Below, piece by piece: positions 1-64,000 of a stretch of DNA of 64,000 nt. Made by a program: the position numbers and the translations under genes. The notes below the pieces were generated by a model, which saw nothing but the letters and a program-made list of their open reading frames with translations, did no database searches and was not told the DNA's origin. The DNA lies in the NCBI GenBank assembly GCA_965222225.1, contig CBDCTK010000002.1:2432001-2496000 (forward strand), in the 5' to 3' direction. Position 1 is the stretch's first letter. Every line of letters begins with the position of its first letter. Source of the DNA: Candidatus Poribacteria bacterium. Its GTDB lineage: Bacteria; Poribacteria; WGA-4E; JAJDTR01.

Positions 1-566
1 GAAATTGCGCTCCACAGATAACCGTCGAACTGCGTCATTGACCAGATACTGTTTCCTTGCTCCCATTCGTCGGATATGTCATGCCATGTCTCACCTTCAT
101 CATTTGATACGTAGGTGCCGGAGTGGTACGCCACAGCGATAATCTCGTCGAAGGCCACAAGGATTCGGCGAACTTGTCCGTAAATGCGCTCCCCGTCGTC
201 CCGTTCCGTAAAACGTAATCCGTCCCGAATCGGCTTCTAGGACTCGCCGGCGTCATCAGACCGAAACATGCCGTCCCAATATGTTCCGACATACACCGTA
301 TTCCCATCGACTGCAATCCTAAATGCGGTTATGTTGAAGTCGGACATATGCCGCCAGGTTCGCCCACGATCGTCGGATATGAAGATTCCGTAGCTTGCCC
401 CCGCATAGAGACGATTCTCGCCTGCTTCGAGCGTCTCAACTACGCCCAGGCCCACCCCGTCAGCAAGTTGAATCCATATTTCGGCATTCCCGTTCAGCCC
501 GCGCGTAAGCGCAGTTATTGTTATTAGGAAAATGAAAGCAGTTCGCATGAAAATTCGAGTCCACAT
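1..566 (-). pseudogene. Secreted BNR/Asp-box repeat beta-propeller protein with an in-frame TAG at 237-239; runs off the window
   Basis: Signal peptide (MRTAFIFLITITALT) and Asp-boxes SDDRGRTW and SDDAGES*. Reading through the TAG continues in frame as KPIRDGL...YVSNDEGETWHD, so the stop sits at the conserved Trp position. Confidence 0.75.
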
Positions 567-1379
567 TGTTGCACCACATCCCTTGAAAGACAAGCATCTG
601 TGCGTAACTTCTTTATGAATAGCCTCGGCCGGCAATTCAAAAGACAGAATTAATTGTTGGATATGCACTATCTGTATGCTCGACCCAAGCGCCGATACTG
701 TTACTACGGCGTTTTCTCTCGGAACTGATTGCCATTGGGTTAATTGCGTTAGAGGAGCGACCGCAAGTTGTGTGCCATTATGTATCACGCGCCAAAATCT
801 CACCCCATCATTTGTGGTTGTCCCACTCCATACGTTGCCCCTGACTCGGCACTACCCCACGAATCTCATCAAACCCGTCTGCCGATGTGTCACGGAGACA
901 CAATAGCGTTCCGTGCTTCCTTATCCAACAAGTGAACGCCAATGTTCATTTTTTGTACAAGAGGATCGTTGGCAATTCTCGGGACAGGACTTGTGTCCTG
1001 CAACTCTGGTAGAGCGCTAGTCCTTCGTGATAGATCTCTAATACCCCATCTCGGTGGAGCATTTCTCTAAAGCAACCAAATGTGGAAAAAGCTAAGAGCA
1101 GGGCTTAGCAAGCCCTGCGCACCCGCGTCTGACGCTGCCTTCAGGCACCGCCAGAATCAAATGTGATACCTCGGCAGATTGGCCTTTATCGTTGATATAA
1201 TGTTCAGGTTGTGATACGTTGATAGTTCCCGGAATCGCCCGCACTATTTAGCTTTTATCCTGCGGTCGCGTCAAGGAAGTCAATCTCGCCAAAGCCGACG
1301 GAGGAGTGGTCAATCGGTAGAGTCAACAACCATAAGGTACGTGCCGCTTTGGGTGGAGGAAAGGGTTGGGAGGAAAAGT

Positions 1380-1898
1380 ATGAGTCGAGCACCTTTTCAG
1401 GTACTGGTACTCCCCTATAGAATCACGCCGGATAACGCGGTGCAATACGCGCTGTTTAAGCGCGAACCTTCAACAGGCAGCTATTGGCAGGGAATCGCGG
1501 GAGGCGGAGAAGACAGCGAATCTCCACTGGAAGCCGCAAAACGAGAGACCCTTGAGGAAGCTGGCATCGACCCAAGCAACGAATACATGGAGCTTGACTC
1601 GCACGCGATGGTTCCCGTGGTAAACGTGTGCGGTTTCAGATGGGGGGAAGATGTTTTGGTGATTCCCGAGTATTGCTTTGGAGTCAAGGTCGCAGAGGAA
1701 CAGTTGCGGTTATCCTATGAACATACGGAGTACAAATGGCTGAGTTATAGGCGTGCCATGGAAATCCTGCATTGGGATAGCAACAAATGCGCGTTGTGGG
1801 AGTTAAACTTTAGAGTTCGGAGGGGGATGCGGGGAACTTCCGATAGCGTTGAGGGCCTAGTTCAGGATTCACCGGGCTTTGAACCGTCGCTTGTTTAA
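1380..1898 (+). CDS. NUDIX hydrolase (NudB/dATP pyrophosphohydrolase-like)
   Basis: Nudix box GGGEDSESPLEAAKRETLEEAG and EHTEYKW motif; ATG at 1380 follows an AGGA RBS. Confidence 0.85.
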   Translation: MSRAPFQVLVLPYRITPDNAVQYALFKREPSTGSYWQGIAGGGEDSESPLEAAKRETLEEAGIDPSNEYMELDSHAMVPVVNVCGFRWGEDVLVIPEYCFGVKVAEEQLRLSYEHTEYKWLSYRRAMEILHWDSNKCALWELNFRVRRGMRGTSDSVEGLVQDSPGFEPSLV

Positions 1899-1949
1899 GA
1901 ACACCAACTGGCAGGCAATGGTATGGTCTTCACCGTCATAATAAGCGGG

Positions 1950-2690
1950 CTAATTAACTATGGCATGGGTTTCTAATCCCGCAGAGCTGACATAGGCTAT
2001 GTCATCAAGAATGGGAACGCAACAACTCACATCCAACTCTGAAGCGAGGGCAACGTCCGTTTCGTATCCTCGTTCAATGAGTTCCACGCCAGAGACGCTA
2101 TTCCGAATCTTTTGCGCTAAATCGGTACCTGGTGCCCGGTACACGTCCAGAGCCGCCTGAGCCTCGGGCGAAAACGAACCGCTCAATTCATCAATAATAG
2201 CCCCCGCTCCGATCCAGTCCTCAAGACTCGGACGCAGGCTATTGTCTTCCCAGCGCTCTCCGGCAGGGATAACAGATATCCGATTCCCCAATCGAAGTGC
2301 GGCTTCGGCAACCGCAGAGGCATTTCGCAGACAGCCCGTGAGTGTAATCGTGTCCCTCGTGGCAAGGCTGAGCGAAGCGCCGTTTGGGGAAGGTAGAACC
2401 ACGCTAGTGCCCGTAGGAACGTCGACGAACGACGCGGGAGACAGGGAAAAACCTCCGGCTCCGCGCGGTGCCGCTAACTCCGCATCAACGGCTGTGGCAA
2501 ATTCTCCGGCGCGGCCGTCTTTCCACAGATAGGGGTAGACGGCAGCGCCTCTGGCGACAGCAATATCGACGCAGGTAGAGAAAGACAGGACATCGACAAT
2601 AATGACCACGTCGCTTGTAGGGGACAACCCAAGGACACCACCTTCGCCCCATTCACACCGGATGTTGTAGTTCGCTTGATGAGATTTCAT
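1950..2690 (-). CDS. 2-phosphosulfolactate phosphatase family protein (ComB-like)
   Basis: VIIVDVLSFST, SPNGA, GCLRNASAVA, AGERW and EDWIGAGAI motifs. Confidence 0.8.
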   Translation of the reverse strand: MKSHQANYNIRCEWGEGGVLGLSPTSDVVIIVDVLSFSTCVDIAVARGAAVYPYLWKDGRAGEFATAVDAELAAPRGAGGFSLSPASFVDVPTGTSVVLPSPNGASLSLATRDTITLTGCLRNASAVAEAALRLGNRISVIPAGERWEDNSLRPSLEDWIGAGAIIDELSGSFSPEAQAALDVYRAPGTDLAQKIRNSVSGVELIERGYETDVALASELDVSCCVPILDDIAYVSSAGLETHAIVN

Positions 2691-2698
2691 TATCCGTT

Positions 2699-3327
2699 AT
2701 GATTAAACACATAATTTTCGATTTGGATGATACGCTTTGCGATTACCGGAAAGCCAAGGAAAACGCAAGGCCTCACATTAACGAGGTCTTGAATACGTTT
2801 GGAATAGATATAGACGGATTTTGGAATCGTTTCAACCGAGTGGAACCCCTGTTATTCCGCCAGTTCGCCGACAGGTCTCTCACCCACGATTTCTCGAAAT
2901 ATCCTCTGAATTAAATCATATTCACATGCGGGAAACCAATCAGAAAACAGAGCTATTTTACGACACAATACCACTGATGAAGGTTCTACGCGCGAAAGAT
3001 ATCGAAGCCGTTATTCTCACGAATGGTCCCTCCGATGGCCAAAGAGCTAAGTTCAAGACTCTAGGATTGTCCCGGTATATTCAGAGAATCTATATCAGCG
3101 AGGAAATCGGTTTCTCCAAACCCAACCGAAGAGCGTTCGAGTTCGTTTTACGGGATCTTGACGCCGCCGCCCCCGACGTCTTGATGGTGGGCGACTCCAT
3201 TGAAAATGACATTGACGGAGCGGAGCAGGCTGGTATTAAAGCGGTTCTGATTGATCGAGGCGATATACACAGCGGGTACACTGGTATCAGAATCGTCACG
3301 CTCTCGGAGGTCATAGAATTGCTCTAA
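2699..3327 (+). pseudogene. HAD-superfamily hydrolase (YjjG-like), frameshifted near 2885
   Basis: Motif I (FDLDDTL) is in ORF 2699-2914; motifs II-IV (LTNG, SKP, VGDSIENDI) are in a different frame (ORF 2821-3327). Confidence 0.75.
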
Positions 3328-3350
3328 ATGGGAATTGCTGTTCCCATTGT

Positions 3351-3520
3351 CTATAGTCATTTATATTCATATTTACACATATTTGTCGGAGCGATCTCCT
3401 GATCGCGATTCCCCGTCGCGAGTAACGCTCGCTCCGACAGAATACGCGCAATAAATTGCACCACTCTAAACCGAACTGCGTAAATCCTGTATGTATAATT
3501 TTCAGTTGTAATGACTATAG
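3351..3520. mobile_element. MITE-like element (CTATAGTCAT family) carrying a REP-type hairpin
   Basis: Inverted termini CTATAGTCATT...AATGACTATAG; internal hairpin TGTCGGAGCGA...TCGCTCCGACA (3384-3439); related copies at 16565 and 49309. Confidence 0.65.
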
Positions 3521-3550
3521 GCAAGAATGAACGAGGTTTCAGGTGATATC

Positions 3551-4252
3551 ATGACCGAACATAAAGAGATAAAGGGCATCCTATTTGATTCCGGCGACAC
3601 GCTGGTACATCCAATAGGCGGGAAATGGTGGCCCGGGGCTCAATTCCACGAAATTCTTGATACCTACAACATACGGGAGCTATCATGGAGCCGGATGGAG
3701 GGCGCGCTTGAAGAGGGAATACGTTACCTTGACGACCATCATCACCTGATGACGGTAGACGAGGAGCGCGACCAATTCCGAACGTTCTATCGAATCCTGC
3801 TCGAAAATCTGGGGCTGCGTAACCCCGATATCAGTCTGCTTTCCGCGCTGACACACGCCCGAGTGGATGAAATTGATTTTGAACTCTTCAACGATACACA
3901 CCCCGTTCTGGAGAGATTGTATGAGAAAAGGGTTTCGCTCGGTATTATATCGGACGCTTGGCCCTCCCTTGAAAGCAAGTACCGACTGCTTGACCTGCGG
4001 AAATACTTTAAGGCTTTCGTCATCTCAGCCCAAGTGGGATGCTGTAAGCCTGACAGGAAGATTTTCGGAAGGGCGATTGCGGAATTGGAATTGCCCCCAG
4101 AAAAACTGCTGTTTGTGGATGACGATCCCCACTATGTGAAACAAGCGATAGGGTTGCGGTTAAACGGCATCCTTATGGTTCGCAGCGGCGAACCTACGGA
4201 TGTTGATGTTGAGTGGGTGAGGAATCTGGAGGAGATTGAGGCGCTTCTGTAG
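3551..4252 (+). CDS. HAD-superfamily hydrolase
   Basis: FDSGDTL, IISD, CKPD and FVDD motifs; alternative start at 3527. Confidence 0.85.
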   Translation: MTEHKEIKGILFDSGDTLVHPIGGKWWPGAQFHEILDTYNIRELSWSRMEGALEEGIRYLDDHHHLMTVDEERDQFRTFYRILLENLGLRNPDISLLSALTHARVDEIDFELFNDTHPVLERLYEKRVSLGIISDAWPSLESKYRLLDLRKYFKAFVISAQVGCCKPDRKIFGRAIAELELPPEKLLFVDDDPHYVKQAIGLRLNGILMVRSGEPTDVDVEWVRNLEEIEALL

Positions 4253-4257
4253 ACGTT

Positions 4258-4288
4258 GAAACCGAGTTTTTCCCGAAAACTCGGTTTC
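4258..4288. repeat. REP-like palindrome / possible terminator hairpin
   Basis: GAAACCGAGTTTT-tcccg-AAAACTCGGTTTC immediately after the HAD stop codon. Confidence 0.55.
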
Positions 4289-4452
4289 TAAACCACCTAG
4301 CTAGCGCCCAACCGTCCATACGGTGGCGTATTGAGGAATGCGGAGTTTGATAGTCAAGATTGGTTAAAGGGGAAATGGCTCTACCCGAAATGGATTTCCA
4401 AACAGGCTGTTAGTCTTCCCTGATTGGCACAGTTTATCTGCATAGAATACTC

Positions 4453-4481
4453 TTGACGCTATGTGGTAAATGCCTTAAAAT
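4453..4481 (+). promoter_or_regulatory. sigma70-type promoter for the defence operon
   Basis: TTGACG-17 bp-TAAAAT, upstream of GGGAG RBS and ATG at 4535. Confidence 0.55.
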
Positions 4482-4534
4482 GTTGGAAATCGTTATCGCC
4501 AATTCCGAACGGGCGCTTCTTTCAAACGGGAGAA

Positions 4535-7500
4535 ATGCATTCTGTATCGCATCAAACACCGATACTCGATCTCGACGATCTCCAACCCGGTGCATGTCTA
4601 ATCGACACGCTGCAACGAACAGAGAGAATTATCCGTCTAGTCGAGCGCCACAATTCATTTGTCCGACTCTTTTTTGAGAGTGAAGAAGAACCTTCTACTT
4701 ATTCCGTTACGGAACTGCAATCACGTTTCGAGATTGCATCTGGCTCATTTCGGGCTGATCCCGATATCGTGAGACTTGTTGCCGAAGCCCATCGCCTTCG
4801 ACACGCCTACCTGTTCAATCCCATCTTTGCCACAGAGACATCGCTTATCGATCCGTTACCACATCAGTTCATCGCGGTATATGACCATCTGCTGAAACAT
4901 TTCCCTTTGCGCTTTCTGTTGGCTGACGATGCCGGCGCCGGAAAGACGATTATGACAGGGCTTTACATCCAGGAACTGTTGCTGCGGAGGCAGATGGAAC
5001 GGGTGCTGATTGTGCCGCCAGCGGGGTTAATTGGAAACTGGGAGCGTGAATTTCGTGTCCTTTTTCGACTCAGTTTTCGCATTCTGTCAAGCGCCGATGC
5101 CGCGGATAACAATCCCTTTCTCGACCCGCAAAACCACTTAGCCATCGTGAGTCTCGACACGCTGCGACAGGAACGCATGCAGGAATACCTGTTTGAAGCG
5201 CCCTCTTACGAATTGATTGTCTTTGACGAAGCTCACAAGTTGTCGGCACGGTTTGAGTGGGACGGGACAGTCACTAAATCAAAGCGATATGAGTTTGCTG
5301 AGCGGATTGCCGCGCAAGGGAAAAGTCTGTTACTACTTACGGCGACCCCTCACATGGGAAAAAATGACGCCTACTACTTTCTCTGGCGGCTTCTGATGCC
5401 CGATCTACTCGCCGCACAAGAGGCATTTAATCGGTTGCCTGAATCAGAGAAGTCAAAGCATTTACTCCGCCGCATGAAGGAGGAGATGATTACTTTCGAC
5501 GAGAAACTGATTTACCCGCCTCGGATGAGTCGCACGATTGCCTATCCCCTTAAAAGTGGCGAAATCAGCGAACAGTCGCTGTATGATGCAGCCACCGACT
5601 ATTGTGAAAAACACTTTGATCTCGCCGGACAGTATAATCGCACCGCCGCCAAGATGGCGATGATGGTACTACAGCGGCGACTCGCCAGTTCAACCTATTC
5701 CCTATTGCAGAGTTTTATTAGACGTGAGGAAAAACTTCAAACCACCCTAAGCGAACTTCGTGACGGACGATTGTCATCGGAGACGCTGGACGAAAGGCAA
5801 GCCGCGCTTCCATCAGTTGATGTGAGAGAGGAAAAAACCGGTGACGAGGAGGAGATTTTTGATGGTAAAGAGGAATCCGAGCGGATGGATGAAGATCTTG
5901 CGCAGGCGACGAGCGCCAGATCGATTGAGGATTTGGAGGAGGAGATTGACCGTGTTCAATCCCTCACACAACTGGCACGGAAGGTTTACAACCTTAAATC
6001 CGAAAGTAAATTTGAGAGGTTGTGGGAAGCGCTTGAGGATTTCCCTGATACGAAGGTGCTGATTTTCACCGAACATAAAGACACGATGGATTTCGTTATC
6101 TGGCGCTTGGAAGCTTTAGGTTTCAGTGGAAAGGTCGCCCAAATCCACGGCGGCATGAAATATGATGAGCGTGAAAGACAGGTTGAGCATTTCCGCGACC
6201 CCAACGGCGTGCAATATCTTGTGGCGACGGATGCGGCTGGAGAGGGCATCAACCTTCAGTTCTGTTGGCTGATGGTCAATTACGATATCCCGTGGAACCC
6301 GGCGCGGCTCGAACAACGCATGGGGCGGATTCACCGGTACAAACAGAAACACACCGTAGTTTTGTTGAATCTGGTTGCCGAGGACACGCGCGAAGGCAGA
6401 GTGTTGAAAGTGCTGCTGGACAAATTGGAGCAGATGCGCCAGGAATTGAGTGACGACAAGGTTTTTGATGTCGTGGGTCAACAGTTCAGTGATATCTCTT
6501 TAACCAAACTTATCGAGCAAGCCATCACGGGGAATCAAGCCGATGCCGCCATCCGGACAATCAACAGCCGATTCACTTCCGAGAACATCAGGGGCCAACT
6601 CGAAGAGCAGCGAAACTCGGTTACAAGCAGCGAAATCAGACGCCTACTCGCCGGCGTTCAGAAGCAGAAAGAGTCTGCCGAAACGTTGCGCATGATGCCG
6701 GCTTACGTCCGCGGTTTCTTTCAAGAGGCTGCCGCGTTGGTGGGGTATGGGATTGAAGGCGATGTCAAGAAGATTTTCAAACTGTCGCTTTGCCCGCCAT
6801 TGGTACGAAGTGCCATTGAGAAATATCCGCCGCACTTGCACCAGCGGTTGACGTTCTCAAAGGAACTTGCGTTACCCGCGGAGTTCGACAAGCCTCAGGC
6901 TATTTACGTGCACCCCGGCGAACCGGTCTTTGAGTCAATTTTGAACCTGTTCTTGGGGGAATTTGAAGATCAAGGGAATCGCGGGGCGGTTTATGTCGAT
7001 TACCAGGCAGACGAGCCGTACCTGTTTTATTTGGCGAGAGCGCCGGTGCTGCGACACGGCAATCACGAACCTCACGTTCTCGACGAAGTGCTTGCGGGCA
7101 TTAAACGATTTTCAGATGGGCGGTGTGAACCCACGCCTGCCCATCTATTGTTGACCTTAGCGGCGCACCGAGAACACCACGCACCGATTTCGCACGACTG
7201 GATTAACCTTGGAGAAGACGTGCAGCTAGTTGAAACCCATGTCATTGAAAAACTTGGTAATCCAATGCTATCCGGAATCTGCGACGAACTGCAGTCGCAG
7301 TTGGCGGGGAAGAAGAAACAGATTCGGATCTCAATGAATCTACGAAGATCCGAACTGTTGCAACAGCGGGTTAAACTCAGAGAGGCTATCGGCAGAGCGG
7401 TGCCTGCGGCGCGGACAAAACTAAACGACTGCGAACGCGAACTTGATGAACTTCCTACGAAACGCGCGGCGCTTGAAGCCGGTCTCATTGAGGAGATCGA

Positions 7501-7945
7501 AAACACTCGATTGGGACCGGTATCCCTCTATCTTCGGGCACTGGTCGTGCCACCTGACGAAGAACCGGCGCCGAGTACCCATGACGCGGAGATGATAGCA
7601 CTCGAAAAGGCTATTGAGTATGAATGGGAACACGGCGCTCAGATTGAGGATGTGTCCGACCCACAACTCATGAGAGGGTTTGATTTGGAGTCCAGACGCC
7701 CAGACGGCGAAGTGCGCTACATTGAAGTCAAAGGACGGACGGGGATGACGAGCGTCGAATTGACGAGGAATGAGTGGAAGCAAGCCGAAAACCATCAAGA
7801 TCGGTATTGGCTGTACACGGTTTATCACTGTGAGTCAGGAAATCCGACACTATACCGCTGCCAAAATCCTCACGGAAAGGACATTGGTAAACCTATGGAG
7901 GGTGTGATTGTCAACGCTAGTGACATCATCAACAACTCCGAGTAA
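4535..7945 (+). CDS. SNF2-family helicase with C-terminal DUF3883 (PD-(D/E)xK-like nuclease) domain
   Basis: LLADDAGAGKT, DEAH, LTATP, TDAAGEGINLQ and QRMGRIHR helicase motifs; C-terminal GFDLES...YIEVKGR...ELTRNEW. Confidence 0.9.
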   Translation: MHSVSHQTPILDLDDLQPGACLIDTLQRTERIIRLVERHNSFVRLFFESEEEPSTYSVTELQSRFEIASGSFRADPDIVRLVAEAHRLRHAYLFNPIFATETSLIDPLPHQFIAVYDHLLKHFPLRFLLADDAGAGKTIMTGLYIQELLLRRQMERVLIVPPAGLIGNWEREFRVLFRLSFRILSSADAADNNPFLDPQNHLAIVSLDTLRQERMQEYLFEAPSYELIVFDEAHKLSARFEWDGTVTKSKRYEFAERIAAQGKSLLLLTATPHMGKNDAYYFLWRLLMPDLLAAQEAFNRLPESEKSKHLLRRMKEEMITFDEKLIYPPRMSRTIAYPLKSGEISEQSLYDAATDYCEKHFDLAGQYNRTAAKMAMMVLQRRLASSTYSLLQSFIRREEKLQTTLSELRDGRLSSETLDERQAALPSVDVREEKTGDEEEIFDGKEESERMDEDLAQATSARSIEDLEEEIDRVQSLTQLARKVYNLKSESKFERLWEALEDFPDTKVLIFTEHKDTMDFVIWRLEALGFSGKVAQIHGGMKYDERERQVEHFRDPNGVQYLVATDAAGEGINLQFCWLMVNYDIPWNPARLEQRMGRIHRYKQKHTVVLLNLVAEDTREGRVLKVLLDKLEQMRQELSDDKVFDVVGQQFSDISLTKLIEQAITGNQADAAIRTINSRFTSENIRGQLEEQRNSVTSSEIRRLLAGVQKQKESAETLRMMPAYVRGFFQEAAALVGYGIEGDVKKIFKLSLCPPLVRSAIEKYPPHLHQRLTFSKELALPAEFDKPQAIYVHPGEPVFESILNLFLGEFEDQGNRGAVYVDYQADEPYLFYLARAPVLRHGNHEPHVLDEVLAGIKRFSDGRCEPTPAHLLLTLAAHREHHAPISHDWINLGEDVQLVETHVIEKLGNPMLSGICDELQSQLAGKKKQIRISMNLRRSELLQQRVKLREAIGRAVPAARTKLNDCERELDELPTKRAALEAGLIEEIENTRLGPVSLYLRALVVPPDEEPAPSTHDAEMIALEKAIEYEWEHGAQIEDVSDPQLMRGFDLESRRPDGEVRYIEVKGRTGMTSVELTRNEWKQAENHQDRYWLYTVYHCESGNPTLYRCQNPHGKDIGKPMEGVIVNASDIINNSE

Positions 7946-8557
7946 TGAAAGCGGCTATTCCCTCATTTTCAATCAACCGAGAACGACTGGTTAGAGTCCT
8001 AAGATCGGAATTTGAACTTCGGGTGGATAATTTCGGCAAGAGACCCATGCCGGAAGCCCAAGAACTACGCGGTGTTTTTGCACACGAATGTTTGGTTCAG
8101 GAGATTACTACATTCGCCGATGAATCGCGAGTACCCCCACTTCAGTCAGGACAAATGGCATGAAATACTGCCGATTGCCGACGCTGAGTGGCTTGCACGT
8201 GTTTCCAGTAACTTAGAGCACCGGCGTCTCGGTGCTATGAATAGTGTGTTCTTCCTGTGCATGGCACAAGGGGATGCTAAGACGAAAGAAGAACAGATAC
8301 AGCGATGCCGAGATCAAGAGAGTATATTTACAGGGGACCGCGAGGAACTTGAGGCGTTTGCCACGTATTGGTTCGCGCGGAATCCATTTTTGTATGAAAC
8401 CACCCGACGCGCGTGTTATATCTTGCTACGCTTGGCAACTCGGGAGAAGCCCCATGTACGCCAACTTAAACTACCGATTATTTCAGCGGAAACGGTCTGG
8501 AGACGAATGAACGACCACCCGGCTTTTCAATCTTATATCCACATTCGCGAAGATTAG
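7945..8557 (+). pseudogene. Hypothetical ~203 aa accessory protein of the defence operon, apparently frameshifted at a C5 run (8134-8138)
   Basis: ATG overlaps the helicase stop (TAATG). Removing one C joins ORF 7945-8163 to ORF 8012-8557, which ends just before the methylase RBS. Confidence 0.5.
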
Positions 8558-8578
8558 GAGTAGAAAGGAATACGCGTA

Positions 8579-11512
8579 ATGCCACGTAGACTCATTGAGG
8601 AAGCCTTTCCACTAAAGAAGGTTTCTGCGGACTCAAAACACGAACAAGACGTTAATCAGGGAAAACCCAATAGCTTGCAATATTGGCCCGCGAGGCGACC
8701 TCTCGCTGTTTGCAGAGCGGTAACCCTAGCGACACTTTTGCCCGATCCCAGCGAAGCGCCGGAGCGAATTAAGACGGAATATGTTCGACTGGCAGGATCG
8801 CTGTTGCTTGAAAAACAGCGTGACTATCTCTGCAAACTTATTGAGTCGCTAACGCGTTGGGGCGACGAAAACGGTCATGGGGATTGGGATGATAAAGACC
8901 AGAAGGGGCGGTGGGTGAACAAACTGAGAATCGCCAGAGAACTGGTTCAAATGGCGAATGATGGACGGACGCCGAAAGTATTGGACATGTTCGCTGGGGG
9001 CGGGGCGATTCCGCTTGAAGCCATGCGGCTGGGTTGCGATGTCACGGCAAACGATTACAATCCCGTGGCATGGTTTATTCTCAAATGCACGCTCGAATAT
9101 CCACGGCGCTTCGCAGGTAAAACCTATCGGGTTCCTAGTCTCAATCTTAATGAAACGCACGATCTGGGCAGGGGAAACCTCGCTGACCATGTCCGATTGT
9201 GGGGGCAGTGGGTCTTGGAGAACGTCCGTAAAGAACTGCAACCGTACTATCCTGCAGTTGATAACAAACCCACGGTCGCCTATCTCTGGGCGAGGACGAT
9301 TCCATGCCAAGATCCAAAGTGTAGTGGGACAATCCCGTTGCTCAAGACGCTGTGGCTATGCAAGAAGGCGGAAAAAACACTTGAGGATACGCCCGAAAAC
9401 CGAAGGAGGCGCGACTTTCTCCGAACCAAAGACACGAAAAAGAAGAACAAAGTGGTCATCAACGGAAGGCGGGTTTTGAAACTCGTCCTGGATGGTGAGA
9501 CGAAGCGGGTACGTTTTGAGATTGTCGCGCCTCATAGCGCAGACGATGTTGGGGAACCCACGATGACAGGCCCCACAGCTACTTGCCCATTTTGCGGCTC
9601 TCAGCAACCGCGTGAATATATCAAGCGCTGCGGTCACGAGCGCAAACTCAAGGCACAAATGACGGTGGTCGTTTACCAGGAGGAGTATGGCAAGGAGTAC
9701 CGTCCGCCTACACTAGCGGAGACTGAGGCAGTAGAGGTACCAAGAGACGCATTGGATTCAGTTACCAATGAAATTGCATATGGACTCCCTGACGAATCAT
9801 TACCAAGCAGCGATACCTCAGGCGCCGGGCGAGCATTTACGGTGCCACTCTACGGCTTAACGAAATGGTCCGATTTGTTCACGGCGAGGCAGTTGTTTGC
9901 GTTGATGATATTTGTCAAGTGGACAAATTCTGCAAAGTCTGAAATGGACAAGTGGCAGTATCCCACGGAGTGGATCGAAGCCGTATCGGCATACCTTGCG
10001 CTTCTAATTAATAAAGTCGCCGACTACAACTGCACTTGTGCAAATTGGAACCCGAAGGATGAAGCGGTTGGTAATTTGTTCGTTGCTGCGAGGATTCCAA
10101 TCACATGGGATTACGTCGAAACGAACATGATTGGTGATGGAGTAGGTTCATATCAAAGCCGTCGAACAATGCAAAATCGTATTTTTTCCCGCTTATTCTC
10201 TTGGTTTCGTGAATCAGATCCTTTACCTTCGGTAATCTGCGGTGATGTCCTGAAGACAGAATTTCCGTTTAATGTGGACCTCATCGTAACTGACCCGCCA
10301 TACTACGATGCTATTCCTTATGCCGATACTTCAGACTTCTTCTTCGTGTGGAACAAAAGAAACGGATTCATTCCAGAAACGCTAGAGCCTCAAACGGCCG
10401 ATTCAGTAGTGCCAAAGCAGGGGGAATTAATTCAGCATACAGCGCGGTTCGGAGGAAATAAAGATAAGGCAACAGCGCATTATACAAACGGTATGACAAA
10501 AGCATTTGAGAAAGCACACCATGCCATGTCTGCAGATGGGCTTCTCGTTATCGTTTTTGCGCACAAAGAACCGAACGCGTGGGAGGCACTATTGAAAGGA
10601 ATTATTGGAGCAGGGTTTAAGGTAACAGCATCATGGCCGATTGATACGGAAAAGACAACCCGAGTTCGAGCTATTAGCTCCGCTTCTCTCGCAACTTCAC
10701 TTTGGATAGTTTGTAGGAAGCGTTCGGAAAATGCTAAAGTGGGACATTATCGCGGAGTCAGGCGAGAAATGCAGCAACGGATAACCGAACGATTGCGCTA
10801 TTTTTGGGACGCGGGGATTCAGGGCCCCGACTTCGTTTGGGCGGCAATCGGACCCGCATTGGAAAGTTATTCAAGCTATAAGGAAGTGCGACGGCAAACG
10901 AGAGAAGCCTTTTCCGTACACGAATTTCTCACAGAAGTGCGACGCATGGTGACCGACTTTGCATTGGGACAAATCTTGTACGGCGCGAGTACGGAGGCGT
11001 TGGACGAATGGACTCGCTACTACTTAATGCATAGGAACTACTTCGGAACGGTAGAGGCGCCTGGCGGGGAATGCATCTTGTTGGCGCAGGGATACGGCCT
11101 CTCGCTTAATGATTTGACCGCGGCGGGAATCGGGATTTTGAAAAAGGCCTCGTCAGGCAGTGCGCTTCGCCTGTTGGGACACGCTGACCGATCCGCCGAC
11201 CGGGTGGGGGGACGACATGCCTCCGGGGCGCTGCCCATCATAGACATGATTCATCACATCATGAAGCTGTGGGAGGCGGGGGATAGAACGCAAATCAACG
11301 CCTACCTCGCGGAGCATGGGATTCACGAAAATAACCTGTATAGGTCGGTCATCCAAGCGCTTATCGAAATGAGTTCACAGGGTTCGTCTGAAAGATCGCT
11401 GTTGGAAACAATCATCAACTATAGACCGAGCCAGACGGCAAGCGGAGGGACGTTGGGTTCAACGGTAAGCGAGGAGGACCCGCAATACCTCATTGAAGGC
11501 GTAGAGCCATAA
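8579..11512 (+). CDS. DUF1156-family amino-DNA (adenine) methyltransferase with Zn ribbon
   Basis: N-terminal RRLIEEAFPL...YWPARRPLA, LDMFAGGGAIPLEA (SAM binding), CxxxxC and CPFC, TDPPYYD catalytic motif, SWPIDTE. Confidence 0.9.
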   Translation: MPRRLIEEAFPLKKVSADSKHEQDVNQGKPNSLQYWPARRPLAVCRAVTLATLLPDPSEAPERIKTEYVRLAGSLLLEKQRDYLCKLIESLTRWGDENGHGDWDDKDQKGRWVNKLRIARELVQMANDGRTPKVLDMFAGGGAIPLEAMRLGCDVTANDYNPVAWFILKCTLEYPRRFAGKTYRVPSLNLNETHDLGRGNLADHVRLWGQWVLENVRKELQPYYPAVDNKPTVAYLWARTIPCQDPKCSGTIPLLKTLWLCKKAEKTLEDTPENRRRRDFLRTKDTKKKNKVVINGRRVLKLVLDGETKRVRFEIVAPHSADDVGEPTMTGPTATCPFCGSQQPREYIKRCGHERKLKAQMTVVVYQEEYGKEYRPPTLAETEAVEVPRDALDSVTNEIAYGLPDESLPSSDTSGAGRAFTVPLYGLTKWSDLFTARQLFALMIFVKWTNSAKSEMDKWQYPTEWIEAVSAYLALLINKVADYNCTCANWNPKDEAVGNLFVAARIPITWDYVETNMIGDGVGSYQSRRTMQNRIFSRLFSWFRESDPLPSVICGDVLKTEFPFNVDLIVTDPPYYDAIPYADTSDFFFVWNKRNGFIPETLEPQTADSVVPKQGELIQHTARFGGNKDKATAHYTNGMTKAFEKAHHAMSADGLLVIVFAHKEPNAWEALLKGIIGAGFKVTASWPIDTEKTTRVRAISSASLATSLWIVCRKRSENAKVGHYRGVRREMQQRITERLRYFWDAGIQGPDFVWAAIGPALESYSSYKEVRRQTREAFSVHEFLTEVRRMVTDFALGQILYGASTEALDEWTRYYLMHRNYFGTVEAPGGECILLAQGYGLSLNDLTAAGIGILKKASSGSALRLLGHADRSADRVGGRHASGALPIIDMIHHIMKLWEAGDRTQINAYLAEHGIHENNLYRSVIQALIEMSSQGSSERSLLETIINYRPSQTASGGTLGSTVSEEDPQYLIEGVEP

Positions 11513-11547
11513 CCACAAAGAAAATCCGATGGGATAGGAGATTCCAC

Positions 11548-14500
11548 ATGGACAATATGGCATGGCATGAAAACTGTGTATTACGAGACGATGTGCGTCA
11601 AGGCACATTGACACTTGCAGAGTTTGCAGCAGATCTCAATGCGGTTCGAATGGGCGATGCACCTCACGTTTATCGCTTGCCGAAATTGTTTTTTGACCGC
11701 ACCTACCCCACCGACAATCTCAAGTCGTTGGTTCGGGACGTGCTTCATCGGCTAGCCGCACACGGCGGCAATCCGGTGATTCGCGTGCAAGTTGCTTACG
11801 GCGGTGGGAAAACCCATGCGCTCATTGCATTGCTGCATTTGGCTGAGCGTGGGACTGAACTGGAAGCGCACCCCACCGTGGGTGAGTTTCTGGGTTTCAG
11901 TGGGTTAAACCAGTTGCCACAGGCGAGAGTCGCCCTGCTTCCGTTCGACAAATTCGACGTGATTGAAGGACTTTCCGTCCTGGGACCTGACGGCACACCG
12001 CGACAGGTCAAAACGCCGTGGGGCGCGTTGGCGTATCAACTGGCGGGGGATGGAGGATTGGGACGGGTTTCCGAGCATGAAAGCCGTTATACTATTCCCG
12101 CTGAACCGATACTTGTTGAATTGTTGAAAACGCCGCAAGCCTCGGGACTGTCTACGCTCATTCTGATGGACGAGACGCTTTGGTACATGCGGAATGCGGT
12201 CAGCGACGATCCCAACAGATTAGGGGATCTTCGAGATTTTTTCCAAGTGCTCACGCAGGCGGTTGGCAAGGTTGACCGCGCGGCGCTGGTTGCCAGCGTC
12301 ATCTCGAACGATATGGTGTCTGACGATCCGGTTAGTATTCAGTGCCTTAGTGCGCTGGAGAGAATGTTCCGCCGCGTGGAGAAAACGACAGAGCCGGTGT
12401 CGGGGGAAGATATCCCGGAACTGCTCAGGCGGCGCTTGTTTGAATCCGTCGACACGCGTAACCAACGCCGCCCCATCGTCGATCGCCTCACCACCACGAT
12501 GCAACGGCTGCCGCTTAGACCCTCACAGCGGGATCAGTCTGCGAAAGAGCGACTGCTCGAATCCTATCCCTTCCACGCCGATTTGCTTGACGTGTTATAT
12601 CAGAAATGGACGGGGCTCAACAAGTTCCAACGGACGCGCGGCGTCTTACGGATGTTCGCCATCGCGCTAAGGGATGCTGAAGGAAAGGACCCGGCGCCGT
12701 TTGTGGGACCGGGGACACTACTCGGAAGCGATGGCGAACTTTCGGAAGCCGTTCGCGAACTGATCTAAACCTGCGACGAAGGTAATCAGTGGACGCCGAT
12801 TCTGAGCGGGGAACTGGGCAGAGCGCGCGACATTCAGGCGAATCGAAATCGATTAAAAAAGCATCGGGAGATTGAACAAGCCATTGTCGCCACCTTTCTG
12901 CATTCACAACCGTCCGGGCAAAAGGCGGATGAAAGCGACCTATACGCCTTGCTGGCGCACTCGGAGATCGATCCTCTGTCGGTAGAGGATGGGCTCGAGA
13001 AATGGCGAGAAATCTCATGGTTTCTCAAAGAGAACGACACGAGTTGGAGCCTGAGCATAGCGTCAAACCTCACCAAAATGCACGTTGAGGCAACTCGTCG
13101 ACTGAACACAGACGGCATCAACCACGAACTTCTTCAGCGGATAAAGGCGGCAAAACTCGGTCAGACGAGCGAGGATCTTGCGGTACATGCCTTGCCCGAT
13201 TCGGCTAATGATATTTCGGATAACGCCAATCTCCACTTTGTGATTGTCCCCCCGGAGTGCACGGCGGTACCGGGTGAGGAGATATCCGACTTCCTCAAGG
13301 CGTACTTCGAGCGAACCTACAAGAACCATGTTATTATACTCGCTCCGGATCACGCCCGATTGACGGGAGTGCGCAACTCCATTCGCAATGTCCTCGCTTG
13401 GCAATCCATAGAAAGTGGCGACGAGATGGACACTCTGAGCGAATCACAGAAGGCGCTGCTACGAAAGCGGAAACGCGATGATGAACACAGTATATCGGAT
13501 TCCGTGAAATCGGCATATAGTGTACTGATTGCACTTGACGAGGATGGCGACATTGAGGCGCGGCAAGTGCCGCTTGGGACGCAACCCGCTATTGAACGCG
13601 TGACGGCTTTCTTGGGGGACGAGGAAAGATTGTTGACAAGTTCACTTGATCCGGATCTCCTTACGCCGACGAGTGACTTGAAGTTGTGGGGCGACGATGA
13701 AAACTCAAAGTCTGTGCAAGGGTTGTACGGCATGTTTGCCAGCGTTGCGAGGCTGCCGCGAATGCTGAGCCGTAAAGTATTCCTTGAAACGCTTCGGCGC
13801 GGCGTTGCGGAAGGGACGATTGTTCTCCGCGACGTGCGCGGGGATGGTTCTCAGAACACCTACTGGCGCCACTCTCCGTCCGACGATCTCCTGTGGCAGA
13901 GGGGAGTGGAAATCCTGCCGCTAGTGCACGCCGAACTCCATCGGCTCGAACCTGAATTACTCCGACCCAACGCAATACCGGAACTGTGGCAGCCTGATGA
14001 GTACCCTCTCAAAGTGTCCGCGATCCTGGAATACTTCAACGGGGAGGAAGCTCCCAAACTTGCCTCGGACGCGATTCTTTTTGGTGCCGTAAAATCCGCC
14101 ATTGAGGCGCGTTTCGTGATGGGGCGCAGCGGGAGAGAAGATTATATTGGCGAAGATGTCGCCGATGCCGCGATTGACGTTGACTGGGAGTTGTTGCCTC
14201 CCCCTGCGGAGATTCGCGGGTCGGAGATTACACGGCATACGCTGCCCAAGGCGTGGGAAGGGGACACCTCGACCGTCGGAAGAGTGAGGGATGCTCTTGG
14301 CGAACAGAGGGGTGCTAAACCTTCATGGGCCCTGATTAAGGATGCGGTGAACAAGGGTGTAGAAGGTCGGCTTTTCGAAGTTACGACGCAGAACTGGCCG
14401 TGCTCGCCTCAGGAAGCAGATGCAGTAGGTTTGCGAGAATCAGAGGAGCCAATGAGGTTAGATGCCCTTGAGATTGCGGTGGCAATTCGCGGCACATCCG

Positions 14501-14889
14501 GTTCCGTCACTCTCGGGTGGATTAAGGAAACGCTTGAATCGGAGAAGGGCTTATCTATTCCTGATGACATCTTCCGCTCCGCCGCCAACCAAGCCTTGAA
14601 TCTTAAGTTGATTATCTCGGAGGGACCGCCGGTTGATGATTTTTACCAAACGCGTGTGCGGCAGCCCGACTGGGTGGGCCATTTTGAATCACACCTCACT
14701 GAGAGCCAAATTCAGGATCTGGCTGAAAGGATTGGCAGACTATTTGAAATCGCGCCGGAACTTGAGTTTGAATTTCGGCTCGTCGGCACGGCGGAAGGTG
14801 AACGCCCGTCAGATGAGGTGTTGGAGCGGTTAGACGAGATACTCGGCGGGGTCGCGGATTCATTGAAGTTTAATCCGGACGGCTCGTAA
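11548..14889 (+). pseudogene. DUF499-family AAA+ ATPase (~1113 aa) interrupted by an in-frame TAA at 12766-12768
   Basis: EFAADL, YGGGKTH (Walker A), LILMDE (Walker B), YPFH, FQRTRGVLR. The frame continues past the TAA (TCDEGNQWTPILSGEL...ATFLHSQP) directly into ORF 12949-14889. Confidence 0.85.
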
Positions 14890-14991
14890 GCAGTTGGGAG
14901 CCATAGAATGATGGTGTGAGTATCGCAACAGTTGAGTGACGGAAGAAAGGCAATGCCGAAAACTACACCCCACAGCGTGCCGTGAGAAAAA

Positions 14992-15510
14992 ATGTCCACC
15001 GATGTCCTAGAAACGTACGTGGAAAAGATGAAGCACTTGAAAATAGACAGGGCACACGGTCCCGCGCCCCACAAGCCGGTGCTTCTGCTGTCGCTTATTG
15101 CGCTGATTGAGAGAGGACAGATTCACGAAAACAGAATTACCGTGACTCCCGAATTGGCGGAAACTTTCGCCAAATACTGGCTGCGAGTCACCGAGCGGCC
15201 GCCCAATATCGGGATGCCTTTTTTTCACCTAAGAAGTGATGGATTTTGGCATCACCATGCAAATTCCGGGTACGAAAGGGTGTTGGAGGTTACCTCAAGT
15301 ATTAGAACAATGCCCCACCTGCGTGAAGTCATTTCACATGCTAGTTTGGATGAAGAGTTTTTCGATTTGTTAAAAGACGCCGGAAATCGAGAGTCAGTCC
15401 GCCAAACGCTTATCCGCACGTATTTTCCAGATTTCGAGGGTGCAATCGAACGCCTCATCGGGGACGAACGCCAAATTAGAGAATACTCAAGACGACTGTA
15501 CGAGGCCTAG
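14992..15510 (+). CDS. SBD (phosphorothioate-DNA sulfur-binding)-like N-terminal domain of an HNH restriction endonuclease; HNH domain absent
   Basis: APHKPVLLLSLI and PFFHLRSDGFW motifs; the ORF stops before any CxxC/HNH region. Confidence 0.65.
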   Translation: MSTDVLETYVEKMKHLKIDRAHGPAPHKPVLLLSLIALIERGQIHENRITVTPELAETFAKYWLRVTERPPNIGMPFFHLRSDGFWHHHANSGYERVLEVTSSIRTMPHLREVISHASLDEEFFDLLKDAGNRESVRQTLIRTYFPDFEGAIERLIGDERQIREYSRRLYEA

Positions 15511-15550
15511 TCGAAAACCAACCGACTCCATAGTCTGCCCCCGTCCTCGG

Positions 15551-16227
15551 TTAGCCGATGGGTTTTTTGGCGACAATCCCCCAATTCGTGAACGGGAACG
15601 GCGTATACTCCCAAAACCGATCAGGACGTGCCAAGTGCGTAATCACCTGTTCCGCCAGCACCAGGAACTCCCAGCCCGCGAACAGATCTCGAATACCCGC
15701 CTCTTTGAAGTAGTGGTGCGGGACGCCGCTTTCGTCGCCGATATCGTGGATGAAGGTGCCAGGCTCGATTTCTACCCCCTGTCCGGCGAAATCCGCTTTG
15801 TCCGATTTGAGCGTGACCATCAAAATTCCGCCGGGGATTAGCGAACGATAAACCTGAGACACGGAATCCCGAATCGTGGCAAGCCTGTTATGGTGCAACA
15901 CATTCCAACTGACCACGCCGTGGAAATAGCCGGGGACCAAGGGCACTCTGTCATATCCGCCAACCGAACGTCGGCGGACAGTTCAAACTCCGTTAACCGT
16001 TCCATTGTCAAATCAATGGCGCGCGGCGCGTTATCAGTCGCACAGACATCGTATCCGAGCCGGGAAAGCGCCACGGTGTGCCGACCGGCACCGCACCCGA
16101 GGTCCCAGAAATTCAGCGGTCTTTCGTCAAATGCGCCTTCCACGATGCGGCAAAACCGATAGACAGCGGTCTCCGGGATTAGCTCCCGATTTTTCTCATC
16201 TGCAAACAACTCATTCCATGATGCCAA
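15551..16227 (-). pseudogene. Class I SAM-dependent methyltransferase, frameshifted at a homopolymer run near 15932-15935
   Basis: DLGCGAGRH in ORF 15838-16227; FHGVVSWNVLHH...LIPGG in ORF 15551-15946. Confidence 0.75.
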
Positions 16228-16247
16228 GATTCAGTCCTCCGATTTAT

Positions 16248-16276
16248 TTGACATTGTCCCGACCCTGTGCTATCAT
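16248..16276 (+). promoter_or_regulatory. sigma70-type promoter
   Basis: TTGACA-17 bp-TATCAT with a TG extension. Confidence 0.55.
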
Positions 16277-16449
16277 AGATATGTGATTGAAAAAAGTAAA
16301 GGCAAATCAAGCGTGATGTGTTTTATAAACGGACATCATAATAATAACCTTAGGTGGACAAATGTCCATCACACGCGAGGAGTGTGCCTTTGCTGAAATG
16401 AATTTATAATCTATATTTTACAAACATCTTAACAACCAAAATTCTTTTC

Positions 16450-16491
16450 AAGCCGTGGGCACATGATTCGTCATCGTCCACGGCTTTTTTT
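16450..16491 (+). terminator. Rho-independent terminator / possible attenuator
   Basis: AAGCCGTGGGC...GTCCACGGCTT stem followed by a T run. Confidence 0.65.
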
Positions 16492-16564
16492 GTGATCGCT
16501 GTCCGGATTTAAGTGCATCCGAAATTGTGTTACAGGGAACAACGACCGATGCAAGAACTCACGA

Positions 16565-16762
16565 CTATAGTCATCACAGCTATGAATTATACATCTTGGG
16601 CTCTCGTTGTTCGGTCTGTCGCAGTGTAATTTATTGCGCGTCTTCTGTCGGAGCGAGCTCTGCTCGCAATATGAAGTCGCGACCTGGAGATCGAGGAATT
16701 TCTATCGCGTTCCTTGTTCAGTCACTTGATCCTACAGGCTGCTACACTGCGAAAGTCCTAAC
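16565..16762. mobile_element. MITE/REP composite, inverted relative of 3384-3520, interrupted by a micro-element
   Basis: CTATAGTCAT terminus; AATTTATTGCGCGT...CTGTCGGAGCGAGC matches the reverse complement of 3426-3460. Confidence 0.6.
16695..16731 (-). repeat. 36-37 nt GATC-bounded structured micro-element, copy 1
   Basis: Reverse complement reads GATCAA GT GA CT GAACA AG GA AC GC G ATAG AA ATTCC. Confidence 0.8.
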
Positions 16763-16873
16763 GAAATAGTAAAACGACAGATGCAAAAACTAATGACGAA
16801 TGAAAACAACTCCATCAATATTCGAGACCGGAGTGGATTAGGCCCAACATATTGTCTGACGAAGGGACATCTT

Positions 16874-19090
16874 ATGACTTATAAATTAGGCGCTTGGCAA
16901 AAGCGTTGCTTTTTCCTACTGTTTCTCTGGCTGTTATCGCCCATGATTGTCGGCGCAGCGCCGGAGGTTACACAACTCCGAGCCGAGGCGCACCGCACTT
17001 CTCAGCGCATCAAAATCGACGGCGAACTTAGTGAAGCCGATTGGCAGCGGGTAGAACCCATCCGCCGATTTGTTCAGATTGAACCGGACGAGGGGAAACC
17101 GATTTCGCAGCCGACGGAGGTACGCATCCTTTATGACAATCGGAATCTCTACTTCGGATTTACCTGTTCTGACTCCGATATTTCCCAGTTGGTTGCCAAC
17201 GAATTGCGCCGTGACTCACGTCTGTATGAGAACGACAGCGTATATGTGCTTTTGGACACCTACAACGATCGGCGCGGCGGATTTTTCTTTCGCGTCAACG
17301 CATTGGGGGCTATGCAGGACACGAGTATATCAGGCAGCGGCGATACATGGAACAACAACTGGGATGCGGTATGGACGTGCCGCGCCAAGATTAACGAGGA
17401 TAACTGGACGGCGGAGATTGCCATTCCTTTCAGCCAACTCCGTTTCACACAGAGCGACGTGATGGAGTGGGGGATGAATCTGGGGCGGAAAATTAGCCGG
17501 AACAACGAAGAGGCAACGTGGGCTCCGGTGTCCAAAGCCTATCGAGAGGGCGGCGTACGAGAGTTCCGTACCGCCAACATCGGAAGCCTGGGTGGTTTGA
17601 AGGGGATTTCTCCTTCTCGGCATATAGAGTTGTTGCCCTATGTCCTGCCGGGATTTGCTCTATCGGACGATGATGAATCTCAAACCAAACGAGTGCTGGA
17701 CATCGGATTGGATGTGAAGTACGGCATCACCCCCAATCTTACCGGCGATCTCACGTTTAACACCGATTTCGCGCAGGTCGAGGCGGACCGAGAGCAAATC
17801 AATTTGACGCGATTCAGCCTGTTCTTCCCGGAGAAGCGCCCCTTTTTTCTGGAAGGATCCGGCTTTTTTGATTTCGGCATCTCGTCCAACTCGTGGTTCC
17901 ACCGCCTGCTGTTCTACAGTCGGCGCATCGGTCTGGAGGAAGGGCGCGCCATACCCATCATAGCCGGAGGCAAACTTACGGGAAAAATCGGGGAGTACGG
18001 CGTCGGTTTCCTAAATGTGTTGACGAATGAATTTGACAACACAAGTTCCGCCGTTGACGCGGATGATGTCATCGTTGTACCGCGGACAAACTTTACGGTG
18101 CTACGAGCGAAACGGGACATCTCCAAAGGATCGACCGTCGGACTCATCGCCACGAACAAGCAGGACGCCGACACATACAATCGCTCTGCCGGAGTCGATT
18201 TTGTCTACCGCCCGTTCGACAATATGGATGTGAATGGCGTGTGGGCTCGCACTTTCGACGAGGGACAACCCGATCAGAACGACGCCTGGACGCTCGGCAG
18301 CCGTTGGCGCAACGACCGCTTTATGCTGGAGGGGGCATACATGGACATTGGCGAGAACCTTAATCCCGAGGTCGGATTCGTCCAGCGAAAGGGTGTCCGC
18401 CGTATCCGCACCGACATGCGTTATACCCCTTGGCCCGGGGTCTTGGGTATTCGCCGCATCATCACGGGACCGGAGATTGGCTTGTTCTTTAACCAAGAGG
18501 GCGAATTGGAAACCCGAATACTTACACTCGCCGATTGGGTTAATTTTGAAAGTGACGACTGGCTGCAATTTGGCGCGCAGCGAATCATGGAACGCCTTGA
18601 CGAGGATTTCGAGGTACATGAGGGATTCATTATCCCGGCCGGCGAATACCATTTCAGTAAGTACAACGTCGGTATTTTCACCGATCGTGCGGAGAAAATC
18701 TCCGGTTATTTTCGCCTGAATCTTGGCAGTTTCTTCAATGGGGATAAACGCGGATTTGAAAGTGGAGCGAATTTCAATCCGAGTCCGCAAGTGCTCATCG
18801 AATCGCGGTATCAGTTCAATCGGGTCACGCTCCCAGACGGATCTTTCAACACCCATGTGGTCGGGACGCGCGTTGTCTATTCCGTATCGACAACCCTTTT
18901 CGGGAAACTGTACGCGCAGTGGAATAGCAGCCGGGACGTAATCTCCACCAACTTCCTGTTGAACTACATCTACCATCCCGGCAGTGATTTTTACTTGGTG
19001 TTCAACCAGAATTACGACAGCCGAGGGGCGGCTATCAAGCATATCGACTCCACGCTGGTCGGCAAAATGACGTATTGGTGGAATCTGTGA
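16874..19090 (+). CDS. CBM9-like + DUF5916 outer-membrane/secreted protein
   Basis: Signal peptide, IDGELSEADW, WTAEIAIPFSQLRF, NTDFAQVEAD, FFPEKRPFFLEG, LFYSRRIGL and a beta-rich C-terminus; start could be 16781. Confidence 0.8.
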   Translation: MTYKLGAWQKRCFFLLFLWLLSPMIVGAAPEVTQLRAEAHRTSQRIKIDGELSEADWQRVEPIRRFVQIEPDEGKPISQPTEVRILYDNRNLYFGFTCSDSDISQLVANELRRDSRLYENDSVYVLLDTYNDRRGGFFFRVNALGAMQDTSISGSGDTWNNNWDAVWTCRAKINEDNWTAEIAIPFSQLRFTQSDVMEWGMNLGRKISRNNEEATWAPVSKAYREGGVREFRTANIGSLGGLKGISPSRHIELLPYVLPGFALSDDDESQTKRVLDIGLDVKYGITPNLTGDLTFNTDFAQVEADREQINLTRFSLFFPEKRPFFLEGSGFFDFGISSNSWFHRLLFYSRRIGLEEGRAIPIIAGGKLTGKIGEYGVGFLNVLTNEFDNTSSAVDADDVIVVPRTNFTVLRAKRDISKGSTVGLIATNKQDADTYNRSAGVDFVYRPFDNMDVNGVWARTFDEGQPDQNDAWTLGSRWRNDRFMLEGAYMDIGENLNPEVGFVQRKGVRRIRTDMRYTPWPGVLGIRRIITGPEIGLFFNQEGELETRILTLADWVNFESDDWLQFGAQRIMERLDEDFEVHEGFIIPAGEYHFSKYNVGIFTDRAEKISGYFRLNLGSFFNGDKRGFESGANFNPSPQVLIESRYQFNRVTLPDGSFNTHVVGTRVVYSVSTTLFGKLYAQWNSSRDVISTNFLLNYIYHPGSDFYLVFNQNYDSRGAAIKHIDSTLVGKMTYWWNL

Positions 19091-19216
19091 CAACGATACA
19101 TCTTTGGTTTCAATGCCCCGAAGTACTGTGATGGTAGTCGTTGAATCGAATAAAACCCTATCGTGTTTAAAGCTCAACCAGAACGGATGCTCTGGTTAAC
19201 TCGTGGATGGCAAACT

Positions 19217-19658
19217 ATGAAAGCCTATATCTCCATAAAATACCGTGCAGACAACGGTAACAAAGATTGCATTCAAAAAATCTCATCCGCTCTTGAGCAA
19301 AACGGCTTTGAAACCGTATGTGTCGCCCGTGACATTGAGAAATGGGGAGGGGTTCAATTAAGTCCTCACGAGTTGATGCAACGGACATTTACCGAAATTG
19401 ATTCGAGCAACCTACTCGTGGTCGATTTGACAGAGAAAGGAGTAGGATTGGGCATCGAAGCGGGATACGCACACGCCAAGCAAATTCCGATTGTCGTAAT
19501 TGCCAAAGAAGGGGTCGGACGTTTCAACGACTTTACTGGGGATTGCGCAGCAACTGTTCTTGTATGATGAATTCGAAAATCTTAACCAATTGTTTCAAGG
19601 TATAACTTCCTTGGACATTGGTACAAGCCCTCGCGTTGACTGGGGAATGAAATGCTAA
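19217..19658 (+). pseudogene. Nucleoside 2-deoxyribosyltransferase-like protein with a +1 frameshift at the G run near 19510-19514
   Basis: KAYISIKY and DLTEKGVGLGIEAGYA; the shifted frame continues GSDVSTTLLGIAQQLFLYDEF. Confidence 0.65.
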
Positions 19659-20119
19659 AAGTCTCTCTTAGACCGATTACACAGAAGAATCTCAATGAGT
19701 GTATTTCCCTCAAAGTGACTGATTGTCAGCAGAACTTCATTGCCTCCAATGTGAAGTCACTTGCAGAAGCGTTTGTCAATCCAACGCTTTATCCTTTCGG
19801 CATTTATGACGCAAAAGCACATTACCAAGCGAATCCTATCTTGGTCGGATTCACGATGTATGAAATTGTTGACGCAGTCGGTTTCATTTTACGCCTGATG
19901 ATTGATGAGAAGTATCAAAGGAAGAGGTATGGCAGAGCGGCTATGATTGAGGTGATGCGACGGTTGAAATTGCATCCGGAGGTCGAGCGGATTGCAACTA
20001 GCCATCAAAGGCAAAATAAAGCCGCTGCGAAGCTCTACGAAAGTCTGGGATTCGTTGAGTGGAAATCTGAATTAGCGGCGGAGAATCCCAGTGAAAGGTA
20101 TCTGATTCTTGAAGAATAG
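19652..20119 (+). CDS. GNAT acetyltransferase (diamine N-acetyltransferase-like)
   Basis: RLMIDEKYQRKRYGR, NKAAAKLYESLGF. Confidence 0.85.
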   Translation: MLKVSLRPITQKNLNECISLKVTDCQQNFIASNVKSLAEAFVNPTLYPFGIYDAKAHYQANPILVGFTMYEIVDAVGFILRLMIDEKYQRKRYGRAAMIEVMRRLKLHPEVERIATSHQRQNKAAAKLYESLGFVEWKSELAAENPSERYLILEE

Positions 20120-20147
20120 CACAACCGATGCCACAGCAAAGCCCAAA

Positions 20148-20172
20148 GGCTGGTGCGCAATGCGCACCCTAC
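20148..20172. repeat. REP hairpin (GGTGCGCANTGCGC.CCCTAC family)
   Basis: Near-identical copy at 23899-23923; GTAG end on the minus strand. Confidence 0.65.
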
Positions 20173-20200
20173 ACGCACGAACCTCCTGTTGAGATGTGCC

Positions 20201-21205
20201 CTACCAGTCGAAGACGGCGCCTACACTACCTCCACGCTCCGAATCCAACTGCGCATACGCCGACGCCGCCTCACTCGGCGAGAAGCGATGTGTAATCAGG
20301 TCGGAAACGCACATTTGCCCGCGCCGCACGTATTGCAAGAAGAGTTGCCGTTGACGGGTCGCCGTCCACGACGCGTGTTGCGGCGGCAGGTTTTCGTTCT
20401 GCGTGCCGATGAGACGTAGTTGCCGCGTCAACAGATCCGACGTGAGATGCTGCTTCGTGGGGTGCGGGCTATCGCCTAGAAGTATTACCTTGCCATACCG
20501 ACGCGCCAGCGGGAGCGCCAACGGCAAAACTGTGTGATGGCCCGTCGCGTCATAAACCACATCCGCAAGCTCGCCGTCGGTACTCTCAAGGACGGCATCC
20601 TTCGCATCGGCAACGCTTCCACAAAAACTCGCTGTCGCGCCGTGCGCGAGCGCGATGTCCAGCCGCGCCTGAATCTGATCTATCACCAACACCGATCGAA
20701 GACCCATCACCTTCAGATACTGCGTCACAAGTTGCCCGATGGGGCCGCAGCCGATGACTACAGCGGTTTCTCCCATGATATGCTCGGCTTGACGCACCGC
20801 GGTTTGCGTAATCGTTGCCAGCATACACCATACGGCATTATCGCTACTTACATCCTCGGGAATCTTGATGATTCCGGGTTGATTGCCCGAAAGGTTCACA
20901 TGCCCCCGGTGGGACGCGGTACAGAAAACCCGATCTCCCTCACTGAAACCTTCAACCTCATCCCCAACCTTGACAATCTGCCCCACGTTACTGTAGCCGG
21001 GATAGAACGGGTATTTTACCCAGTTATGCCAGTGGCTGCCGGGGTCGGATTCGCCGCGATAACAGATCATCTCCGTCCCCATACTCATAAGCGTAACCAG
21101 CGTCTGAAGGGTAATCTCGTTCGGCGCGGGTTCGGGAACATCTATTTCGGTAAAACTAACCTGCCTGCCTCCTGTAAATGCAACGACACTCGACTTCATA
21201 CGCAA
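20201..21205 (-). CDS. Zinc-binding alcohol dehydrogenase / MDR family oxidoreductase
   Basis: SMGTE, PGYSNVG, VIGCGPIGQ Rossmann motif, DATG, LITHRF. Confidence 0.85.
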   Translation of the reverse strand: MRMKSSVVAFTGGRQVSFTEIDVPEPAPNEITLQTLVTLMSMGTEMICYRGESDPGSHWHNWVKYPFYPGYSNVGQIVKVGDEVEGFSEGDRVFCTASHRGHVNLSGNQPGIIKIPEDVSSDNAVWCMLATITQTAVRQAEHIMGETAVVIGCGPIGQLVTQYLKVMGLRSVLVIDQIQARLDIALAHGATASFCGSVADAKDAVLESTDGELADVVYDATGHHTVLPLALPLARRYGKVILLGDSPHPTKQHLTSDLLTRQLRLIGTQNENLPPQHASWTATRQRQLFLQYVRRGQMCVSDLITHRFSPSEAASAYAQLDSERGGSVGAVFDW

Positions 21206-21384
21206 AATTCCTCAATTGTGTTGAATACTTGTCGGACAATCTGTGGACACGGACTGGATGATCCGGAGGTCTATCGCAATGACGGTTAGGATAGGCGAAA
21301 GCAGGACAAAGTATGACGGGAGAGATAGACGAGAAGCCTACTGCGGATATGAAAATTTCAATACAGATTGCCCTTTGACGCTCG

Positions 21385-21735
21385 TTAATCGTCTGAGTTC
21401 AGCGCGGCGATTGCTTCGTCTTCGCTATCGAAACGCTCGAAAATGGTAATCAGCCGTCCCATGACTATCAAATTCTGTATGTCAGTGCCGATGTTGATGA
21501 GGCCTATGCGCCCATCTTTGCGGACAACGGATACGTGACACGCGACGAGGGTGCCAAGACCGCTACTGTCAATCCTCGCGACATCCCCCAGGTCTATCAA
21601 GATCTTCGGGGTACCCGAGATCTTTTCAAGTTCTCCGCTAATCTGTTCTCTCAACGCGGTACCGGCGGGGCCAATAATCCGACCGGAGGGTTTGATAATA
21701 AGAATACCTTCGCTTTCGCGAATTTCTGCTGCCAT
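21385..21735 (-). CDS. STAS-domain anti-sigma-factor antagonist
   Basis: IDLGDVARIDSSGLGTLV motif. Confidence 0.85.
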   Translation of the reverse strand: MAAEIRESEGILIIKPSGRIIGPAGTALREQISGELEKISGTPKILIDLGDVARIDSSGLGTLVACHVSVVRKDGRIGLINIGTDIQNLIVMGRLITIFERFDSEDEAIAALNSDD

Positions 21736-21968
21736 AAATTTATCTCCTAATGATTGTTTTAAGAATCTCTATTAAGTCAAGATTTCTCCTGAGAGGAAGA
21801 GTTCCTCCAATTCAGTTGAGAACCGATTATATCACACAACACCCCGAACCGCAAGCCTTGAGCCATGAAAGGAAAAGGCTATAGCATCTAAGAGAAGAGA
21901 AAGGCGATTTGATAATCGCGAATCGATTCATGATTGTAGGGGGATCGCTCGCTTAATTCTATATTGTG

Positions 21969-21997
21969 TTGACATGCCCAACCAGATTTGGTATTCT
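21969..21997 (+). promoter_or_regulatory. sigma70-type promoter of the molybdoenzyme operon
   Basis: TTGACA-17 bp-TATTCT. Confidence 0.55.
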
Positions 21998-22079
21998 TTA
22001 GGCGTGAAAAGCCGCATTCATACCATGTTGGCTATCCTGCGATGCGAGGGTTGCCTTAGACGTTGATGGAGGATTAATT

Positions 22080-22946
22080 GTGAGAAGTTTCGAGTTTTTT
22101 GAACCCAAGACAATTGGCGAGGCGTCTGCCCTGCTTGCTCAGTACAGTGGCGAAGCCGAACTCTTGGGCGGGGGGACAGACCTGATTATCGGGATGAAAG
22201 AGCGGACGCTGACACCTAAATATGTCATCAGCTTAGAGAACGTTCTTGGTATAGAAGGCATTACATACGACGAAAACGACGGGTTGTGGGTTGGCGCCAT
22301 GACGAAGATGCGCGCCATAGAACGCTCTTCAATCGTGCGCGAACGCTATACCGCGCTTGCAGAGGGAGCGGAGGAAGTCGGATCCATTCAAATACGCAAT
22401 CTAGCCACGCTTGGCGGGAATATTGCCCACGGCTCCCCTGCCGCGGATACCGCCGCCGCGCTACTGGTGCTGGCTGCTCAGGTCAACATCGCCAACGGTG
22501 AGGGTGAGCGTACGGTTCCAATTGCAGATTTCTTCCTCGGTCCAGGACAAACGGTGTTGCAGACGGGCGAAATCCTTACAGGATTCTCTATGCCTCCTCG
22601 CTCCGCGAATTCAGGTTCACAGTACCTCAAACACAAGATTCGGCAAGTCATGGATCTCGCTTTCGTCGGCGTGGCAACGTCCGTAAGTTTGAACAACGGC
22701 ACGGTAGCAGATACGAAAATTGGGTTGGCGGCTGTAGCCCCGAAGCCGATTCGCGCAACTAACGCCGAGGCAATCATTACCGGCAATTCCGTAAGCGACG
22801 AGATATTGCAGCAGGCGGCGGGCGCGGCGGCGGCGCAGTCGAGTCCTATTTCGGATTTGCGGTGTACTGCCGAGCATCGAAGAGAGATAGTGGCGGCGTT
22901 AACAAAGGAATCCGCAGTGACCGCTGTGGCAAGAGCACAAGCATAG
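22080..22946 (+). CDS. Xanthine/CO dehydrogenase family FAD-binding (medium) subunit
   Basis: LGGGTDL, QIRNLATLGGNIAHGSPAAD, PISDLR. Confidence 0.9.
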   Translation: MRSFEFFEPKTIGEASALLAQYSGEAELLGGGTDLIIGMKERTLTPKYVISLENVLGIEGITYDENDGLWVGAMTKMRAIERSSIVRERYTALAEGAEEVGSIQIRNLATLGGNIAHGSPAADTAAALLVLAAQVNIANGEGERTVPIADFFLGPGQTVLQTGEILTGFSMPPRSANSGSQYLKHKIRQVMDLAFVGVATSVSLNNGTVADTKIGLAAVAPKPIRATNAEAIITGNSVSDEILQQAAGAAAAQSSPISDLRCTAEHRREIVAALTKESAVTAVARAQA

Positions 22947-22958
22947 AAAAGGAACCAC

Positions 22959-23444
22959 TTGAATATGAAGAAACATCCGATAAGTTTCACCGTCAATGGT
23001 GATTTGCAGGAGCTATTTGTTGAACCTCGCAAAACCTTGTTGGCGGTCATTCGTGACACAATCGGGTTGACTGGAACAAAAGAGGGTTGCAGTACCGGCG
23101 ATTGCGGCGCTTGCACGGTAATCGTTGATGGCGAACCGGTAACATCGTGCATGATGCTTGCGGTCAGCGCAAACGGCAATGAGATTACGACAATCGAAGG
23201 AATCTCCAGTCCCGGGCAACTACACCCGGTTCAGCAAGCCTTTTTGGAGAAGGGCGGATATCAGTGCGGTTTCTGCACTCCCGGCTTTATCATGGCAGCC
23301 AAAGCACTTCTTGATGACAATCCCAACATACCGGAAGACGAAATGCGGCACGCGCTCGGCGGAAACATCTGTCGGTGCACCGGGTATACGAAAATAATTG
23401 AGGCAGTCCTGAGCGCGGCAGAAACCATGCGCGCAAATACTTAA
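22959..23444 (+). CDS. Xanthine/CO dehydrogenase family [2Fe-2S] (small) subunit
   Basis: GCSTGDCGACTV, QCGFCTPG, GNICRCTGY. Confidence 0.92.
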   Translation: MNMKKHPISFTVNGDLQELFVEPRKTLLAVIRDTIGLTGTKEGCSTGDCGACTVIVDGEPVTSCMMLAVSANGNEITTIEGISSPGQLHPVQQAFLEKGGYQCGFCTPGFIMAAKALLDDNPNIPEDEMRHALGGNICRCTGYTKIIEAVLSAAETMRANT

Positions 23445-23470
23445 ACACGACACGAAAGAAGGGGATGAGA

Positions 23471-23665
23471 ATGGCTAAAACCCATCGAGGATTCGGCATT
23501 CGTTCGGAATATAACAGTGGCAGAGGAACCTGCCCGGTATGTAACAGGACCGGCGTTAAGGTGCTCTACAGCCGCGAGATTGGTGACAAAACCATCAATA
23601 CGTGTAAGCGATGCAATGCGGCTTTGGGACGCGGTAAATTGCGAGAAGCAGTCGCCAACCTATAG
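23471..23665 (+). CDS. Small basic Zn-ribbon protein (CPVC...CKRC)
   Basis: 64-66 aa, Lys/Arg-rich, two CxxC pairs, purine-rich RBS upstream. Confidence 0.7.
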   Translation: MAKTHRGFGIRSEYNSGRGTCPVCNRTGVKVLYSREIGDKTINTCKRCNAALGRGKLREAVANL

Positions 23666-23753
23666 CTTCGGATCAATTACTGAAATCACAGAAAAAGGGC
23701 ATTATTTCATGTTAACTTTCAAGTGAGACTCGTGAGAAATCAGTGCCTTTTTA

Positions 23754-23954
23754 GAGCTTGTTTGAATAACCAGTGGCAATACCATTTTTGAGATTTTGAG
23801 AAAGTTTTTTCATGTTTTCATTGTTGGCTGCTACATACCTGTAGGATCTCTATGGCAGTCGCTATTCGCTCCCTTGATCCCACTCTGGGGCTTTTAAAGG
23901 CTGGTGCGCAGTGCGCGCCCTACAAACTTTGCCACCTATTATTCAAACAGGTTC
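23754..23954. mobile_element. MITE-A (GAGCYTGTTTGAATAA termini) with REP and micro-element cargo
   Basis: TIRs GAGCTTGTTTGAATAA / TTATTCAAACAGGTTC flanked by TTA/TAA; sister copy at 42092-42220. Confidence 0.7.
23844..23879 (-). repeat. Micro-element copy 2
   Basis: Reverse complement reads GATCAA GG GA GC GAATA GC GA CT GC C ATAG A GATCC. Confidence 0.8.
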
Positions 23955-23957
23955 TAA

Positions 23958-24216
23958 GCTCGACTTTGTACATTTGAAAGACATCACAGGCAACAATAAA
24001 CAAGTGTTGCCAAAAAGCGGAGGAAATTTTGATTCTCTCGGCTTTTTGGCAGACCATTGAAAATGTCGGTAGCGGTTTCCAGATTCATGCAGATAACGTG
24101 TTGGGTTTCACTCAAATTTCGGTGTTGCATGGCGGGGCAAGATGCCCCGCCTACGGGTTTGGTGTTGTACGGATTTCCGTACAACCCAACCATTGTACTT
24201 TTGTACAAAGTCGAGC
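23958..24216. mobile_element. MITE-B (GCTCGACTTTGTACA TIRs, TAA/CTAA duplication)
   Basis: Perfect 15-bp TIRs with TAA on both sides; homologous copy at 42224-42506. Confidence 0.8.
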
Positions 24217-24321
24217 TAAGTATTGACTCACGTGAATCACACTTTCGCTAAACGTAGCCTATAGACCATCCGGAACTAAATAGTTGCCCAGACTCATTCA
24301 GTTAGATAAGGTAGGAGTGCC

Positions 24322-26628
24322 ATGTCAGAATACGCAGTGGTTGGAAAACGAGTGCCAAGAGTTGACGCCCTGGAAAAGGTGACGGGTGCGGCAAAGTATG
24401 GAGCAGATATTAACTTTCCCGGAATGCTCCACGCAAGAATCTTCCGCAGCACGGAAGTCCACGCCAAAATTCTTAGCATTGATACGAGCGAGGCTGAGAA
24501 GTTGCCCGGAGTTAAAGCGATCATTACGCAAGACGATGTCCTGACCGGGCGGGCGGTTTTCGCGAAGGATAAGGTGCTGTATTACGGTGAGCCGTTAGGC
24601 GCGATCGCCGCAACGGATCCCGACATCGCTGAGGAAGCGGCAGACCTGGTTAAAGTCGAATATGAGCCGCTGCCCGTCGTGCAGGATGTGCTGGAGTCAA
24701 TCAAGCCCGATGCGCCCCATCTGCTCAACGATAGAGCGAAGGACGGCCCGAGAAGACGGGTCATTGCAAGGCAACTCAAGAAGTTATCCAAAGAGACGGG
24801 TGAGGATAACAGCGCCGAGATTGAAAAATTGAATGCCGAGTTGGCAGAGTTCGACGATGAGATTTACTACAATATCGCCGGTGAGGCCCATGAAGCCGCG
24901 GGGGACGTGGAACAGGGTTTCGCTGAGTCCGATGTCGTCGTCGAAGGTACATATACCATCCCGCGCGTTCATCAGGTATACATGGAACCGCATGTGTCGG
25001 TGGCTCATGCGGAGCCTACCGGCAAATTGACCGTTTGGGCGAGCACCCAAGGCCACTTCGCTATTCGTTCCGGTATTGCCGGCGTACTCGGCATACCGCT
25101 GAGTGACATCAACGTCGTCGGTGTGACCATGGGCGGCGGTTTTGGAGGACGTTTCAACATCCAAGCCACACACGTGCCGGCTGTCATACTTTCCCAAAAA
25201 ACGGGGCGTCCCGTCAAAGCCCAGTTGAACCGCGAAGAGGAGTTTCTTGATGGGAGGCCGGGTGCCGGTTGCGTCATCAAGCTCAAGACCGGGGCGATGA
25301 ACGATGGAACAATCGTTGCCCGTAAGGCTCTTGCCTTCTGGGACTGTGGTTCGGTCGCCGGCGGGCCCATTGCCAACACCATCCGTATTCGCGGAGTCTA
25401 CAAGTTCTCGCACCTTCAGATGGATGCCTATGCGGTACACACGAACAAGTCGGGAACCACATCCTATCGTGCACCCGGCGCCCCGCAGGCGATTTTCGCG
25501 GGTGAATCCCAGCTCGACGAAATAGCGAGTATCATCGGAATGGATCCCGTCGATCTCCGTATGAAAAACATGCGGGAAGAGGGCGATCAGGTTCCCGCAG
25601 GGGCTACCGAGCCGAGAGTGGGCTACAAAGAAACCCTCAAAGCGGCGGCAGATGCCGTTGACTGGTGGAATCGCGAGAAGGGACCGAACCAAGGTTGGGG
25701 CGTTGCGGTTGGCGATTGGACGAATGGATGCGGACCGGGTGCGGTATATGCCTCTGTCCATGAAGACGGCAGTGTTCGACTGTTCCACGGCTCGATGGAT
25801 ATCACCGGAACAGATACGGCGATGGCGCAGATTGCCGCAGAGGTTCTGACCGTACCTTATGATCAGGTGTCAATCACCCGCGGCGATACCAATTCGGCGC
25901 CGTACAATACCGGCTCCGGCGGAAGCGTCGTCACCTTCACCATGGGCAACACCGCGAAACTGGCAGCCGAAGATGCGCGGGTACGACTCCTCGAGCTCGC
26001 GGCACAGCGGCTGAACACGGACATTGAGAATGTGGAACTCAAAGACGGGAAAGTGTCTCTGACAAATGGGGATTCCCCCAAATCACTCTCCCTCGGCGAG
26101 TTGGCTGCGTACAGCTTGAGCACAACCGGTGGGCCGATTGTCGGCAAGGGTTCATTGTCAGGAAGACTGAGCGCCCCCGCTGTCGCCGTGCAGATTGCCA
26201 AAGTCGAGGTCAATCCGGAAACGGGGAACACCAAAGTTCTCAGGACGGTTGCCTCGCAAGATGTGGGTTTTGCGATTAACCCGACAGCGGTTGAAGGGCA
26301 GATTGAAGGGGGAGTCGTCCAGGGATACGCTTGGTCGATGATGGAGGAGATGCAGTACAACGAGAAGGGAAATGTGAATCCCGGCTTTGTCGATTACCGC
26401 GTTCCGACATCGGCGGATATTCCCAGAATCGAGAGTGTCATCGTAGAAGTGCCTGCTCCCAATGGGCCTTACGGCGCGAAAGGGGTCGGCGAACCCTCGC
26501 TCACGCCAACGTTAGCCACCTTCGCAAACGCCGTCACCGACGCTACCGGTGTTCGGATTAACGACCTGCCGATTAAGCCGGAGAAGATTGTTAACGCGTT
26601 GAAGAGCAACGGTAACGGTAGTCGATAA
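24322..26628 (+). CDS. Xanthine dehydrogenase family molybdopterin-binding (large) subunit
   Basis: RVDALEKVTG, HQVYMEP, MGGGFGGR, SYRAPGAPQ, VEGQIEGG, GAKGVGEP. It lacks the AYxCSFR loop of form I CO dehydrogenase. Confidence 0.92.
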   Translation: MSEYAVVGKRVPRVDALEKVTGAAKYGADINFPGMLHARIFRSTEVHAKILSIDTSEAEKLPGVKAIITQDDVLTGRAVFAKDKVLYYGEPLGAIAATDPDIAEEAADLVKVEYEPLPVVQDVLESIKPDAPHLLNDRAKDGPRRRVIARQLKKLSKETGEDNSAEIEKLNAELAEFDDEIYYNIAGEAHEAAGDVEQGFAESDVVVEGTYTIPRVHQVYMEPHVSVAHAEPTGKLTVWASTQGHFAIRSGIAGVLGIPLSDINVVGVTMGGGFGGRFNIQATHVPAVILSQKTGRPVKAQLNREEEFLDGRPGAGCVIKLKTGAMNDGTIVARKALAFWDCGSVAGGPIANTIRIRGVYKFSHLQMDAYAVHTNKSGTTSYRAPGAPQAIFAGESQLDEIASIIGMDPVDLRMKNMREEGDQVPAGATEPRVGYKETLKAAADAVDWWNREKGPNQGWGVAVGDWTNGCGPGAVYASVHEDGSVRLFHGSMDITGTDTAMAQIAAEVLTVPYDQVSITRGDTNSAPYNTGSGGSVVTFTMGNTAKLAAEDARVRLLELAAQRLNTDIENVELKDGKVSLTNGDSPKSLSLGELAAYSLSTTGGPIVGKGSLSGRLSAPAVAVQIAKVEVNPETGNTKVLRTVASQDVGFAINPTAVEGQIEGGVVQGYAWSMMEEMQYNEKGNVNPGFVDYRVPTSADIPRIESVIVEVPAPNGPYGAKGVGEPSLTPTLATFANAVTDATGVRINDLPIKPEKIVNALKSNGNGSR

Positions 26629-26648
26629 GCACTCCGTCCGAAGCATAC

Positions 26649-26692
26649 ACCTTCTGATTTGTCTTTATGCTAGGCAAGTCAGGAGGTTTTTT
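26649..26692 (+). terminator. Rho-independent terminator
   Basis: ACCTTCTGATTTGTCT...AGGCAAGTCAGGAGGT stem followed by a T run. Confidence 0.7.
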
Positions 26693-26747
26693 GTGCTATC
26701 TCTCGTCTCAATTGCCAACCAGAAGAGGACTTACACAATTCAGGCAA

Positions 26748-26810
26748 GTAGGGAATAACGATCAAGCGGCCGAACAGCGAGTGCGATAGCGATCCCCCGT
26801 TATTCCCTAC
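26748..26810. repeat. REP hairpin GTAGGGAATAACG...CGTTATTCCCTAC with micro-element copy 3 (26760-26795, + strand) in its loop
   Basis: Perfect 13-bp arms; insert reads GATCAA GC GG CC GAACA GC GA GT GC G ATAG C GATCC. Confidence 0.8.
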
Positions 26811-26842
26811 AAGAACCCTGCAACATGAGACCGTCGCAGTGC

Positions 26843-26944
26843 GTAGGTTGGGTTGAACGACAACGATGAAAAATACGAAGCATTACCTTTGGATGTCGGT
26901 GTCCGATTCTGCGGGAAATCTCACAAATTTAGTGAAACCCAACA
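26843..26944. repeat. Half copy of the GTAGGTTGGGTTGAACG REP/BIME-like element
   Basis: GTAGGTTGGGTTGAACG...GTGAAACCCAACA, as in 29257-29487. Confidence 0.6.
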
Positions 26945-27020
26945 CTTCATCACACACAATCGACAATAGCCAAAGCGTCTATTGACTCTTTCTGCAATCA
27001 TCTTCGATTTGAGGAAATCT

Positions 27021-27758
27021 ATGTTCGGTGACATAAGAAATTCACACGGTGGACGGCTCGATTACAGTTTCCATCAAGGGGAAGCAGATTCCAAGCACAT
27101 TGTGGTTCTGGGACACGGCGTCACCGGTAACAAGGACCGTCCCTTTGTCGTCGCATTGGCGAACGGGTTAGCCGCCGCCGGAATCGCAGTGCTGCGATTC
27201 TCCTTTTCGGGCAACGGCGATTCGGAAGGGAGATTCATCGACTCGACCATCTCGAAAGAGGTCGAAGATCTCGGGTCGGTGCTTGATGCCTTGAGTGATT
27301 ACTCCGTCTGCTACGTTGGTCACAGCATGGGAGGCGCCGTGGGCGTGCTACGCGCAAGTCAAGACAAACGAATCGATATGCTAGTTTCGCTCGCCGGCAT
27401 GGTTTACACGAAGATCTTCGCGCAATCGGAATTCGGCGATGTAACGCCCGACGAGGGATTCATGTGGGATAAGCCGGATTGCCCGCTTTCAAGCGCCTTC
27501 ATGAATGATATGAGACAGATTGACAGCGTGATGGATCGCGCCTCGCAGATTACAGTTCCTTGGCTGCTAGTTCACGGCACTGAAGATGATGTAGTGCCGA
27601 TAGGGGAATCCCGCGAGATATTCGAAAACGCCAACGAGCCGAAGGAACTGATTGAACTTGAAGGCGCCGACCACGTCTTTAGCGACGAATCAACCAGCGT
27701 GATGGTGACTAAAGTCCTCAATTGGGTTCAAATCCAATTCGACAAACTCAGTCAGTGA
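27021..27758 (+). CDS. Alpha/beta hydrolase
   Basis: HGVTG, GHSMGG nucleophile elbow, HGTEDDVVP, GADHVF. Confidence 0.88.
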   Translation: MFGDIRNSHGGRLDYSFHQGEADSKHIVVLGHGVTGNKDRPFVVALANGLAAAGIAVLRFSFSGNGDSEGRFIDSTISKEVEDLGSVLDALSDYSVCYVGHSMGGAVGVLRASQDKRIDMLVSLAGMVYTKIFAQSEFGDVTPDEGFMWDKPDCPLSSAFMNDMRQIDSVMDRASQITVPWLLVHGTEDDVVPIGESREIFENANEPKELIELEGADHVFSDESTSVMVTKVLNWVQIQFDKLSQ

Positions 27759-27763
27759 GGCAC

Positions 27764-28393
27764 ATGTGCCCGCTCTGTCTCTCGGAGCAAGTCCGAGATT
27801 TCGCGACCATAGATGATAAGCCAAACCGGCGTTGTGAAGTTTGCCAGTTAACCTTCTTGTCATCGGAACACTTTCTGGACGAGGTCGCCGAACTCGCCCG
27901 GTATCAACTTCACGAAAACAGTCCCGATGATCCTCGCTACCGAGAGTTTCTCAGCCGTTTGAGCGCCCACCTTGTCCCCAAGTTACCCACTGCCGCCGAA
28001 GGATTGGACTTTGGTTCAGGTCCTGGTCCCACGCTGTCCGTGATGCTTGAGGAGCAGGGATTTCGGATGAATCTCTACGATCCCTTCTTTGCACCTAGCA
28101 CAGATGTGCTTGAACGCAGGTACGATTTCATCACGTGCACGGAGACGGTGGAACACTTCTATCAACCGGGAAAGGAGTTTCGGCGACTGGACGGATTGCT
28201 GCGAAGCGGGGGTTGGCTCGGCATCATGACCGAGATGTTAGAACCGGAAGTGGATTTTACCCGTTGGTGGTACCATCGCGAACCGACGCATGTGTGCTTC
28301 TACAAGCGTGAAACGATGATTTGGATCGCCGAGCGGTATACTTGGAAGGTTGAGTTTCCGCAAAAGAACGTAACGCTATTTCAGAAAGCGTAG
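27764..28393 (+). CDS. Class I SAM methyltransferase with N-terminal Zn-binding motif
   Basis: CPLC...CEVC, LDFGSGPGP, YDFITCTETVEH, EPTHVCFY. Confidence 0.85.
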   Translation: MCPLCLSEQVRDFATIDDKPNRRCEVCQLTFLSSEHFLDEVAELARYQLHENSPDDPRYREFLSRLSAHLVPKLPTAAEGLDFGSGPGPTLSVMLEEQGFRMNLYDPFFAPSTDVLERRYDFITCTETVEHFYQPGKEFRRLDGLLRSGGWLGIMTEMLEPEVDFTRWWYHREPTHVCFYKRETMIWIAERYTWKVEFPQKNVTLFQKA

Positions 28394-28453
28394 GGGGCTG
28401 GGACCGCTGCCCCCAGTTTCGTGCAAATTGTGTGCGAAGGTTTAAACCGTTGG

Positions 28454-29065
28454 TTATCCGGGAATCAATCCCCTATCTTCGAGAATCTTGACCACCTTTT
28501 GACCACACTCTTCAAGTGTCAACTCTGCCGTGTTTACCGCTAGTTCGGGATGATTCGGCGCTTCGTAGGGCGCGCTAATTCCCGTAAACTCCGGGATTTC
28601 ACCTGCCCGCGCTTTCTTGTACAATCCCTTCGGATCCCGCTCCTCACACACCGCCAGCGGGCAATCGACAAAAACCTCAATAAAACGTCCGTCTTCAACC
28701 AATGCTCGCGCTTTGTCCCGATCGCCGCGATAAGGTGAGATAAATGCGGTCATCACGATGACTCCGGAATCCGCGAACAGTTTCGATACCTCTCCGATGC
28801 GGCGAATGTTCTCTTCCCGATCCGCCGGCGAAAACCCGAGGTTATTATTCAGTCCGTGACGTATGTTGTCGCCGTCAAGGACGTAGGTCAGCCGACCGCG
28901 CTGGTGCAGTGCGTTTGCAACCTCATGCGCCAAGGTGGATTTGCCGGAACCGGACAGCCCGGTAAACCAGAGCACACAGCCTTTTTGAACGAGGAGTTTT
29001 TCTCTGTCTTCCCGCGTAATTGTTGCCTCATGCCACGTAATATTTGTTGATTTTCTATCTGCCAA
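28454..29065 (-). CDS. cysC: Adenylyl-sulfate (APS) kinase
   Basis: WFTGLSGSGKST, LDGDNIRHGL, DPKGLYKKARAG, FTGISAPYEAP; TTG start with a GGAG RBS. Confidence 0.95.
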   Translation of the reverse strand: MADRKSTNITWHEATITREDREKLLVQKGCVLWFTGLSGSGKSTLAHEVANALHQRGRLTYVLDGDNIRHGLNNNLGFSPADREENIRRIGEVSKLFADSGVIVMTAFISPYRGDRDKARALVEDGRFIEVFVDCPLAVCEERDPKGLYKKARAGEIPEFTGISAPYEAPNHPELAVNTAELTLEECGQKVVKILEDRGLIPG

Positions 29066-29256
29066 TACTATTCTCCATTTTGTGTAGGTGATGTTCAGCT
29101 GCCGAGTAGAAGGCGTTGCGGTTGCTCGTCCCGCTTCCTCTTGTTGGACTCCAACCCTCAACGCGAGCCTAGTATAACAGATTGCGAGGGGCGTAACAAG
29201 AGAATCCGCTAGTTGTAGGGTGGGCATCGCCCACCAAAGCCCTTGAAGGGAGCAGT

Positions 29257-29487
29257 GTAGGTTGGGTTGAACGGTTAAACACGACCGCTTACCAAAGTAG
29301 ATCATCGTTCTGTTTTTCAACGATGCTATTGGAAGAAAGATAGAGTGAAACCCAACACCTCAATCCAATCATGCGTTGATTGTCAGGTTGGATTTCACTA
29401 GATTCGGGAGGTACCAATCGGATTTGACCGACGAAAGTTACGTGGATGGCTCGGTAGTTTTCGTCGGTGCCGTTCAACCCAACCTAC
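29257..29487. repeat. Long REP-doublet/BIME-like element
   Basis: Inverted termini GTAGGTTGGGTTGAACG / CGTTCAACCCAACCTAC and internal inverted GTGAAACCCAAC / GTTGGATTTCAC; preceded by another REP (GTAGGGTGGGCATCGCCCACC). Confidence 0.7.
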
Positions 29488-29613
29488 GTGCCAACCACGC
29501 TTTATTTGTACCTACGGATATGTTATCATTCAAGCACACTAAGGACATGTGACAATCCCGGCTATTGAATTTCGGTATTTCAATCCGAGGGCGAACGAAC
29601 AAAAGGGAGAATT

Positions 29614-31638
29614 GTGATGACCGCAACACCCCGCAAGATAGACGCTCAAGATTTGCTTACTATGCGTTTTGTTTCCCAGCCGCAACTATCGCCCGATGGC
29701 ACACAGGTGGCATTTGTCTCGCGGTGGATAGATGCGGAAAAGAACAAATACTTCTCCAATCTCTGGCTTGTGTCCACAACCGGCGGGCAACCTCGTCGTT
29801 TCACCGTAGGCGATTACGGCGACACCTCGCCCCGTTGGTCGCCTGATGGACGGCGCATCGCCTTTGTCTCCGATCGAAGTGATTCATCCCAGATTTGGCT
29901 TATCCCCATTGATGGCGGAGAAGCACAACAGTTGACAGATTTGCAGGAGGGCAGCCTTGGTTCGCTGGCTTGGTCGCCCGACGGGACGAAGATTGCCTTT
30001 ACCTTCCGCCCGAAACCCTTCGCAGATAGGAAAGCGGAGCGCGAGGCGCGTGAAAAGGAACACAGATCGTATCCGCCCCGCATCATCCGCCGAGCAGGTT
30101 ACCGAGAGGACGGCACGGGCTACAACGGTGGCGAACGTTGGCACTTGCAGACCGTGAGTGTGGAAGCGGGAGTCGTGAATCAACTCACCTCGGAGGATTA
30201 CGACGACTATTCTCCCGCATGGTCGCCCGACGGAAAAACGATTGCTTTCGTCTCAAACCGCTCCGAGGATGCGGACCTGACACCGGGATACCAAGATTTG
30301 TGGCTGATTCCGTCGGGTGGCGGGACGGTGCGACGCTTAACGAAGCAGTCCGGGCACATGCAAAGCCCTGTCTGGTCGCCCGATGGCGCGGAAATTGCTT
30401 ACATTGGGCATGACCATCCGGATGAAATCTGGGGCGTGACCGACCCGCACCTATGGGTTGTATCAATTGAAAGCGGGGAGGCGCAAGACCTGACCCTCAG
30501 CTTAGACCGACCCGTCGGGCATTATACGCTTAGCGATACGTCCGAATCCGAAGGCGCCGCACAATCCCTGATCTGGAGCGCGGACGGCGCCCGCCTGTTT
30601 TTCCTCGTTAGCGATCGGGGAAGTTGCCATCTCTACACCGTAGACCGCAGTGGCGGCGAGCCTCGACAGTTGACCCAAGGCGCAATTGATGTGTGTGCCT
30701 TCTCCGCCGACCGTGGGACGACGCAACTCGCACTACACATCGGGAGTTCCACCGAACCCGGCGATGTCTATCTGCTCCCGACCGTGGGCGGTGATAGAAG
30801 CGCCCCAATACGGTTGTCTCACGTGAATCGTGAGTGGAAAGCGGAATTGTCTCTCTCCGATTCTGAGGAGATTTGGTTTGACACGTGTGATGGGGGGAAG
30901 ATTCAGGGCTGGATTGTCAAACCTCCCGATTTCGAGCCGGATCAGAAATATCCCGTGATTCTCGAGATTCACGGAGGTCCACACACGCAGTACGGCAACG
31001 CTTTCTATCATGAAATTCAGTTCCTTGCGGCGCGAGGCTATGTCGTGCTGTATACTAACCCACGCGGTAGCCGAGGGTACGGACAGGCATTTACCGCCGC
31101 AATTCGAGGGGATTGGGGCGGTCCGGACTTCGGCGATCTCATGGCGGGGGTTGATTATGTCATCGCCCAAGGGTACGTCGATTCGGAACGGTTGGGCGTA
31201 ACAGGGGGCAGCTACGGCGGATTCATGACAAATTGGGTTGTCAGCCATACCGACCGGTTCAAAGCCGCCGTGACACAACGCAGCCTCACAAACATGATGA
31301 GCATTGCGGGAACGTGCGATGTTCAACTGATGGGTGACCGGACTTACTTCCCGTCAGAAGTGTGGGAAGATCCCACACTCTATTGGAAACTCTCACCCCT
31401 AGGCTACGTTCAAAATATTAGTACCCCACTGTTAATTCTCCACAGTGAGGGCGATTTACGCTGCCCGATAGAGCAGGGCGAACAGTTGTTTATCGCCCTG
31501 AAACGGCTCAAGCGCGAGGTTGAGTTCGTCAGGTACCCGCCGGAGGCGAGTCACGACCTTTCCCGCAGCGGTCCCCCGGACTTGCGTTTAGACCGACTGG
31601 CACGCATTGTCGAATGGATGGACAAACACTTGCAGTGA
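29614..31638 (+). CDS. S9 family peptidase (acylaminoacyl/dipeptidyl peptidase) with PD40 propeller
   Basis: Repeated WSPDG, IHGGP, GGSYGG, HSEGDLRCP, catalytic His in ASHDL. Confidence 0.92.
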   Translation: MMTATPRKIDAQDLLTMRFVSQPQLSPDGTQVAFVSRWIDAEKNKYFSNLWLVSTTGGQPRRFTVGDYGDTSPRWSPDGRRIAFVSDRSDSSQIWLIPIDGGEAQQLTDLQEGSLGSLAWSPDGTKIAFTFRPKPFADRKAEREAREKEHRSYPPRIIRRAGYREDGTGYNGGERWHLQTVSVEAGVVNQLTSEDYDDYSPAWSPDGKTIAFVSNRSEDADLTPGYQDLWLIPSGGGTVRRLTKQSGHMQSPVWSPDGAEIAYIGHDHPDEIWGVTDPHLWVVSIESGEAQDLTLSLDRPVGHYTLSDTSESEGAAQSLIWSADGARLFFLVSDRGSCHLYTVDRSGGEPRQLTQGAIDVCAFSADRGTTQLALHIGSSTEPGDVYLLPTVGGDRSAPIRLSHVNREWKAELSLSDSEEIWFDTCDGGKIQGWIVKPPDFEPDQKYPVILEIHGGPHTQYGNAFYHEIQFLAARGYVVLYTNPRGSRGYGQAFTAAIRGDWGGPDFGDLMAGVDYVIAQGYVDSERLGVTGGSYGGFMTNWVVSHTDRFKAAVTQRSLTNMMSIAGTCDVQLMGDRTYFPSEVWEDPTLYWKLSPLGYVQNISTPLLILHSEGDLRCPIEQGEQLFIALKRLKREVEFVRYPPEASHDLSRSGPPDLRLDRLARIVEWMDKHLQ

Positions 31639-31710
31639 AGTTCAATGATAACGCGCAGAATAATAAAGAAGGTTAGAAAAATTCAGGTCACGCCAACTGG
31701 AACACGCGTG

Positions 31711-32871
31711 ATGTGTGTTACCGGAAAGGCGCTACTGCGGCATCAGTACGCTCAGTGGGCTAAGACCAACGTCAAGACGAAGTTGGATGACAAACGACCT
31801 TGGCGCCAGCGGCGCTCGCGCGTTTCATTCGTTATATCGCTGCTTTTGCACATCATAGCTCTGGCTGCCATGAACCTTCGTCTGCCGGAGTGGTACCGTC
31901 CGCCGCCGATTCCGGAGCCGATCGTGATGACGCCGATTGAGCTTGTGGATGTGCCACGTTTCCACATCTCAAGCGCAAGGAAAAGGATCAGTGCGACGAC
32001 ACTGAAAACCCTCACGCCGCGCCAACCTACCCCAAATCGAGCCTTGACCCAATCCCGCCCTTCAGCCGACCGAGTCAAGCAAATCGCGCAGCTAACTCCG
32101 CTCGCCTCTCAGTCGCTGAACACGGACGCGAAACTCGATTTGTCCGATACATTGTTTTCAAACCATTCGAGGATGGAACCCCTGTCAGAGGAATTGAGGG
32201 GGGCGCCCACCGGCATATTGACCCAATCGGCGCAAGCGCGAGAGGTTGAAATTAAACGCGACTCATCTCAACAGACGGAAAAACAGGCCGAAACAGTGGC
32301 TGAAAACGCTCCTCCCGCAAGCCGTGAAGAACAGATTGGCACGGCGCTGGAAGGAATCGCCGAAAGCATCGCGGGCGGGACGAGTTCTTCGCCCGTGGAC
32401 ATTGTTTTCCTGCTAGACGCCAGCGGCAGCATGGAGGACAACATCCGCGCCGTGGGAGGGCAGTTCAGGCGCATGGTGGAGGTATTCCAAGAGAAGGAGG
32501 TCAACTTCACCTTGGGGATTATTACCTTCAAATATCTCGATCGCGACACCATTGTGTTTCCCCAAACACGGGACTATGCCAAATATGAATATCTGCTTGA
32601 GTCGCATGTTATTCAGCGCGGCGGCGATGAAAGAGCGTATGACGCGATTGTAAAGTCAATCCAACGGGTGAAATTCCGCTCCAATGCGGAGCGGCGGTTC
32701 ATTCTGGTCACGGACGAAGCCACGAAAGGTTCGTATCCCATCACAGAGGTGTTGAGTCAATGCCGGACAGCGGGCGTCAAGCTGGATGTCATCGGCGTCA
32801 ATAGGACGTTGGACAAAGCGTTGGCGGTTCAGACGGGAGGACTGTGGTTTCCGATTCCCGGCGGTGGGTAG
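31711..32871 (+). CDS. Membrane-anchored vWA-domain protein
   Basis: TM segment SFVISLLLHIIALAA, Pro-rich linker, DIVFLLDASGSM (MIDAS), ILVTDE; start uncertain. Confidence 0.8.
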   Translation: MCVTGKALLRHQYAQWAKTNVKTKLDDKRPWRQRRSRVSFVISLLLHIIALAAMNLRLPEWYRPPPIPEPIVMTPIELVDVPRFHISSARKRISATTLKTLTPRQPTPNRALTQSRPSADRVKQIAQLTPLASQSLNTDAKLDLSDTLFSNHSRMEPLSEELRGAPTGILTQSAQAREVEIKRDSSQQTEKQAETVAENAPPASREEQIGTALEGIAESIAGGTSSSPVDIVFLLDASGSMEDNIRAVGGQFRRMVEVFQEKEVNFTLGIITFKYLDRDTIVFPQTRDYAKYEYLLESHVIQRGGDERAYDAIVKSIQRVKFRSNAERRFILVTDEATKGSYPITEVLSQCRTAGVKLDVIGVNRTLDKALAVQTGGLWFPIPGGG

Positions 32872-32897
32872 GAATGCGCTCCGAGGAAGGCAGTCCC

Positions 32898-33285
32898 ATG
32901 GACACACCTGCTCTTCAAGAAAGAGGGAAGAATCAACAGAAAAACCTATTGGAAAGGCGTGGCGATTTGCGTTGTCGTCAGCCTATTGCTGTCTATTGCC
33001 ACCTTTTTTGACGATATCCTTCTTTCGCGCGAAAACAGTGCTACTTTCGGCGGATGGCTGCTTGGGTACGCGATGGATATTCTCTCTGTCATGTTCGTGT
33101 TTGTCGTGTTTTCTATCCCTTATGCCTTTATCGGCATCAAACGTGTGCACGACATGGACAATTCGGGGGAATGGATGGCTGTTGCCTATTAATTCGGCGT
33201 GATTGGCTTCATCTACCTAGGTTGCGCAAAAGGAACGCCCGGTTCAAACCGCTTCGACTCACCTCAACCCGAACCCGAAAGCTAA
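32898..33285 (+). pseudogene. DUF805 inner-membrane protein with a damaged start and an in-frame TAA at 33190-33192
   Basis: LLFKKEGRINRKTYW and KRVHDMDNSG; after the TAA, FGVIGFIYLGCAKGTPGSNRF. The RBS-linked ATG at 32898 is out of frame. Confidence 0.7.
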
Positions 33286-33447
33286 TGAGACTCGTAGAAA
33301 TTCTCACCTACATCGCTATCGGCATTGGAGTAGCACTCGTTCGTGCTTGGTGGCGCGGATGTGAATGGGGATGTGTTTGATTTGGTATTCATAGCCAACC
33401 AATGAGGATGTTAAGGAAAGGGTAGAGTCTCTAGCGATAGGCAATTC

Positions 33448-33476
33448 TTGACATTCCAGCAAATCTTCGCTAAAAT
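33448..33476 (+). promoter_or_regulatory. sigma70-type promoter
   Basis: TTGACA-17 bp-TAAAAT. Confidence 0.5.
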
Positions 33477-33835
33477 CCACTCAAGAGAAATGGCAGAACA
33501 CCCTCAATACCTTCGCCGATTATCTGAGTTTGAGTTGAATGGATATGTAATGAATACAACCCATTGATCCGTGATGTTCAAAGATTTCATGAATAAAAAT
33601 AGTTTCAGGTTTTTGTGGAAGTCTTTTTAAATCATGTAAATACTTCATCCTACATCAGAGTGCCTTAAGGTCTAAGAGGCTAAACTTAGCGTATTCTAAA
33701 CAGAATGCGGGTACAGGTTAGTCCTCTAATCTATCTACACATTTATAGATGCATCACAGAGTTCATAAGAGTTTGGTTGACTTATGAAGAACCGTCCATT
33801 TTTGGCGAAGGTATTGACCCTAAAAGGACATTCTT

Positions 33836-34708
33836 ATGTATAAAGAACTGGATGGAATCACATCCCCAGAAGATGACGCTGTTTTGTGGCGATATATGAG
33901 TCTTGAAACATTTGCCAATATCTTAGCAACACAATCCTTGTTTTTCACAAGAGCTGATAATTTTGATGACAAGTTTGAAGGACATATACCTAGACAAATA
34001 ATGTCAATTTACAAATCTGTCACCGGTATTTATGAAAAAAAGAATTTACCTGAAGTCCCAGAAGGTTCGACACTAGAATTTGCTTATGGTTTACGCAAAC
34101 ATGTCATGTGTAACTGCTGGTATCAGGCGGAACAAGAGTCAATGGCAATGTGGGATAAATATCACATGCGTAACAGCGGCATAGCCATCAAAACGACTAC
34201 GGAAAATCTGAAGAACAGTTTGCCGGACAGATTTGATGTTTTTATTGGTGCAATACAATACCTTGAGGACCACAATAAAATTGGTGTGCTTGAAAATGTA
34301 TCAATACCGAACTTAGTGCATTACCCTTATTTCTATAAGAGAAAATCTTTTGAACATGAGCATGAAGTGCGTGTGCTTATTGAGGTTGAATCACTTCTAC
34401 GCAATTATTTCAGTGATCAGGGTGTCAGCAAGATTCCTTTTGAACGAGAACTCTACAAAATCGGTATGCCCATTGAAATTTCTGTTGAAACCTTAATTGG
34501 TGAAAATGGTGGGCTCAGCATATCACCATATGCTGAGCAATGGGTTATAGATACAGTCGCATCAATAGTTGGGCAATATGGATTCCAGTTTTCTGTCAAC
34601 CGATCAAGGCTTTCAGACGAACCCGGGCAGGAATTAAAATATCTTCAGGAGAAGTACGGAATTAGAGACGAGATCATAGATTATTTCATAACTACTATGT
34701 TTAATTGA
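33836..34708 (+). CDS. DUF2971-like hypothetical protein, AT-rich
   Basis: WRYMSL...FDDKFEG, CNCW...ESMAMWDKY, KRKSFEHEHEVR. Confidence 0.7.
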   Translation: MYKELDGITSPEDDAVLWRYMSLETFANILATQSLFFTRADNFDDKFEGHIPRQIMSIYKSVTGIYEKKNLPEVPEGSTLEFAYGLRKHVMCNCWYQAEQESMAMWDKYHMRNSGIAIKTTTENLKNSLPDRFDVFIGAIQYLEDHNKIGVLENVSIPNLVHYPYFYKRKSFEHEHEVRVLIEVESLLRNYFSDQGVSKIPFERELYKIGMPIEISVETLIGENGGLSISPYAEQWVIDTVASIVGQYGFQFSVNRSRLSDEPGQELKYLQEKYGIRDEIIDYFITTMFN

Positions 34709-34959
34709 GACAAAAAATTTGAGCAGAAAACTGAACAAGAATGGGAGTTGTGGAGGGAAGCAATGACGGTATTCGCTCAACTTACTGATCGAGACAAAAA
34801 TCTAATTAGGACTTACCAGTACCATGACCTTGTATGGTAAAGTATCCGTTTTGTGGAAGCACTCTGACAAAAAAAGTTGCGAGAATGCCCGAAACGGCTT
34901 TTTGAGGCGGGGTTGCCGCGGTTGGCAAAATGTGCGATAGTTGCACATGTGCAGCAGAA

Positions 34960-35125
34960 AATTCTACACACCTTCCGCCCCGCTGGGGCTATGTCTTTTC
35001 TCAAGGCGTGCGTAAAATGGTAGTCAGCCGTCAGTGAGAAAATCTTGTAATACCTAACCCCCTAAATCCCCTTTATCAGGGGGGTAAGATGTAAGATGTC
35101 GGGAATCGGAGTTCCCTCCTACTGA
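34960..35125. repeat. Cluster of REP-like hairpins
   Basis: CTACACACCTTCCGCCCCCGCTGGGGCT; CCCCCTAAATCCCCTTTATCAGGGGG; GTCGGGAATCGGAGTTCCCTCCTAC. Confidence 0.55.
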
Positions 35126-35223
35126 TAAAGGCAGTGGTCAGTAGAACCCTAGCAACGAATTGCCGAAGCCGATTGAGCACGTGAATAGTTAAGAAGGATT
35201 TTCTATGGAAATTCTACCGCACG

Positions 35224-35307
35224 GGACTTACTATCGCACGCCTTAATCAGTCAGTTGACCGCTCCCTATAGGATCTACTATGGCCCTCGCTGTTCACTCG
35301 GTTGATC
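35224..35307 (-). repeat. Two tandem micro-element copies (35224-35260 and 35271-35307)
   Basis: Reverse complements read GGTCAA CT GA CT GATTA AG GC GT GC G ATAG TA AGTCC and GATCAA CC GA GT GAACA GC GA GG GC C ATAG TA GATCC. Confidence 0.8.
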
Positions 35308-36689
35308 CCAATGGATCGTCCCGATTTGCAGGACGTTCTCGGTGTGTGCGTTGTACCCGTGTGTCGGCTCGCCTCCAAAGCCGTAGAGGCGCCCGGTGTG
35401 ATGAATCCAAGGCGCCGTCGCCACGCCGTACGCCAAGACACCGATGCGCGAGTAGTTGTCCTGCTCAATGTAGTAACAGAGGATCATATCCCCGTAGCCG
35501 CGCCACACCGGTGCATCGTTGTTGATAGTCTTTCCCCGGCGGCGGGTACGGACGTCCGCACTGCCCATCAACAGGATGTAGCGTTCGTCAAGAGTGACCG
35601 CGTCGCCGCTGAGCATCGGGAACGGCAGGTTTCGCAATGACGTCCATTCGTCCGTTTCGGGATCGTACCGATAGGCATCGCGGTAGTTCGGCACCCCATT
35701 GTAGGGCACCTCGATGCCATACTTCCCGGGAAGTGTATGCGCCAAAGACCGCAGCACAGGGTCCGGATGCGAACCACCGAACACATACAAACCATCGCCA
35801 GCCGCCCCAAGAGTCACGAGTGCACGGGGACCGCCCGGATAAGGCGCCATCGGTTCCCACTCGGCGCTCGGATCGTCAAGTCGGAGCTTCCAGTCTTGAA
35901 GTTGGGGAGCGTCTCTCGTTTCGGATGGTTTGCCGGCAGGGGTGCCTGCAACCAGACAGAGCCACCTCCCCGAAACGACTCCGCAGCCGGCGAGCCATCT
36001 GCCCGCGGTTTCGGACGATGGCAGCGGAACCAGAGCCGTCCACTTCCAGTCTTCACCATGCCGCGTTAGCTTCCACACCTGTCTCCCGGACCCGCGGCCG
36101 CCCACGACGTACATGCCGGAATCGTCGTAAGTGCCTTGGGTGTATTGGGTCTAAACCGGACAAGGCGGCAGTTCGGTGTATGCATCGGTCTGTGTGTCAT
36201 ACGCGTAGGCAACGTTCAGCCGATCGGGCATCCACATGCCCGCAGCGAGAACGATGGTGTCACCGAAACTGCCTACAACCCCTCCTTTCCACGCTACCGG
36301 CAGGTTGGCGCCGGTTGACCATTCAAGTTTTAGCGGCGGCAGATCGAGGACACCTTCGTATTCGCGGCTGAAGGGGATTCGTTCATAAACCCGATTCAGT
36401 TCACGTCATCGTCGCGCCATTCCGTGGCAGTGGTCTTAGTGTTTCTATGCATAATGAGCTCCTCATTCGCTGATACATCTTGGACATCTTCAATTGCAAT
36501 ACCCTTAGATGGCACTCTAATCTCTCGATTATCGGCGGATAGATCATGAACCTCTAAGGTATCCTGCGCTTGAGCGTACCCGGATATCACGAGACCTATC
36601 AACACAACAAACGTAGTGAGCAACATGGTAAGGGAGATGCGACTTTCTCTCACGGCGTCATCCGATTTCGTGTTTTTCTTGCTTTTCAT
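35278..36689 (-). pseudogene. Secreted Kelch-repeat protein with a frameshift near 36405 and an in-frame TAG at 36151-36153
   Basis: Signal peptide in ORF 36396-36689; Kelch blades LEWSTGANLPVAWKGG...YTELPPCPV*TQY...MYVVGG, LYVFGG, LYGFGG. Confidence 0.7.
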
Positions 36690-37545
36690 GAGGCTTTGGA
36701 CGGCTTCGGCCCAAAAGGTTCAGCAGCCGATCGCTGGCAGTTTGCAGTGCATTTTCGGGAACGGGAACGCTATTGCATAAACTAAAGCGCCAGTATGCCC
36801 ATTGGGCGGCGTACTGTGATTGTAAAATATAGCGAGTGTCGTTGGACCGATTGGGCGCTCCTCGGTGCCAGCATTGGGGGTCTTGCAGGTAGATGTCGCC
36901 GGCTTTGCAGAAAACCGACACGGGACCGCGGCCTTCAAACTCCGGGCGGTCTTGATCGTTCGGATTGCGGCCAGAATAATGGCTGCCGGGGACGTATTGC
37001 GTTGGCCCCTGCTCAATTGAGATGATGTCAGTCAGTGCCATCTGGACGGTAAACCACATGACCGGCATCGGAATCCGCGGGTCATGGCGAGGGACGTTGT
37101 CGGGTACAGGAAAATGAACCTGCCCGTCAACATGCCATCGTTCAATTGCCACTCCGGGAAGATTCCGTAGGACATTCTGCCCACAGAACTTGCAGTCTTG
37201 CCCCACCACCGCTTCGGCTATACTAAGAATCGGCTCCCGAAGGAGCATATCCCGAAAGATTGGGTCGAGTTCGATTGTATTTCTCAAAATAAACGGGAGT
37301 TCTTCCTCTGATTCCTCATGTTTTCCCAACTGGATGTATCTCGTGTCGGCGAGTTCCGGATTGGTTCTGTTGAAGAGGGCAGGGTCGGCAAAAAGTTCGT
37401 CGGTTTTGGCGCGTAGGGCGTTGACTTCTTCGGAGGTCAGCACGCCGGGAATGTACGCGAAACCATCACGATACAACTGTTCAACAGCCCCTTGCGTTTT
37501 TTCCTCGCTGAATGGCTCGGCAGAAATGATTGGACTGGTGTTCAT
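36658..37545 (-). CDS. Phytanoyl-CoA dioxygenase (PhyH) family 2OG-Fe(II) oxygenase
   Basis: WHVD, GPTQYVPGSH, WHRGAPNRS. Confidence 0.88.
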   Translation of the reverse strand: MNTSPIISAEPFSEEKTQGAVEQLYRDGFAYIPGVLTSEEVNALRAKTDELFADPALFNRTNPELADTRYIQLGKHEESEEELPFILRNTIELDPIFRDMLLREPILSIAEAVVGQDCKFCGQNVLRNLPGVAIERWHVDGQVHFPVPDNVPRHDPRIPMPVMWFTVQMALTDIISIEQGPTQYVPGSHYSGRNPNDQDRPEFEGRGPVSVFCKAGDIYLQDPQCWHRGAPNRSNDTRYILQSQYAAQWAYWRFSLCNSVPVPENALQTASDRLLNLLGRSRPKPHEKQEKHEIG

Positions 37546-37567
37546 GATCCTCCTTTCTAGATTAATA

Positions 37568-37717
37568 CTAATACCATTGCTTTAGAATGATAGTGCATCA
37601 GTGGGGTGAATTAAAGTCGCGATTCGGAGATCGCTCCTACCAAGTGCTAAACTACGCAAGTCCGAAGAAATTAGTTATTCCATTCTATGCACAATTATTC
37701 AAACGAAATGGTATTAG
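37568..37717. mobile_element. MITE-like element (CTAATACCATT termini) carrying a REP
   Basis: CTAATACCATT...AATGGTATTAG; internal GTCGCGATTCGGAGATCGCTCCTAC. Confidence 0.6.
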
Positions 37718-38002
37718 GTGGTCTTGGACATCTGGAGTGCCGCCGTCTCATTAGACGCTTTCCGTGTTTCTCCCGTTGTCCATGATCGAGATGACAGTGT
37801 GTGCTCACATGGGTTAAGAATGGCTAAGACATTCTCGCCCGAGGGAATCAGTTGCCGGAAACGACCACTGTATTTCTCTTCGGTTGAAATAATTCGGAAC
37901 CCCCGGAATGGGAATTCCATTGATCGTCTGTAGCCCAAACCGACGATAGAATTTTACATTTTTCGGACAGTCAGTCTCTACGCAGCAGCGACCGGATGTC
38001 CT

Positions 38003-39307
38003 TTATTCACGGACCTTCTTCTGCCAAGGGACTGCTCCGGCTTGCCGAATGTGCGCTTGCATGAGGCGGCAGAGATCTTTCATGTCCGTATCGTTTGTCT
38101 GTGAAAGGTCCGTAGTTTCCCGTTCGTCTTCAGCCAGGTCAAACAACTCTAGGGGAGAGAAAGCGTCGTTGTGCAGCAATTTCATGTCGCCCTTGCGCAC
38201 CGCATGATAGTCGTTGCCGACATAGCGGCGTTGCAAAGACCATCCTTCGCGTCGCACCCAGTAGTAAACGCGGTCTGAGAAGTCGACCTCACTTCCGAGA
38301 AACAGAGGTAGGATGGACCGACCTTCAATCGCATGGGTCACTTCAAGGCGGGCGATCTCGCAAATCGTTGGGAAGAAGTCCATTAGCATAACAATTTGAT
38401 CGGACTCGCAATCAGGTTTGATATGGTCTGGCCATTGAACGAAGCAGGGAACGCGGATGCCGCCTTCGTACATGTCGGTCTTACCGCCCCGGAAGGGATT
38501 GTTACAGGCGCCCGCGGGCAACCATCCCCCGTTGTCCGACGTGTAGATCACGATCGTGTTCTCCACCAGTCCGGTTTCGTCCAGTGCTGCCAATACGCGC
38601 CCCACTCCGTCATCCAGGTGCTCGACCAGCGCATTGTAGCGGACGCGTTTCTCGTCGAGATCCGGTTCCCGCGCCCTGACGGTTTCCACCCATTCCTCCG
38701 GTGGTTGAATGGGCGTATGAGGCGCATTATAGGCAAGATACATAAAGAACGGCCTTTCTGCTTCTTCCCGATCTCGGATGCGGTCAATCGCCCAGTCGGT
38801 GAATAAATCGGTGGCGTGTCCTTCCAGGTCGATAACCTCCCGGTTGTGGCGCATGCCATTCTTTCCCATGCGCCGATGCGTCCAGTAGTCGTCCATCATG
38901 TCGTCAATGAATCCGTGGAACTCGTCGAATCCGCGTTCGCACGGATGGTTTTCATCTTCCAGCCCCAGGTGCCATTTGCCGATATGAAGCGTTTCATATC
39001 CTGCCCTACGCAGCATATCGGGCAGCGTGATGGCATTGGGGTCGAAATAGCCCCAGCTATCCTCCACCGTCTGGCGAATCACGCCCGGCACACCGACCCG
39101 GTCCGGGTAACGTCCGGTCAGCAATGATGCACGGCTGGGGGAACAAACAGTCGAGTTAGCGTAAAACCGATTGAACCGGATACCGTGCGAGCCGATGGCA
39201 TCAATGTGGGGAGTTTGAACACCAGGACCGTTGTTGGCGGAGATGTCACCATAGCCGTGATCATCAGCGAGTATAAAAACGATGTTCGGATTTGTATCGT
39301 CGCACAT
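38003..39307 (-). CDS. Formylglycine-dependent sulfatase (S1)
   Basis: PNIVFILADDHG, CSPSRASLLTG, GKWHLG, SDNG, YEGGIRVP. Confidence 0.93.
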   Translation of the reverse strand: MCDDTNPNIVFILADDHGYGDISANNGPGVQTPHIDAIGSHGIRFNRFYANSTVCSPSRASLLTGRYPDRVGVPGVIRQTVEDSWGYFDPNAITLPDMLRRAGYETLHIGKWHLGLEDENHPCERGFDEFHGFIDDMMDDYWTHRRMGKNGMRHNREVIDLEGHATDLFTDWAIDRIRDREEAERPFFMYLAYNAPHTPIQPPEEWVETVRAREPDLDEKRVRYNALVEHLDDGVGRVLAALDETGLVENTIVIYTSDNGGWLPAGACNNPFRGGKTDMYEGGIRVPCFVQWPDHIKPDCESDQIVMLMDFFPTICEIARLEVTHAIEGRSILPLFLGSEVDFSDRVYYWVRREGWSLQRRYVGNDYHAVRKGDMKLLHNDAFSPLELFDLAEDERETTDLSQTNDTDMKDLCRLMQAHIRQAGAVPWQKKVRE

Positions 39308-39492
39308 TTTCTATCCTTTCCGTCACGATTGCGGAACGATCTGCCGATAGCGATAAGCTGCATCAGCCGGCGTTGGTTGTTGGCTTCATCGGCTTCTAGT
39401 TTACACCATTTCGTTTGAATAACAGTGCATAGAGTGAAACAACTATTTCGTTAGGACTTGCGCGGTTACGCGGTGTAGCACCCAGTAGGAGC

Positions 39493-39553
39493 GATCAAGG
39501 GAATGGATAGCGAGTAGGATTTACTATCGCCTTCGCTGTCCGCTCCTTTGATC
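39493..39553. repeat. Micro-element: partial + strand copy (39493-39514) joined to a full minus-strand copy (39517-39553), inside a GTAGGAGCGATC REP
   Basis: GATCAA GG GA AT GGATA GC GA G; the full copy's reverse complement reads GATCAA AG GA GC GGACA GC GA AG GC G ATAG TA AATCC. Confidence 0.75.
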
Positions 39554-39766
39554 CTTCGCCCGTTCAACATCTCTCTGCTGTTTCGACTTGGTACCGCCGC
39601 AAAGCAACAGAATCGTAGAGGCATATCCTCTTTACGCAACACCTAGCCCGGATTTAGAAGACCATTTTAACCTATACATAACCTCAACCGCAACGGTGTT
39701 ACCAACATCTCCGATTCCATCTCCGCAGTAAACTAACCCGATTCGGAATTCTTGGTTCCTCAAAAC

Positions 39767-39795
39767 TTGACAAACTTTGGATTTCTTGATATAAT
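39767..39795 (+). promoter_or_regulatory. Consensus sigma70 promoter for the tRNA pair
   Basis: TTGACA-17 bp-TATAAT. Confidence 0.85.
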
Positions 39796-39813
39796 GAAAT
39801 CAACATGAGATGT

Positions 39814-39887
39814 TGCCCGGTCGTCTAATGGTAGGACGCATGGCTCTGGACCATGTTGCGAAGGTTCGAGTCCTTCCCGGGCAGCCA
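39814..39887 (+). tRNA. tRNA-Gln(CTG)
   Basis: Acceptor TGCCCGG/CCGGGCA, anticodon arm CATGG-CT-CTG-GA-CCATG, GGTTCGAGTCC, encoded CCA. Confidence 0.95.
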
Positions 39888-39891
39888 ATCG

Positions 39892-39963
39892 GGCGCTATC
39901 GTCTAGGGGTTAGGACGGGTGGTTCTCAGCCATCAAACCGGGGTTCGATTCCCCGTAGCGCTA
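39892..39963 (+). tRNA. tRNA-Glu(CTC)
   Basis: Acceptor GGCGCTA/TAGCGCT, anticodon arm GGTGG-TT-CTC-AG-CCATC, GGTTCGATTCC; CCA not encoded. Confidence 0.93.
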
Positions 39964-40202
39964 TTGTCTCTTGTGCGGGTTTGATACTCGACATCTACAA
40001 ATTTGAACGCCCTAAACGGGGTGGATACAGACTAAAAGCACCTAGCTATTCCTAGGTGCTTTTTTTATTGATCGTTTTCTGCTGTCGTCCGGGGTGTTTG
40101 ATGCCAGGGGAAACGCATCTAATTTTTCGGCGAAAATCGCCATATCCCCTATGTCCGCCTCTTGCTCTCTCCATTGTATGTCAGGTCTGGAGCGAGATAG
40201 CG

Positions 40203-40286
40203 GGAATCTCTATGGGTGTTGTATCAAGATTTACTATCGCCTTCCTTATCCAGTCAGTTGATCCCTCGTTATCCACTCGCTTGATT
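40203..40286 (-). repeat. Nested micro-elements (inner 40227-40263; outer split 40203-40215 + 40264-40286)
   Basis: Inner reverse complement GATCAA CT GA CT GGATA AG GA AG GC G ATAG TA AATCT; outer AATCAA GC GA GT GGATA AC GA GG...C ATAG A GATTCC. Confidence 0.75.
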
Positions 40287-40333
40287 TCTACAATCAGATG
40301 CGTTTCCCCTGATTTTAACGGTTACATCCCTTG

Positions 40334-40362
40334 TTGACGTCATCAAATAGTCATGATACAAT
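40334..40362 (+). promoter_or_regulatory. sigma70-type promoter
   Basis: TTGACG-17 bp-TACAAT upstream of AAAGGAG RBS and ATG at 40437. Confidence 0.55.
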
Positions 40363-40436
40363 GGGCTTTCGTTAATCGACCAACGCCGCCACAGAAGATG
40401 CCACATTTTCATTCTTGCGTCGAAAGGAGCGTTCTC

Positions 40437-41993
40437 ATGCAAACGCTACGAATTCTCTTCGTTTGTTTACTCCTCGGAATTGGACCGGTGACAGTCATTC
40501 TTGCAAGAGAAGTCAAGATTCTCGACATGGACGGGAAGCTAGGGGATACGTTCGGTTACGTCTCCATTAGCGGGGACACCGCCATCGTTGGGGCAAAGGG
40601 TAACGATGACCCAGTTCAGAATGGTGGTGCGGCCCATATCTTCGTACGCAGCAACGGCGAGGACAATTGGGTACACCATAAAAAACTCGCGCCCCCAGAC
40701 GTTAATAATGAGAGCCAGTTCGGAAAGGCTGTTGGCATCAGCGGAAAGTACGCCATCGGGGGGGCTTTGGAGGACGATTTCAAATTCCAGAATGCGGGCT
40801 CGGCTTATATCTATGAACGTACTGGGAAAAGCTGGCCACAGCGGGAAAAACTCACCGCCAGCGATGCTGCTGGAGGGGACGAATTCGGAACGTCTGTCGC
40901 TATCAGCGGGGACACCGCCATCGTTGGGGCACCGCGGCACGATGGAAATAACGGAAAAGATTCAGGGTCGGTCTATGTTTTCGTAAACATCGGCCGGCGT
41001 TGGAAAGAACAAGCAACCTTTACCGCCAGCGATGTAAGCGCAGGTGACCAGCTCGGAACGTCCGTGGCTATTAGCAGGGACACTGTCATCGTCGGGGCTC
41101 CCGGTAAAGCTGATGCCGGAAGGGAGTCAGGCGCGGCCTATATCTTCGTGCGCAACGGGGAAAAGTGGAATCAGCAGGCAAAACTTACCGCCAGCGATAC
41201 GGCTCAGAGGGACAAATTCGGCATCTCCGTCGCCATCAACAGAAACACCGTCATCGTTGGCGCTCTCGGCAAGGCCGACGCCGGGGCTTCTTCAGGCGCG
41301 GCCTACATCTTCGTGCGCAACGGGGAGAAGTGGAATCAGCAGGCGAAACTTACCGCCGCTGACGGGGCACAACTTGATAAGTTCGGCATCTCCGTCTCAA
41401 TTTTCCATAACACCGCCATCGTTGGGGCTAGTGGGGCAGATGATGGTGAAAAAAATGCTGGCGCAGCGTATTCTTTTCAGCGTACTGGCACATCCTGGGA
41501 GCAGAGGGCAAAGATCGTTCCCAGCGACGCGACAGAAAGTGACCAGTTCGGCATTTCCGTCGCAATTGGGGGGGAATTCGTCATCGTCGGGACTACGGGG
41601 CGTGACACATTTAAGGGCGTGGCATATATCTATCGGTCCATAGAAGATTTTCACCCGGTTGATCCATCTGGGCTGACAGTGACCACGTTGGGACAGGTCA
41701 AGCGGACCGCGCTATATCAAAACTTCCCCAATCCGTTCAATCCCGAGACCTGGTTGCCGTATCGCATAGCTTCCGCTGCACAAGTCACTCTTCGCATCTA
41801 CAATGTCCAGGGGCAGTTTGTCCGTGAGTTGGATCCTGGGCTGCAACAACCGGGAGGGTATTTGAGCAGGGAAACCGCTGCCTATTGGGATGGCACAGAC
41901 CAATTCGGAGACGCCGTTTCCAGTGGTGTCTATTTCTACACGCTCCAAGCCAACACGTTCGAAGCGACCCGGAGAATGGTCATTCTGAAATAG
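40437..41993 (+). CDS. Secreted FG-GAP repeat beta-propeller protein with C-terminal FlgD-Ig/T9SS-like sorting domain
   Basis: Signal peptide; about seven FGxSVAISGDTAIVGA...GAAYIF repeats, two of them near-identical in DNA 165 nt apart; C-terminal QNFPNPFNPETWLPY...YWDG...SSGVYFYTL. Confidence 0.88.
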   Translation: MQTLRILFVCLLLGIGPVTVILAREVKILDMDGKLGDTFGYVSISGDTAIVGAKGNDDPVQNGGAAHIFVRSNGEDNWVHHKKLAPPDVNNESQFGKAVGISGKYAIGGALEDDFKFQNAGSAYIYERTGKSWPQREKLTASDAAGGDEFGTSVAISGDTAIVGAPRHDGNNGKDSGSVYVFVNIGRRWKEQATFTASDVSAGDQLGTSVAISRDTVIVGAPGKADAGRESGAAYIFVRNGEKWNQQAKLTASDTAQRDKFGISVAINRNTVIVGALGKADAGASSGAAYIFVRNGEKWNQQAKLTAADGAQLDKFGISVSIFHNTAIVGASGADDGEKNAGAAYSFQRTGTSWEQRAKIVPSDATESDQFGISVAIGGEFVIVGTTGRDTFKGVAYIYRSIEDFHPVDPSGLTVTTLGQVKRTALYQNFPNPFNPETWLPYRIASAAQVTLRIYNVQGQFVRELDPGLQQPGGYLSRETAAYWDGTDQFGDAVSSGVYFYTLQANTFEATRRMVILK

Positions 41994-42091
41994 TATCAAA
42001 TGACCAGATGATGGCAGGAACACTGACCTAGATTGATTCCAGCCATCACAATTGAACTCGGCGAGCGTTTCCACCATCTAGCCAATGTTAA

Positions 42092-42220
42092 GAGCCTGTT
42101 TGAATAATCCAAATTCGTCTCTGAGAGTTGCCATTTTACGGGTAAATACTTTCAAAATAGCGTGACTTTGCCCATAAAATGACAAGAAATGACAGTCCCA
42201 CCTACTTTTCAACCAGGCTC
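42092..42220. mobile_element. MITE-A copy 2
   Basis: GAGCCTGTTTGAATAA...TTTTCAACCAGGCTC with TAA on both sides. Confidence 0.65.
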
Positions 42221-42223
42221 TAA

Positions 42224-42506
42224 ACTCGACTTTGTACATTTGAGCGAGGCAACAAACGGTGTCAATTAAGCGTTGAAGAAAAATGAAGAAGATTTTAACC
42301 ATCTGATCTTTTTGGTTAACCATTGAAAAAGTCTCCAGCGGTTGCTGATATTATGCAACCTGTCCGGATTTCTATCGCAGTCACTATGGGATCTTCTATC
42401 GCCTTCGCTATCCACTCAGTTGATCGTTCGCTTGATCCCCGCTGCGGGTTTGGTGCTTCACGGCTTTCCGCTCACCCAACCGTTGTACGTTTGTACAAAG
42501 TCGAGC
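42224..42506. mobile_element. MITE-B copy 2, central hairpin replaced by nested micro-elements (42366-42437)
   Basis: ACTCGACTTTGTACA / TGTACAAAGTCGAGC with TAA flanks; internal similarity to 23958-24216. Confidence 0.8.
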
Positions 42507-42891
42507 TAAAGATATTCTGACATTTCAACCGATTTTTCCGAGCGGATTGACACGACTAGATTTTTCTTTTTTTATCGGTTTTCCTCAAATCCAATAGCCT
42601 AAACTCGGGACAAGTCATCGTCTTGCCCCAAAAAGGCGCGTACGGGAGTTGGAGAATCTTATCCCCTAAAAAGTGTCAAGGTGTCTCCACGGCTAAGATC
42701 GATGATTTTGAAGAATCCGAGAATTTGGGATGACTCATGTCTAAGTGATAGGCAAATTGTCAATTTATTATTTCACACTATTCTCCCTCATTGGACGGAG
42801 CCACTAAAGCTTAGGACCTTTCATCTGTTTCGTGGTTGAAAGCATTTTAACTGGCTAAGGACGTACAACAAACCTAATATTTGGAAATGTC

Positions 42892-44268
42892 ATGATTAGA
42901 GCGGACGATTCGATTACGCCGGAATCTTTACTTCCGGATCTCGAGCACTTCTGGACGCTCTCCGGCGCGAAGATTAGGGCCATTGAAGCCAGCTGGAAAC
43001 CGGAGGACGGTTCGCCAGTCTTTACGGTCGAGGGACGCTACACGGCCCAGGGATGGACCGAATGGACACAGGGCTTTCAGTACGGCTCGGCCTTCTTGCA
43101 GTACGACGCCACTGGTGACGAGACATTTCTCGAAATCGGCCGGCGCAAAACCGTCGAGGTGATGGCGACACACGTCTCCCATACCGGCGTACACGATCAC
43201 GGCTTCAACAACGTCAGCACCTACGGGAATCTCCTGCGCCTGATGAACGAGGGTCGCATTTCTGAGAACGCATGGGAACGGAGTTTTTACGAACTAGCGA
43301 CCAAGCTTTCCGGCGCCGTGCAGGCGAGCCGCTGGTCCTGTACCGACGACGGCGGCGGTTACATCTATTCCTTCAACGGGCCGCAGTCGCTTTTTTCGGA
43401 CACCATCCGCTCGCTCCGTGTGCTGGCGCTCGCCCACCGACTGAGACACGTGCTGATGAGTGAGAGGGACGAGCCCGTATCCCTGCTCGGGCGTCTGATT
43501 CAGCATGCCTGTGCCACGGCGCGCTACAACGTTTACTACGGGGAAGGTCGAGACATCTATGACGTGCGCGGCCGCGTGGTGCATGAAAGTTTGTTCAACA
43601 CGAACAACGGAAACTATCGTTCCCCGAGTACCCAGCAAGGGTATTCACCGTTTTCCACCTGGACCCGTGGCTTGGCCTGGATCGTTCTGGCGTATCCCGA
43701 GCAGCTTGAATTCCTGGCGGTACTTGATGACAGTGAGCTCGAGCCATTCGGCGGGCGCGAATCCATCGAGGGCATTATGCTCAAAGCCGCAAAGGCGAGT
43801 GCCGATTTCTACATCGAAAATACGCCGACCGACGGCATCCCCTACTGGGATACGGGCGCGCCGGGCCTCGCTGCAATGGGTGATTATCTTCACCGGCCGG
43901 CAGATCCCTTCAACGAACATGAACCCGTGGACAGTTCGGCGGCAGGCATTGCCAGCCAGGGTCTGATTCGCCTGGGCAGCTTGCTTGAGCGGCGCGGCGA
44001 GACCGATGCGGGACTGCGCTACATCCAGGCAGGCCTCACCGTATTGAAAACGCTGCTCGATGACCCCTATTTAAGCCATTCCGAGGCCCACCAGGGGCTC
44101 ATCCTGCACGCGGTCTATCACCGGCCGAACGGTTGGGACCATGTGCCCCAAGGGCACGTCGTGCCTTCGGGCGAAGCCTGTTTGTGGGGAGACTACCATG
44201 CCCGCGAAGCGGCGCTTTACGTTCAACGAATGGCGAAAGGGCTGCCCGATTACAAATTTTTCGGTTGA
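42892..44268 (+). CDS. Unsaturated glucuronyl hydrolase-like protein (GH88)
   Basis: EWTQGF, HDHGF, QQGYSPFSTWTRGLAW, PYWD, DSSAAGI, WGDY. Confidence 0.82.
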   Translation: MIRADDSITPESLLPDLEHFWTLSGAKIRAIEASWKPEDGSPVFTVEGRYTAQGWTEWTQGFQYGSAFLQYDATGDETFLEIGRRKTVEVMATHVSHTGVHDHGFNNVSTYGNLLRLMNEGRISENAWERSFYELATKLSGAVQASRWSCTDDGGGYIYSFNGPQSLFSDTIRSLRVLALAHRLRHVLMSERDEPVSLLGRLIQHACATARYNVYYGEGRDIYDVRGRVVHESLFNTNNGNYRSPSTQQGYSPFSTWTRGLAWIVLAYPEQLEFLAVLDDSELEPFGGRESIEGIMLKAAKASADFYIENTPTDGIPYWDTGAPGLAAMGDYLHRPADPFNEHEPVDSSAAGIASQGLIRLGSLLERRGETDAGLRYIQAGLTVLKTLLDDPYLSHSEAHQGLILHAVYHRPNGWDHVPQGHVVPSGEACLWGDYHAREAALYVQRMAKGLPDYKFFG

Positions 44269-44291
44269 GGGAAATTTGAAAAGGTTTCCAA

Positions 44292-45761
44292 GTGAGCCAA
44301 AAACAGAGCTTTCGGCGTATCGCGTCGTTCAAGACGATTGACAATTTCCGCGAGCACCTTGAGCATCTTGGTCTGGAGTTGCCGACGGATGATGCGATCC
44401 TCACAGGCGATGATTCGCCGCTTTTAAAGCCAATCCGGTTCGGAGAACGCACGATTTGCAACCGTTGGTGCGTCCAGCCTATGGAGGGCTGGGACGGCAC
44501 GACCACTGGCGGCGTGACCGATTCCATGACCCGGCGGTGGCAGCGCTTCGGCATGAGCGGAGCCAAACTCATCTGGGGCGGCGAGGCAATGGCAGTACGG
44601 CCGGATGGCAGCGCGAATCCCAACCAACTCATCATCAACAAGACAAATCAGGCCGGCATCGCCTCGCTCCGGGAAGCGCTCCTGAGCTCGCATCGCAAGC
44701 GCTACGGAAACACCGACAATCTCCTGATCGGTTTCCAACTGACACATTCGGGTCGCTTCTCACGCCCGAAAAACGAGAAAACGCTCAATCCGCCCATTGC
44801 TTACAGGCACCCCCTTTTGGATCAGAAGTTCAGCATCACGAGCGATGCCGCTGTTTTGAGCGATGACGACATCAAACGACTAATCGACGACTATATCGCG
44901 GCGGCCGGCACGGCTTACGGCGCCGGCGCGGATTTTGTGGACATCAAGCATTGCCACGGTTATCTCCTGCACGAATTCCTGGGCGCCCACACGCGGCCGG
45001 GACCTTACGGTGGATCATTTGAAAACCGGACTCGCATTCTCCGCGAGGTTGTTGAGGGAATACGTGCTCAAGTGCCAGAGTTGGAGATTGCCGTCCGCTT
45101 GAGCACATTCGACTTTGTCCCCTTCAAGCCGCATCCCGACCATAGCACCGCGACCAAGCTCGGTCCGGGAATTCCCGAGGCCTATGACGACATCTTACCG
45201 TATCGCTATGCCTTTGGCGTGAATCCCGATGACCCCATCACTTACGACCTCGACGAACCGGAACACTTGCTCGCCCTGATCGAGTCGCTGGGGATACAGT
45301 TGGTCAATCTCTCGGCGGGTAGTCCCTACTATAATCCGCACATCCAGCGGCCGGCGCTTTTTCCCCCGAGCGACGGTTACCAGCCGCCTGAGGATCCACT
45401 GGTCGGAGTCGCACGCCAGATTCATGTGGTCAAGGCGCTCAAGGCCCGATTTCCGAATCTGATCCTGGTGGGTTCGGGCTACACGTATCTGCAGGAATAC
45501 CTCCCGCACGTGTCGCAGGCTGTGGTGCGCGCAGGCTGGGTGGACTCGGTGGGATTGGGGCGCGTGATGCTTTCCTATCCGGAGATCCTGGCCGATGCCA
45601 CCGATACCGGCGCGATTGACAAGCGGCGTATCTGCCGGACTTTTAGTGATTGCACCACGGCGCCGCGCAACGGGCTTCCGAGCGGCTGCTACCCGTTCGA
45701 CGATTACTACAAGTACAACGAAGATGCCAAGCGGCTCAAAGAGATCAAAAAGACGTTTTAG
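44292..45761 (+). CDS. NADH:flavin oxidoreductase (Old Yellow Enzyme family)
   Basis: [46 protein letters not shown]. Confidence 0.88.
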
Positions 45762-45773
45762 CGGAGGTGTAAG

Positions 45774-46556
45774 TTGGCGAACACCCTCAACCGTGTGGCC
45801 CTGATCACCGGCGGAACGCGCGGCATCGGCCTGGGCATTGCCAAAGTTCTGGCTACGGACGGCTACTATCTTGCCTTAAACGGCGTCCGTGATGAAGCCA
45901 GGGTCAAGCCGGTATTGGAGGAACTCGAAGGTCTTGGCGTCAAGGTCGTGTACGTTCAGGGTGATATTGGCGAGACTAACGATCGCGAGACGATTCTAGA
46001 CGGTGTTCAAAAGTGTTTCGGCCGCCTGGACGTCCTGGTCAACAATGCCGGCGTTGCACCGGCTATCCGCGCGGACATTTTGGAGGCCGACGAGTTAAGC
46101 TTCAACGAACTCATGCGCGTCAACTGCGGTGGGCCGTTTTTTCTCACCCAAGCGGCTGCCCGATGGATGATCGAGCAGAAAGAAAAGGACGCCACGTATG
46201 CGGGCGTGATTGTCTTCGTGACGTCGATCTCGGCTGCGGTGGCCTCAATCAACCGCGGCGATTACTGCATGAGCAAAGCAGCGCTCAGCATGGCGGCGCG
46301 TCTTTGGGCCATTCGCCTGGCGAATCACGGCATTCCAGTCTATGAACTGCGCCCGGGAATCATCAAAACGGACATGACCGCCGACGTGAAGGAAAAGTAC
46401 GACCGCCTGATTGCCGAAGGGCTTACATTGGAACCCCGCTGGGGGTGCCCCGAGGACATCGGTCGCGCCGTCGCCGCGCTCGGGCGCGGCGATCTGCCCT
46501 ATGCCACTGGGCAGGTAATCGTACAGGACGGGGGCTTGACGGTGAGTAGATTGTGA
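45774..46556 (+). CDS. SDR-family oxidoreductase
   Basis: TGGTRGIG, NNAG, YCMSK, PGIIKTDM. Confidence 0.9.
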   Translation: MANTLNRVALITGGTRGIGLGIAKVLATDGYYLALNGVRDEARVKPVLEELEGLGVKVVYVQGDIGETNDRETILDGVQKCFGRLDVLVNNAGVAPAIRADILEADELSFNELMRVNCGGPFFLTQAAARWMIEQKEKDATYAGVIVFVTSISAAVASINRGDYCMSKAALSMAARLWAIRLANHGIPVYELRPGIIKTDMTADVKEKYDRLIAEGLTLEPRWGCPEDIGRAVAALGRGDLPYATGQVIVQDGGLTVSRL

Positions 46557-47152
46557 TTTCTTTGAAATCAATATGAAATCAGTGGATTGCGAAGAAATCA
46601 CAATCTGCCTCGGTTACATGGTGTGAACCTAGCAAAGCTGCAATCAGAATCAAGATTGGAGAACGCAGCCGGCCATGATAGACCTTCTAGCGTGACGCAC
46701 GCATTTTCGAATTGAATGCCGGCAAAGATTATCCATCTGTTTCGCTTTCGATTACAAGATGTTCCCTCATCTCGAGATGAAAGGTGCCATTCGGATTAAG
46801 GTGAGCGTATAGAGCAGGGTTAATGCGCGTAAATCCACTGCCCTGCCACGGAAAAAACGAACACATCCCTCAGAGCGTATGTGGAGAGTTAACTTGGTTC
46901 AACAAGCGATTACACAATGAACCACAATACCATAACTTCTCTTCCGCATTATCCGAAATCGGAAAGTTTGATTCTCAAATGCCACCGATCCTAGAATACT
47001 GGTAGAGTGAATGCGTAGACTGAGAATCACCCATGTTGGATAAACCCATTTACAAATCACAGGTTCTCAGCCGTTTTAACCGGATATAAGCCCCAAGACC
47101 TAGTATGGAAAATTTCGCAATTACATAAGTCTATGACGCGGAAGGTGAGTTT

Positions 47153-49069
47153 ATGGCTTTGAAGATTTCCACTTCGACTGCCGTTTTTGATGAACGGTCC
47201 ATTCTCGGAACATGGCTGAATGAGAGACTCCTGGATCCTGAAGAAATCCATCGCGAGATAGGACAATTCATCAAGGCCCGTATCCCGCCGCTTTCTCCTC
47301 CCGAAACCTTGACGGCGTGGCAGGATGAGAGCGACAGGTTGCGCCGACGGATTCTTGATGAGGTTGTATTTCGCGGGGTTCCGAACGAATGGATTGAATG
47401 GAAGCCCGAAGTTGTCTGGGGGGATTCGCTGGAAACCGGGGAGGGATACCGCATTCGGAAGTTGCGGTATGAGGCGCTTCCCCATCTGTGGATTCCCGCG
47501 CTCCTCTATGAGCCGATCAATCTTCAAGGAAAGCTCCCAGCGGTGCTGAACGTTAATGGGCACGTAGGCCCTAAAGGAAAAGCGATTCAGTATGAACAGC
47601 TCCGATGTATCAATCTTGCGAAACAAGGGATGTTGGCTTTGCATCCAGAGTGGCTTGTGTTCGGCGAGTTGGGGGATTTGGACTATAAGCACAATCGGTT
47701 GGCATATCTCGATCTCTGCGGATTAAGTGGGCTCTCAGTTTTCTATCTCGCCATGCGCAGCGGCCTGGATGTGCTTCTGGATCAGGCTGCTACGGATACG
47801 CAACGGCTAGCGATGACAGGGTTATCGGGCGGTGGCTGGCAAACGATTATCCTCGGATCATTGGACAAGCGCTTGTCTCTGCTGGTGCCGAATGCAGGAT
47901 ATATCGGATTGGATCAGCGCGTCGATCATCGATCTGACATCGGCGATCTCGAGCAAAATCCGACGGATCTGGTTTCAATCGCGGACTACACTCATCTTAC
48001 CGCCATGCTCGCACCACGTCCGACTTTGCTGATTTATAACGAAAAAGATGATTGCTGCTTTGTTTCAGAGCGAGCGAAACCTTCTGTTTTCGATCCAATC
48101 GTGCCATTCTACAGGCTCTTTGACCGTGAGACGGACTTTGAATTTTACGAGAACACGAATCCTGGGACACATAATTATGATCGGGACAACCGGCAGCAGT
48201 TTTACCGCTTCATCCATCATCACTTCCTCCCAGATGCGCCAATCGGCGAAGAAATCCCTTCCGAAACTGAATTGCTCAACCCGGATCAATTAGAGATGGG
48301 GCTACCTGAAGACAACGCGAATTTCTTTACATTAGCTCAGGCGCAACTTTCATCTCTGCCGAAAAATCGCCCGCCAACAGATGACCTACTTGCTGTCCAA
48401 AAGTGGCAGGAGAAGGCGCGATCTCGCCTTCTCAATCTGCTGAATTTGAAACCGATGCGAGCGAAGGCAATTGACCTTCGGCGCGCTTCACACGGAGAAC
48501 TGGAAGCCACATGGTACAGGTTGACTGTTGGGGAAGCGTGGAGCATTTCCGCACTGGTTGTGTCCAAAGCCTCTCCGCAGACCACAGTAATCACCTTCGC
48601 GGATGCTGGACGTGCGACAATGGAGGGGCTCATCAAGGAACAAATCGAAGCGGGTTCACGGGTTATTGCCGTCGATCCATTGTTCATGGGAGAATGCACG
48701 CCGAAGGGCGCTGCCCCGTCACATTACGCAATGATGATAGGGACGGTAGGTGAGCGTCCACTGGGGATACAGGTAGGCCAGATCGACGCAGTTGTAAAAT
48801 GGGCTTACCAGCAATACGGTGGTCAGCCGGTATACCTGCATTCTAGCGGATGGACTGCTGGAATTGTCGCAATCATGGCTGCCGGATTAAATCCGGATAG
48901 GATAGATCGGGTTGTCGTTCAAAATGGGTTGCCGAGTTTGAAACGACTCATCGAAGATCGTCTGGATTACGAGCAGTACCCCACGCTCTTCTGCTTCGGA
49001 CTATTGGAACAGTTCGACGTCGCGGAGCTAGTGGCTCTCTGTTTCCCCCGGAACGTAATAATCCAATGA
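47153..49069 (+). CDS. Acetylxylan esterase-like two-domain alpha/beta hydrolase
   Basis: NVNGH, TGLSGGG nucleophile, GDLEQ, APRP, GTHNY. Confidence 0.75.
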   Translation: MALKISTSTAVFDERSILGTWLNERLLDPEEIHREIGQFIKARIPPLSPPETLTAWQDESDRLRRRILDEVVFRGVPNEWIEWKPEVVWGDSLETGEGYRIRKLRYEALPHLWIPALLYEPINLQGKLPAVLNVNGHVGPKGKAIQYEQLRCINLAKQGMLALHPEWLVFGELGDLDYKHNRLAYLDLCGLSGLSVFYLAMRSGLDVLLDQAATDTQRLAMTGLSGGGWQTIILGSLDKRLSLLVPNAGYIGLDQRVDHRSDIGDLEQNPTDLVSIADYTHLTAMLAPRPTLLIYNEKDDCCFVSERAKPSVFDPIVPFYRLFDRETDFEFYENTNPGTHNYDRDNRQQFYRFIHHHFLPDAPIGEEIPSETELLNPDQLEMGLPEDNANFFTLAQAQLSSLPKNRPPTDDLLAVQKWQEKARSRLLNLLNLKPMRAKAIDLRRASHGELEATWYRLTVGEAWSISALVVSKASPQTTVITFADAGRATMEGLIKEQIEAGSRVIAVDPLFMGECTPKGAAPSHYAMMIGTVGERPLGIQVGQIDAVVKWAYQQYGGQPVYLHSSGWTAGIVAIMAAGLNPDRIDRVVVQNGLPSLKRLIEDRLDYEQYPTLFCFGLLEQFDVAELVALCFPRNVIIQ

Positions 49070-49308
49070 AGCGTGAGTTCACAAGTTCACGGGCTCATTC
49101 GCGCATCACGTTTCACACAGTAAGGAAATCTAATATTCTGTAAATGCAACTCAGGACCCCCCTACTGGTCTATCAAGTCGATGAGTGTATGCTCTTGTTG
49201 GTTGGCGTTTTACGACGCCACAACGGTTGTCGAAGCGGGTGCGGTAGAAGCCATAGAGCGAATTCCTTTCTTTAGGACAACAGCCGTCTCCTCACCCATT
49301 CTGCAATT

Positions 49309-49615
49309 CTATAGTCATTGCAATTAATAATTACACATCCTTGCGGGTAATAACATTCTTCTGTACCACAAGAGATCTCTATCGCACTCGCTATTCACTC
49401 GCTTGATCTGTTAGATTGTGGCATGCGCAAACTAACAGTTTGCGCTACGCGGAAGCGTTCGATTCTGTGGGTAATTAGATTCTTCTGTACCACAATTATA
49501 TAACCAATCTATCTATGTGCGAACACTCTCAATTTTTGCATGTCTTAGTGCATATCGTCATCGTTCATTAACATACAATCATAATATGTGTAAATATGAA
49601 TGTAAATGACTAAAA
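49309..49615. mobile_element. CTATAGTCAT-family MITE with REP hairpin, internal ~27-bp direct repeat and a micro-element (49373-49408)
   Basis: Right end matches the reverse complement of 3351-3380; GCGCAAACTAACAGTTTGCGCTAC hairpin; GGGTAAT...ATTCTTCTGTACCACAA at 49345 and 49469; insert reverse complement GATCAA GC GA GT GAATA GC GA GT GC G ATAG A GATCT. Confidence 0.7.
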
Positions 49616-49732
49616 GTTTGGAATCGACACTTTCCTTTTGTGATGTAACGGGTTAGAATCTTCAATGTTCGTCAAAGTTTGATTTCGCCGACATTCATGC
49701 CGAAATTGCCCCTGATAGAGAGGAATCTTTCC

Positions 49733-52042
49733 ATGTCTAAGAATTCATCGCTCAAGTTGCCAGTCGGCGACCATCCGACGCCCCTCGCGATGCCCCATTT
49801 CCCGGCGCCCCTGCACGCCGTCATCTGGCGCAACTGGGAACTGGCTCCTGTCGAACGTTTGGCCAAGGTACTCAGGGCGACGCCGGAGCAGGTCGAGGAG
49901 ATTGGGCGCTCAATGGGCCTGCCCGAGTCGCAGCCGATTTCGCCGGAAGTCTGGCGACGTAGCTATATCACCGTCATCCGGCGCAATTGGCACCTGCTGC
50001 CTTACGAGCAACTGCTGGAACTACTCGGCTGGACCGCGGATGAGATGGCCTACACGCTGCGGGAGGACGATTTCCTCTACATCAAGCTGGGAAGCCACAA
50101 ACCTAAATGCCCGCCCGTGCGCTACGCGCCACCGGACGAGGCGGCGCGGCAGAAAGCCGCGTGGATACGTGACTGCATAAAGGACCACTTCGGCGATGTC
50201 TGGACCGTTGCGCCGGAGCCGCGATTCGCATTTGTGCAAGACCTATCAGCACGTGTGGCGAAACCTTCTCCGCCACCCGCATATCCGTCCGAGGATGGTT
50301 TCAACATACGCTTTCTTTACTCCTACTTTGGCCTCTACGGCGATCCGCTTCTTAACCCAGAACTTGACCCGTATCCCGATGGCTACCTGGCCCGATTGGC
50401 GCAGCTGGGAGTCAACGGTGTCTGGTTGCAAGGAGTGCTCCACAAATTAGCTCCATGGTCGCCCCATCCCGAATTGAGCCAGGATTTCGAGTGGCGCCTG
50501 ACCAACCTGCGTCACCTGGTGGAACGCGCGCGACGACATGGCGTAGGGGTGTATCTCTACCTCAACGAGCCACGCGCCATGCCTCTATCTTTTTTTGAAG
50601 ACCATTCCGACTGGCGAGGCATAGCCGAGGGAGAGTATGCCGCCCTATGCACGAGTGTCCCGACAGTACAGGTGTTCCTGCGGGATGGGCTGACCCATGT
50701 CTTTGATCATGTACCGGACCTGGCAGGCGTGTTCACCATTTCAGCGTCGGAGAACCTGACTAACTGCTGGTCACACGGCCGTGGGGTCGACTGTCCACGA
50801 TGCGGCCAGCGCTCACCAGCTGACGTAATCGCCGAAGTCAATCGCCTGGTGGCCGAAGGTGTGCATCGCGCTCAACCCCAAGCACAGGTGATTGTTTGGG
50901 ACTGGGGTTGGGCTGATGAGTGGGCGACCGACGCCATTGATTTGTTGCCCCGCGATGTGTCGCTGATGAGCGTCAGCGAATGGAGTTTGCCGATTATACG
51001 CGGCGGCATCGCCAGCACAGTGGGTGAGTATTCCATCTCGTCTGTCGGACCGGGGCCGCGGGCAACCACACACTGGTCGGTCGCGCGGCAAGCGGGCCTG
51101 CCCACTGTGGCCAAGGTGCAGTTGAACAGCACTTGGGAGCTGTCGGCCGTGCCATATCTTCCCTGCATGGACCTGGTAGCCGAGCATCTGGAGAACCTGA
51201 CGCGGGCAGAGGTGAATAGGCTGATGCTCAGCTGGACGGTGGGTGGTTATCCTTCCCCTAACCTGGCGTTGGCTGCCCGCTACTGCGGCCAAACCGACGT
51301 CACGTCTGAGGATAATCTGGACGCGGTCGCGGAAGAATTCTATGGGTCTGTCCTCGCCCCGGTGGTGCGACAGTCCTGGACGAGGTGCAGCGAGGCATTC
51401 CGGGAATTCCCCTTTCATGTCGGCGTGGTCTACAAGGCTCCCGTTCAGGTCGGGCCGGCGAACCTGCTTTTTGACGCCCCGACCGGCTACCAAGCGACCA
51501 TGAGCGGTCTACCCTATGACGACCTGGTTGGTTGGCGAGCCATCTACCCGCCGGAGGTGTTCATCACTCAGATGGAGAAAGTCGCCACCGGTTGGCGGGA
51601 AGCGCTGGAGATACTACGTGCCGCCGCCCCACCTGTTCGTAGTCAATCGCACAGCGAGAGCGAGATTGTGTGCAGGTTAGACGACACCCCGCTTCATTCT
51701 ATGCCAGATTACAAACGGGTCGCTTTCGACGACCTCCTCCGCGTGATGGAAGCAGCCTACCTACATTTCCACAGCGTCGCCCAGCAGTCCCGTTTTGTGC
51801 TGGCCCGGAACTGTTTGGCAGAGGCAACGCATCTAGCGAAGCGGGAGGAACTCCGCGCGACCTTGGGCCATCTATTGATCGACGAGATCGCGGCGGCCCG
51901 TCAGCTCTTCGACCTGGTCACGGCCGACAGTCGAATCGGCTTTGAGTCGAGTAACCAATACTACTACACCCGCCTGGATCTGGCTGAAAAGGTACTCAAC
52001 TGCCTAGACTTGCGGCAGCGCTGGCTAGCAGAACATGGATAG
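49733..52042 (+). CDS. Hypothetical protein, possible glycoside-hydrolase-like TIM barrel
   Basis: Long ORF with AGAGGA RBS; GVNGVWL, YLYLNEP, ISASEN, VWDWGW motifs. Confidence 0.65.
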   Translation: MSKNSSLKLPVGDHPTPLAMPHFPAPLHAVIWRNWELAPVERLAKVLRATPEQVEEIGRSMGLPESQPISPEVWRRSYITVIRRNWHLLPYEQLLELLGWTADEMAYTLREDDFLYIKLGSHKPKCPPVRYAPPDEAARQKAAWIRDCIKDHFGDVWTVAPEPRFAFVQDLSARVAKPSPPPAYPSEDGFNIRFLYSYFGLYGDPLLNPELDPYPDGYLARLAQLGVNGVWLQGVLHKLAPWSPHPELSQDFEWRLTNLRHLVERARRHGVGVYLYLNEPRAMPLSFFEDHSDWRGIAEGEYAALCTSVPTVQVFLRDGLTHVFDHVPDLAGVFTISASENLTNCWSHGRGVDCPRCGQRSPADVIAEVNRLVAEGVHRAQPQAQVIVWDWGWADEWATDAIDLLPRDVSLMSVSEWSLPIIRGGIASTVGEYSISSVGPGPRATTHWSVARQAGLPTVAKVQLNSTWELSAVPYLPCMDLVAEHLENLTRAEVNRLMLSWTVGGYPSPNLALAARYCGQTDVTSEDNLDAVAEEFYGSVLAPVVRQSWTRCSEAFREFPFHVGVVYKAPVQVGPANLLFDAPTGYQATMSGLPYDDLVGWRAIYPPEVFITQMEKVATGWREALEILRAAAPPVRSQSHSESEIVCRLDDTPLHSMPDYKRVAFDDLLRVMEAAYLHFHSVAQQSRFVLARNCLAEATHLAKREELRATLGHLLIDEIAAARQLFDLVTADSRIGFESSNQYYYTRLDLAEKVLNCLDLRQRWLAEHG

Positions 52043-52946
52043 GAATCGGCCACAGATGCACAGAGAAGCAACCACATTCCATTGAATTTAGTGGAAAGCC
52101 GCCGCGACCTCCGAGCAGGTAGTCGCGCAGAGTAATCGCATCTTTTTTCTGGACAGCATAATGGTTAGACGTGCTCTAGCAGCACATATCACTGAGGGGG
52201 AATCACCGTGTTGGGGCTGATTGTTCCTGGGAAACAGATTCCATCCCGGCAAATTGAGATTAAAACCGACACGCGCCTTCGCTTTTTCGTTGAGGTGGTG
52301 TAATCGCCCCATTCAATTGACAGTATTTTATATCAAGCTGCCGTCGAAGACAAAAAAGCGTCCCAACTCGAGATGCTTGTTGCTGACCACGTTTGCGGCT
52401 TCATGGCTGAGGCCACCAAAGAGGACGAACATTTGGTCCAGCCCATGGATATAGAGGGGATCGAAAAGCGCGCTTTCTTGATTCCCATACGGATAAAGCT
52501 GAGGGTTGCAGGTTACAATTCACGCTGTTGCGATGCCTTGAACTACTGATTCGTACGCGAACTTGAGCAGGGCGATCCCTATCGATTCAATAATCAGCCC
52601 ACCAAAGATGATGCTTCATAGTGACCGTTGCTGTAAGGGCAGGATTTTTTCCCTGCCCCATAAGGAGTCGTCAAGGGTTTTACGACGGGAATCCCAGCAA
52701 TACGAGACGTACTCTCTAAAGTTGGTTCCTTTGCAGGCTCTATATTTGCTACGCAGGTGTGAACTCAATGCTGCGATTGTTGAGCGATTGAATTTTAGTA
52801 ATGTGCTTGAGTATCCCCAACAAGGTGCCATGCAACAGATTCCATGTTGGGGCATTGTCTGCGGTGACAGGTTGCGGCAGTAGATGCGTCCTGTCGGTCT
52901 TTGCGCATTGCTGGCTGAGAGAAGAATGTCCTTCAAAATGTGAACC

Positions 52947-54896
52947 ATGCCTACAATTTCTCCACCACCATCGTCAGAATCCCGCCCTTCACAAGAAAGA
53001 GGAAAAGATATAGGTATTAAGGCTATCGGTTTGGGTATTCTGCTGATTCCTCTGAATATCTATTGGATCGTGCGACTCGAGGTCGTCGGATTTTCTTACC
53101 CAACCCTGGTTGTCCCGTTTACTAACGTCATCTTCCTATTCTTTATCCTCTTGTTTCTCAATCTTGCTTCAGGAAAGGTCCTTGGAAGAAGGTTTCTGAA
53201 TCAAGGAGAGCTTATCACGGTTTACGTCATGCTGAACATATCTTCAGCAATCGCCTCCACAGATATGCTCCAGGTTCTCGTCTCGACTATGGGGCATGCC
53301 TTTTACTTCGCAACGCCAGAAAACGAATGGAAGGAGCTTTTCTGGGACCACCTACCCCGTTGGCTTGTGGTACATGATGAAGCTGCACTTGAAGGCTTTT
53401 ATAACGGCGGAACCAGTTTCTACTCTTGGCAGAACGTAAAGGCATGGCTCCTGCCCGCATTGGTCTGGCTCTGCTTTATCGTCGTTCTTATCTTCATGAT
53501 GATTTGTCTCTGCAGTATTCTGCGCAGGCAGTGGACGGAGCGGGAAAAACTCACATATCCCGTGATCCGCCTCCCTCTAGAAATGTCGGAGCAGAAGTTC
53601 ACGTTTTTCAACAACAAGCTGATGTGGGTGGGATTCATAATCGCGGCTCTCATAAGCCTTATAAATGGTCTCGGGTTTTTCTTCCCCGCCGTGCCAGAAA
53701 TTCCAGTGAAACACAGAACAATCTCACATCTTTTCACCGAAAGACCTTGGAATCTGATGGGAGGCGTGGATCTCGCGTTTTATCCCTTCGTCGTAGGTGT
53801 GAGCTTTCTCATCCCGTTAGACCTTCTATTTTCATGCTGGATTTTCTTCTGGTATTATAAGGCAGAACTTATGTTCGGGGGGCTTATGGGTTACATGAAC
53901 TTGCCGAGATTCCCGTACCAGAGTGACCAGGCCTTTGGAGCGGTTATTAGTATCGTGCTTTTCACTCTTTGGAGGGGGAGGGCGCACTTGAAAAATGTGG
54001 TTTCAGGAATTTCGGGCCCAAAATCTGAAGCGGATGTCGATGAGCCTTTGCCTTACACATTTGCCGTCTTAGGATTTATATCCGGATTTTTCCTTCTTTC
54101 CATTTTCTCATCAAGGATAGGAATGAAGTTTTTAATTGTTCCAGTCTTTTTTGTGGCTTACTTTCTACTTGCGACGTTCATCACGCGAATGAGGGCAGAA
54201 ATTGGGCTCTGCGTACATTACATGGGGCATATTGAACCGAGGAAGATGATCACAGAGGAGCTCGGGACGAAATCTCTTGGAAGGGGAACCCTTACGGTTT
54301 TCGCCCTTTACAGCTTCTTCAACAGAGCATATAGGAGCCATCCGATGCCACATCAGCTTGAGGGATTCAAGCTGGCAAGTTCGTCAGGAATACGACTGCG
54401 GAGGCTTTCGTTGGCGATGCTTATCGCCGCTGCTCTCACGGTGTTAGTGGGATTTTGGGAGTATTTGCACATTTACTACAATTTTGGCGTTACATCCGGC
54501 TATTTCGGTCTTTGGATTGTAGGGTTTGGAAACGAGACTTTTTTTGGACTTCAAAACTGGATATACTATCCGACAGGAACCGACTGGGTAGGGGTCTCAT
54601 TCATGGGAATAGGGTTTCTGATATCATCTATCCTCATGTTCCTGCGTATCAGGTTCCTCTGGTTTCCCTTTCATCCACTCGGCTATGCGATGGCTGGTGA
54701 CTTGGGGATGTTTTGGTGCCCTTTCTTTGCGAGCTTTGTTCTGAAATGGATAATCCTCAAATACGGGGGACTAAAGCTATATCGAAGAGCCGTCCCATTC
54801 TTCTTAGGGCTTATGCTTGGAGATTTATTCATTGGAAGCGTTTGGAGCATCATCGGAATTGCAATGGACAGAACGATATACTCGCTTTTTCCTTAA
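52947..54896 (+). CDS. Polytopic membrane protein (DUF6785/DUF6784-like, putative transporter)
   Basis: Many TM helices; RRQWTEREKLTYP, RMRAEIG, WFPFHPLGY, KYGGLKLYRRAVPFFLG. Confidence 0.75.
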   Translation: MPTISPPPSSESRPSQERGKDIGIKAIGLGILLIPLNIYWIVRLEVVGFSYPTLVVPFTNVIFLFFILLFLNLASGKVLGRRFLNQGELITVYVMLNISSAIASTDMLQVLVSTMGHAFYFATPENEWKELFWDHLPRWLVVHDEAALEGFYNGGTSFYSWQNVKAWLLPALVWLCFIVVLIFMMICLCSILRRQWTEREKLTYPVIRLPLEMSEQKFTFFNNKLMWVGFIIAALISLINGLGFFFPAVPEIPVKHRTISHLFTERPWNLMGGVDLAFYPFVVGVSFLIPLDLLFSCWIFFWYYKAELMFGGLMGYMNLPRFPYQSDQAFGAVISIVLFTLWRGRAHLKNVVSGISGPKSEADVDEPLPYTFAVLGFISGFFLLSIFSSRIGMKFLIVPVFFVAYFLLATFITRMRAEIGLCVHYMGHIEPRKMITEELGTKSLGRGTLTVFALYSFFNRAYRSHPMPHQLEGFKLASSSGIRLRRLSLAMLIAAALTVLVGFWEYLHIYYNFGVTSGYFGLWIVGFGNETFFGLQNWIYYPTGTDWVGVSFMGIGFLISSILMFLRIRFLWFPFHPLGYAMAGDLGMFWCPFFASFVLKWIILKYGGLKLYRRAVPFFLGLMLGDLFIGSVWSIIGIAMDRTIYSLFP

Positions 54897-55137
54897 CCGC
54901 AATGAGCGCACTAGGGACTACCGGGCGCATTTGAATGAAAACGAATGGTATCCAGAGTATTTATAGAGGATTCCGTTGCTATCCACTAGCGATCTGTCGC
55001 TTCTGCTTGAAAAAAATATCAACAAATCCATTGCCAATAATGGAGATGAGTTCGAGCAAGGTTTAGCTTCCTCATTGTTTGTGTTCATGGTGAGCAAGCC
55101 ACAATTGGTATTTCTAATCCTGTCGCGATATCTCCTT

Positions 55138-57672
55138 TCATTCAAATTTGACGACTACCATCTTCCAGAACAACACCTGAGGTATTGTAACAGAGGCTTT
55201 GCCTTTGGAAATGTTAATCTTCAGAGGAACAGCCTGTGTTTTTGCCTTCTTACCCCAGGTCCAGGATTCACACGAGAGAGCCCAGGCATCCGCCTTCGTG
55301 CTGTTCTCAGGTAGCTCGACCTCGACTACGACATTCTTCACAGGATCCCGGAAACAGCAGCTCGGATCTCCTTCAATCTCTTCCGCTACCGGCGGATTGA
55401 TCAAGTGTATCACCAAATGGTCTTCCTCCTTTGATGAGAGGCGATAAACACTCTTCTTCCACCAGATGGGTTCATCCGATGTCATGCTCACGATTCCCTC
55501 TGGCTGATCTACCCGCCTCAGGTCGTTATCGTAGACAAAGCGGCCAAAACGCACCGCGAACTGGTTACGGTTTCCGGTAGGGAAACAAGAGTTCAAATAT
55601 GCTGACGAAACTACGGGATGGCCCCTTGTCGCAAGCGACACAATACCTCCATAGATATCATCGGGAGGGTATTTCCATCCACCTATGTACGGATGGTAAT
55701 GTCCTCCTAGCTTCGTGACCAGCTCACCTTCATCGGAGATCACTGAATAGAAGTTCCGCCAGATGTTATACGGTTCCTTTTTGCTCCTGATGTCATCCCA
55801 GGGAACTTCCAATCGATTGTACCACTGCGAGAACTCATTCAGCATCCATCCACCATCACGACACATCTCTTCCGTGAGTCTTAGGTCACGGTTCAACTCC
55901 GCCCAGGAACTATAATTGTAGCCCCATACAAGATTGGGCAGCTCCTTCGCCACTTTGAACTTCAGGCGCCTGAATATTGTCAACGTCTGCTCTATGGCTT
56001 CCTCAACAGTGGTGTTCAGTGGGTTGCCCCAAAAGTCGTAATAGGGAACGTACGGCCAAGCGAAATCAGCCGTGTACACCCCCATTCTGCCATCCCAGCG
56101 TATCCCATCCCATCCAAACATCTTCACCGAGGCGATAATCTGCTTCGCAACGTGATCCACCACCTCGGGTAACTTATGGTTGGGCATGATAGATCCCTTA
56201 CTCAACGGGATATTCAACTTTGCAACGTCTGACTCCATTCGCTTCCAATAAGCCCTGTACCTAACCCAGTCCGCCTGGGTTCCCTGCCAATCTGGCGAAT
56301 CTGGGTCAACATATCCATCATACCCAGACTGCTCAAGTGATTCCCAAAAGCGGGCCAGCCTCTCCATAGCATCAGGCTGGTAGTTGACATGAAAATCGCC
56401 GGCTCGCTTTTCGTATATGCTCCTATTGTACGCGTCTTGTACGTTTTCAAGGTTTTCAGAGGTTCCCGGGGCATGATAAATAAACCACTCCGGCTTTTCC
56501 CTAATCAGCTTCATTAGGTAAGGGCCACCCCACGCGTAAGGACTGAGATAGAGGGTTACACCAATCCCGTGCTTCTTCAAGGCAGTTACAGCATATCTCA
56601 TTTCATGCTTACTGACCATCCACCCAGCTTGGTTGTCAAACCACACCGGCTCTGTGGGAGCCATATAGAGCAGTTCTTCAGGCATCCGTCCCAGTTCTAC
56701 ATTAGTGCAATAACCCTTCTGCCGTCTTCCTATTTCTACACACGCCAATATCTCCTCATCAGAATGGCCACCACCCATAGTAATAGCGTGGTGCCAGTAG
56801 ATAATGGGCTCGGGGGGCTCTACATCAAAACCACTACTCTGGCTGACCGCCCATATGTTGTCATGTACGGTGAAGAATTCACTCATCTGGTCAAGGACTT
56901 TCCCATCTTGCTCTAACGTTGCCCGAACTTCGTAACCCCACTTGTCGTTAAGTTCGCTGAGCGGAAATTTGACGTCCAGGGCGCTTCCAGGCTCTATCTC
57001 CACCGTCCTTTCACCAATCGACCTGCGCTTTCCCAGGTCATGAAAGAGTTCGAGGCTCAAGTCGACCTTCTCCGCTTGCGCGGATACACTTTCCAGGGAG
57101 ACAGTAACATCTCCGGTCTGGCCTGGAACATACCTGACACGATCTGGCCATACCGCTTTCAGTCGGGCCGGCGTTACATCGCCTTGCCGAATAAGATCAA
57201 TGGCATCGAGGTAGAGAGTGGGAGTTCCTTCTTTACCGCTCCAGTGCATGGATATCTCAAGAGGAGTTCCCCCCAATTCACACGCCAAAACAAAATCCTG
57301 ATAGCCATTTTTCCATTTCAAATCGTAACCATAAACTACGTCGTAGTGTGCGATTTCTCCACCTTCGCGCACTTCTATCCGCCACCCTTTACCAAGGTCA
57401 AACAGATTCTCTGCCTTAAGTCTGAAAGAGAGCTGATATTTGCCGGGATTGAGAGATTCGGAGAACCGGAGAAGGATTATTTCTTTCCCTTCAATTTCAG
57501 ATGATATCTGAAGCGCTCTCCCACCGGATGCATCTGCATCACGCACAATTCTTACCTTTTGATGTCGAAACACTTCGCGGGCTTCAGCTTCTATGCGCCA
57601 ACGCTCTTCCGTCTCTGCTTGCAGGGATATCAATAAAGGCATTACCATAATGATGTGGACTAGCTCAGGCAT
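55138..57672 (-). CDS. Large secreted hypothetical protein, GH66-like C-terminal architecture
   Basis: N-terminal hydrophobic segment, CBM-like domain (IEAE...DADASGG), Ig-like domain, GWDGIRWD, VIHLINPP, TIPQVLFWKMVV. Confidence 0.6.
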   Translation of the reverse strand: MPELVHIIMVMPLLISLQAETEERWRIEAEAREVFRHQKVRIVRDADASGGRALQISSEIEGKEIILLRFSESLNPGKYQLSFRLKAENLFDLGKGWRIEVREGGEIAHYDVVYGYDLKWKNGYQDFVLACELGGTPLEISMHWSGKEGTPTLYLDAIDLIRQGDVTPARLKAVWPDRVRYVPGQTGDVTVSLESVSAQAEKVDLSLELFHDLGKRRSIGERTVEIEPGSALDVKFPLSELNDKWGYEVRATLEQDGKVLDQMSEFFTVHDNIWAVSQSSGFDVEPPEPIIYWHHAITMGGGHSDEEILACVEIGRRQKGYCTNVELGRMPEELLYMAPTEPVWFDNQAGWMVSKHEMRYAVTALKKHGIGVTLYLSPYAWGGPYLMKLIREKPEWFIYHAPGTSENLENVQDAYNRSIYEKRAGDFHVNYQPDAMERLARFWESLEQSGYDGYVDPDSPDWQGTQADWVRYRAYWKRMESDVAKLNIPLSKGSIMPNHKLPEVVDHVAKQIIASVKMFGWDGIRWDGRMGVYTADFAWPYVPYYDFWGNPLNTTVEEAIEQTLTIFRRLKFKVAKELPNLVWGYNYSSWAELNRDLRLTEEMCRDGGWMLNEFSQWYNRLEVPWDDIRSKKEPYNIWRNFYSVISDEGELVTKLGGHYHPYIGGWKYPPDDIYGGIVSLATRGHPVVSSAYLNSCFPTGNRNQFAVRFGRFVYDNDLRRVDQPEGIVSMTSDEPIWWKKSVYRLSSKEEDHLVIHLINPPVAEEIEGDPSCCFRDPVKNVVVEVELPENSTKADAWALSCESWTWGKKAKTQAVPLKINISKGKASVTIPQVLFWKMVVVKFE

Positions 57673-58023
57673 CGCTTACCTCCTCATTGTCTAAGAGTGT
57701 GTGAAAAGCCCAACGAACCTTTCGGCACGTTCATATTGCCGCGGGTATTTTGAAAAATGTGCATTAGTCCATTGGATGGTTCACATACTCTGCTGGTGAA
57801 TTGCCAAGACCGTTGGTCGAGGCTTGGTTTTGGCGTGAGTTCAGCGAAACGGCAATCTAAGCGGAACGAGAAACAGTTGTCAGAACTTACCATCTTCTTG
57901 ATTATTACAGTAGTCTGAAGAATGAGATTGTTTCATGCTCAAAATAGTTGCAAATTGGCTTTGTAACCCGGCGACGGTTGGCAGAGCACCGCTTTTCATA
58001 TGCCCTATAAGCGCAAGATCGTA

Positions 58024-58779
58024 TCATAATTTATGTTCACGGTGAGCGAGCCAGTACAAAACCTTACTCAACAATTCCGGCCAATTCTGCCACCTGTAGA
58101 ACATCGTTTTCCATTCCGGCGCTGTTCCATAGGGTGTGCCCACAAAGCAGGCAACCCTACCGCCTCCGAATTCACCGGATACCAGAAACGGTTTCTCTCC
58201 AGCACGGATAGTGACATCGCCTCCGGTGCGGACCTGGACACGGTGAATGAACGGTGAAACCAAATGTGTTGGCAATGTTACATCAGCAATAATCGGATTT
58301 TCCCCCGGAGCAAGTATTCCCTCAACCCGTTCTATATCAAAAGGTGTGTCGGCTATCTCTAATGGGAGAACCTCATCCAGAACTGAACCCCGGATTCCAC
58401 TTGCACCATAAGCAACTTTTCCTCCCAGTATCAGAAACCCTTTCCCTTCTCTTATCGCATCCCTTAAAAGCTGAAGCTGTTCTGTATCGAGAATCCTTAC
58501 GCTTGTGTTCACAAAGACGATTACATCAATATGCTGTAACTCTTCCCAGCTCCTGGGAAAGTTCTCTATCTTTAGGTGATGCTGGTTGTAGTAGAGGTGG
58601 ATCACTTCGAGCCCTTGTGTCACTTGTTCCACCTTGTAGAGATACCCTAACAACCCTTTTACGAGCAGTATCCGGAGCGGAGCACCCGTGGTTCTTTTTT
58701 GCTCTCCGGCGTTCCGTGACCATACGTGGGATGCAACAAGCGCGAACAGAATGCTACAGATAATAACCTGTTTCAACAC
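58024..58779 (-). CDS. Secreted class I glutamine amidotransferase-like (DUF1355-type) protein
   Basis: Signal peptide, DVIVFVN, GKGFLILGG, LDEVLPL, FGGGRVACF. Confidence 0.65.
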   Translation of the reverse strand: MLKQVIICSILFALVASHVWSRNAGEQKRTTGAPLRILLVKGLLGYLYKVEQVTQGLEVIHLYYNQHHLKIENFPRSWEELQHIDVIVFVNTSVRILDTEQLQLLRDAIREGKGFLILGGKVAYGASGIRGSVLDEVLPLEIADTPFDIERVEGILAPGENPIIADVTLPTHLVSPFIHRVQVRTGGDVTIRAGEKPFLVSGEFGGGRVACFVGTPYGTAPEWKTMFYRWQNWPELLSKVLYWLAHREHKL

Positions 58780-59060
58780 AATTTTCTCCTCCCGTTAAAT
58801 TATTCGACAATGCCCAAATGAAAGATGACGGCTCTGAAAATGCGAACAAGGTGCTTTTCCCATATGGAAGTTTACCTTTAGCCCAAATCTTTGTGTGCGT
58901 AGAAAAATGAGACCCGTTGGGTAAAGGTATGTAACTTTATGAGGAGTCGTCATTATTCCGAATAACGAGAATTCTGGCGCAGATTTCCCAATCTGCGAGA
59001 CTCAGCAACGTCACGATTGGATCTCGATTTTCATCAGCGGCTCATAGTGGCTGTCTTGCT

Positions 59061-62000
59061 TTAGCGCACCCGGATGATCGCCCTAACCTGGTGTCCGCCA
59101 GTCCATTCGGTGACTTTCACCTTCCAGTTGCCGGGTATGTGGTTGTGGGCCGGGCTCAGTTGGAGTGTTAACTGTCCCTTCTCTACCACATAGGTGCCAC
59201 TACCTTCTAGGGACAAGCCCTCAGGGGTATGTATTTCCACCTCCACCGGATAGAGGCCCACAACGTGCCTTTCGCCTCCCATGAGTTCAACCTCCACTGT
59301 CGCGAGCTCTCCACGTGGCAACGACTCTGGCGCCACAATATTAACCTTGGTTACCCGGCTAGGATACAACGCAATCAGCGTTCCGCCCAGGCGCTCCATG
59401 TCCACCGTAAACTCGGTGCGATTACCCATTGTCTCGGTCTCCAACCACTTTTGGTTCACAAGGTCATAGACCTGGTAGTTACCGTCGGGAACACTCACCG
59501 TTGTCGAAAACCGATTGGTGTAAACGCCGCGCTCGGTTAAAAACTCCTTTACGTCTGCTCGCCGCTTCGCTCGGGGTTCCGTCGGAAACCCATCAGTCAT
59601 CGTTACCCGGCGTTCGCGCAGGAATAGGTACTCATCCTGGGTATGGATGTTCACCAGCCATAGATAGGTCACCCCATCCCCTTCAAACCGCCGGATGACC
59701 AGATCTGAACTTGGCGAATCCGCCCAGGGCTTGACAAACGCCTCCAGTGCATCCTTGACAACCGATATCCGGTCTGGGTGAAAATAGTCCTCAACGCCAG
59801 GGGCGGGTAACCATGGGTAATTCACATTCAGGTGGGTGCGCTTCTTTCCCATGGCCAGATCAACATCCAGCTTCAGGGCACCGATTATGGGGATTCTGGT
59901 GGTTGCATCGACCAGAACAGTTCCACCGGAGTTAATGTAGTTTTCAAGTGCTTTGACCTCGCTCTCACTCATCCACTCCACGTTCCAAAGCAGCAGCGCT
60001 TCCTTGTCCCCGATGGCGCCGGAGATGATTTCTTCGCTGCTCACGGTATCGGCATCAACATGCGCCGACATCAGGTTGGCAAAGGGATAGACGGCTGATA
60101 TGGGATACCGCCACACGTGAGCGTACTGGGTATAAGGCAGGAAAAAGCCAATCTTTGCCGAAGCCGGCCGCAGTTTGGATAACAGCGGCCCAAGGGGTTT
60201 GATTACCTTACGGGCAAGCTTTCCCAACTCATCCCACTCTTCTGGTTCTTTAAATTCATAAGCGAAGTAATTCAACCCCTTCACCCCTCCAGCCAGATGC
60301 AGGAAGAACGTGTTTCTGACATAACTGGGTTCGTTCAAGTATGTGTAGAAAATATCTGGCATCGTCCATAGCGGCATATTCCGGTTGTTCATACGCATGA
60401 TATTGTCCCTATACAGGTTGGCGATGAGCGGCTGCCAGTAAGAAAGATAACAGTAATAGTACAGAAGATTGAACCCGTTTGGCCCGAACTGGTCAGGCGG
60501 ATACTGGCCAACAACCCAGACTGGGTGCGTGGGAGGCTGAGGAACCGGTCCCACCCGTCCCTCGGGGAATACCCTTGTGAAGGCACTGGTCACCGCTTTG
60601 TTGAATTCCCCGCCAATTTCCCGGGTGGTGAAGCGAACCCATTGCAGCCAGGGGTCTTTGTCCGGGACAATTCCCTTCGGCCGATCTATCTGCCCGATAT
60701 TGAACGGATACCACACGTATCCGGTGTCCGCCGCGACCTCTGGGGGAGCCGGGGGGTCTAGCCCGGTGAGTTCTTTGAACCTCTTCTTCGCGTAATCAGA
60801 ATAGTCCCATCGATAGCGATTTGCCTGGTCATCCATAGTGTCCATATACGGCCATATCGCGGGATAAGGCGCAATCTTTTCGAGCCCCTCTATGAAATCA
60901 GCCGCTATCGCTTCCCGCAGCTTCGGATGGATCAGTCCTAAAGCTGCTTTGCCCGGCTCACCGAAAAGCAACTGGCCGCCGGGCCTATGGATATAAACCT
61001 CCGGAGCTTTTTCAACTGTAAGAGCGTCTCGCCTGGGTTTGCTAACCATGTCCCGAAGCGCACAACGCATTCCCTGTCTTAAAACGGCGTCGAAAAGCGC
61101 GGGGTCTGCGTCAGTCCCTATACATGGGAAGACCGCATGGGCTGCCATATCAGCCAGTGCCATTTCAAATCGGTAGGGATTTCCACTCCTGCGTACCCAG
61201 CGTATACCGAGCCAGAAGCACGGGTCACGGGGTTTTGCACACAGATCGATTTCTAAATCACGAGATTCGACCGTTCGATCCGCGGCAGAGGCAATCACGG
61301 CTAATTGGTAACGCCCGGGTCTCAGGTCTGCGGTCGGGATGCGGGCCATCACCTTCTCGGTATCAGTCCAGGGGTACTCTTCATTCCACAAGACGTTCCC
61401 ATGTTCTTTTAGGGAAAAGCGGATGGACTCAGCGGCGACAGCGCCGGGCCTTCCCCTGAGCGAAGCGAAGAGTTTGCCCGCCTTCGCCTCCACCGGAATA
61501 ACTTCGCCGCGAGCAAATGCGCGACGGTCCCGCGGTGCGTCTAAGAGCACCACAAGGGGCATTTCGGATGGAGGAACATACGCCGGAAGTGGAGGGGGCG
61601 CGGTTACCGGCTCCCCAACATACAACGCCAACTTGTATACCTGCTGCTGCACCGCAGGCTCCGAAAGGTTGGTGCCCCTTAAGGTCTGGATAAAACCGCT
61701 CCAGGGGAACTTAGCGTTATAGTTGACGAACCAATCCATTGCGAGGTAGGCGTCGTTTTCTTTGGACTGAAATTGGGTAAGCGCCAGGGTCACATCCTTG
61801 ATAGGGACGGCGAACGAACTGCTGGAAGGAATGGCAAGTCCCCACGCGTCACCTTCAGGGGTTATCTGAATCCGTCCAGCACCATTGACCCTCGTGTAAT
61901 AGTCGTATGCGAACTCTCCCGGACCGCTGATCTCGCGATGTCTCACCTCGGGACGATTATCGCTCTGGGAATACCAGAACGACACCTCACCCAACCAGAC

Positions 62001-62384
62001 GACCCTGCCCCCCGCATTGACGTACTGACGGATAGTCCATCCGTTCGTCTCATCAAATTCCCTCTCCAACACCGATTCAGGGGCTATACCCATCGGAACG
62101 ACAGCCACTGTCTTGTGGGCACCAGAATCGATCTTTTCCTTCATCCATTCCCCGATCGCCATCGCATTAAGTATTTGAAATCCGTGATTCTCGAGATATT
62201 TCACTAGGACATCCGCGTGGGACGCCGCCCAAGTATCATAACGGGCATCGTAGTAGACAACTTTGTGCTCCCAGGTGACCGGCTGCGCCGTCTCGCCCAT
62301 TGCTCCCACAATCGGATTCAATAATTCCGCCACTGCAAAACTTGCCCCTAATAAGAACATCTGGGTTTGCACCAAGCCTACCAT
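59061..62384 (-). CDS. Large secreted hypothetical protein, possible GH42-like barrel plus trimerisation-like domain
   Basis: DYSDYAKKRFKELTG, WLQWVRF, LAGGVKGLNYFAY, YINSGGTVLVD; C-terminal Ig-like segment. Confidence 0.6.
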   Translation of the reverse strand: MVGLVQTQMFLLGASFAVAELLNPIVGAMGETAQPVTWEHKVVYYDARYDTWAASHADVLVKYLENHGFQILNAMAIGEWMKEKIDSGAHKTVAVVPMGIAPESVLEREFDETNGWTIRQYVNAGGRVVWLGEVSFWYSQSDNRPEVRHREISGPGEFAYDYYTRVNGAGRIQITPEGDAWGLAIPSSSSFAVPIKDVTLALTQFQSKENDAYLAMDWFVNYNAKFPWSGFIQTLRGTNLSEPAVQQQVYKLALYVGEPVTAPPPLPAYVPPSEMPLVVLLDAPRDRRAFARGEVIPVEAKAGKLFASLRGRPGAVAAESIRFSLKEHGNVLWNEEYPWTDTEKVMARIPTADLRPGRYQLAVIASAADRTVESRDLEIDLCAKPRDPCFWLGIRWVRRSGNPYRFEMALADMAAHAVFPCIGTDADPALFDAVLRQGMRCALRDMVSKPRRDALTVEKAPEVYIHRPGGQLLFGEPGKAALGLIHPKLREAIAADFIEGLEKIAPYPAIWPYMDTMDDQANRYRWDYSDYAKKRFKELTGLDPPAPPEVAADTGYVWYPFNIGQIDRPKGIVPDKDPWLQWVRFTTREIGGEFNKAVTSAFTRVFPEGRVGPVPQPPTHPVWVVGQYPPDQFGPNGFNLLYYYCYLSYWQPLIANLYRDNIMRMNNRNMPLWTMPDIFYTYLNEPSYVRNTFFLHLAGGVKGLNYFAYEFKEPEEWDELGKLARKVIKPLGPLLSKLRPASAKIGFFLPYTQYAHVWRYPISAVYPFANLMSAHVDADTVSSEEIISGAIGDKEALLLWNVEWMSESEVKALENYINSGGTVLVDATTRIPIIGALKLDVDLAMGKKRTHLNVNYPWLPAPGVEDYFHPDRISVVKDALEAFVKPWADSPSSDLVIRRFEGDGVTYLWLVNIHTQDEYLFLRERRVTMTDGFPTEPRAKRRADVKEFLTERGVYTNRFSTTVSVPDGNYQVYDLVNQKWLETETMGNRTEFTVDMERLGGTLIALYPSRVTKVNIVAPESLPRGELATVEVELMGGERHVVGLYPVEVEIHTPEGLSLEGSGTYVVEKGQLTLQLSPAHNHIPGNWKVKVTEWTGGHQVRAIIRVR

Positions 62385-62591
62385 CAGATTTTCCTTCTAT
62401 CTTTAAGATTGTTTGCACTGAAAAATTTGACCATAACGAATCGCAGGGGCAGTGCGCGAACCACTCCTACCGGGAGCAATTCTATGCGGCTACCGCATCA
62501 AGCTCATCTCATCTGAAACGACAAATGGCTAACGACATGCGGACTGAACCAATTGATGAAATCGCCATAGGCCCGGGGCTTAGATCTCATG

Positions 62592-63569
62592 CTAACCCGA
62601 TGTTTCTACGTTTCGAGGCATTCTGTTCGCCTTGGTGAATGCCCAAACGTCTGTGTAAAGGATTTCGCCGTCCCGTCCACCGATAACCCACAGCCTATCA
62701 TCATAGACCAAACACGACGGGGCGTGTCGTGCAGACCACGTCGCTCGCCTATCTGCTTCTTGCCAGTGCCTTCCGTCACGCGAGAACCAGACATCATTCA
62801 GATTCTTCTCATGGGGCATGGTACCCTCAAGGGCGCGCGCCCCTGCAATGACCCACATCTTGTTGTCATACACAACTGAACAGTGAAAACATCGGCCGCT
62901 CCACTGTGCATTCTCCGTGACTTCCTGCCAGTTCTCTCCATCGCTCGAACACCAAACATCATTGTGCTCGATCACGGTATTGTAGAGACCACCGCCGATA
63001 ACCCAAATCTTGTTGTCAAAGACTACGGACGTGTGCATAGCCCGCGGCCCCCAGAGCGCGTTATTCGTGACCTGCTCCCAATTTTTCCCGTCACTCGAAC
63101 ACCACACCTCACTATTATGGGTGAAGTCACTGGCATGGAGCCCACCCATTATCCACATCTTGTCGTCGAATACAACAGCGGTAGCTGCGCCCCGCATACT
63201 CCACGCCGCGTTATTTGTGGCCTGCTCCCAGTTCACACCATCACTCGAATGCCATACATCATTATAAGTATCCAGTTCAAAATTCTTAAACCCCCCTATA
63301 ATCCACATTCTATCATCATACACCACGCAGCAAGCACAGTTTCGTTTGCCCCATGCCGCTGACCCTGTGGCCATGCGCCAGCCTACACCATCACTTGAAT
63401 ACCAAACGTCATTAACGCGTTCCGGAGTCCACCCACCTAGCAACCACATTTTTCCACCGTATACCAGGTGCCCCATAGAGTCACGGCCGCTCCAAGGCGC
63501 CGCATTCGTTATCCGTCCCCAGACAATTTCATCAGCGCGCTCCGCCGAATTCGAAGAATTATTTCTCAT
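62592..63569 (-). CDS. Kelch-repeat protein
   Basis: About six repeats of KMWxxGG...NDVWxSxDGxxW. Confidence 0.85.
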   Translation of the reverse strand: MRNNSSNSAERADEIVWGRITNAAPWSGRDSMGHLVYGGKMWLLGGWTPERVNDVWYSSDGVGWRMATGSAAWGKRNCACCVVYDDRMWIIGGFKNFELDTYNDVWHSSDGVNWEQATNNAAWSMRGAATAVVFDDKMWIMGGLHASDFTHNSEVWCSSDGKNWEQVTNNALWGPRAMHTSVVFDNKIWVIGGGLYNTVIEHNDVWCSSDGENWQEVTENAQWSGRCFHCSVVYDNKMWVIAGARALEGTMPHEKNLNDVWFSRDGRHWQEADRRATWSARHAPSCLVYDDRLWVIGGRDGEILYTDVWAFTKANRMPRNVETSG

Positions 63570-63626
63570 GGACGTTCCTTTTAGTAACCTTGATAACGAA
63601 ATGTGGACTGACTTAATTGACGAAAT

Positions 63627-64000
63627 CTACGCGTCAATATATCTGAATACCGCCAACTCTGCAAGGTACCACAACGCTTCCGCATCCGGATTCGACGCGA
63701 TGCAAAGCTGATTGGGCACAAAGCCATCCCACCCTTGCGTAGGCGGCAGCACGATGCGGAACAACAGCTGATTGTCCACCTCCAGCGTCAAGCATCGTTC
63801 TTCGGGGACGAACAGGAAGCGATAGTGGTGCCAGCCCCCATCAATCTTGGTTTCAGCTATGCCGCCTCCGTTCCGGGTTTCCTCGACTCCGGACCACCAC
63901 TGTCCCCATGTCTTGTGTCCGGGCAGGATTGTCAGACGCGCCGGATTGATAATCAACCCCATCCCTGCGCTGGGGTCGGAGGCATGGGTGAGGGAAATGG
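63627..64000 (-). CDS. Hypothetical protein, C-terminal LamG/concanavalin-like fragment (partial)
   Basis: DGGWHHYRF...LTLEVDNQL; the gene probably starts beyond the window. Confidence 0.5.
   Translation of the reverse strand, partial: ISLTHASDPSAGMGLIINPARLTILPGHKTWGQWWSGVEETRNGGGIAETKIDGGWHHYRFLFVPEERCLTLEVDNQLLFRIVLPPTQGWDGFVPNQLCIASNPDAEALWYLAELAVFRYIDA

Follow-up and report, generated by a model that had tools for sequence, protein, structure and literature searches.

A dispersed element of about 34-37 nt recurs along the 64-kb window analysed here, the window being the whole stretch of DNA under study, taken from the genome of a Candidatus Poribacteria MAG, a sponge symbiont. The consensus of this element reads GATCAA-a-GA-b-GRAYA-b'-GA-a'-GCGATAG and ends with an (A/G)ATCC tail. 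The blocks GATCAA, the two GA, the loop G-R-A-Y-A, GCGATAG and the tail are invariant, and the positions between them (a with a', b with b') constitute four base pairs of free sequence.

Eight intact copies were retrieved in the window with the originally proposed pattern, allowing at most two mismatches, and none in 100 dinucleotide-preserving shuffles. Seven of them lie on the minus strand, so that the motif as first written is, for most copies, the reverse complement of the window strand. The original prediction listed nine complete, two split and one partial copies; all of them were found, the ninth complete copy being a degenerate one (Table 1). A covariance model run with filters off attributed 47-60 bits to the eight intact copies, all of which belong to its training set, gave a low score to the partial copy and missed the degenerate copy at E<=1. 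The GCCATAG variant (S=C) is carried by two of the nine window copies, as against just two of the 563 strict copies that a pattern scan of the whole genome, suggested from the start, has produced. This rare form is a possible footprint. Head-to-head pairs of copies are also observed.

Table 1. Copies of the element, and parts of copies, in the 64-kb window
Feature	Position	Strand	Remarks
Complete copy	16695..16731	-	core 16702-16731 plus 7-nt tail; sits in a GTAG-headed REP-like repeat; 59.9 bits
Complete copy, GCCATAG variant	23844..23879	-	pattern match; 56.3 bits
Complete copy, sole intact one on the plus strand	26760..26795	+	first GA reads GG (single deviation); 48.3 bits
Degenerate copy amid remnants of other copies	35224..35260	-	3 mismatches in core 35231-35260
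Complete copy, GCCATAG variant	35271..35307	-	pattern match and covariance model
Partial copy, 5' 24 nt up to a'	39493..39516	+	abuts tail of the opposite-strand copy at 39517; 14.5 bits, E 0.68
Complete copy	39517..39553	-	pattern match and covariance model
Degenerate 3' remainder of interrupted outer copy	40203..40226	-	same outer copy as 40264..40286
Complete inner copy nested in another copy	40227..40263	-	pattern match
5' part of interrupted outer copy, starts AATCAA	40264..40286	-	interrupted by 40227..40263
3' 23 nt of interrupted outer copy	42366..42388	-	5' part is 42426..42437
Complete inner copy, in loop (GA^ATA) of outer copy	42389..42425	-	pattern match
5' 12 nt of interrupted outer copy	42426..42437	-	interrupted by 42389..42425
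Complete copy	49373..49408	-	pattern match; 57.5 bits

The genome contains about 1100 5' modules in all. Among 176 genomes of the phylum, 14 carry more than 100 copies, and all of these belong to two genera, each from a different family; 1-14 copies are present in six others, and 156 are devoid of the element. All genomes together contain around 5,800 copies. Some copies are organized in arrays with a 38-nt period, in which the linker is a constant 8 nt and the units vary solely at the paired positions, and a CRISPR array was rejected on these two grounds. The motif had not been recognized at the outset, and no Rfam family matches it: two tRNAs alone pass the gathering thresholds in the window, and a search of positions 39300-42600 at E<=1 returned nothing on the element copies. 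A search of the literature (main texts) for such repeats in Poribacteria yielded nothing relevant.

Covariation and the pairing strand

Over the 563 copies, the mutual information of the four proposed pairs amounts to 0.88, 1.17, 1.27 and 0.47 bits, while that of the other column pairs does not exceed 0.28, and the four variable pairs are Watson-Crick or G-T in 85-97% of cases. In a cross-genome set of 102 distinct copies, made up of the eight from the window and 94 from other Poribacteria MAGs, 93.9% of the cells are paired and changes are seen on either side of all four pairs. This set scores 0.569 for covariation against 0.230 in shuffles, none of the 500 reaching the observed value, and sliding the partners lowers it to 0.138 at most. 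The variable positions thus covary as a hairpin, in agreement with what had been deduced from the window. G-T cells greatly outnumber A-C cells (226 and 20, respectively, among 2252 in the 563 copies), which designates the GATCAA strand as the pairing strand, the one that had been singled out by its wobbles. Among transitions at the invariant positions no asymmetry is seen (G>A 109 for seven G positions, C>T 24 for two C positions), and the excess of wobbles is therefore not a mutation bias.

The fold first drawn from the window can be kept only in part. The inner and outer 2-bp stems covary, but the closing GATC/RATC helix has no such support and was rejected: it is paired at 75.7%, there is no variation on its 5' side, and only 51 of the 102 distinct copies have C8:G36 paired. 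A wider stem formed by the flanks was not found either, complementary flanks of at least 6 nt being present in 52 of the 563 copies and in 53 of 563 when the flanks are paired at random. Flanking complementarity is the property of a subset of copies sitting inside other hairpin repeats, not a general feature. Nearest-neighbour folding predicts no stable hairpin with DNA parameters (MFE -1 to -2 kcal/mol, z-scores -0.16 to +1.59) or with RNA parameters (MFE -4.4 to -5.1 kcal/mol, z-scores near 0), so that any fold adopted by the element is probably held by a protein.

Nesting, insertion sites and propagation

The split copies of Table 1 correspond to insertions of the element into itself, and deleting the inner 36 nt at 42389..42425 restores an exact outer element. 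At the scale of the genome, 67 of the 563 copies leave an exact outer copy behind when 34-36 nt are excised, a number that rises to 107 when one substitution is allowed. Besides its own copies, the element has entered three other families of hairpin (REP-like) repeats as well as unique DNA, and paralogous empty sites are available for 86 of 562 copies. Empty and filled alleles, which were to be sought in sister genomes, exist as well. A repeat located downstream of a Y1 gene is filled in genomes G000, G001 and G005 and empty at the orthologous site of G002, G009 and G004. The comparison of 400 kb of G005, the nearest relative, provides three clean filled/empty pairs with G000, a small number because the intergenic DNA is too diverged. 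In the window, the segment 39344-39616, which holds the copy at 39517..39553, is wholly absent at the orthologous place in G005. A 36-letter "insertion" seen in one public run corresponds to a paralogous locus within the genome itself and was therefore not counted as an allele. Taken with the nested insertions, the orthologous and paralogous empty sites uphold the view of a tiny, non-autonomous mobile element.

These events also reveal the junctions. The left flank always ends with G or GA and no target duplication is seen. A weak GANNG preference exists, GA being found at positions -4,-3 in 49 of 234 copies for 14.6 expected, and 1-4 nt at the left junction are common to element and target, namely G or GA and, in one REP family, as much as GATC. 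At the 3' end the junction is ragged, its position varying by 1-3 nt, and 1-2 target bases are often missing. Models combining a single fixed insert and a single cut (an insert ending with ATC, ATCC or ATCCC, or a duplicated GATC target) were tried and rejected, as none fits all the junctions.

The free base pairs can be followed through propagation by considering the flanks of each core. Cores with Watson-Crick pairs only are found in at least two distinct flank contexts in 47 cases out of 78, and cores with wobbles in 29 out of 74. Mismatched cores are almost all singletons, only three of 58 occurring in at least two contexts and none in three or more. Paired and wobble variants thus recur in many flanks and mismatched ones mostly do not, so that selection on the fold operates at propagation; just those variants that keep the hairpin paired have multiplied. 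Once inserted, copies decay in place, as indicated by the ortholog of the copy 40227..40263 in G005, which carries two uncompensated changes.

Candidate enzymes and related systems

The original prediction advised looking for a co-distributed RT or HUH/RAYT gene, and no gene with this distribution came to light: the RAYT-like gene is too narrow in its occurrence, the IS200-like Y1 gene too wide and RVT_1 inconsistent. In the 41 genomes searched, Pfam Y1_Tnp matches are present in all 13 element-rich genomes and also in 21 of the 28 with few or no copies. The IS200-like Y1 gene, which encodes a protein of 157 aa (G000:C2:3080255-3080728) and is more widespread than the element, occurs in all seven searched genomes of one genus without element copies, and a 247-aa RAYT-like gene has strong matches solely in G000 and G005, a fragment in G009 and weak matches in four other genomes. 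RVT_1 has no match in three of the genus's nine other genomes, its matches elsewhere in the genus lie mostly below the curated cut-off, and a reverse transcriptase was not found in several element-rich genomes. No Y1 gene is primarily flanked by the element, in the REPtron arrangement with inverted element copies. Inverted hairpin repeats of other kinds surround the Y1 genes, including the IS200-like one, and the micro-element beside these genes is a secondary insertion into these flanking repeats, the orthologous sites being empty in three species. A search for inserts of 25-50 nt in the cognate repeat, carried out in a genus that has the Y1 gene without the element, gave three matches in five genomes, none of them such an insert. 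Y1/HUH transposase-like proteins (RAYT-like and IS200-like) are nevertheless the best candidate enzymes.

A kinship with REP and REPIN sequences is suggested by several traits. In both cases, short hairpin-forming repeats occur outside genes and number in the hundreds, and Y1/HUH genes exist in all the element-rich genomes searched. One study of REPINs describes compensatory changes across the hairpin as common (PMC3116915). Unlike REPs, the element has no intrinsic GT[AG]G head: a GTAG is found at most 12 nt upstream of 157 of the 563 copies, at a variable distance, mostly because the element sits inside GTAG-REPs. Its stem is limited to 2+2 bp around a tandem G.A step, the primary flanking of a Y1 gene is lacking, and REPs, like the element's own copies, serve as its insertion sites.

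Small dispersed repeats (SDR) of cyanobacteria were the analogy first put forward. Elhai et al. reportedly described in 2008 the SDR1-8 of Nostocaceae as dispersed, non-coding, mutually nested repeats of 21-27 nt, some with a conserved predicted hairpin. According to one report, one SDR family inserts at HIP1 and none was found outside Nostocaceae (PMC5861425). The present element differs in its host, Poribacteria instead of Nostocaceae, and in its sequence; it is also longer (34-37 nt), and its target is G or GA instead of HIP1, which is rare in this genome (120 copies) and was rejected as a target. The comparison with SDRs holds as an analogy only.

The IS200/IS605 family shares with the element the lack of target duplication and would also share the recognition of a hairpin on one strand, insertion beside a short sequence and a link with replication, IS608 and ISDra2 being described as targeting the lagging-strand template (PMC6006769). 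The differences lie in the single covarying hairpin contained in 34-37 nt, in place of two subterminal hairpins, in the ragged 3' junction, in a strand bias of apparently opposite sign and in the IS200-like Y1 gene of this genome, which is accompanied by another hairpin repeat. Integron attC sites are a possible further parallel: they are recognized in the form of folded single strands, by structure and not by sequence, and it matters how they are oriented with respect to replication. They are longer, depend on gene cassettes and an integrase, and do not occur as scattered single units.

Strand asymmetry and mode of spread

Coding sequence makes up 77.5% of the genome, yet only 47 of 562 copies fall within crude genes, and the orientation of the copies ignores that of the flanking genes (166 co-directional, 165 opposed). 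The GATCAA strand is nevertheless biased, coinciding with the C-rich strand for 367 of 562 copies. The bias persists after thinning to one copy per 10 kb (131/208, p 2e-4) and with a transcription-corrected skew and 5 kb thinning (180/259, p 3e-10). The values obtained (65-71%) are scored against the C-rich strand of a patchy skew profile. The GTAG-headed REP family of the same genome has the same strand bias (166/221), a further likeness to REPs. The element thus displays a replication-type bias and no transcription bias, even if this asymmetry could reflect the loss of copies instead of their insertion.

The original prediction left the choice between an RNA and a single-stranded DNA intermediate. 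An orientation that ignores transcription and follows a replication-type asymmetry, together with several element-rich genomes where no reverse transcriptase was found, favors single-stranded DNA over RNA. On balance, the element probably represents a family of non-autonomous, single-stranded DNA hairpin micro-transposons, akin to REP and SDR elements and moved in trans. The mobile form would be the single-stranded DNA of the GATCAA strand. A protein acting in trans would recognize both its invariant bases and the form of a small hairpin, made of two 2-bp stems with a tandem G.A step between them and a pentaloop, which would be too weak to stand alone. Joining would take place behind G or GA (weak consensus GANNG^) without target duplication, with a preference for the foot or loop of hairpins, those of other repeats as well as those of its own family, and 1-2 target bases would often be lost at the 3' junction. 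Several observations go against this scheme. No stable hairpin is predicted with either set of parameters, no enzyme is tied to the element, the Y1 genes have other repeats at their sides, and the ragged 3' end is unlike the clean strand transfer of HUH enzymes. The sign of the strand bias is opposite to that of IS608-type elements, if the G-rich strand is the leading one, and some copies are covered by contigs of RNA libraries and may thus be transcribed.

A bolder version of the DNA scheme can be put forward tentatively. The element may belong to a new class, a "nano-transposon" of about 36 nt, which would be read as a single-stranded DNA hairpin by its shape and a few fixed bases and would prey on other REP hairpins and on itself. 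Its movement could depend on a Y1/HUH protein that has been domesticated and uses a substrate new for that family, or on replication-fork chemistry without a dedicated transposase. If this is true, its presence in two genera of two families would mean a horizontal spread among co-resident sponge symbionts.

Spread through RNA, in which the transcribed element would fold as RNA and be copied back by target-primed synthesis, is a doubtful alternative. Two features of the fold, a pentaloop of the GNRA-like type and sheared G.A pairs in tandem, are typical of RNA. RNA parameters recover the covarying hairpin in two of five folds, and the 1-4 nt shared at the left junction, the ragged 3' end and the small target losses resemble target-primed copying. 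The coverage of copies by RNA-library contigs points in the same direction, but these public runs are available as contigs only, in which strand, ends and DNA carry-over are not distinguishable, and may contain DNA. Equal numbers of copies along and against the genes, a replication-type strand bias and the patchy, mostly sub-threshold occurrence of RVT_1 all oppose this reading, and orphan 5' and 3' modules are about equally frequent (198 and 211), so that no one-sided truncation is apparent.

It is improbable that the element is an immobile structured RNA or protein-binding site, regulatory or transcript-stabilizing, kept by selection at each locus. Strong covariation with invariant single-stranded bases is indeed the usual signature of a functional RNA, but the copies interrupt one another, have no orientation relative to genes, match no Rfam family, differ in presence or absence at orthologous sites between species, and an orthologous copy decays without compensation. 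Highly improbable is a motif of host chromosome architecture, a polar DNA signal for the replication or repair machinery, repeated by chance. The strand bias would suit such a signal, but remains modest; the copies cluster, nest and form arrays, are restricted to two genera and show clear insertion polymorphisms, and a signal read in duplex DNA is not expected to give hairpin covariation. An assembly or library artefact, named at the outset as a possible refutation and suggested by the breaks of short-read contigs at the copies, is refuted for practical purposes: the motif occurs in 20 of 176 separately assembled genomes, several of which consist of a single contig, and individual contigs of separate runs span or enter single copies.

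Elements of about 36 nt are close to the smallest size that mobile DNA can have. How they move is a problem still unsolved for REP and SDR sequences too, long known as these are. The present family constitutes an unusually clean natural data set, with thousands of copies in about 14 genomes and four free base pairs in each copy, which are a built-in record of the variants still able to propagate. A visible target rule and nested insertions give in addition exact boundaries, and these three properties make a direct biochemical test of the strand, the protein and the cut possible. The family also contributes to the plasticity of genomes in sponge symbionts that have not been cultivated, and these repeats explain the breaks of short-read assemblies of such genomes at the copies.

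The micro-element and its distribution

The pattern of the original prediction proved real: allowing up to two mismatches, it has 8 matches in the window, 7 of them on the minus strand, against none in 100 shuffles, and its strict form has 563 copies in the 5.7-Mb genome (plus strand 310, minus strand 253; 210 distinct cores). In all, the genome holds about 1100 5'-modules and about 1000 3'-modules of the element. A covariance model trained on 102 distinct copies recovers the 8 intact copies of the window as well as the partial one, and two outer copies there are split by inner copies. Public runs of at least 8 studies contain the stretch, and an artefact is a less well supported explanation. 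Only two of the 563 cores read GCCATAG, both in the window; they may be excision footprints, since CC is also the usual sequence left of ATAG wherever an inner copy sits.

Coordinates of the features (G000, genome of the window; C2, its chromosome)
Feature	Position	Strand	Remarks
Degenerate ninth copy	window, core 35231-35260		
Partial copy	window 39493		24 nt
Nested copy	window 40227-40263		
GCCATAG cores	window 23850-23879 and 35278-35307		
tRNA gene pair	window 39814-39963	plus	
MITE-like repeat	window ~42219-42509	minus	~290 nt
Tandem arrays	G000:C2:1578373-1578560		
Locus of the IS200-like gene (L031)	G000:C2:3078700-3082100		
IS200-like Y1 gene	G000:C2:3080255-3080728 (L031 1756-2229)	minus	157 aa; homologues in loci L036-L054
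Second Y1 transposase-like gene (locus L034)	G000:C2:3088937-3089269		broken by one TAG codon

The pattern is present in 20 of the 176 genomes of the phylum and absent from 156. More than 100 copies are found in 14 only: the window's genus contributes all 10 of its genomes and a genus from another family all 4. Another six genomes have 1-14 copies. A literature search found no description of such repeats in Poribacteria. In its behaviour the element comes closest to REP/REPIN elements and to the small dispersed repeats of cyanobacteria; unlike REPs, it has neither a GTAG head of its own nor a cognate flanked RAYT gene. A cyanobacterial frame does not apply, as the host is a Candidatus Poribacteria MAG in which HIP1 is rare (120 copies).

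Tandem arrays that repeat every 38 nt, with an unvarying 8-nt linker, TCTTGTAG, occur on the chromosome at the tabulated position and in the neighbouring 1.536-1.585 Mb; their units differ only at paired positions, and the 100-kb bin containing them holds 46 copies. In the window, two neighbouring tRNA genes lie between copies, and the intergenic DNA on both sides of this pair is strongly divergent among species of the genus.

Covariation and the folded strand

Mutual information over the 563 copies reaches 0.88, 1.17, 1.27 and 0.47 bits at the four proposed pairs and stays at or below 0.28 for all other column pairs, and 85%-97% of the cells across these pairs are Watson-Crick or G-T. Each pair draws on a restricted alphabet; T, for example, is nearly absent from 5'-arm positions that directly follow GA or AA. 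In the 102 distinct copies (94 of them taken from other MAGs), 93.9% of stem cells are paired, both sides change in 4 of 4 pairs, and the covariation score of 0.569 exceeds that of shuffles (0.230, reached by 0 of 500) and of slid partners (at most 0.138). The variable positions therefore covary as a hairpin, as predicted. The claim that wobbles mark the GATCAA strand as the folded one holds as well, with 226 G-T against 20 A-C in 2252 cells. Because invariant sites show G>A and C>T at the same per-site frequency, this excess is selection on the GATCAA strand and not mutation bias.

The postulated closing GATC/RATC helix, by contrast with the stem, lacks comparable covariation support in the same 102 copies. 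Nearest-neighbour folding predicted a stable hairpin with neither DNA nor RNA parameters; the latter gave the covarying stem in two of five folds, in one of which ATC pairs with the GAT of GCGATAG and closes it. Comparison with Rfam found no family match, and some copies are covered by RNA-library contigs, which, being contigs, reveal neither strand nor ends and do not tell RNA from DNA carry-over. An RNA route of spread is less well supported than one in which the GATCAA strand travels single-stranded. At least two distinct flank contexts were found for 47 of 78 all-Watson-Crick cores, 29 of 74 wobble-bearing cores and 3 of 58 cores with a mismatched pair, none of the last having three or more. 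The ortholog of the tabulated nested copy in the nearest relative carries 2 uncompensated changes. The fold matters when the element spreads, not at resident copies; an RNA function kept locus by locus is likewise less well supported.

Insertion sites and junctions

The proposed mobility was borne out by nested copies, filled and empty orthologs, and paralogous empty sites. Excising 34-36 nt in silico leaves an exact outer element behind for 67 of the 563 copies (107 if one substitution is allowed), and paralogous empty sites exist for 86 of 562. Three clean filled/empty pairs separate the genome from its nearest relative, and orthologous sites downstream of a Y1 gene are occupied by the element in three species and unoccupied in three others. 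Within the element, insertion hot spots lie in the loop (GA^ATA), at the starting and the second GA, and at G^CGATAG, whose G^C serves as a target in both orientations. Three other hairpin repeat families and unique DNA also serve as hosts; in one such repeat, the element directly follows the hairpin at 70 of 185 sites. The left junction is invariably G or GA, then (A)TCAA, with a weak upstream preference for GANNG, and target duplication is absent. The 3' junction varies: ATCC is followed by C or T and an intact target, or 1-2 target bases are gone, and about 10% of copies have no tail. A nested pair sits within a MITE-like repeat with terminal inverted repeats CTCGACTTTGTACA, which recurs at dozens of genomic places.

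Strand placement, candidate enzymes and proposed mode of spread

Only 47 of 562 copies lie within crude ORF-based genes, against 77.5% of the chromosome coding, and they are co-directional with flanking genes (166) as often as opposed (165). The GATCAA strand is nevertheless the locally C-rich strand in 65-71% of copies: 367 of 562 overall, 131 of 208 with one copy per 10 kb (p 2e-4), and 180 of 259 with the transcription term removed from the skew and thinning to 5 kb (p 3e-10). This bias is not a composition artefact, since the element itself is G-rich and a coding-only skew was used. A GTAG-headed REP family has the same bias (166 of 221). Either insertion or a preferential loss of copies could produce the bias, and a chromosome-architecture signal is less well supported. 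As the skew profile is patchy, the sign of the bias relative to replication is inferred. The GC skew of the chromosome changes sign many times, also after transcription-term removal, a pattern suggestive of numerous rearrangements or assembly joins; the orientation of repeats tracks the local sign.

RVT_1 matches in the genus are weak or absent. Y1_Tnp is present in 13 of 13 element-rich genomes, yet also in 21 of 28 others; the window's genome has 5 matches. The best exceeds the cut-off of the NCBIfam IS200/IS605 transposase model (65.8 bits against 55), and its HuH, WQ and YIKNQ..HH motifs resemble subclass 1.2 as presented in PMC6006769, a table of which lists this subclass without REP. A GC-rich hairpin repeat (GCCCC-loop-GGGGC, then GACAGGTG) brackets the gene and its homologues in inverted copies, an arrangement found in every genus examined with a repeat sequence that varies by genus; the adjacent micro-elements are insertions into this repeat. 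Its locus also places it between two highly similar tandem paralogs of 364 and 366 aa. Inverted GTAG-headed repeats, GTAGGAGCGATCTCC...GTCGCGAC, enclose the broken Y1 gene in a REPtron-like arrangement; they too are targets of the element, and the same family hosts window copy 16695. For a 247-aa RAYT-like gene, strong matches are confined to two genomes, and a third has a fragment.

These findings fit a non-autonomous element propagating as a single strand, namely the GATCAA strand. This strand would be recognized by its shape and fixed bases, and the targets would be G/GA sites at other hairpins. A putative HUH-type strand transfer would account for the exact left junction; the ragged right junction instead points to a repair or replication step.
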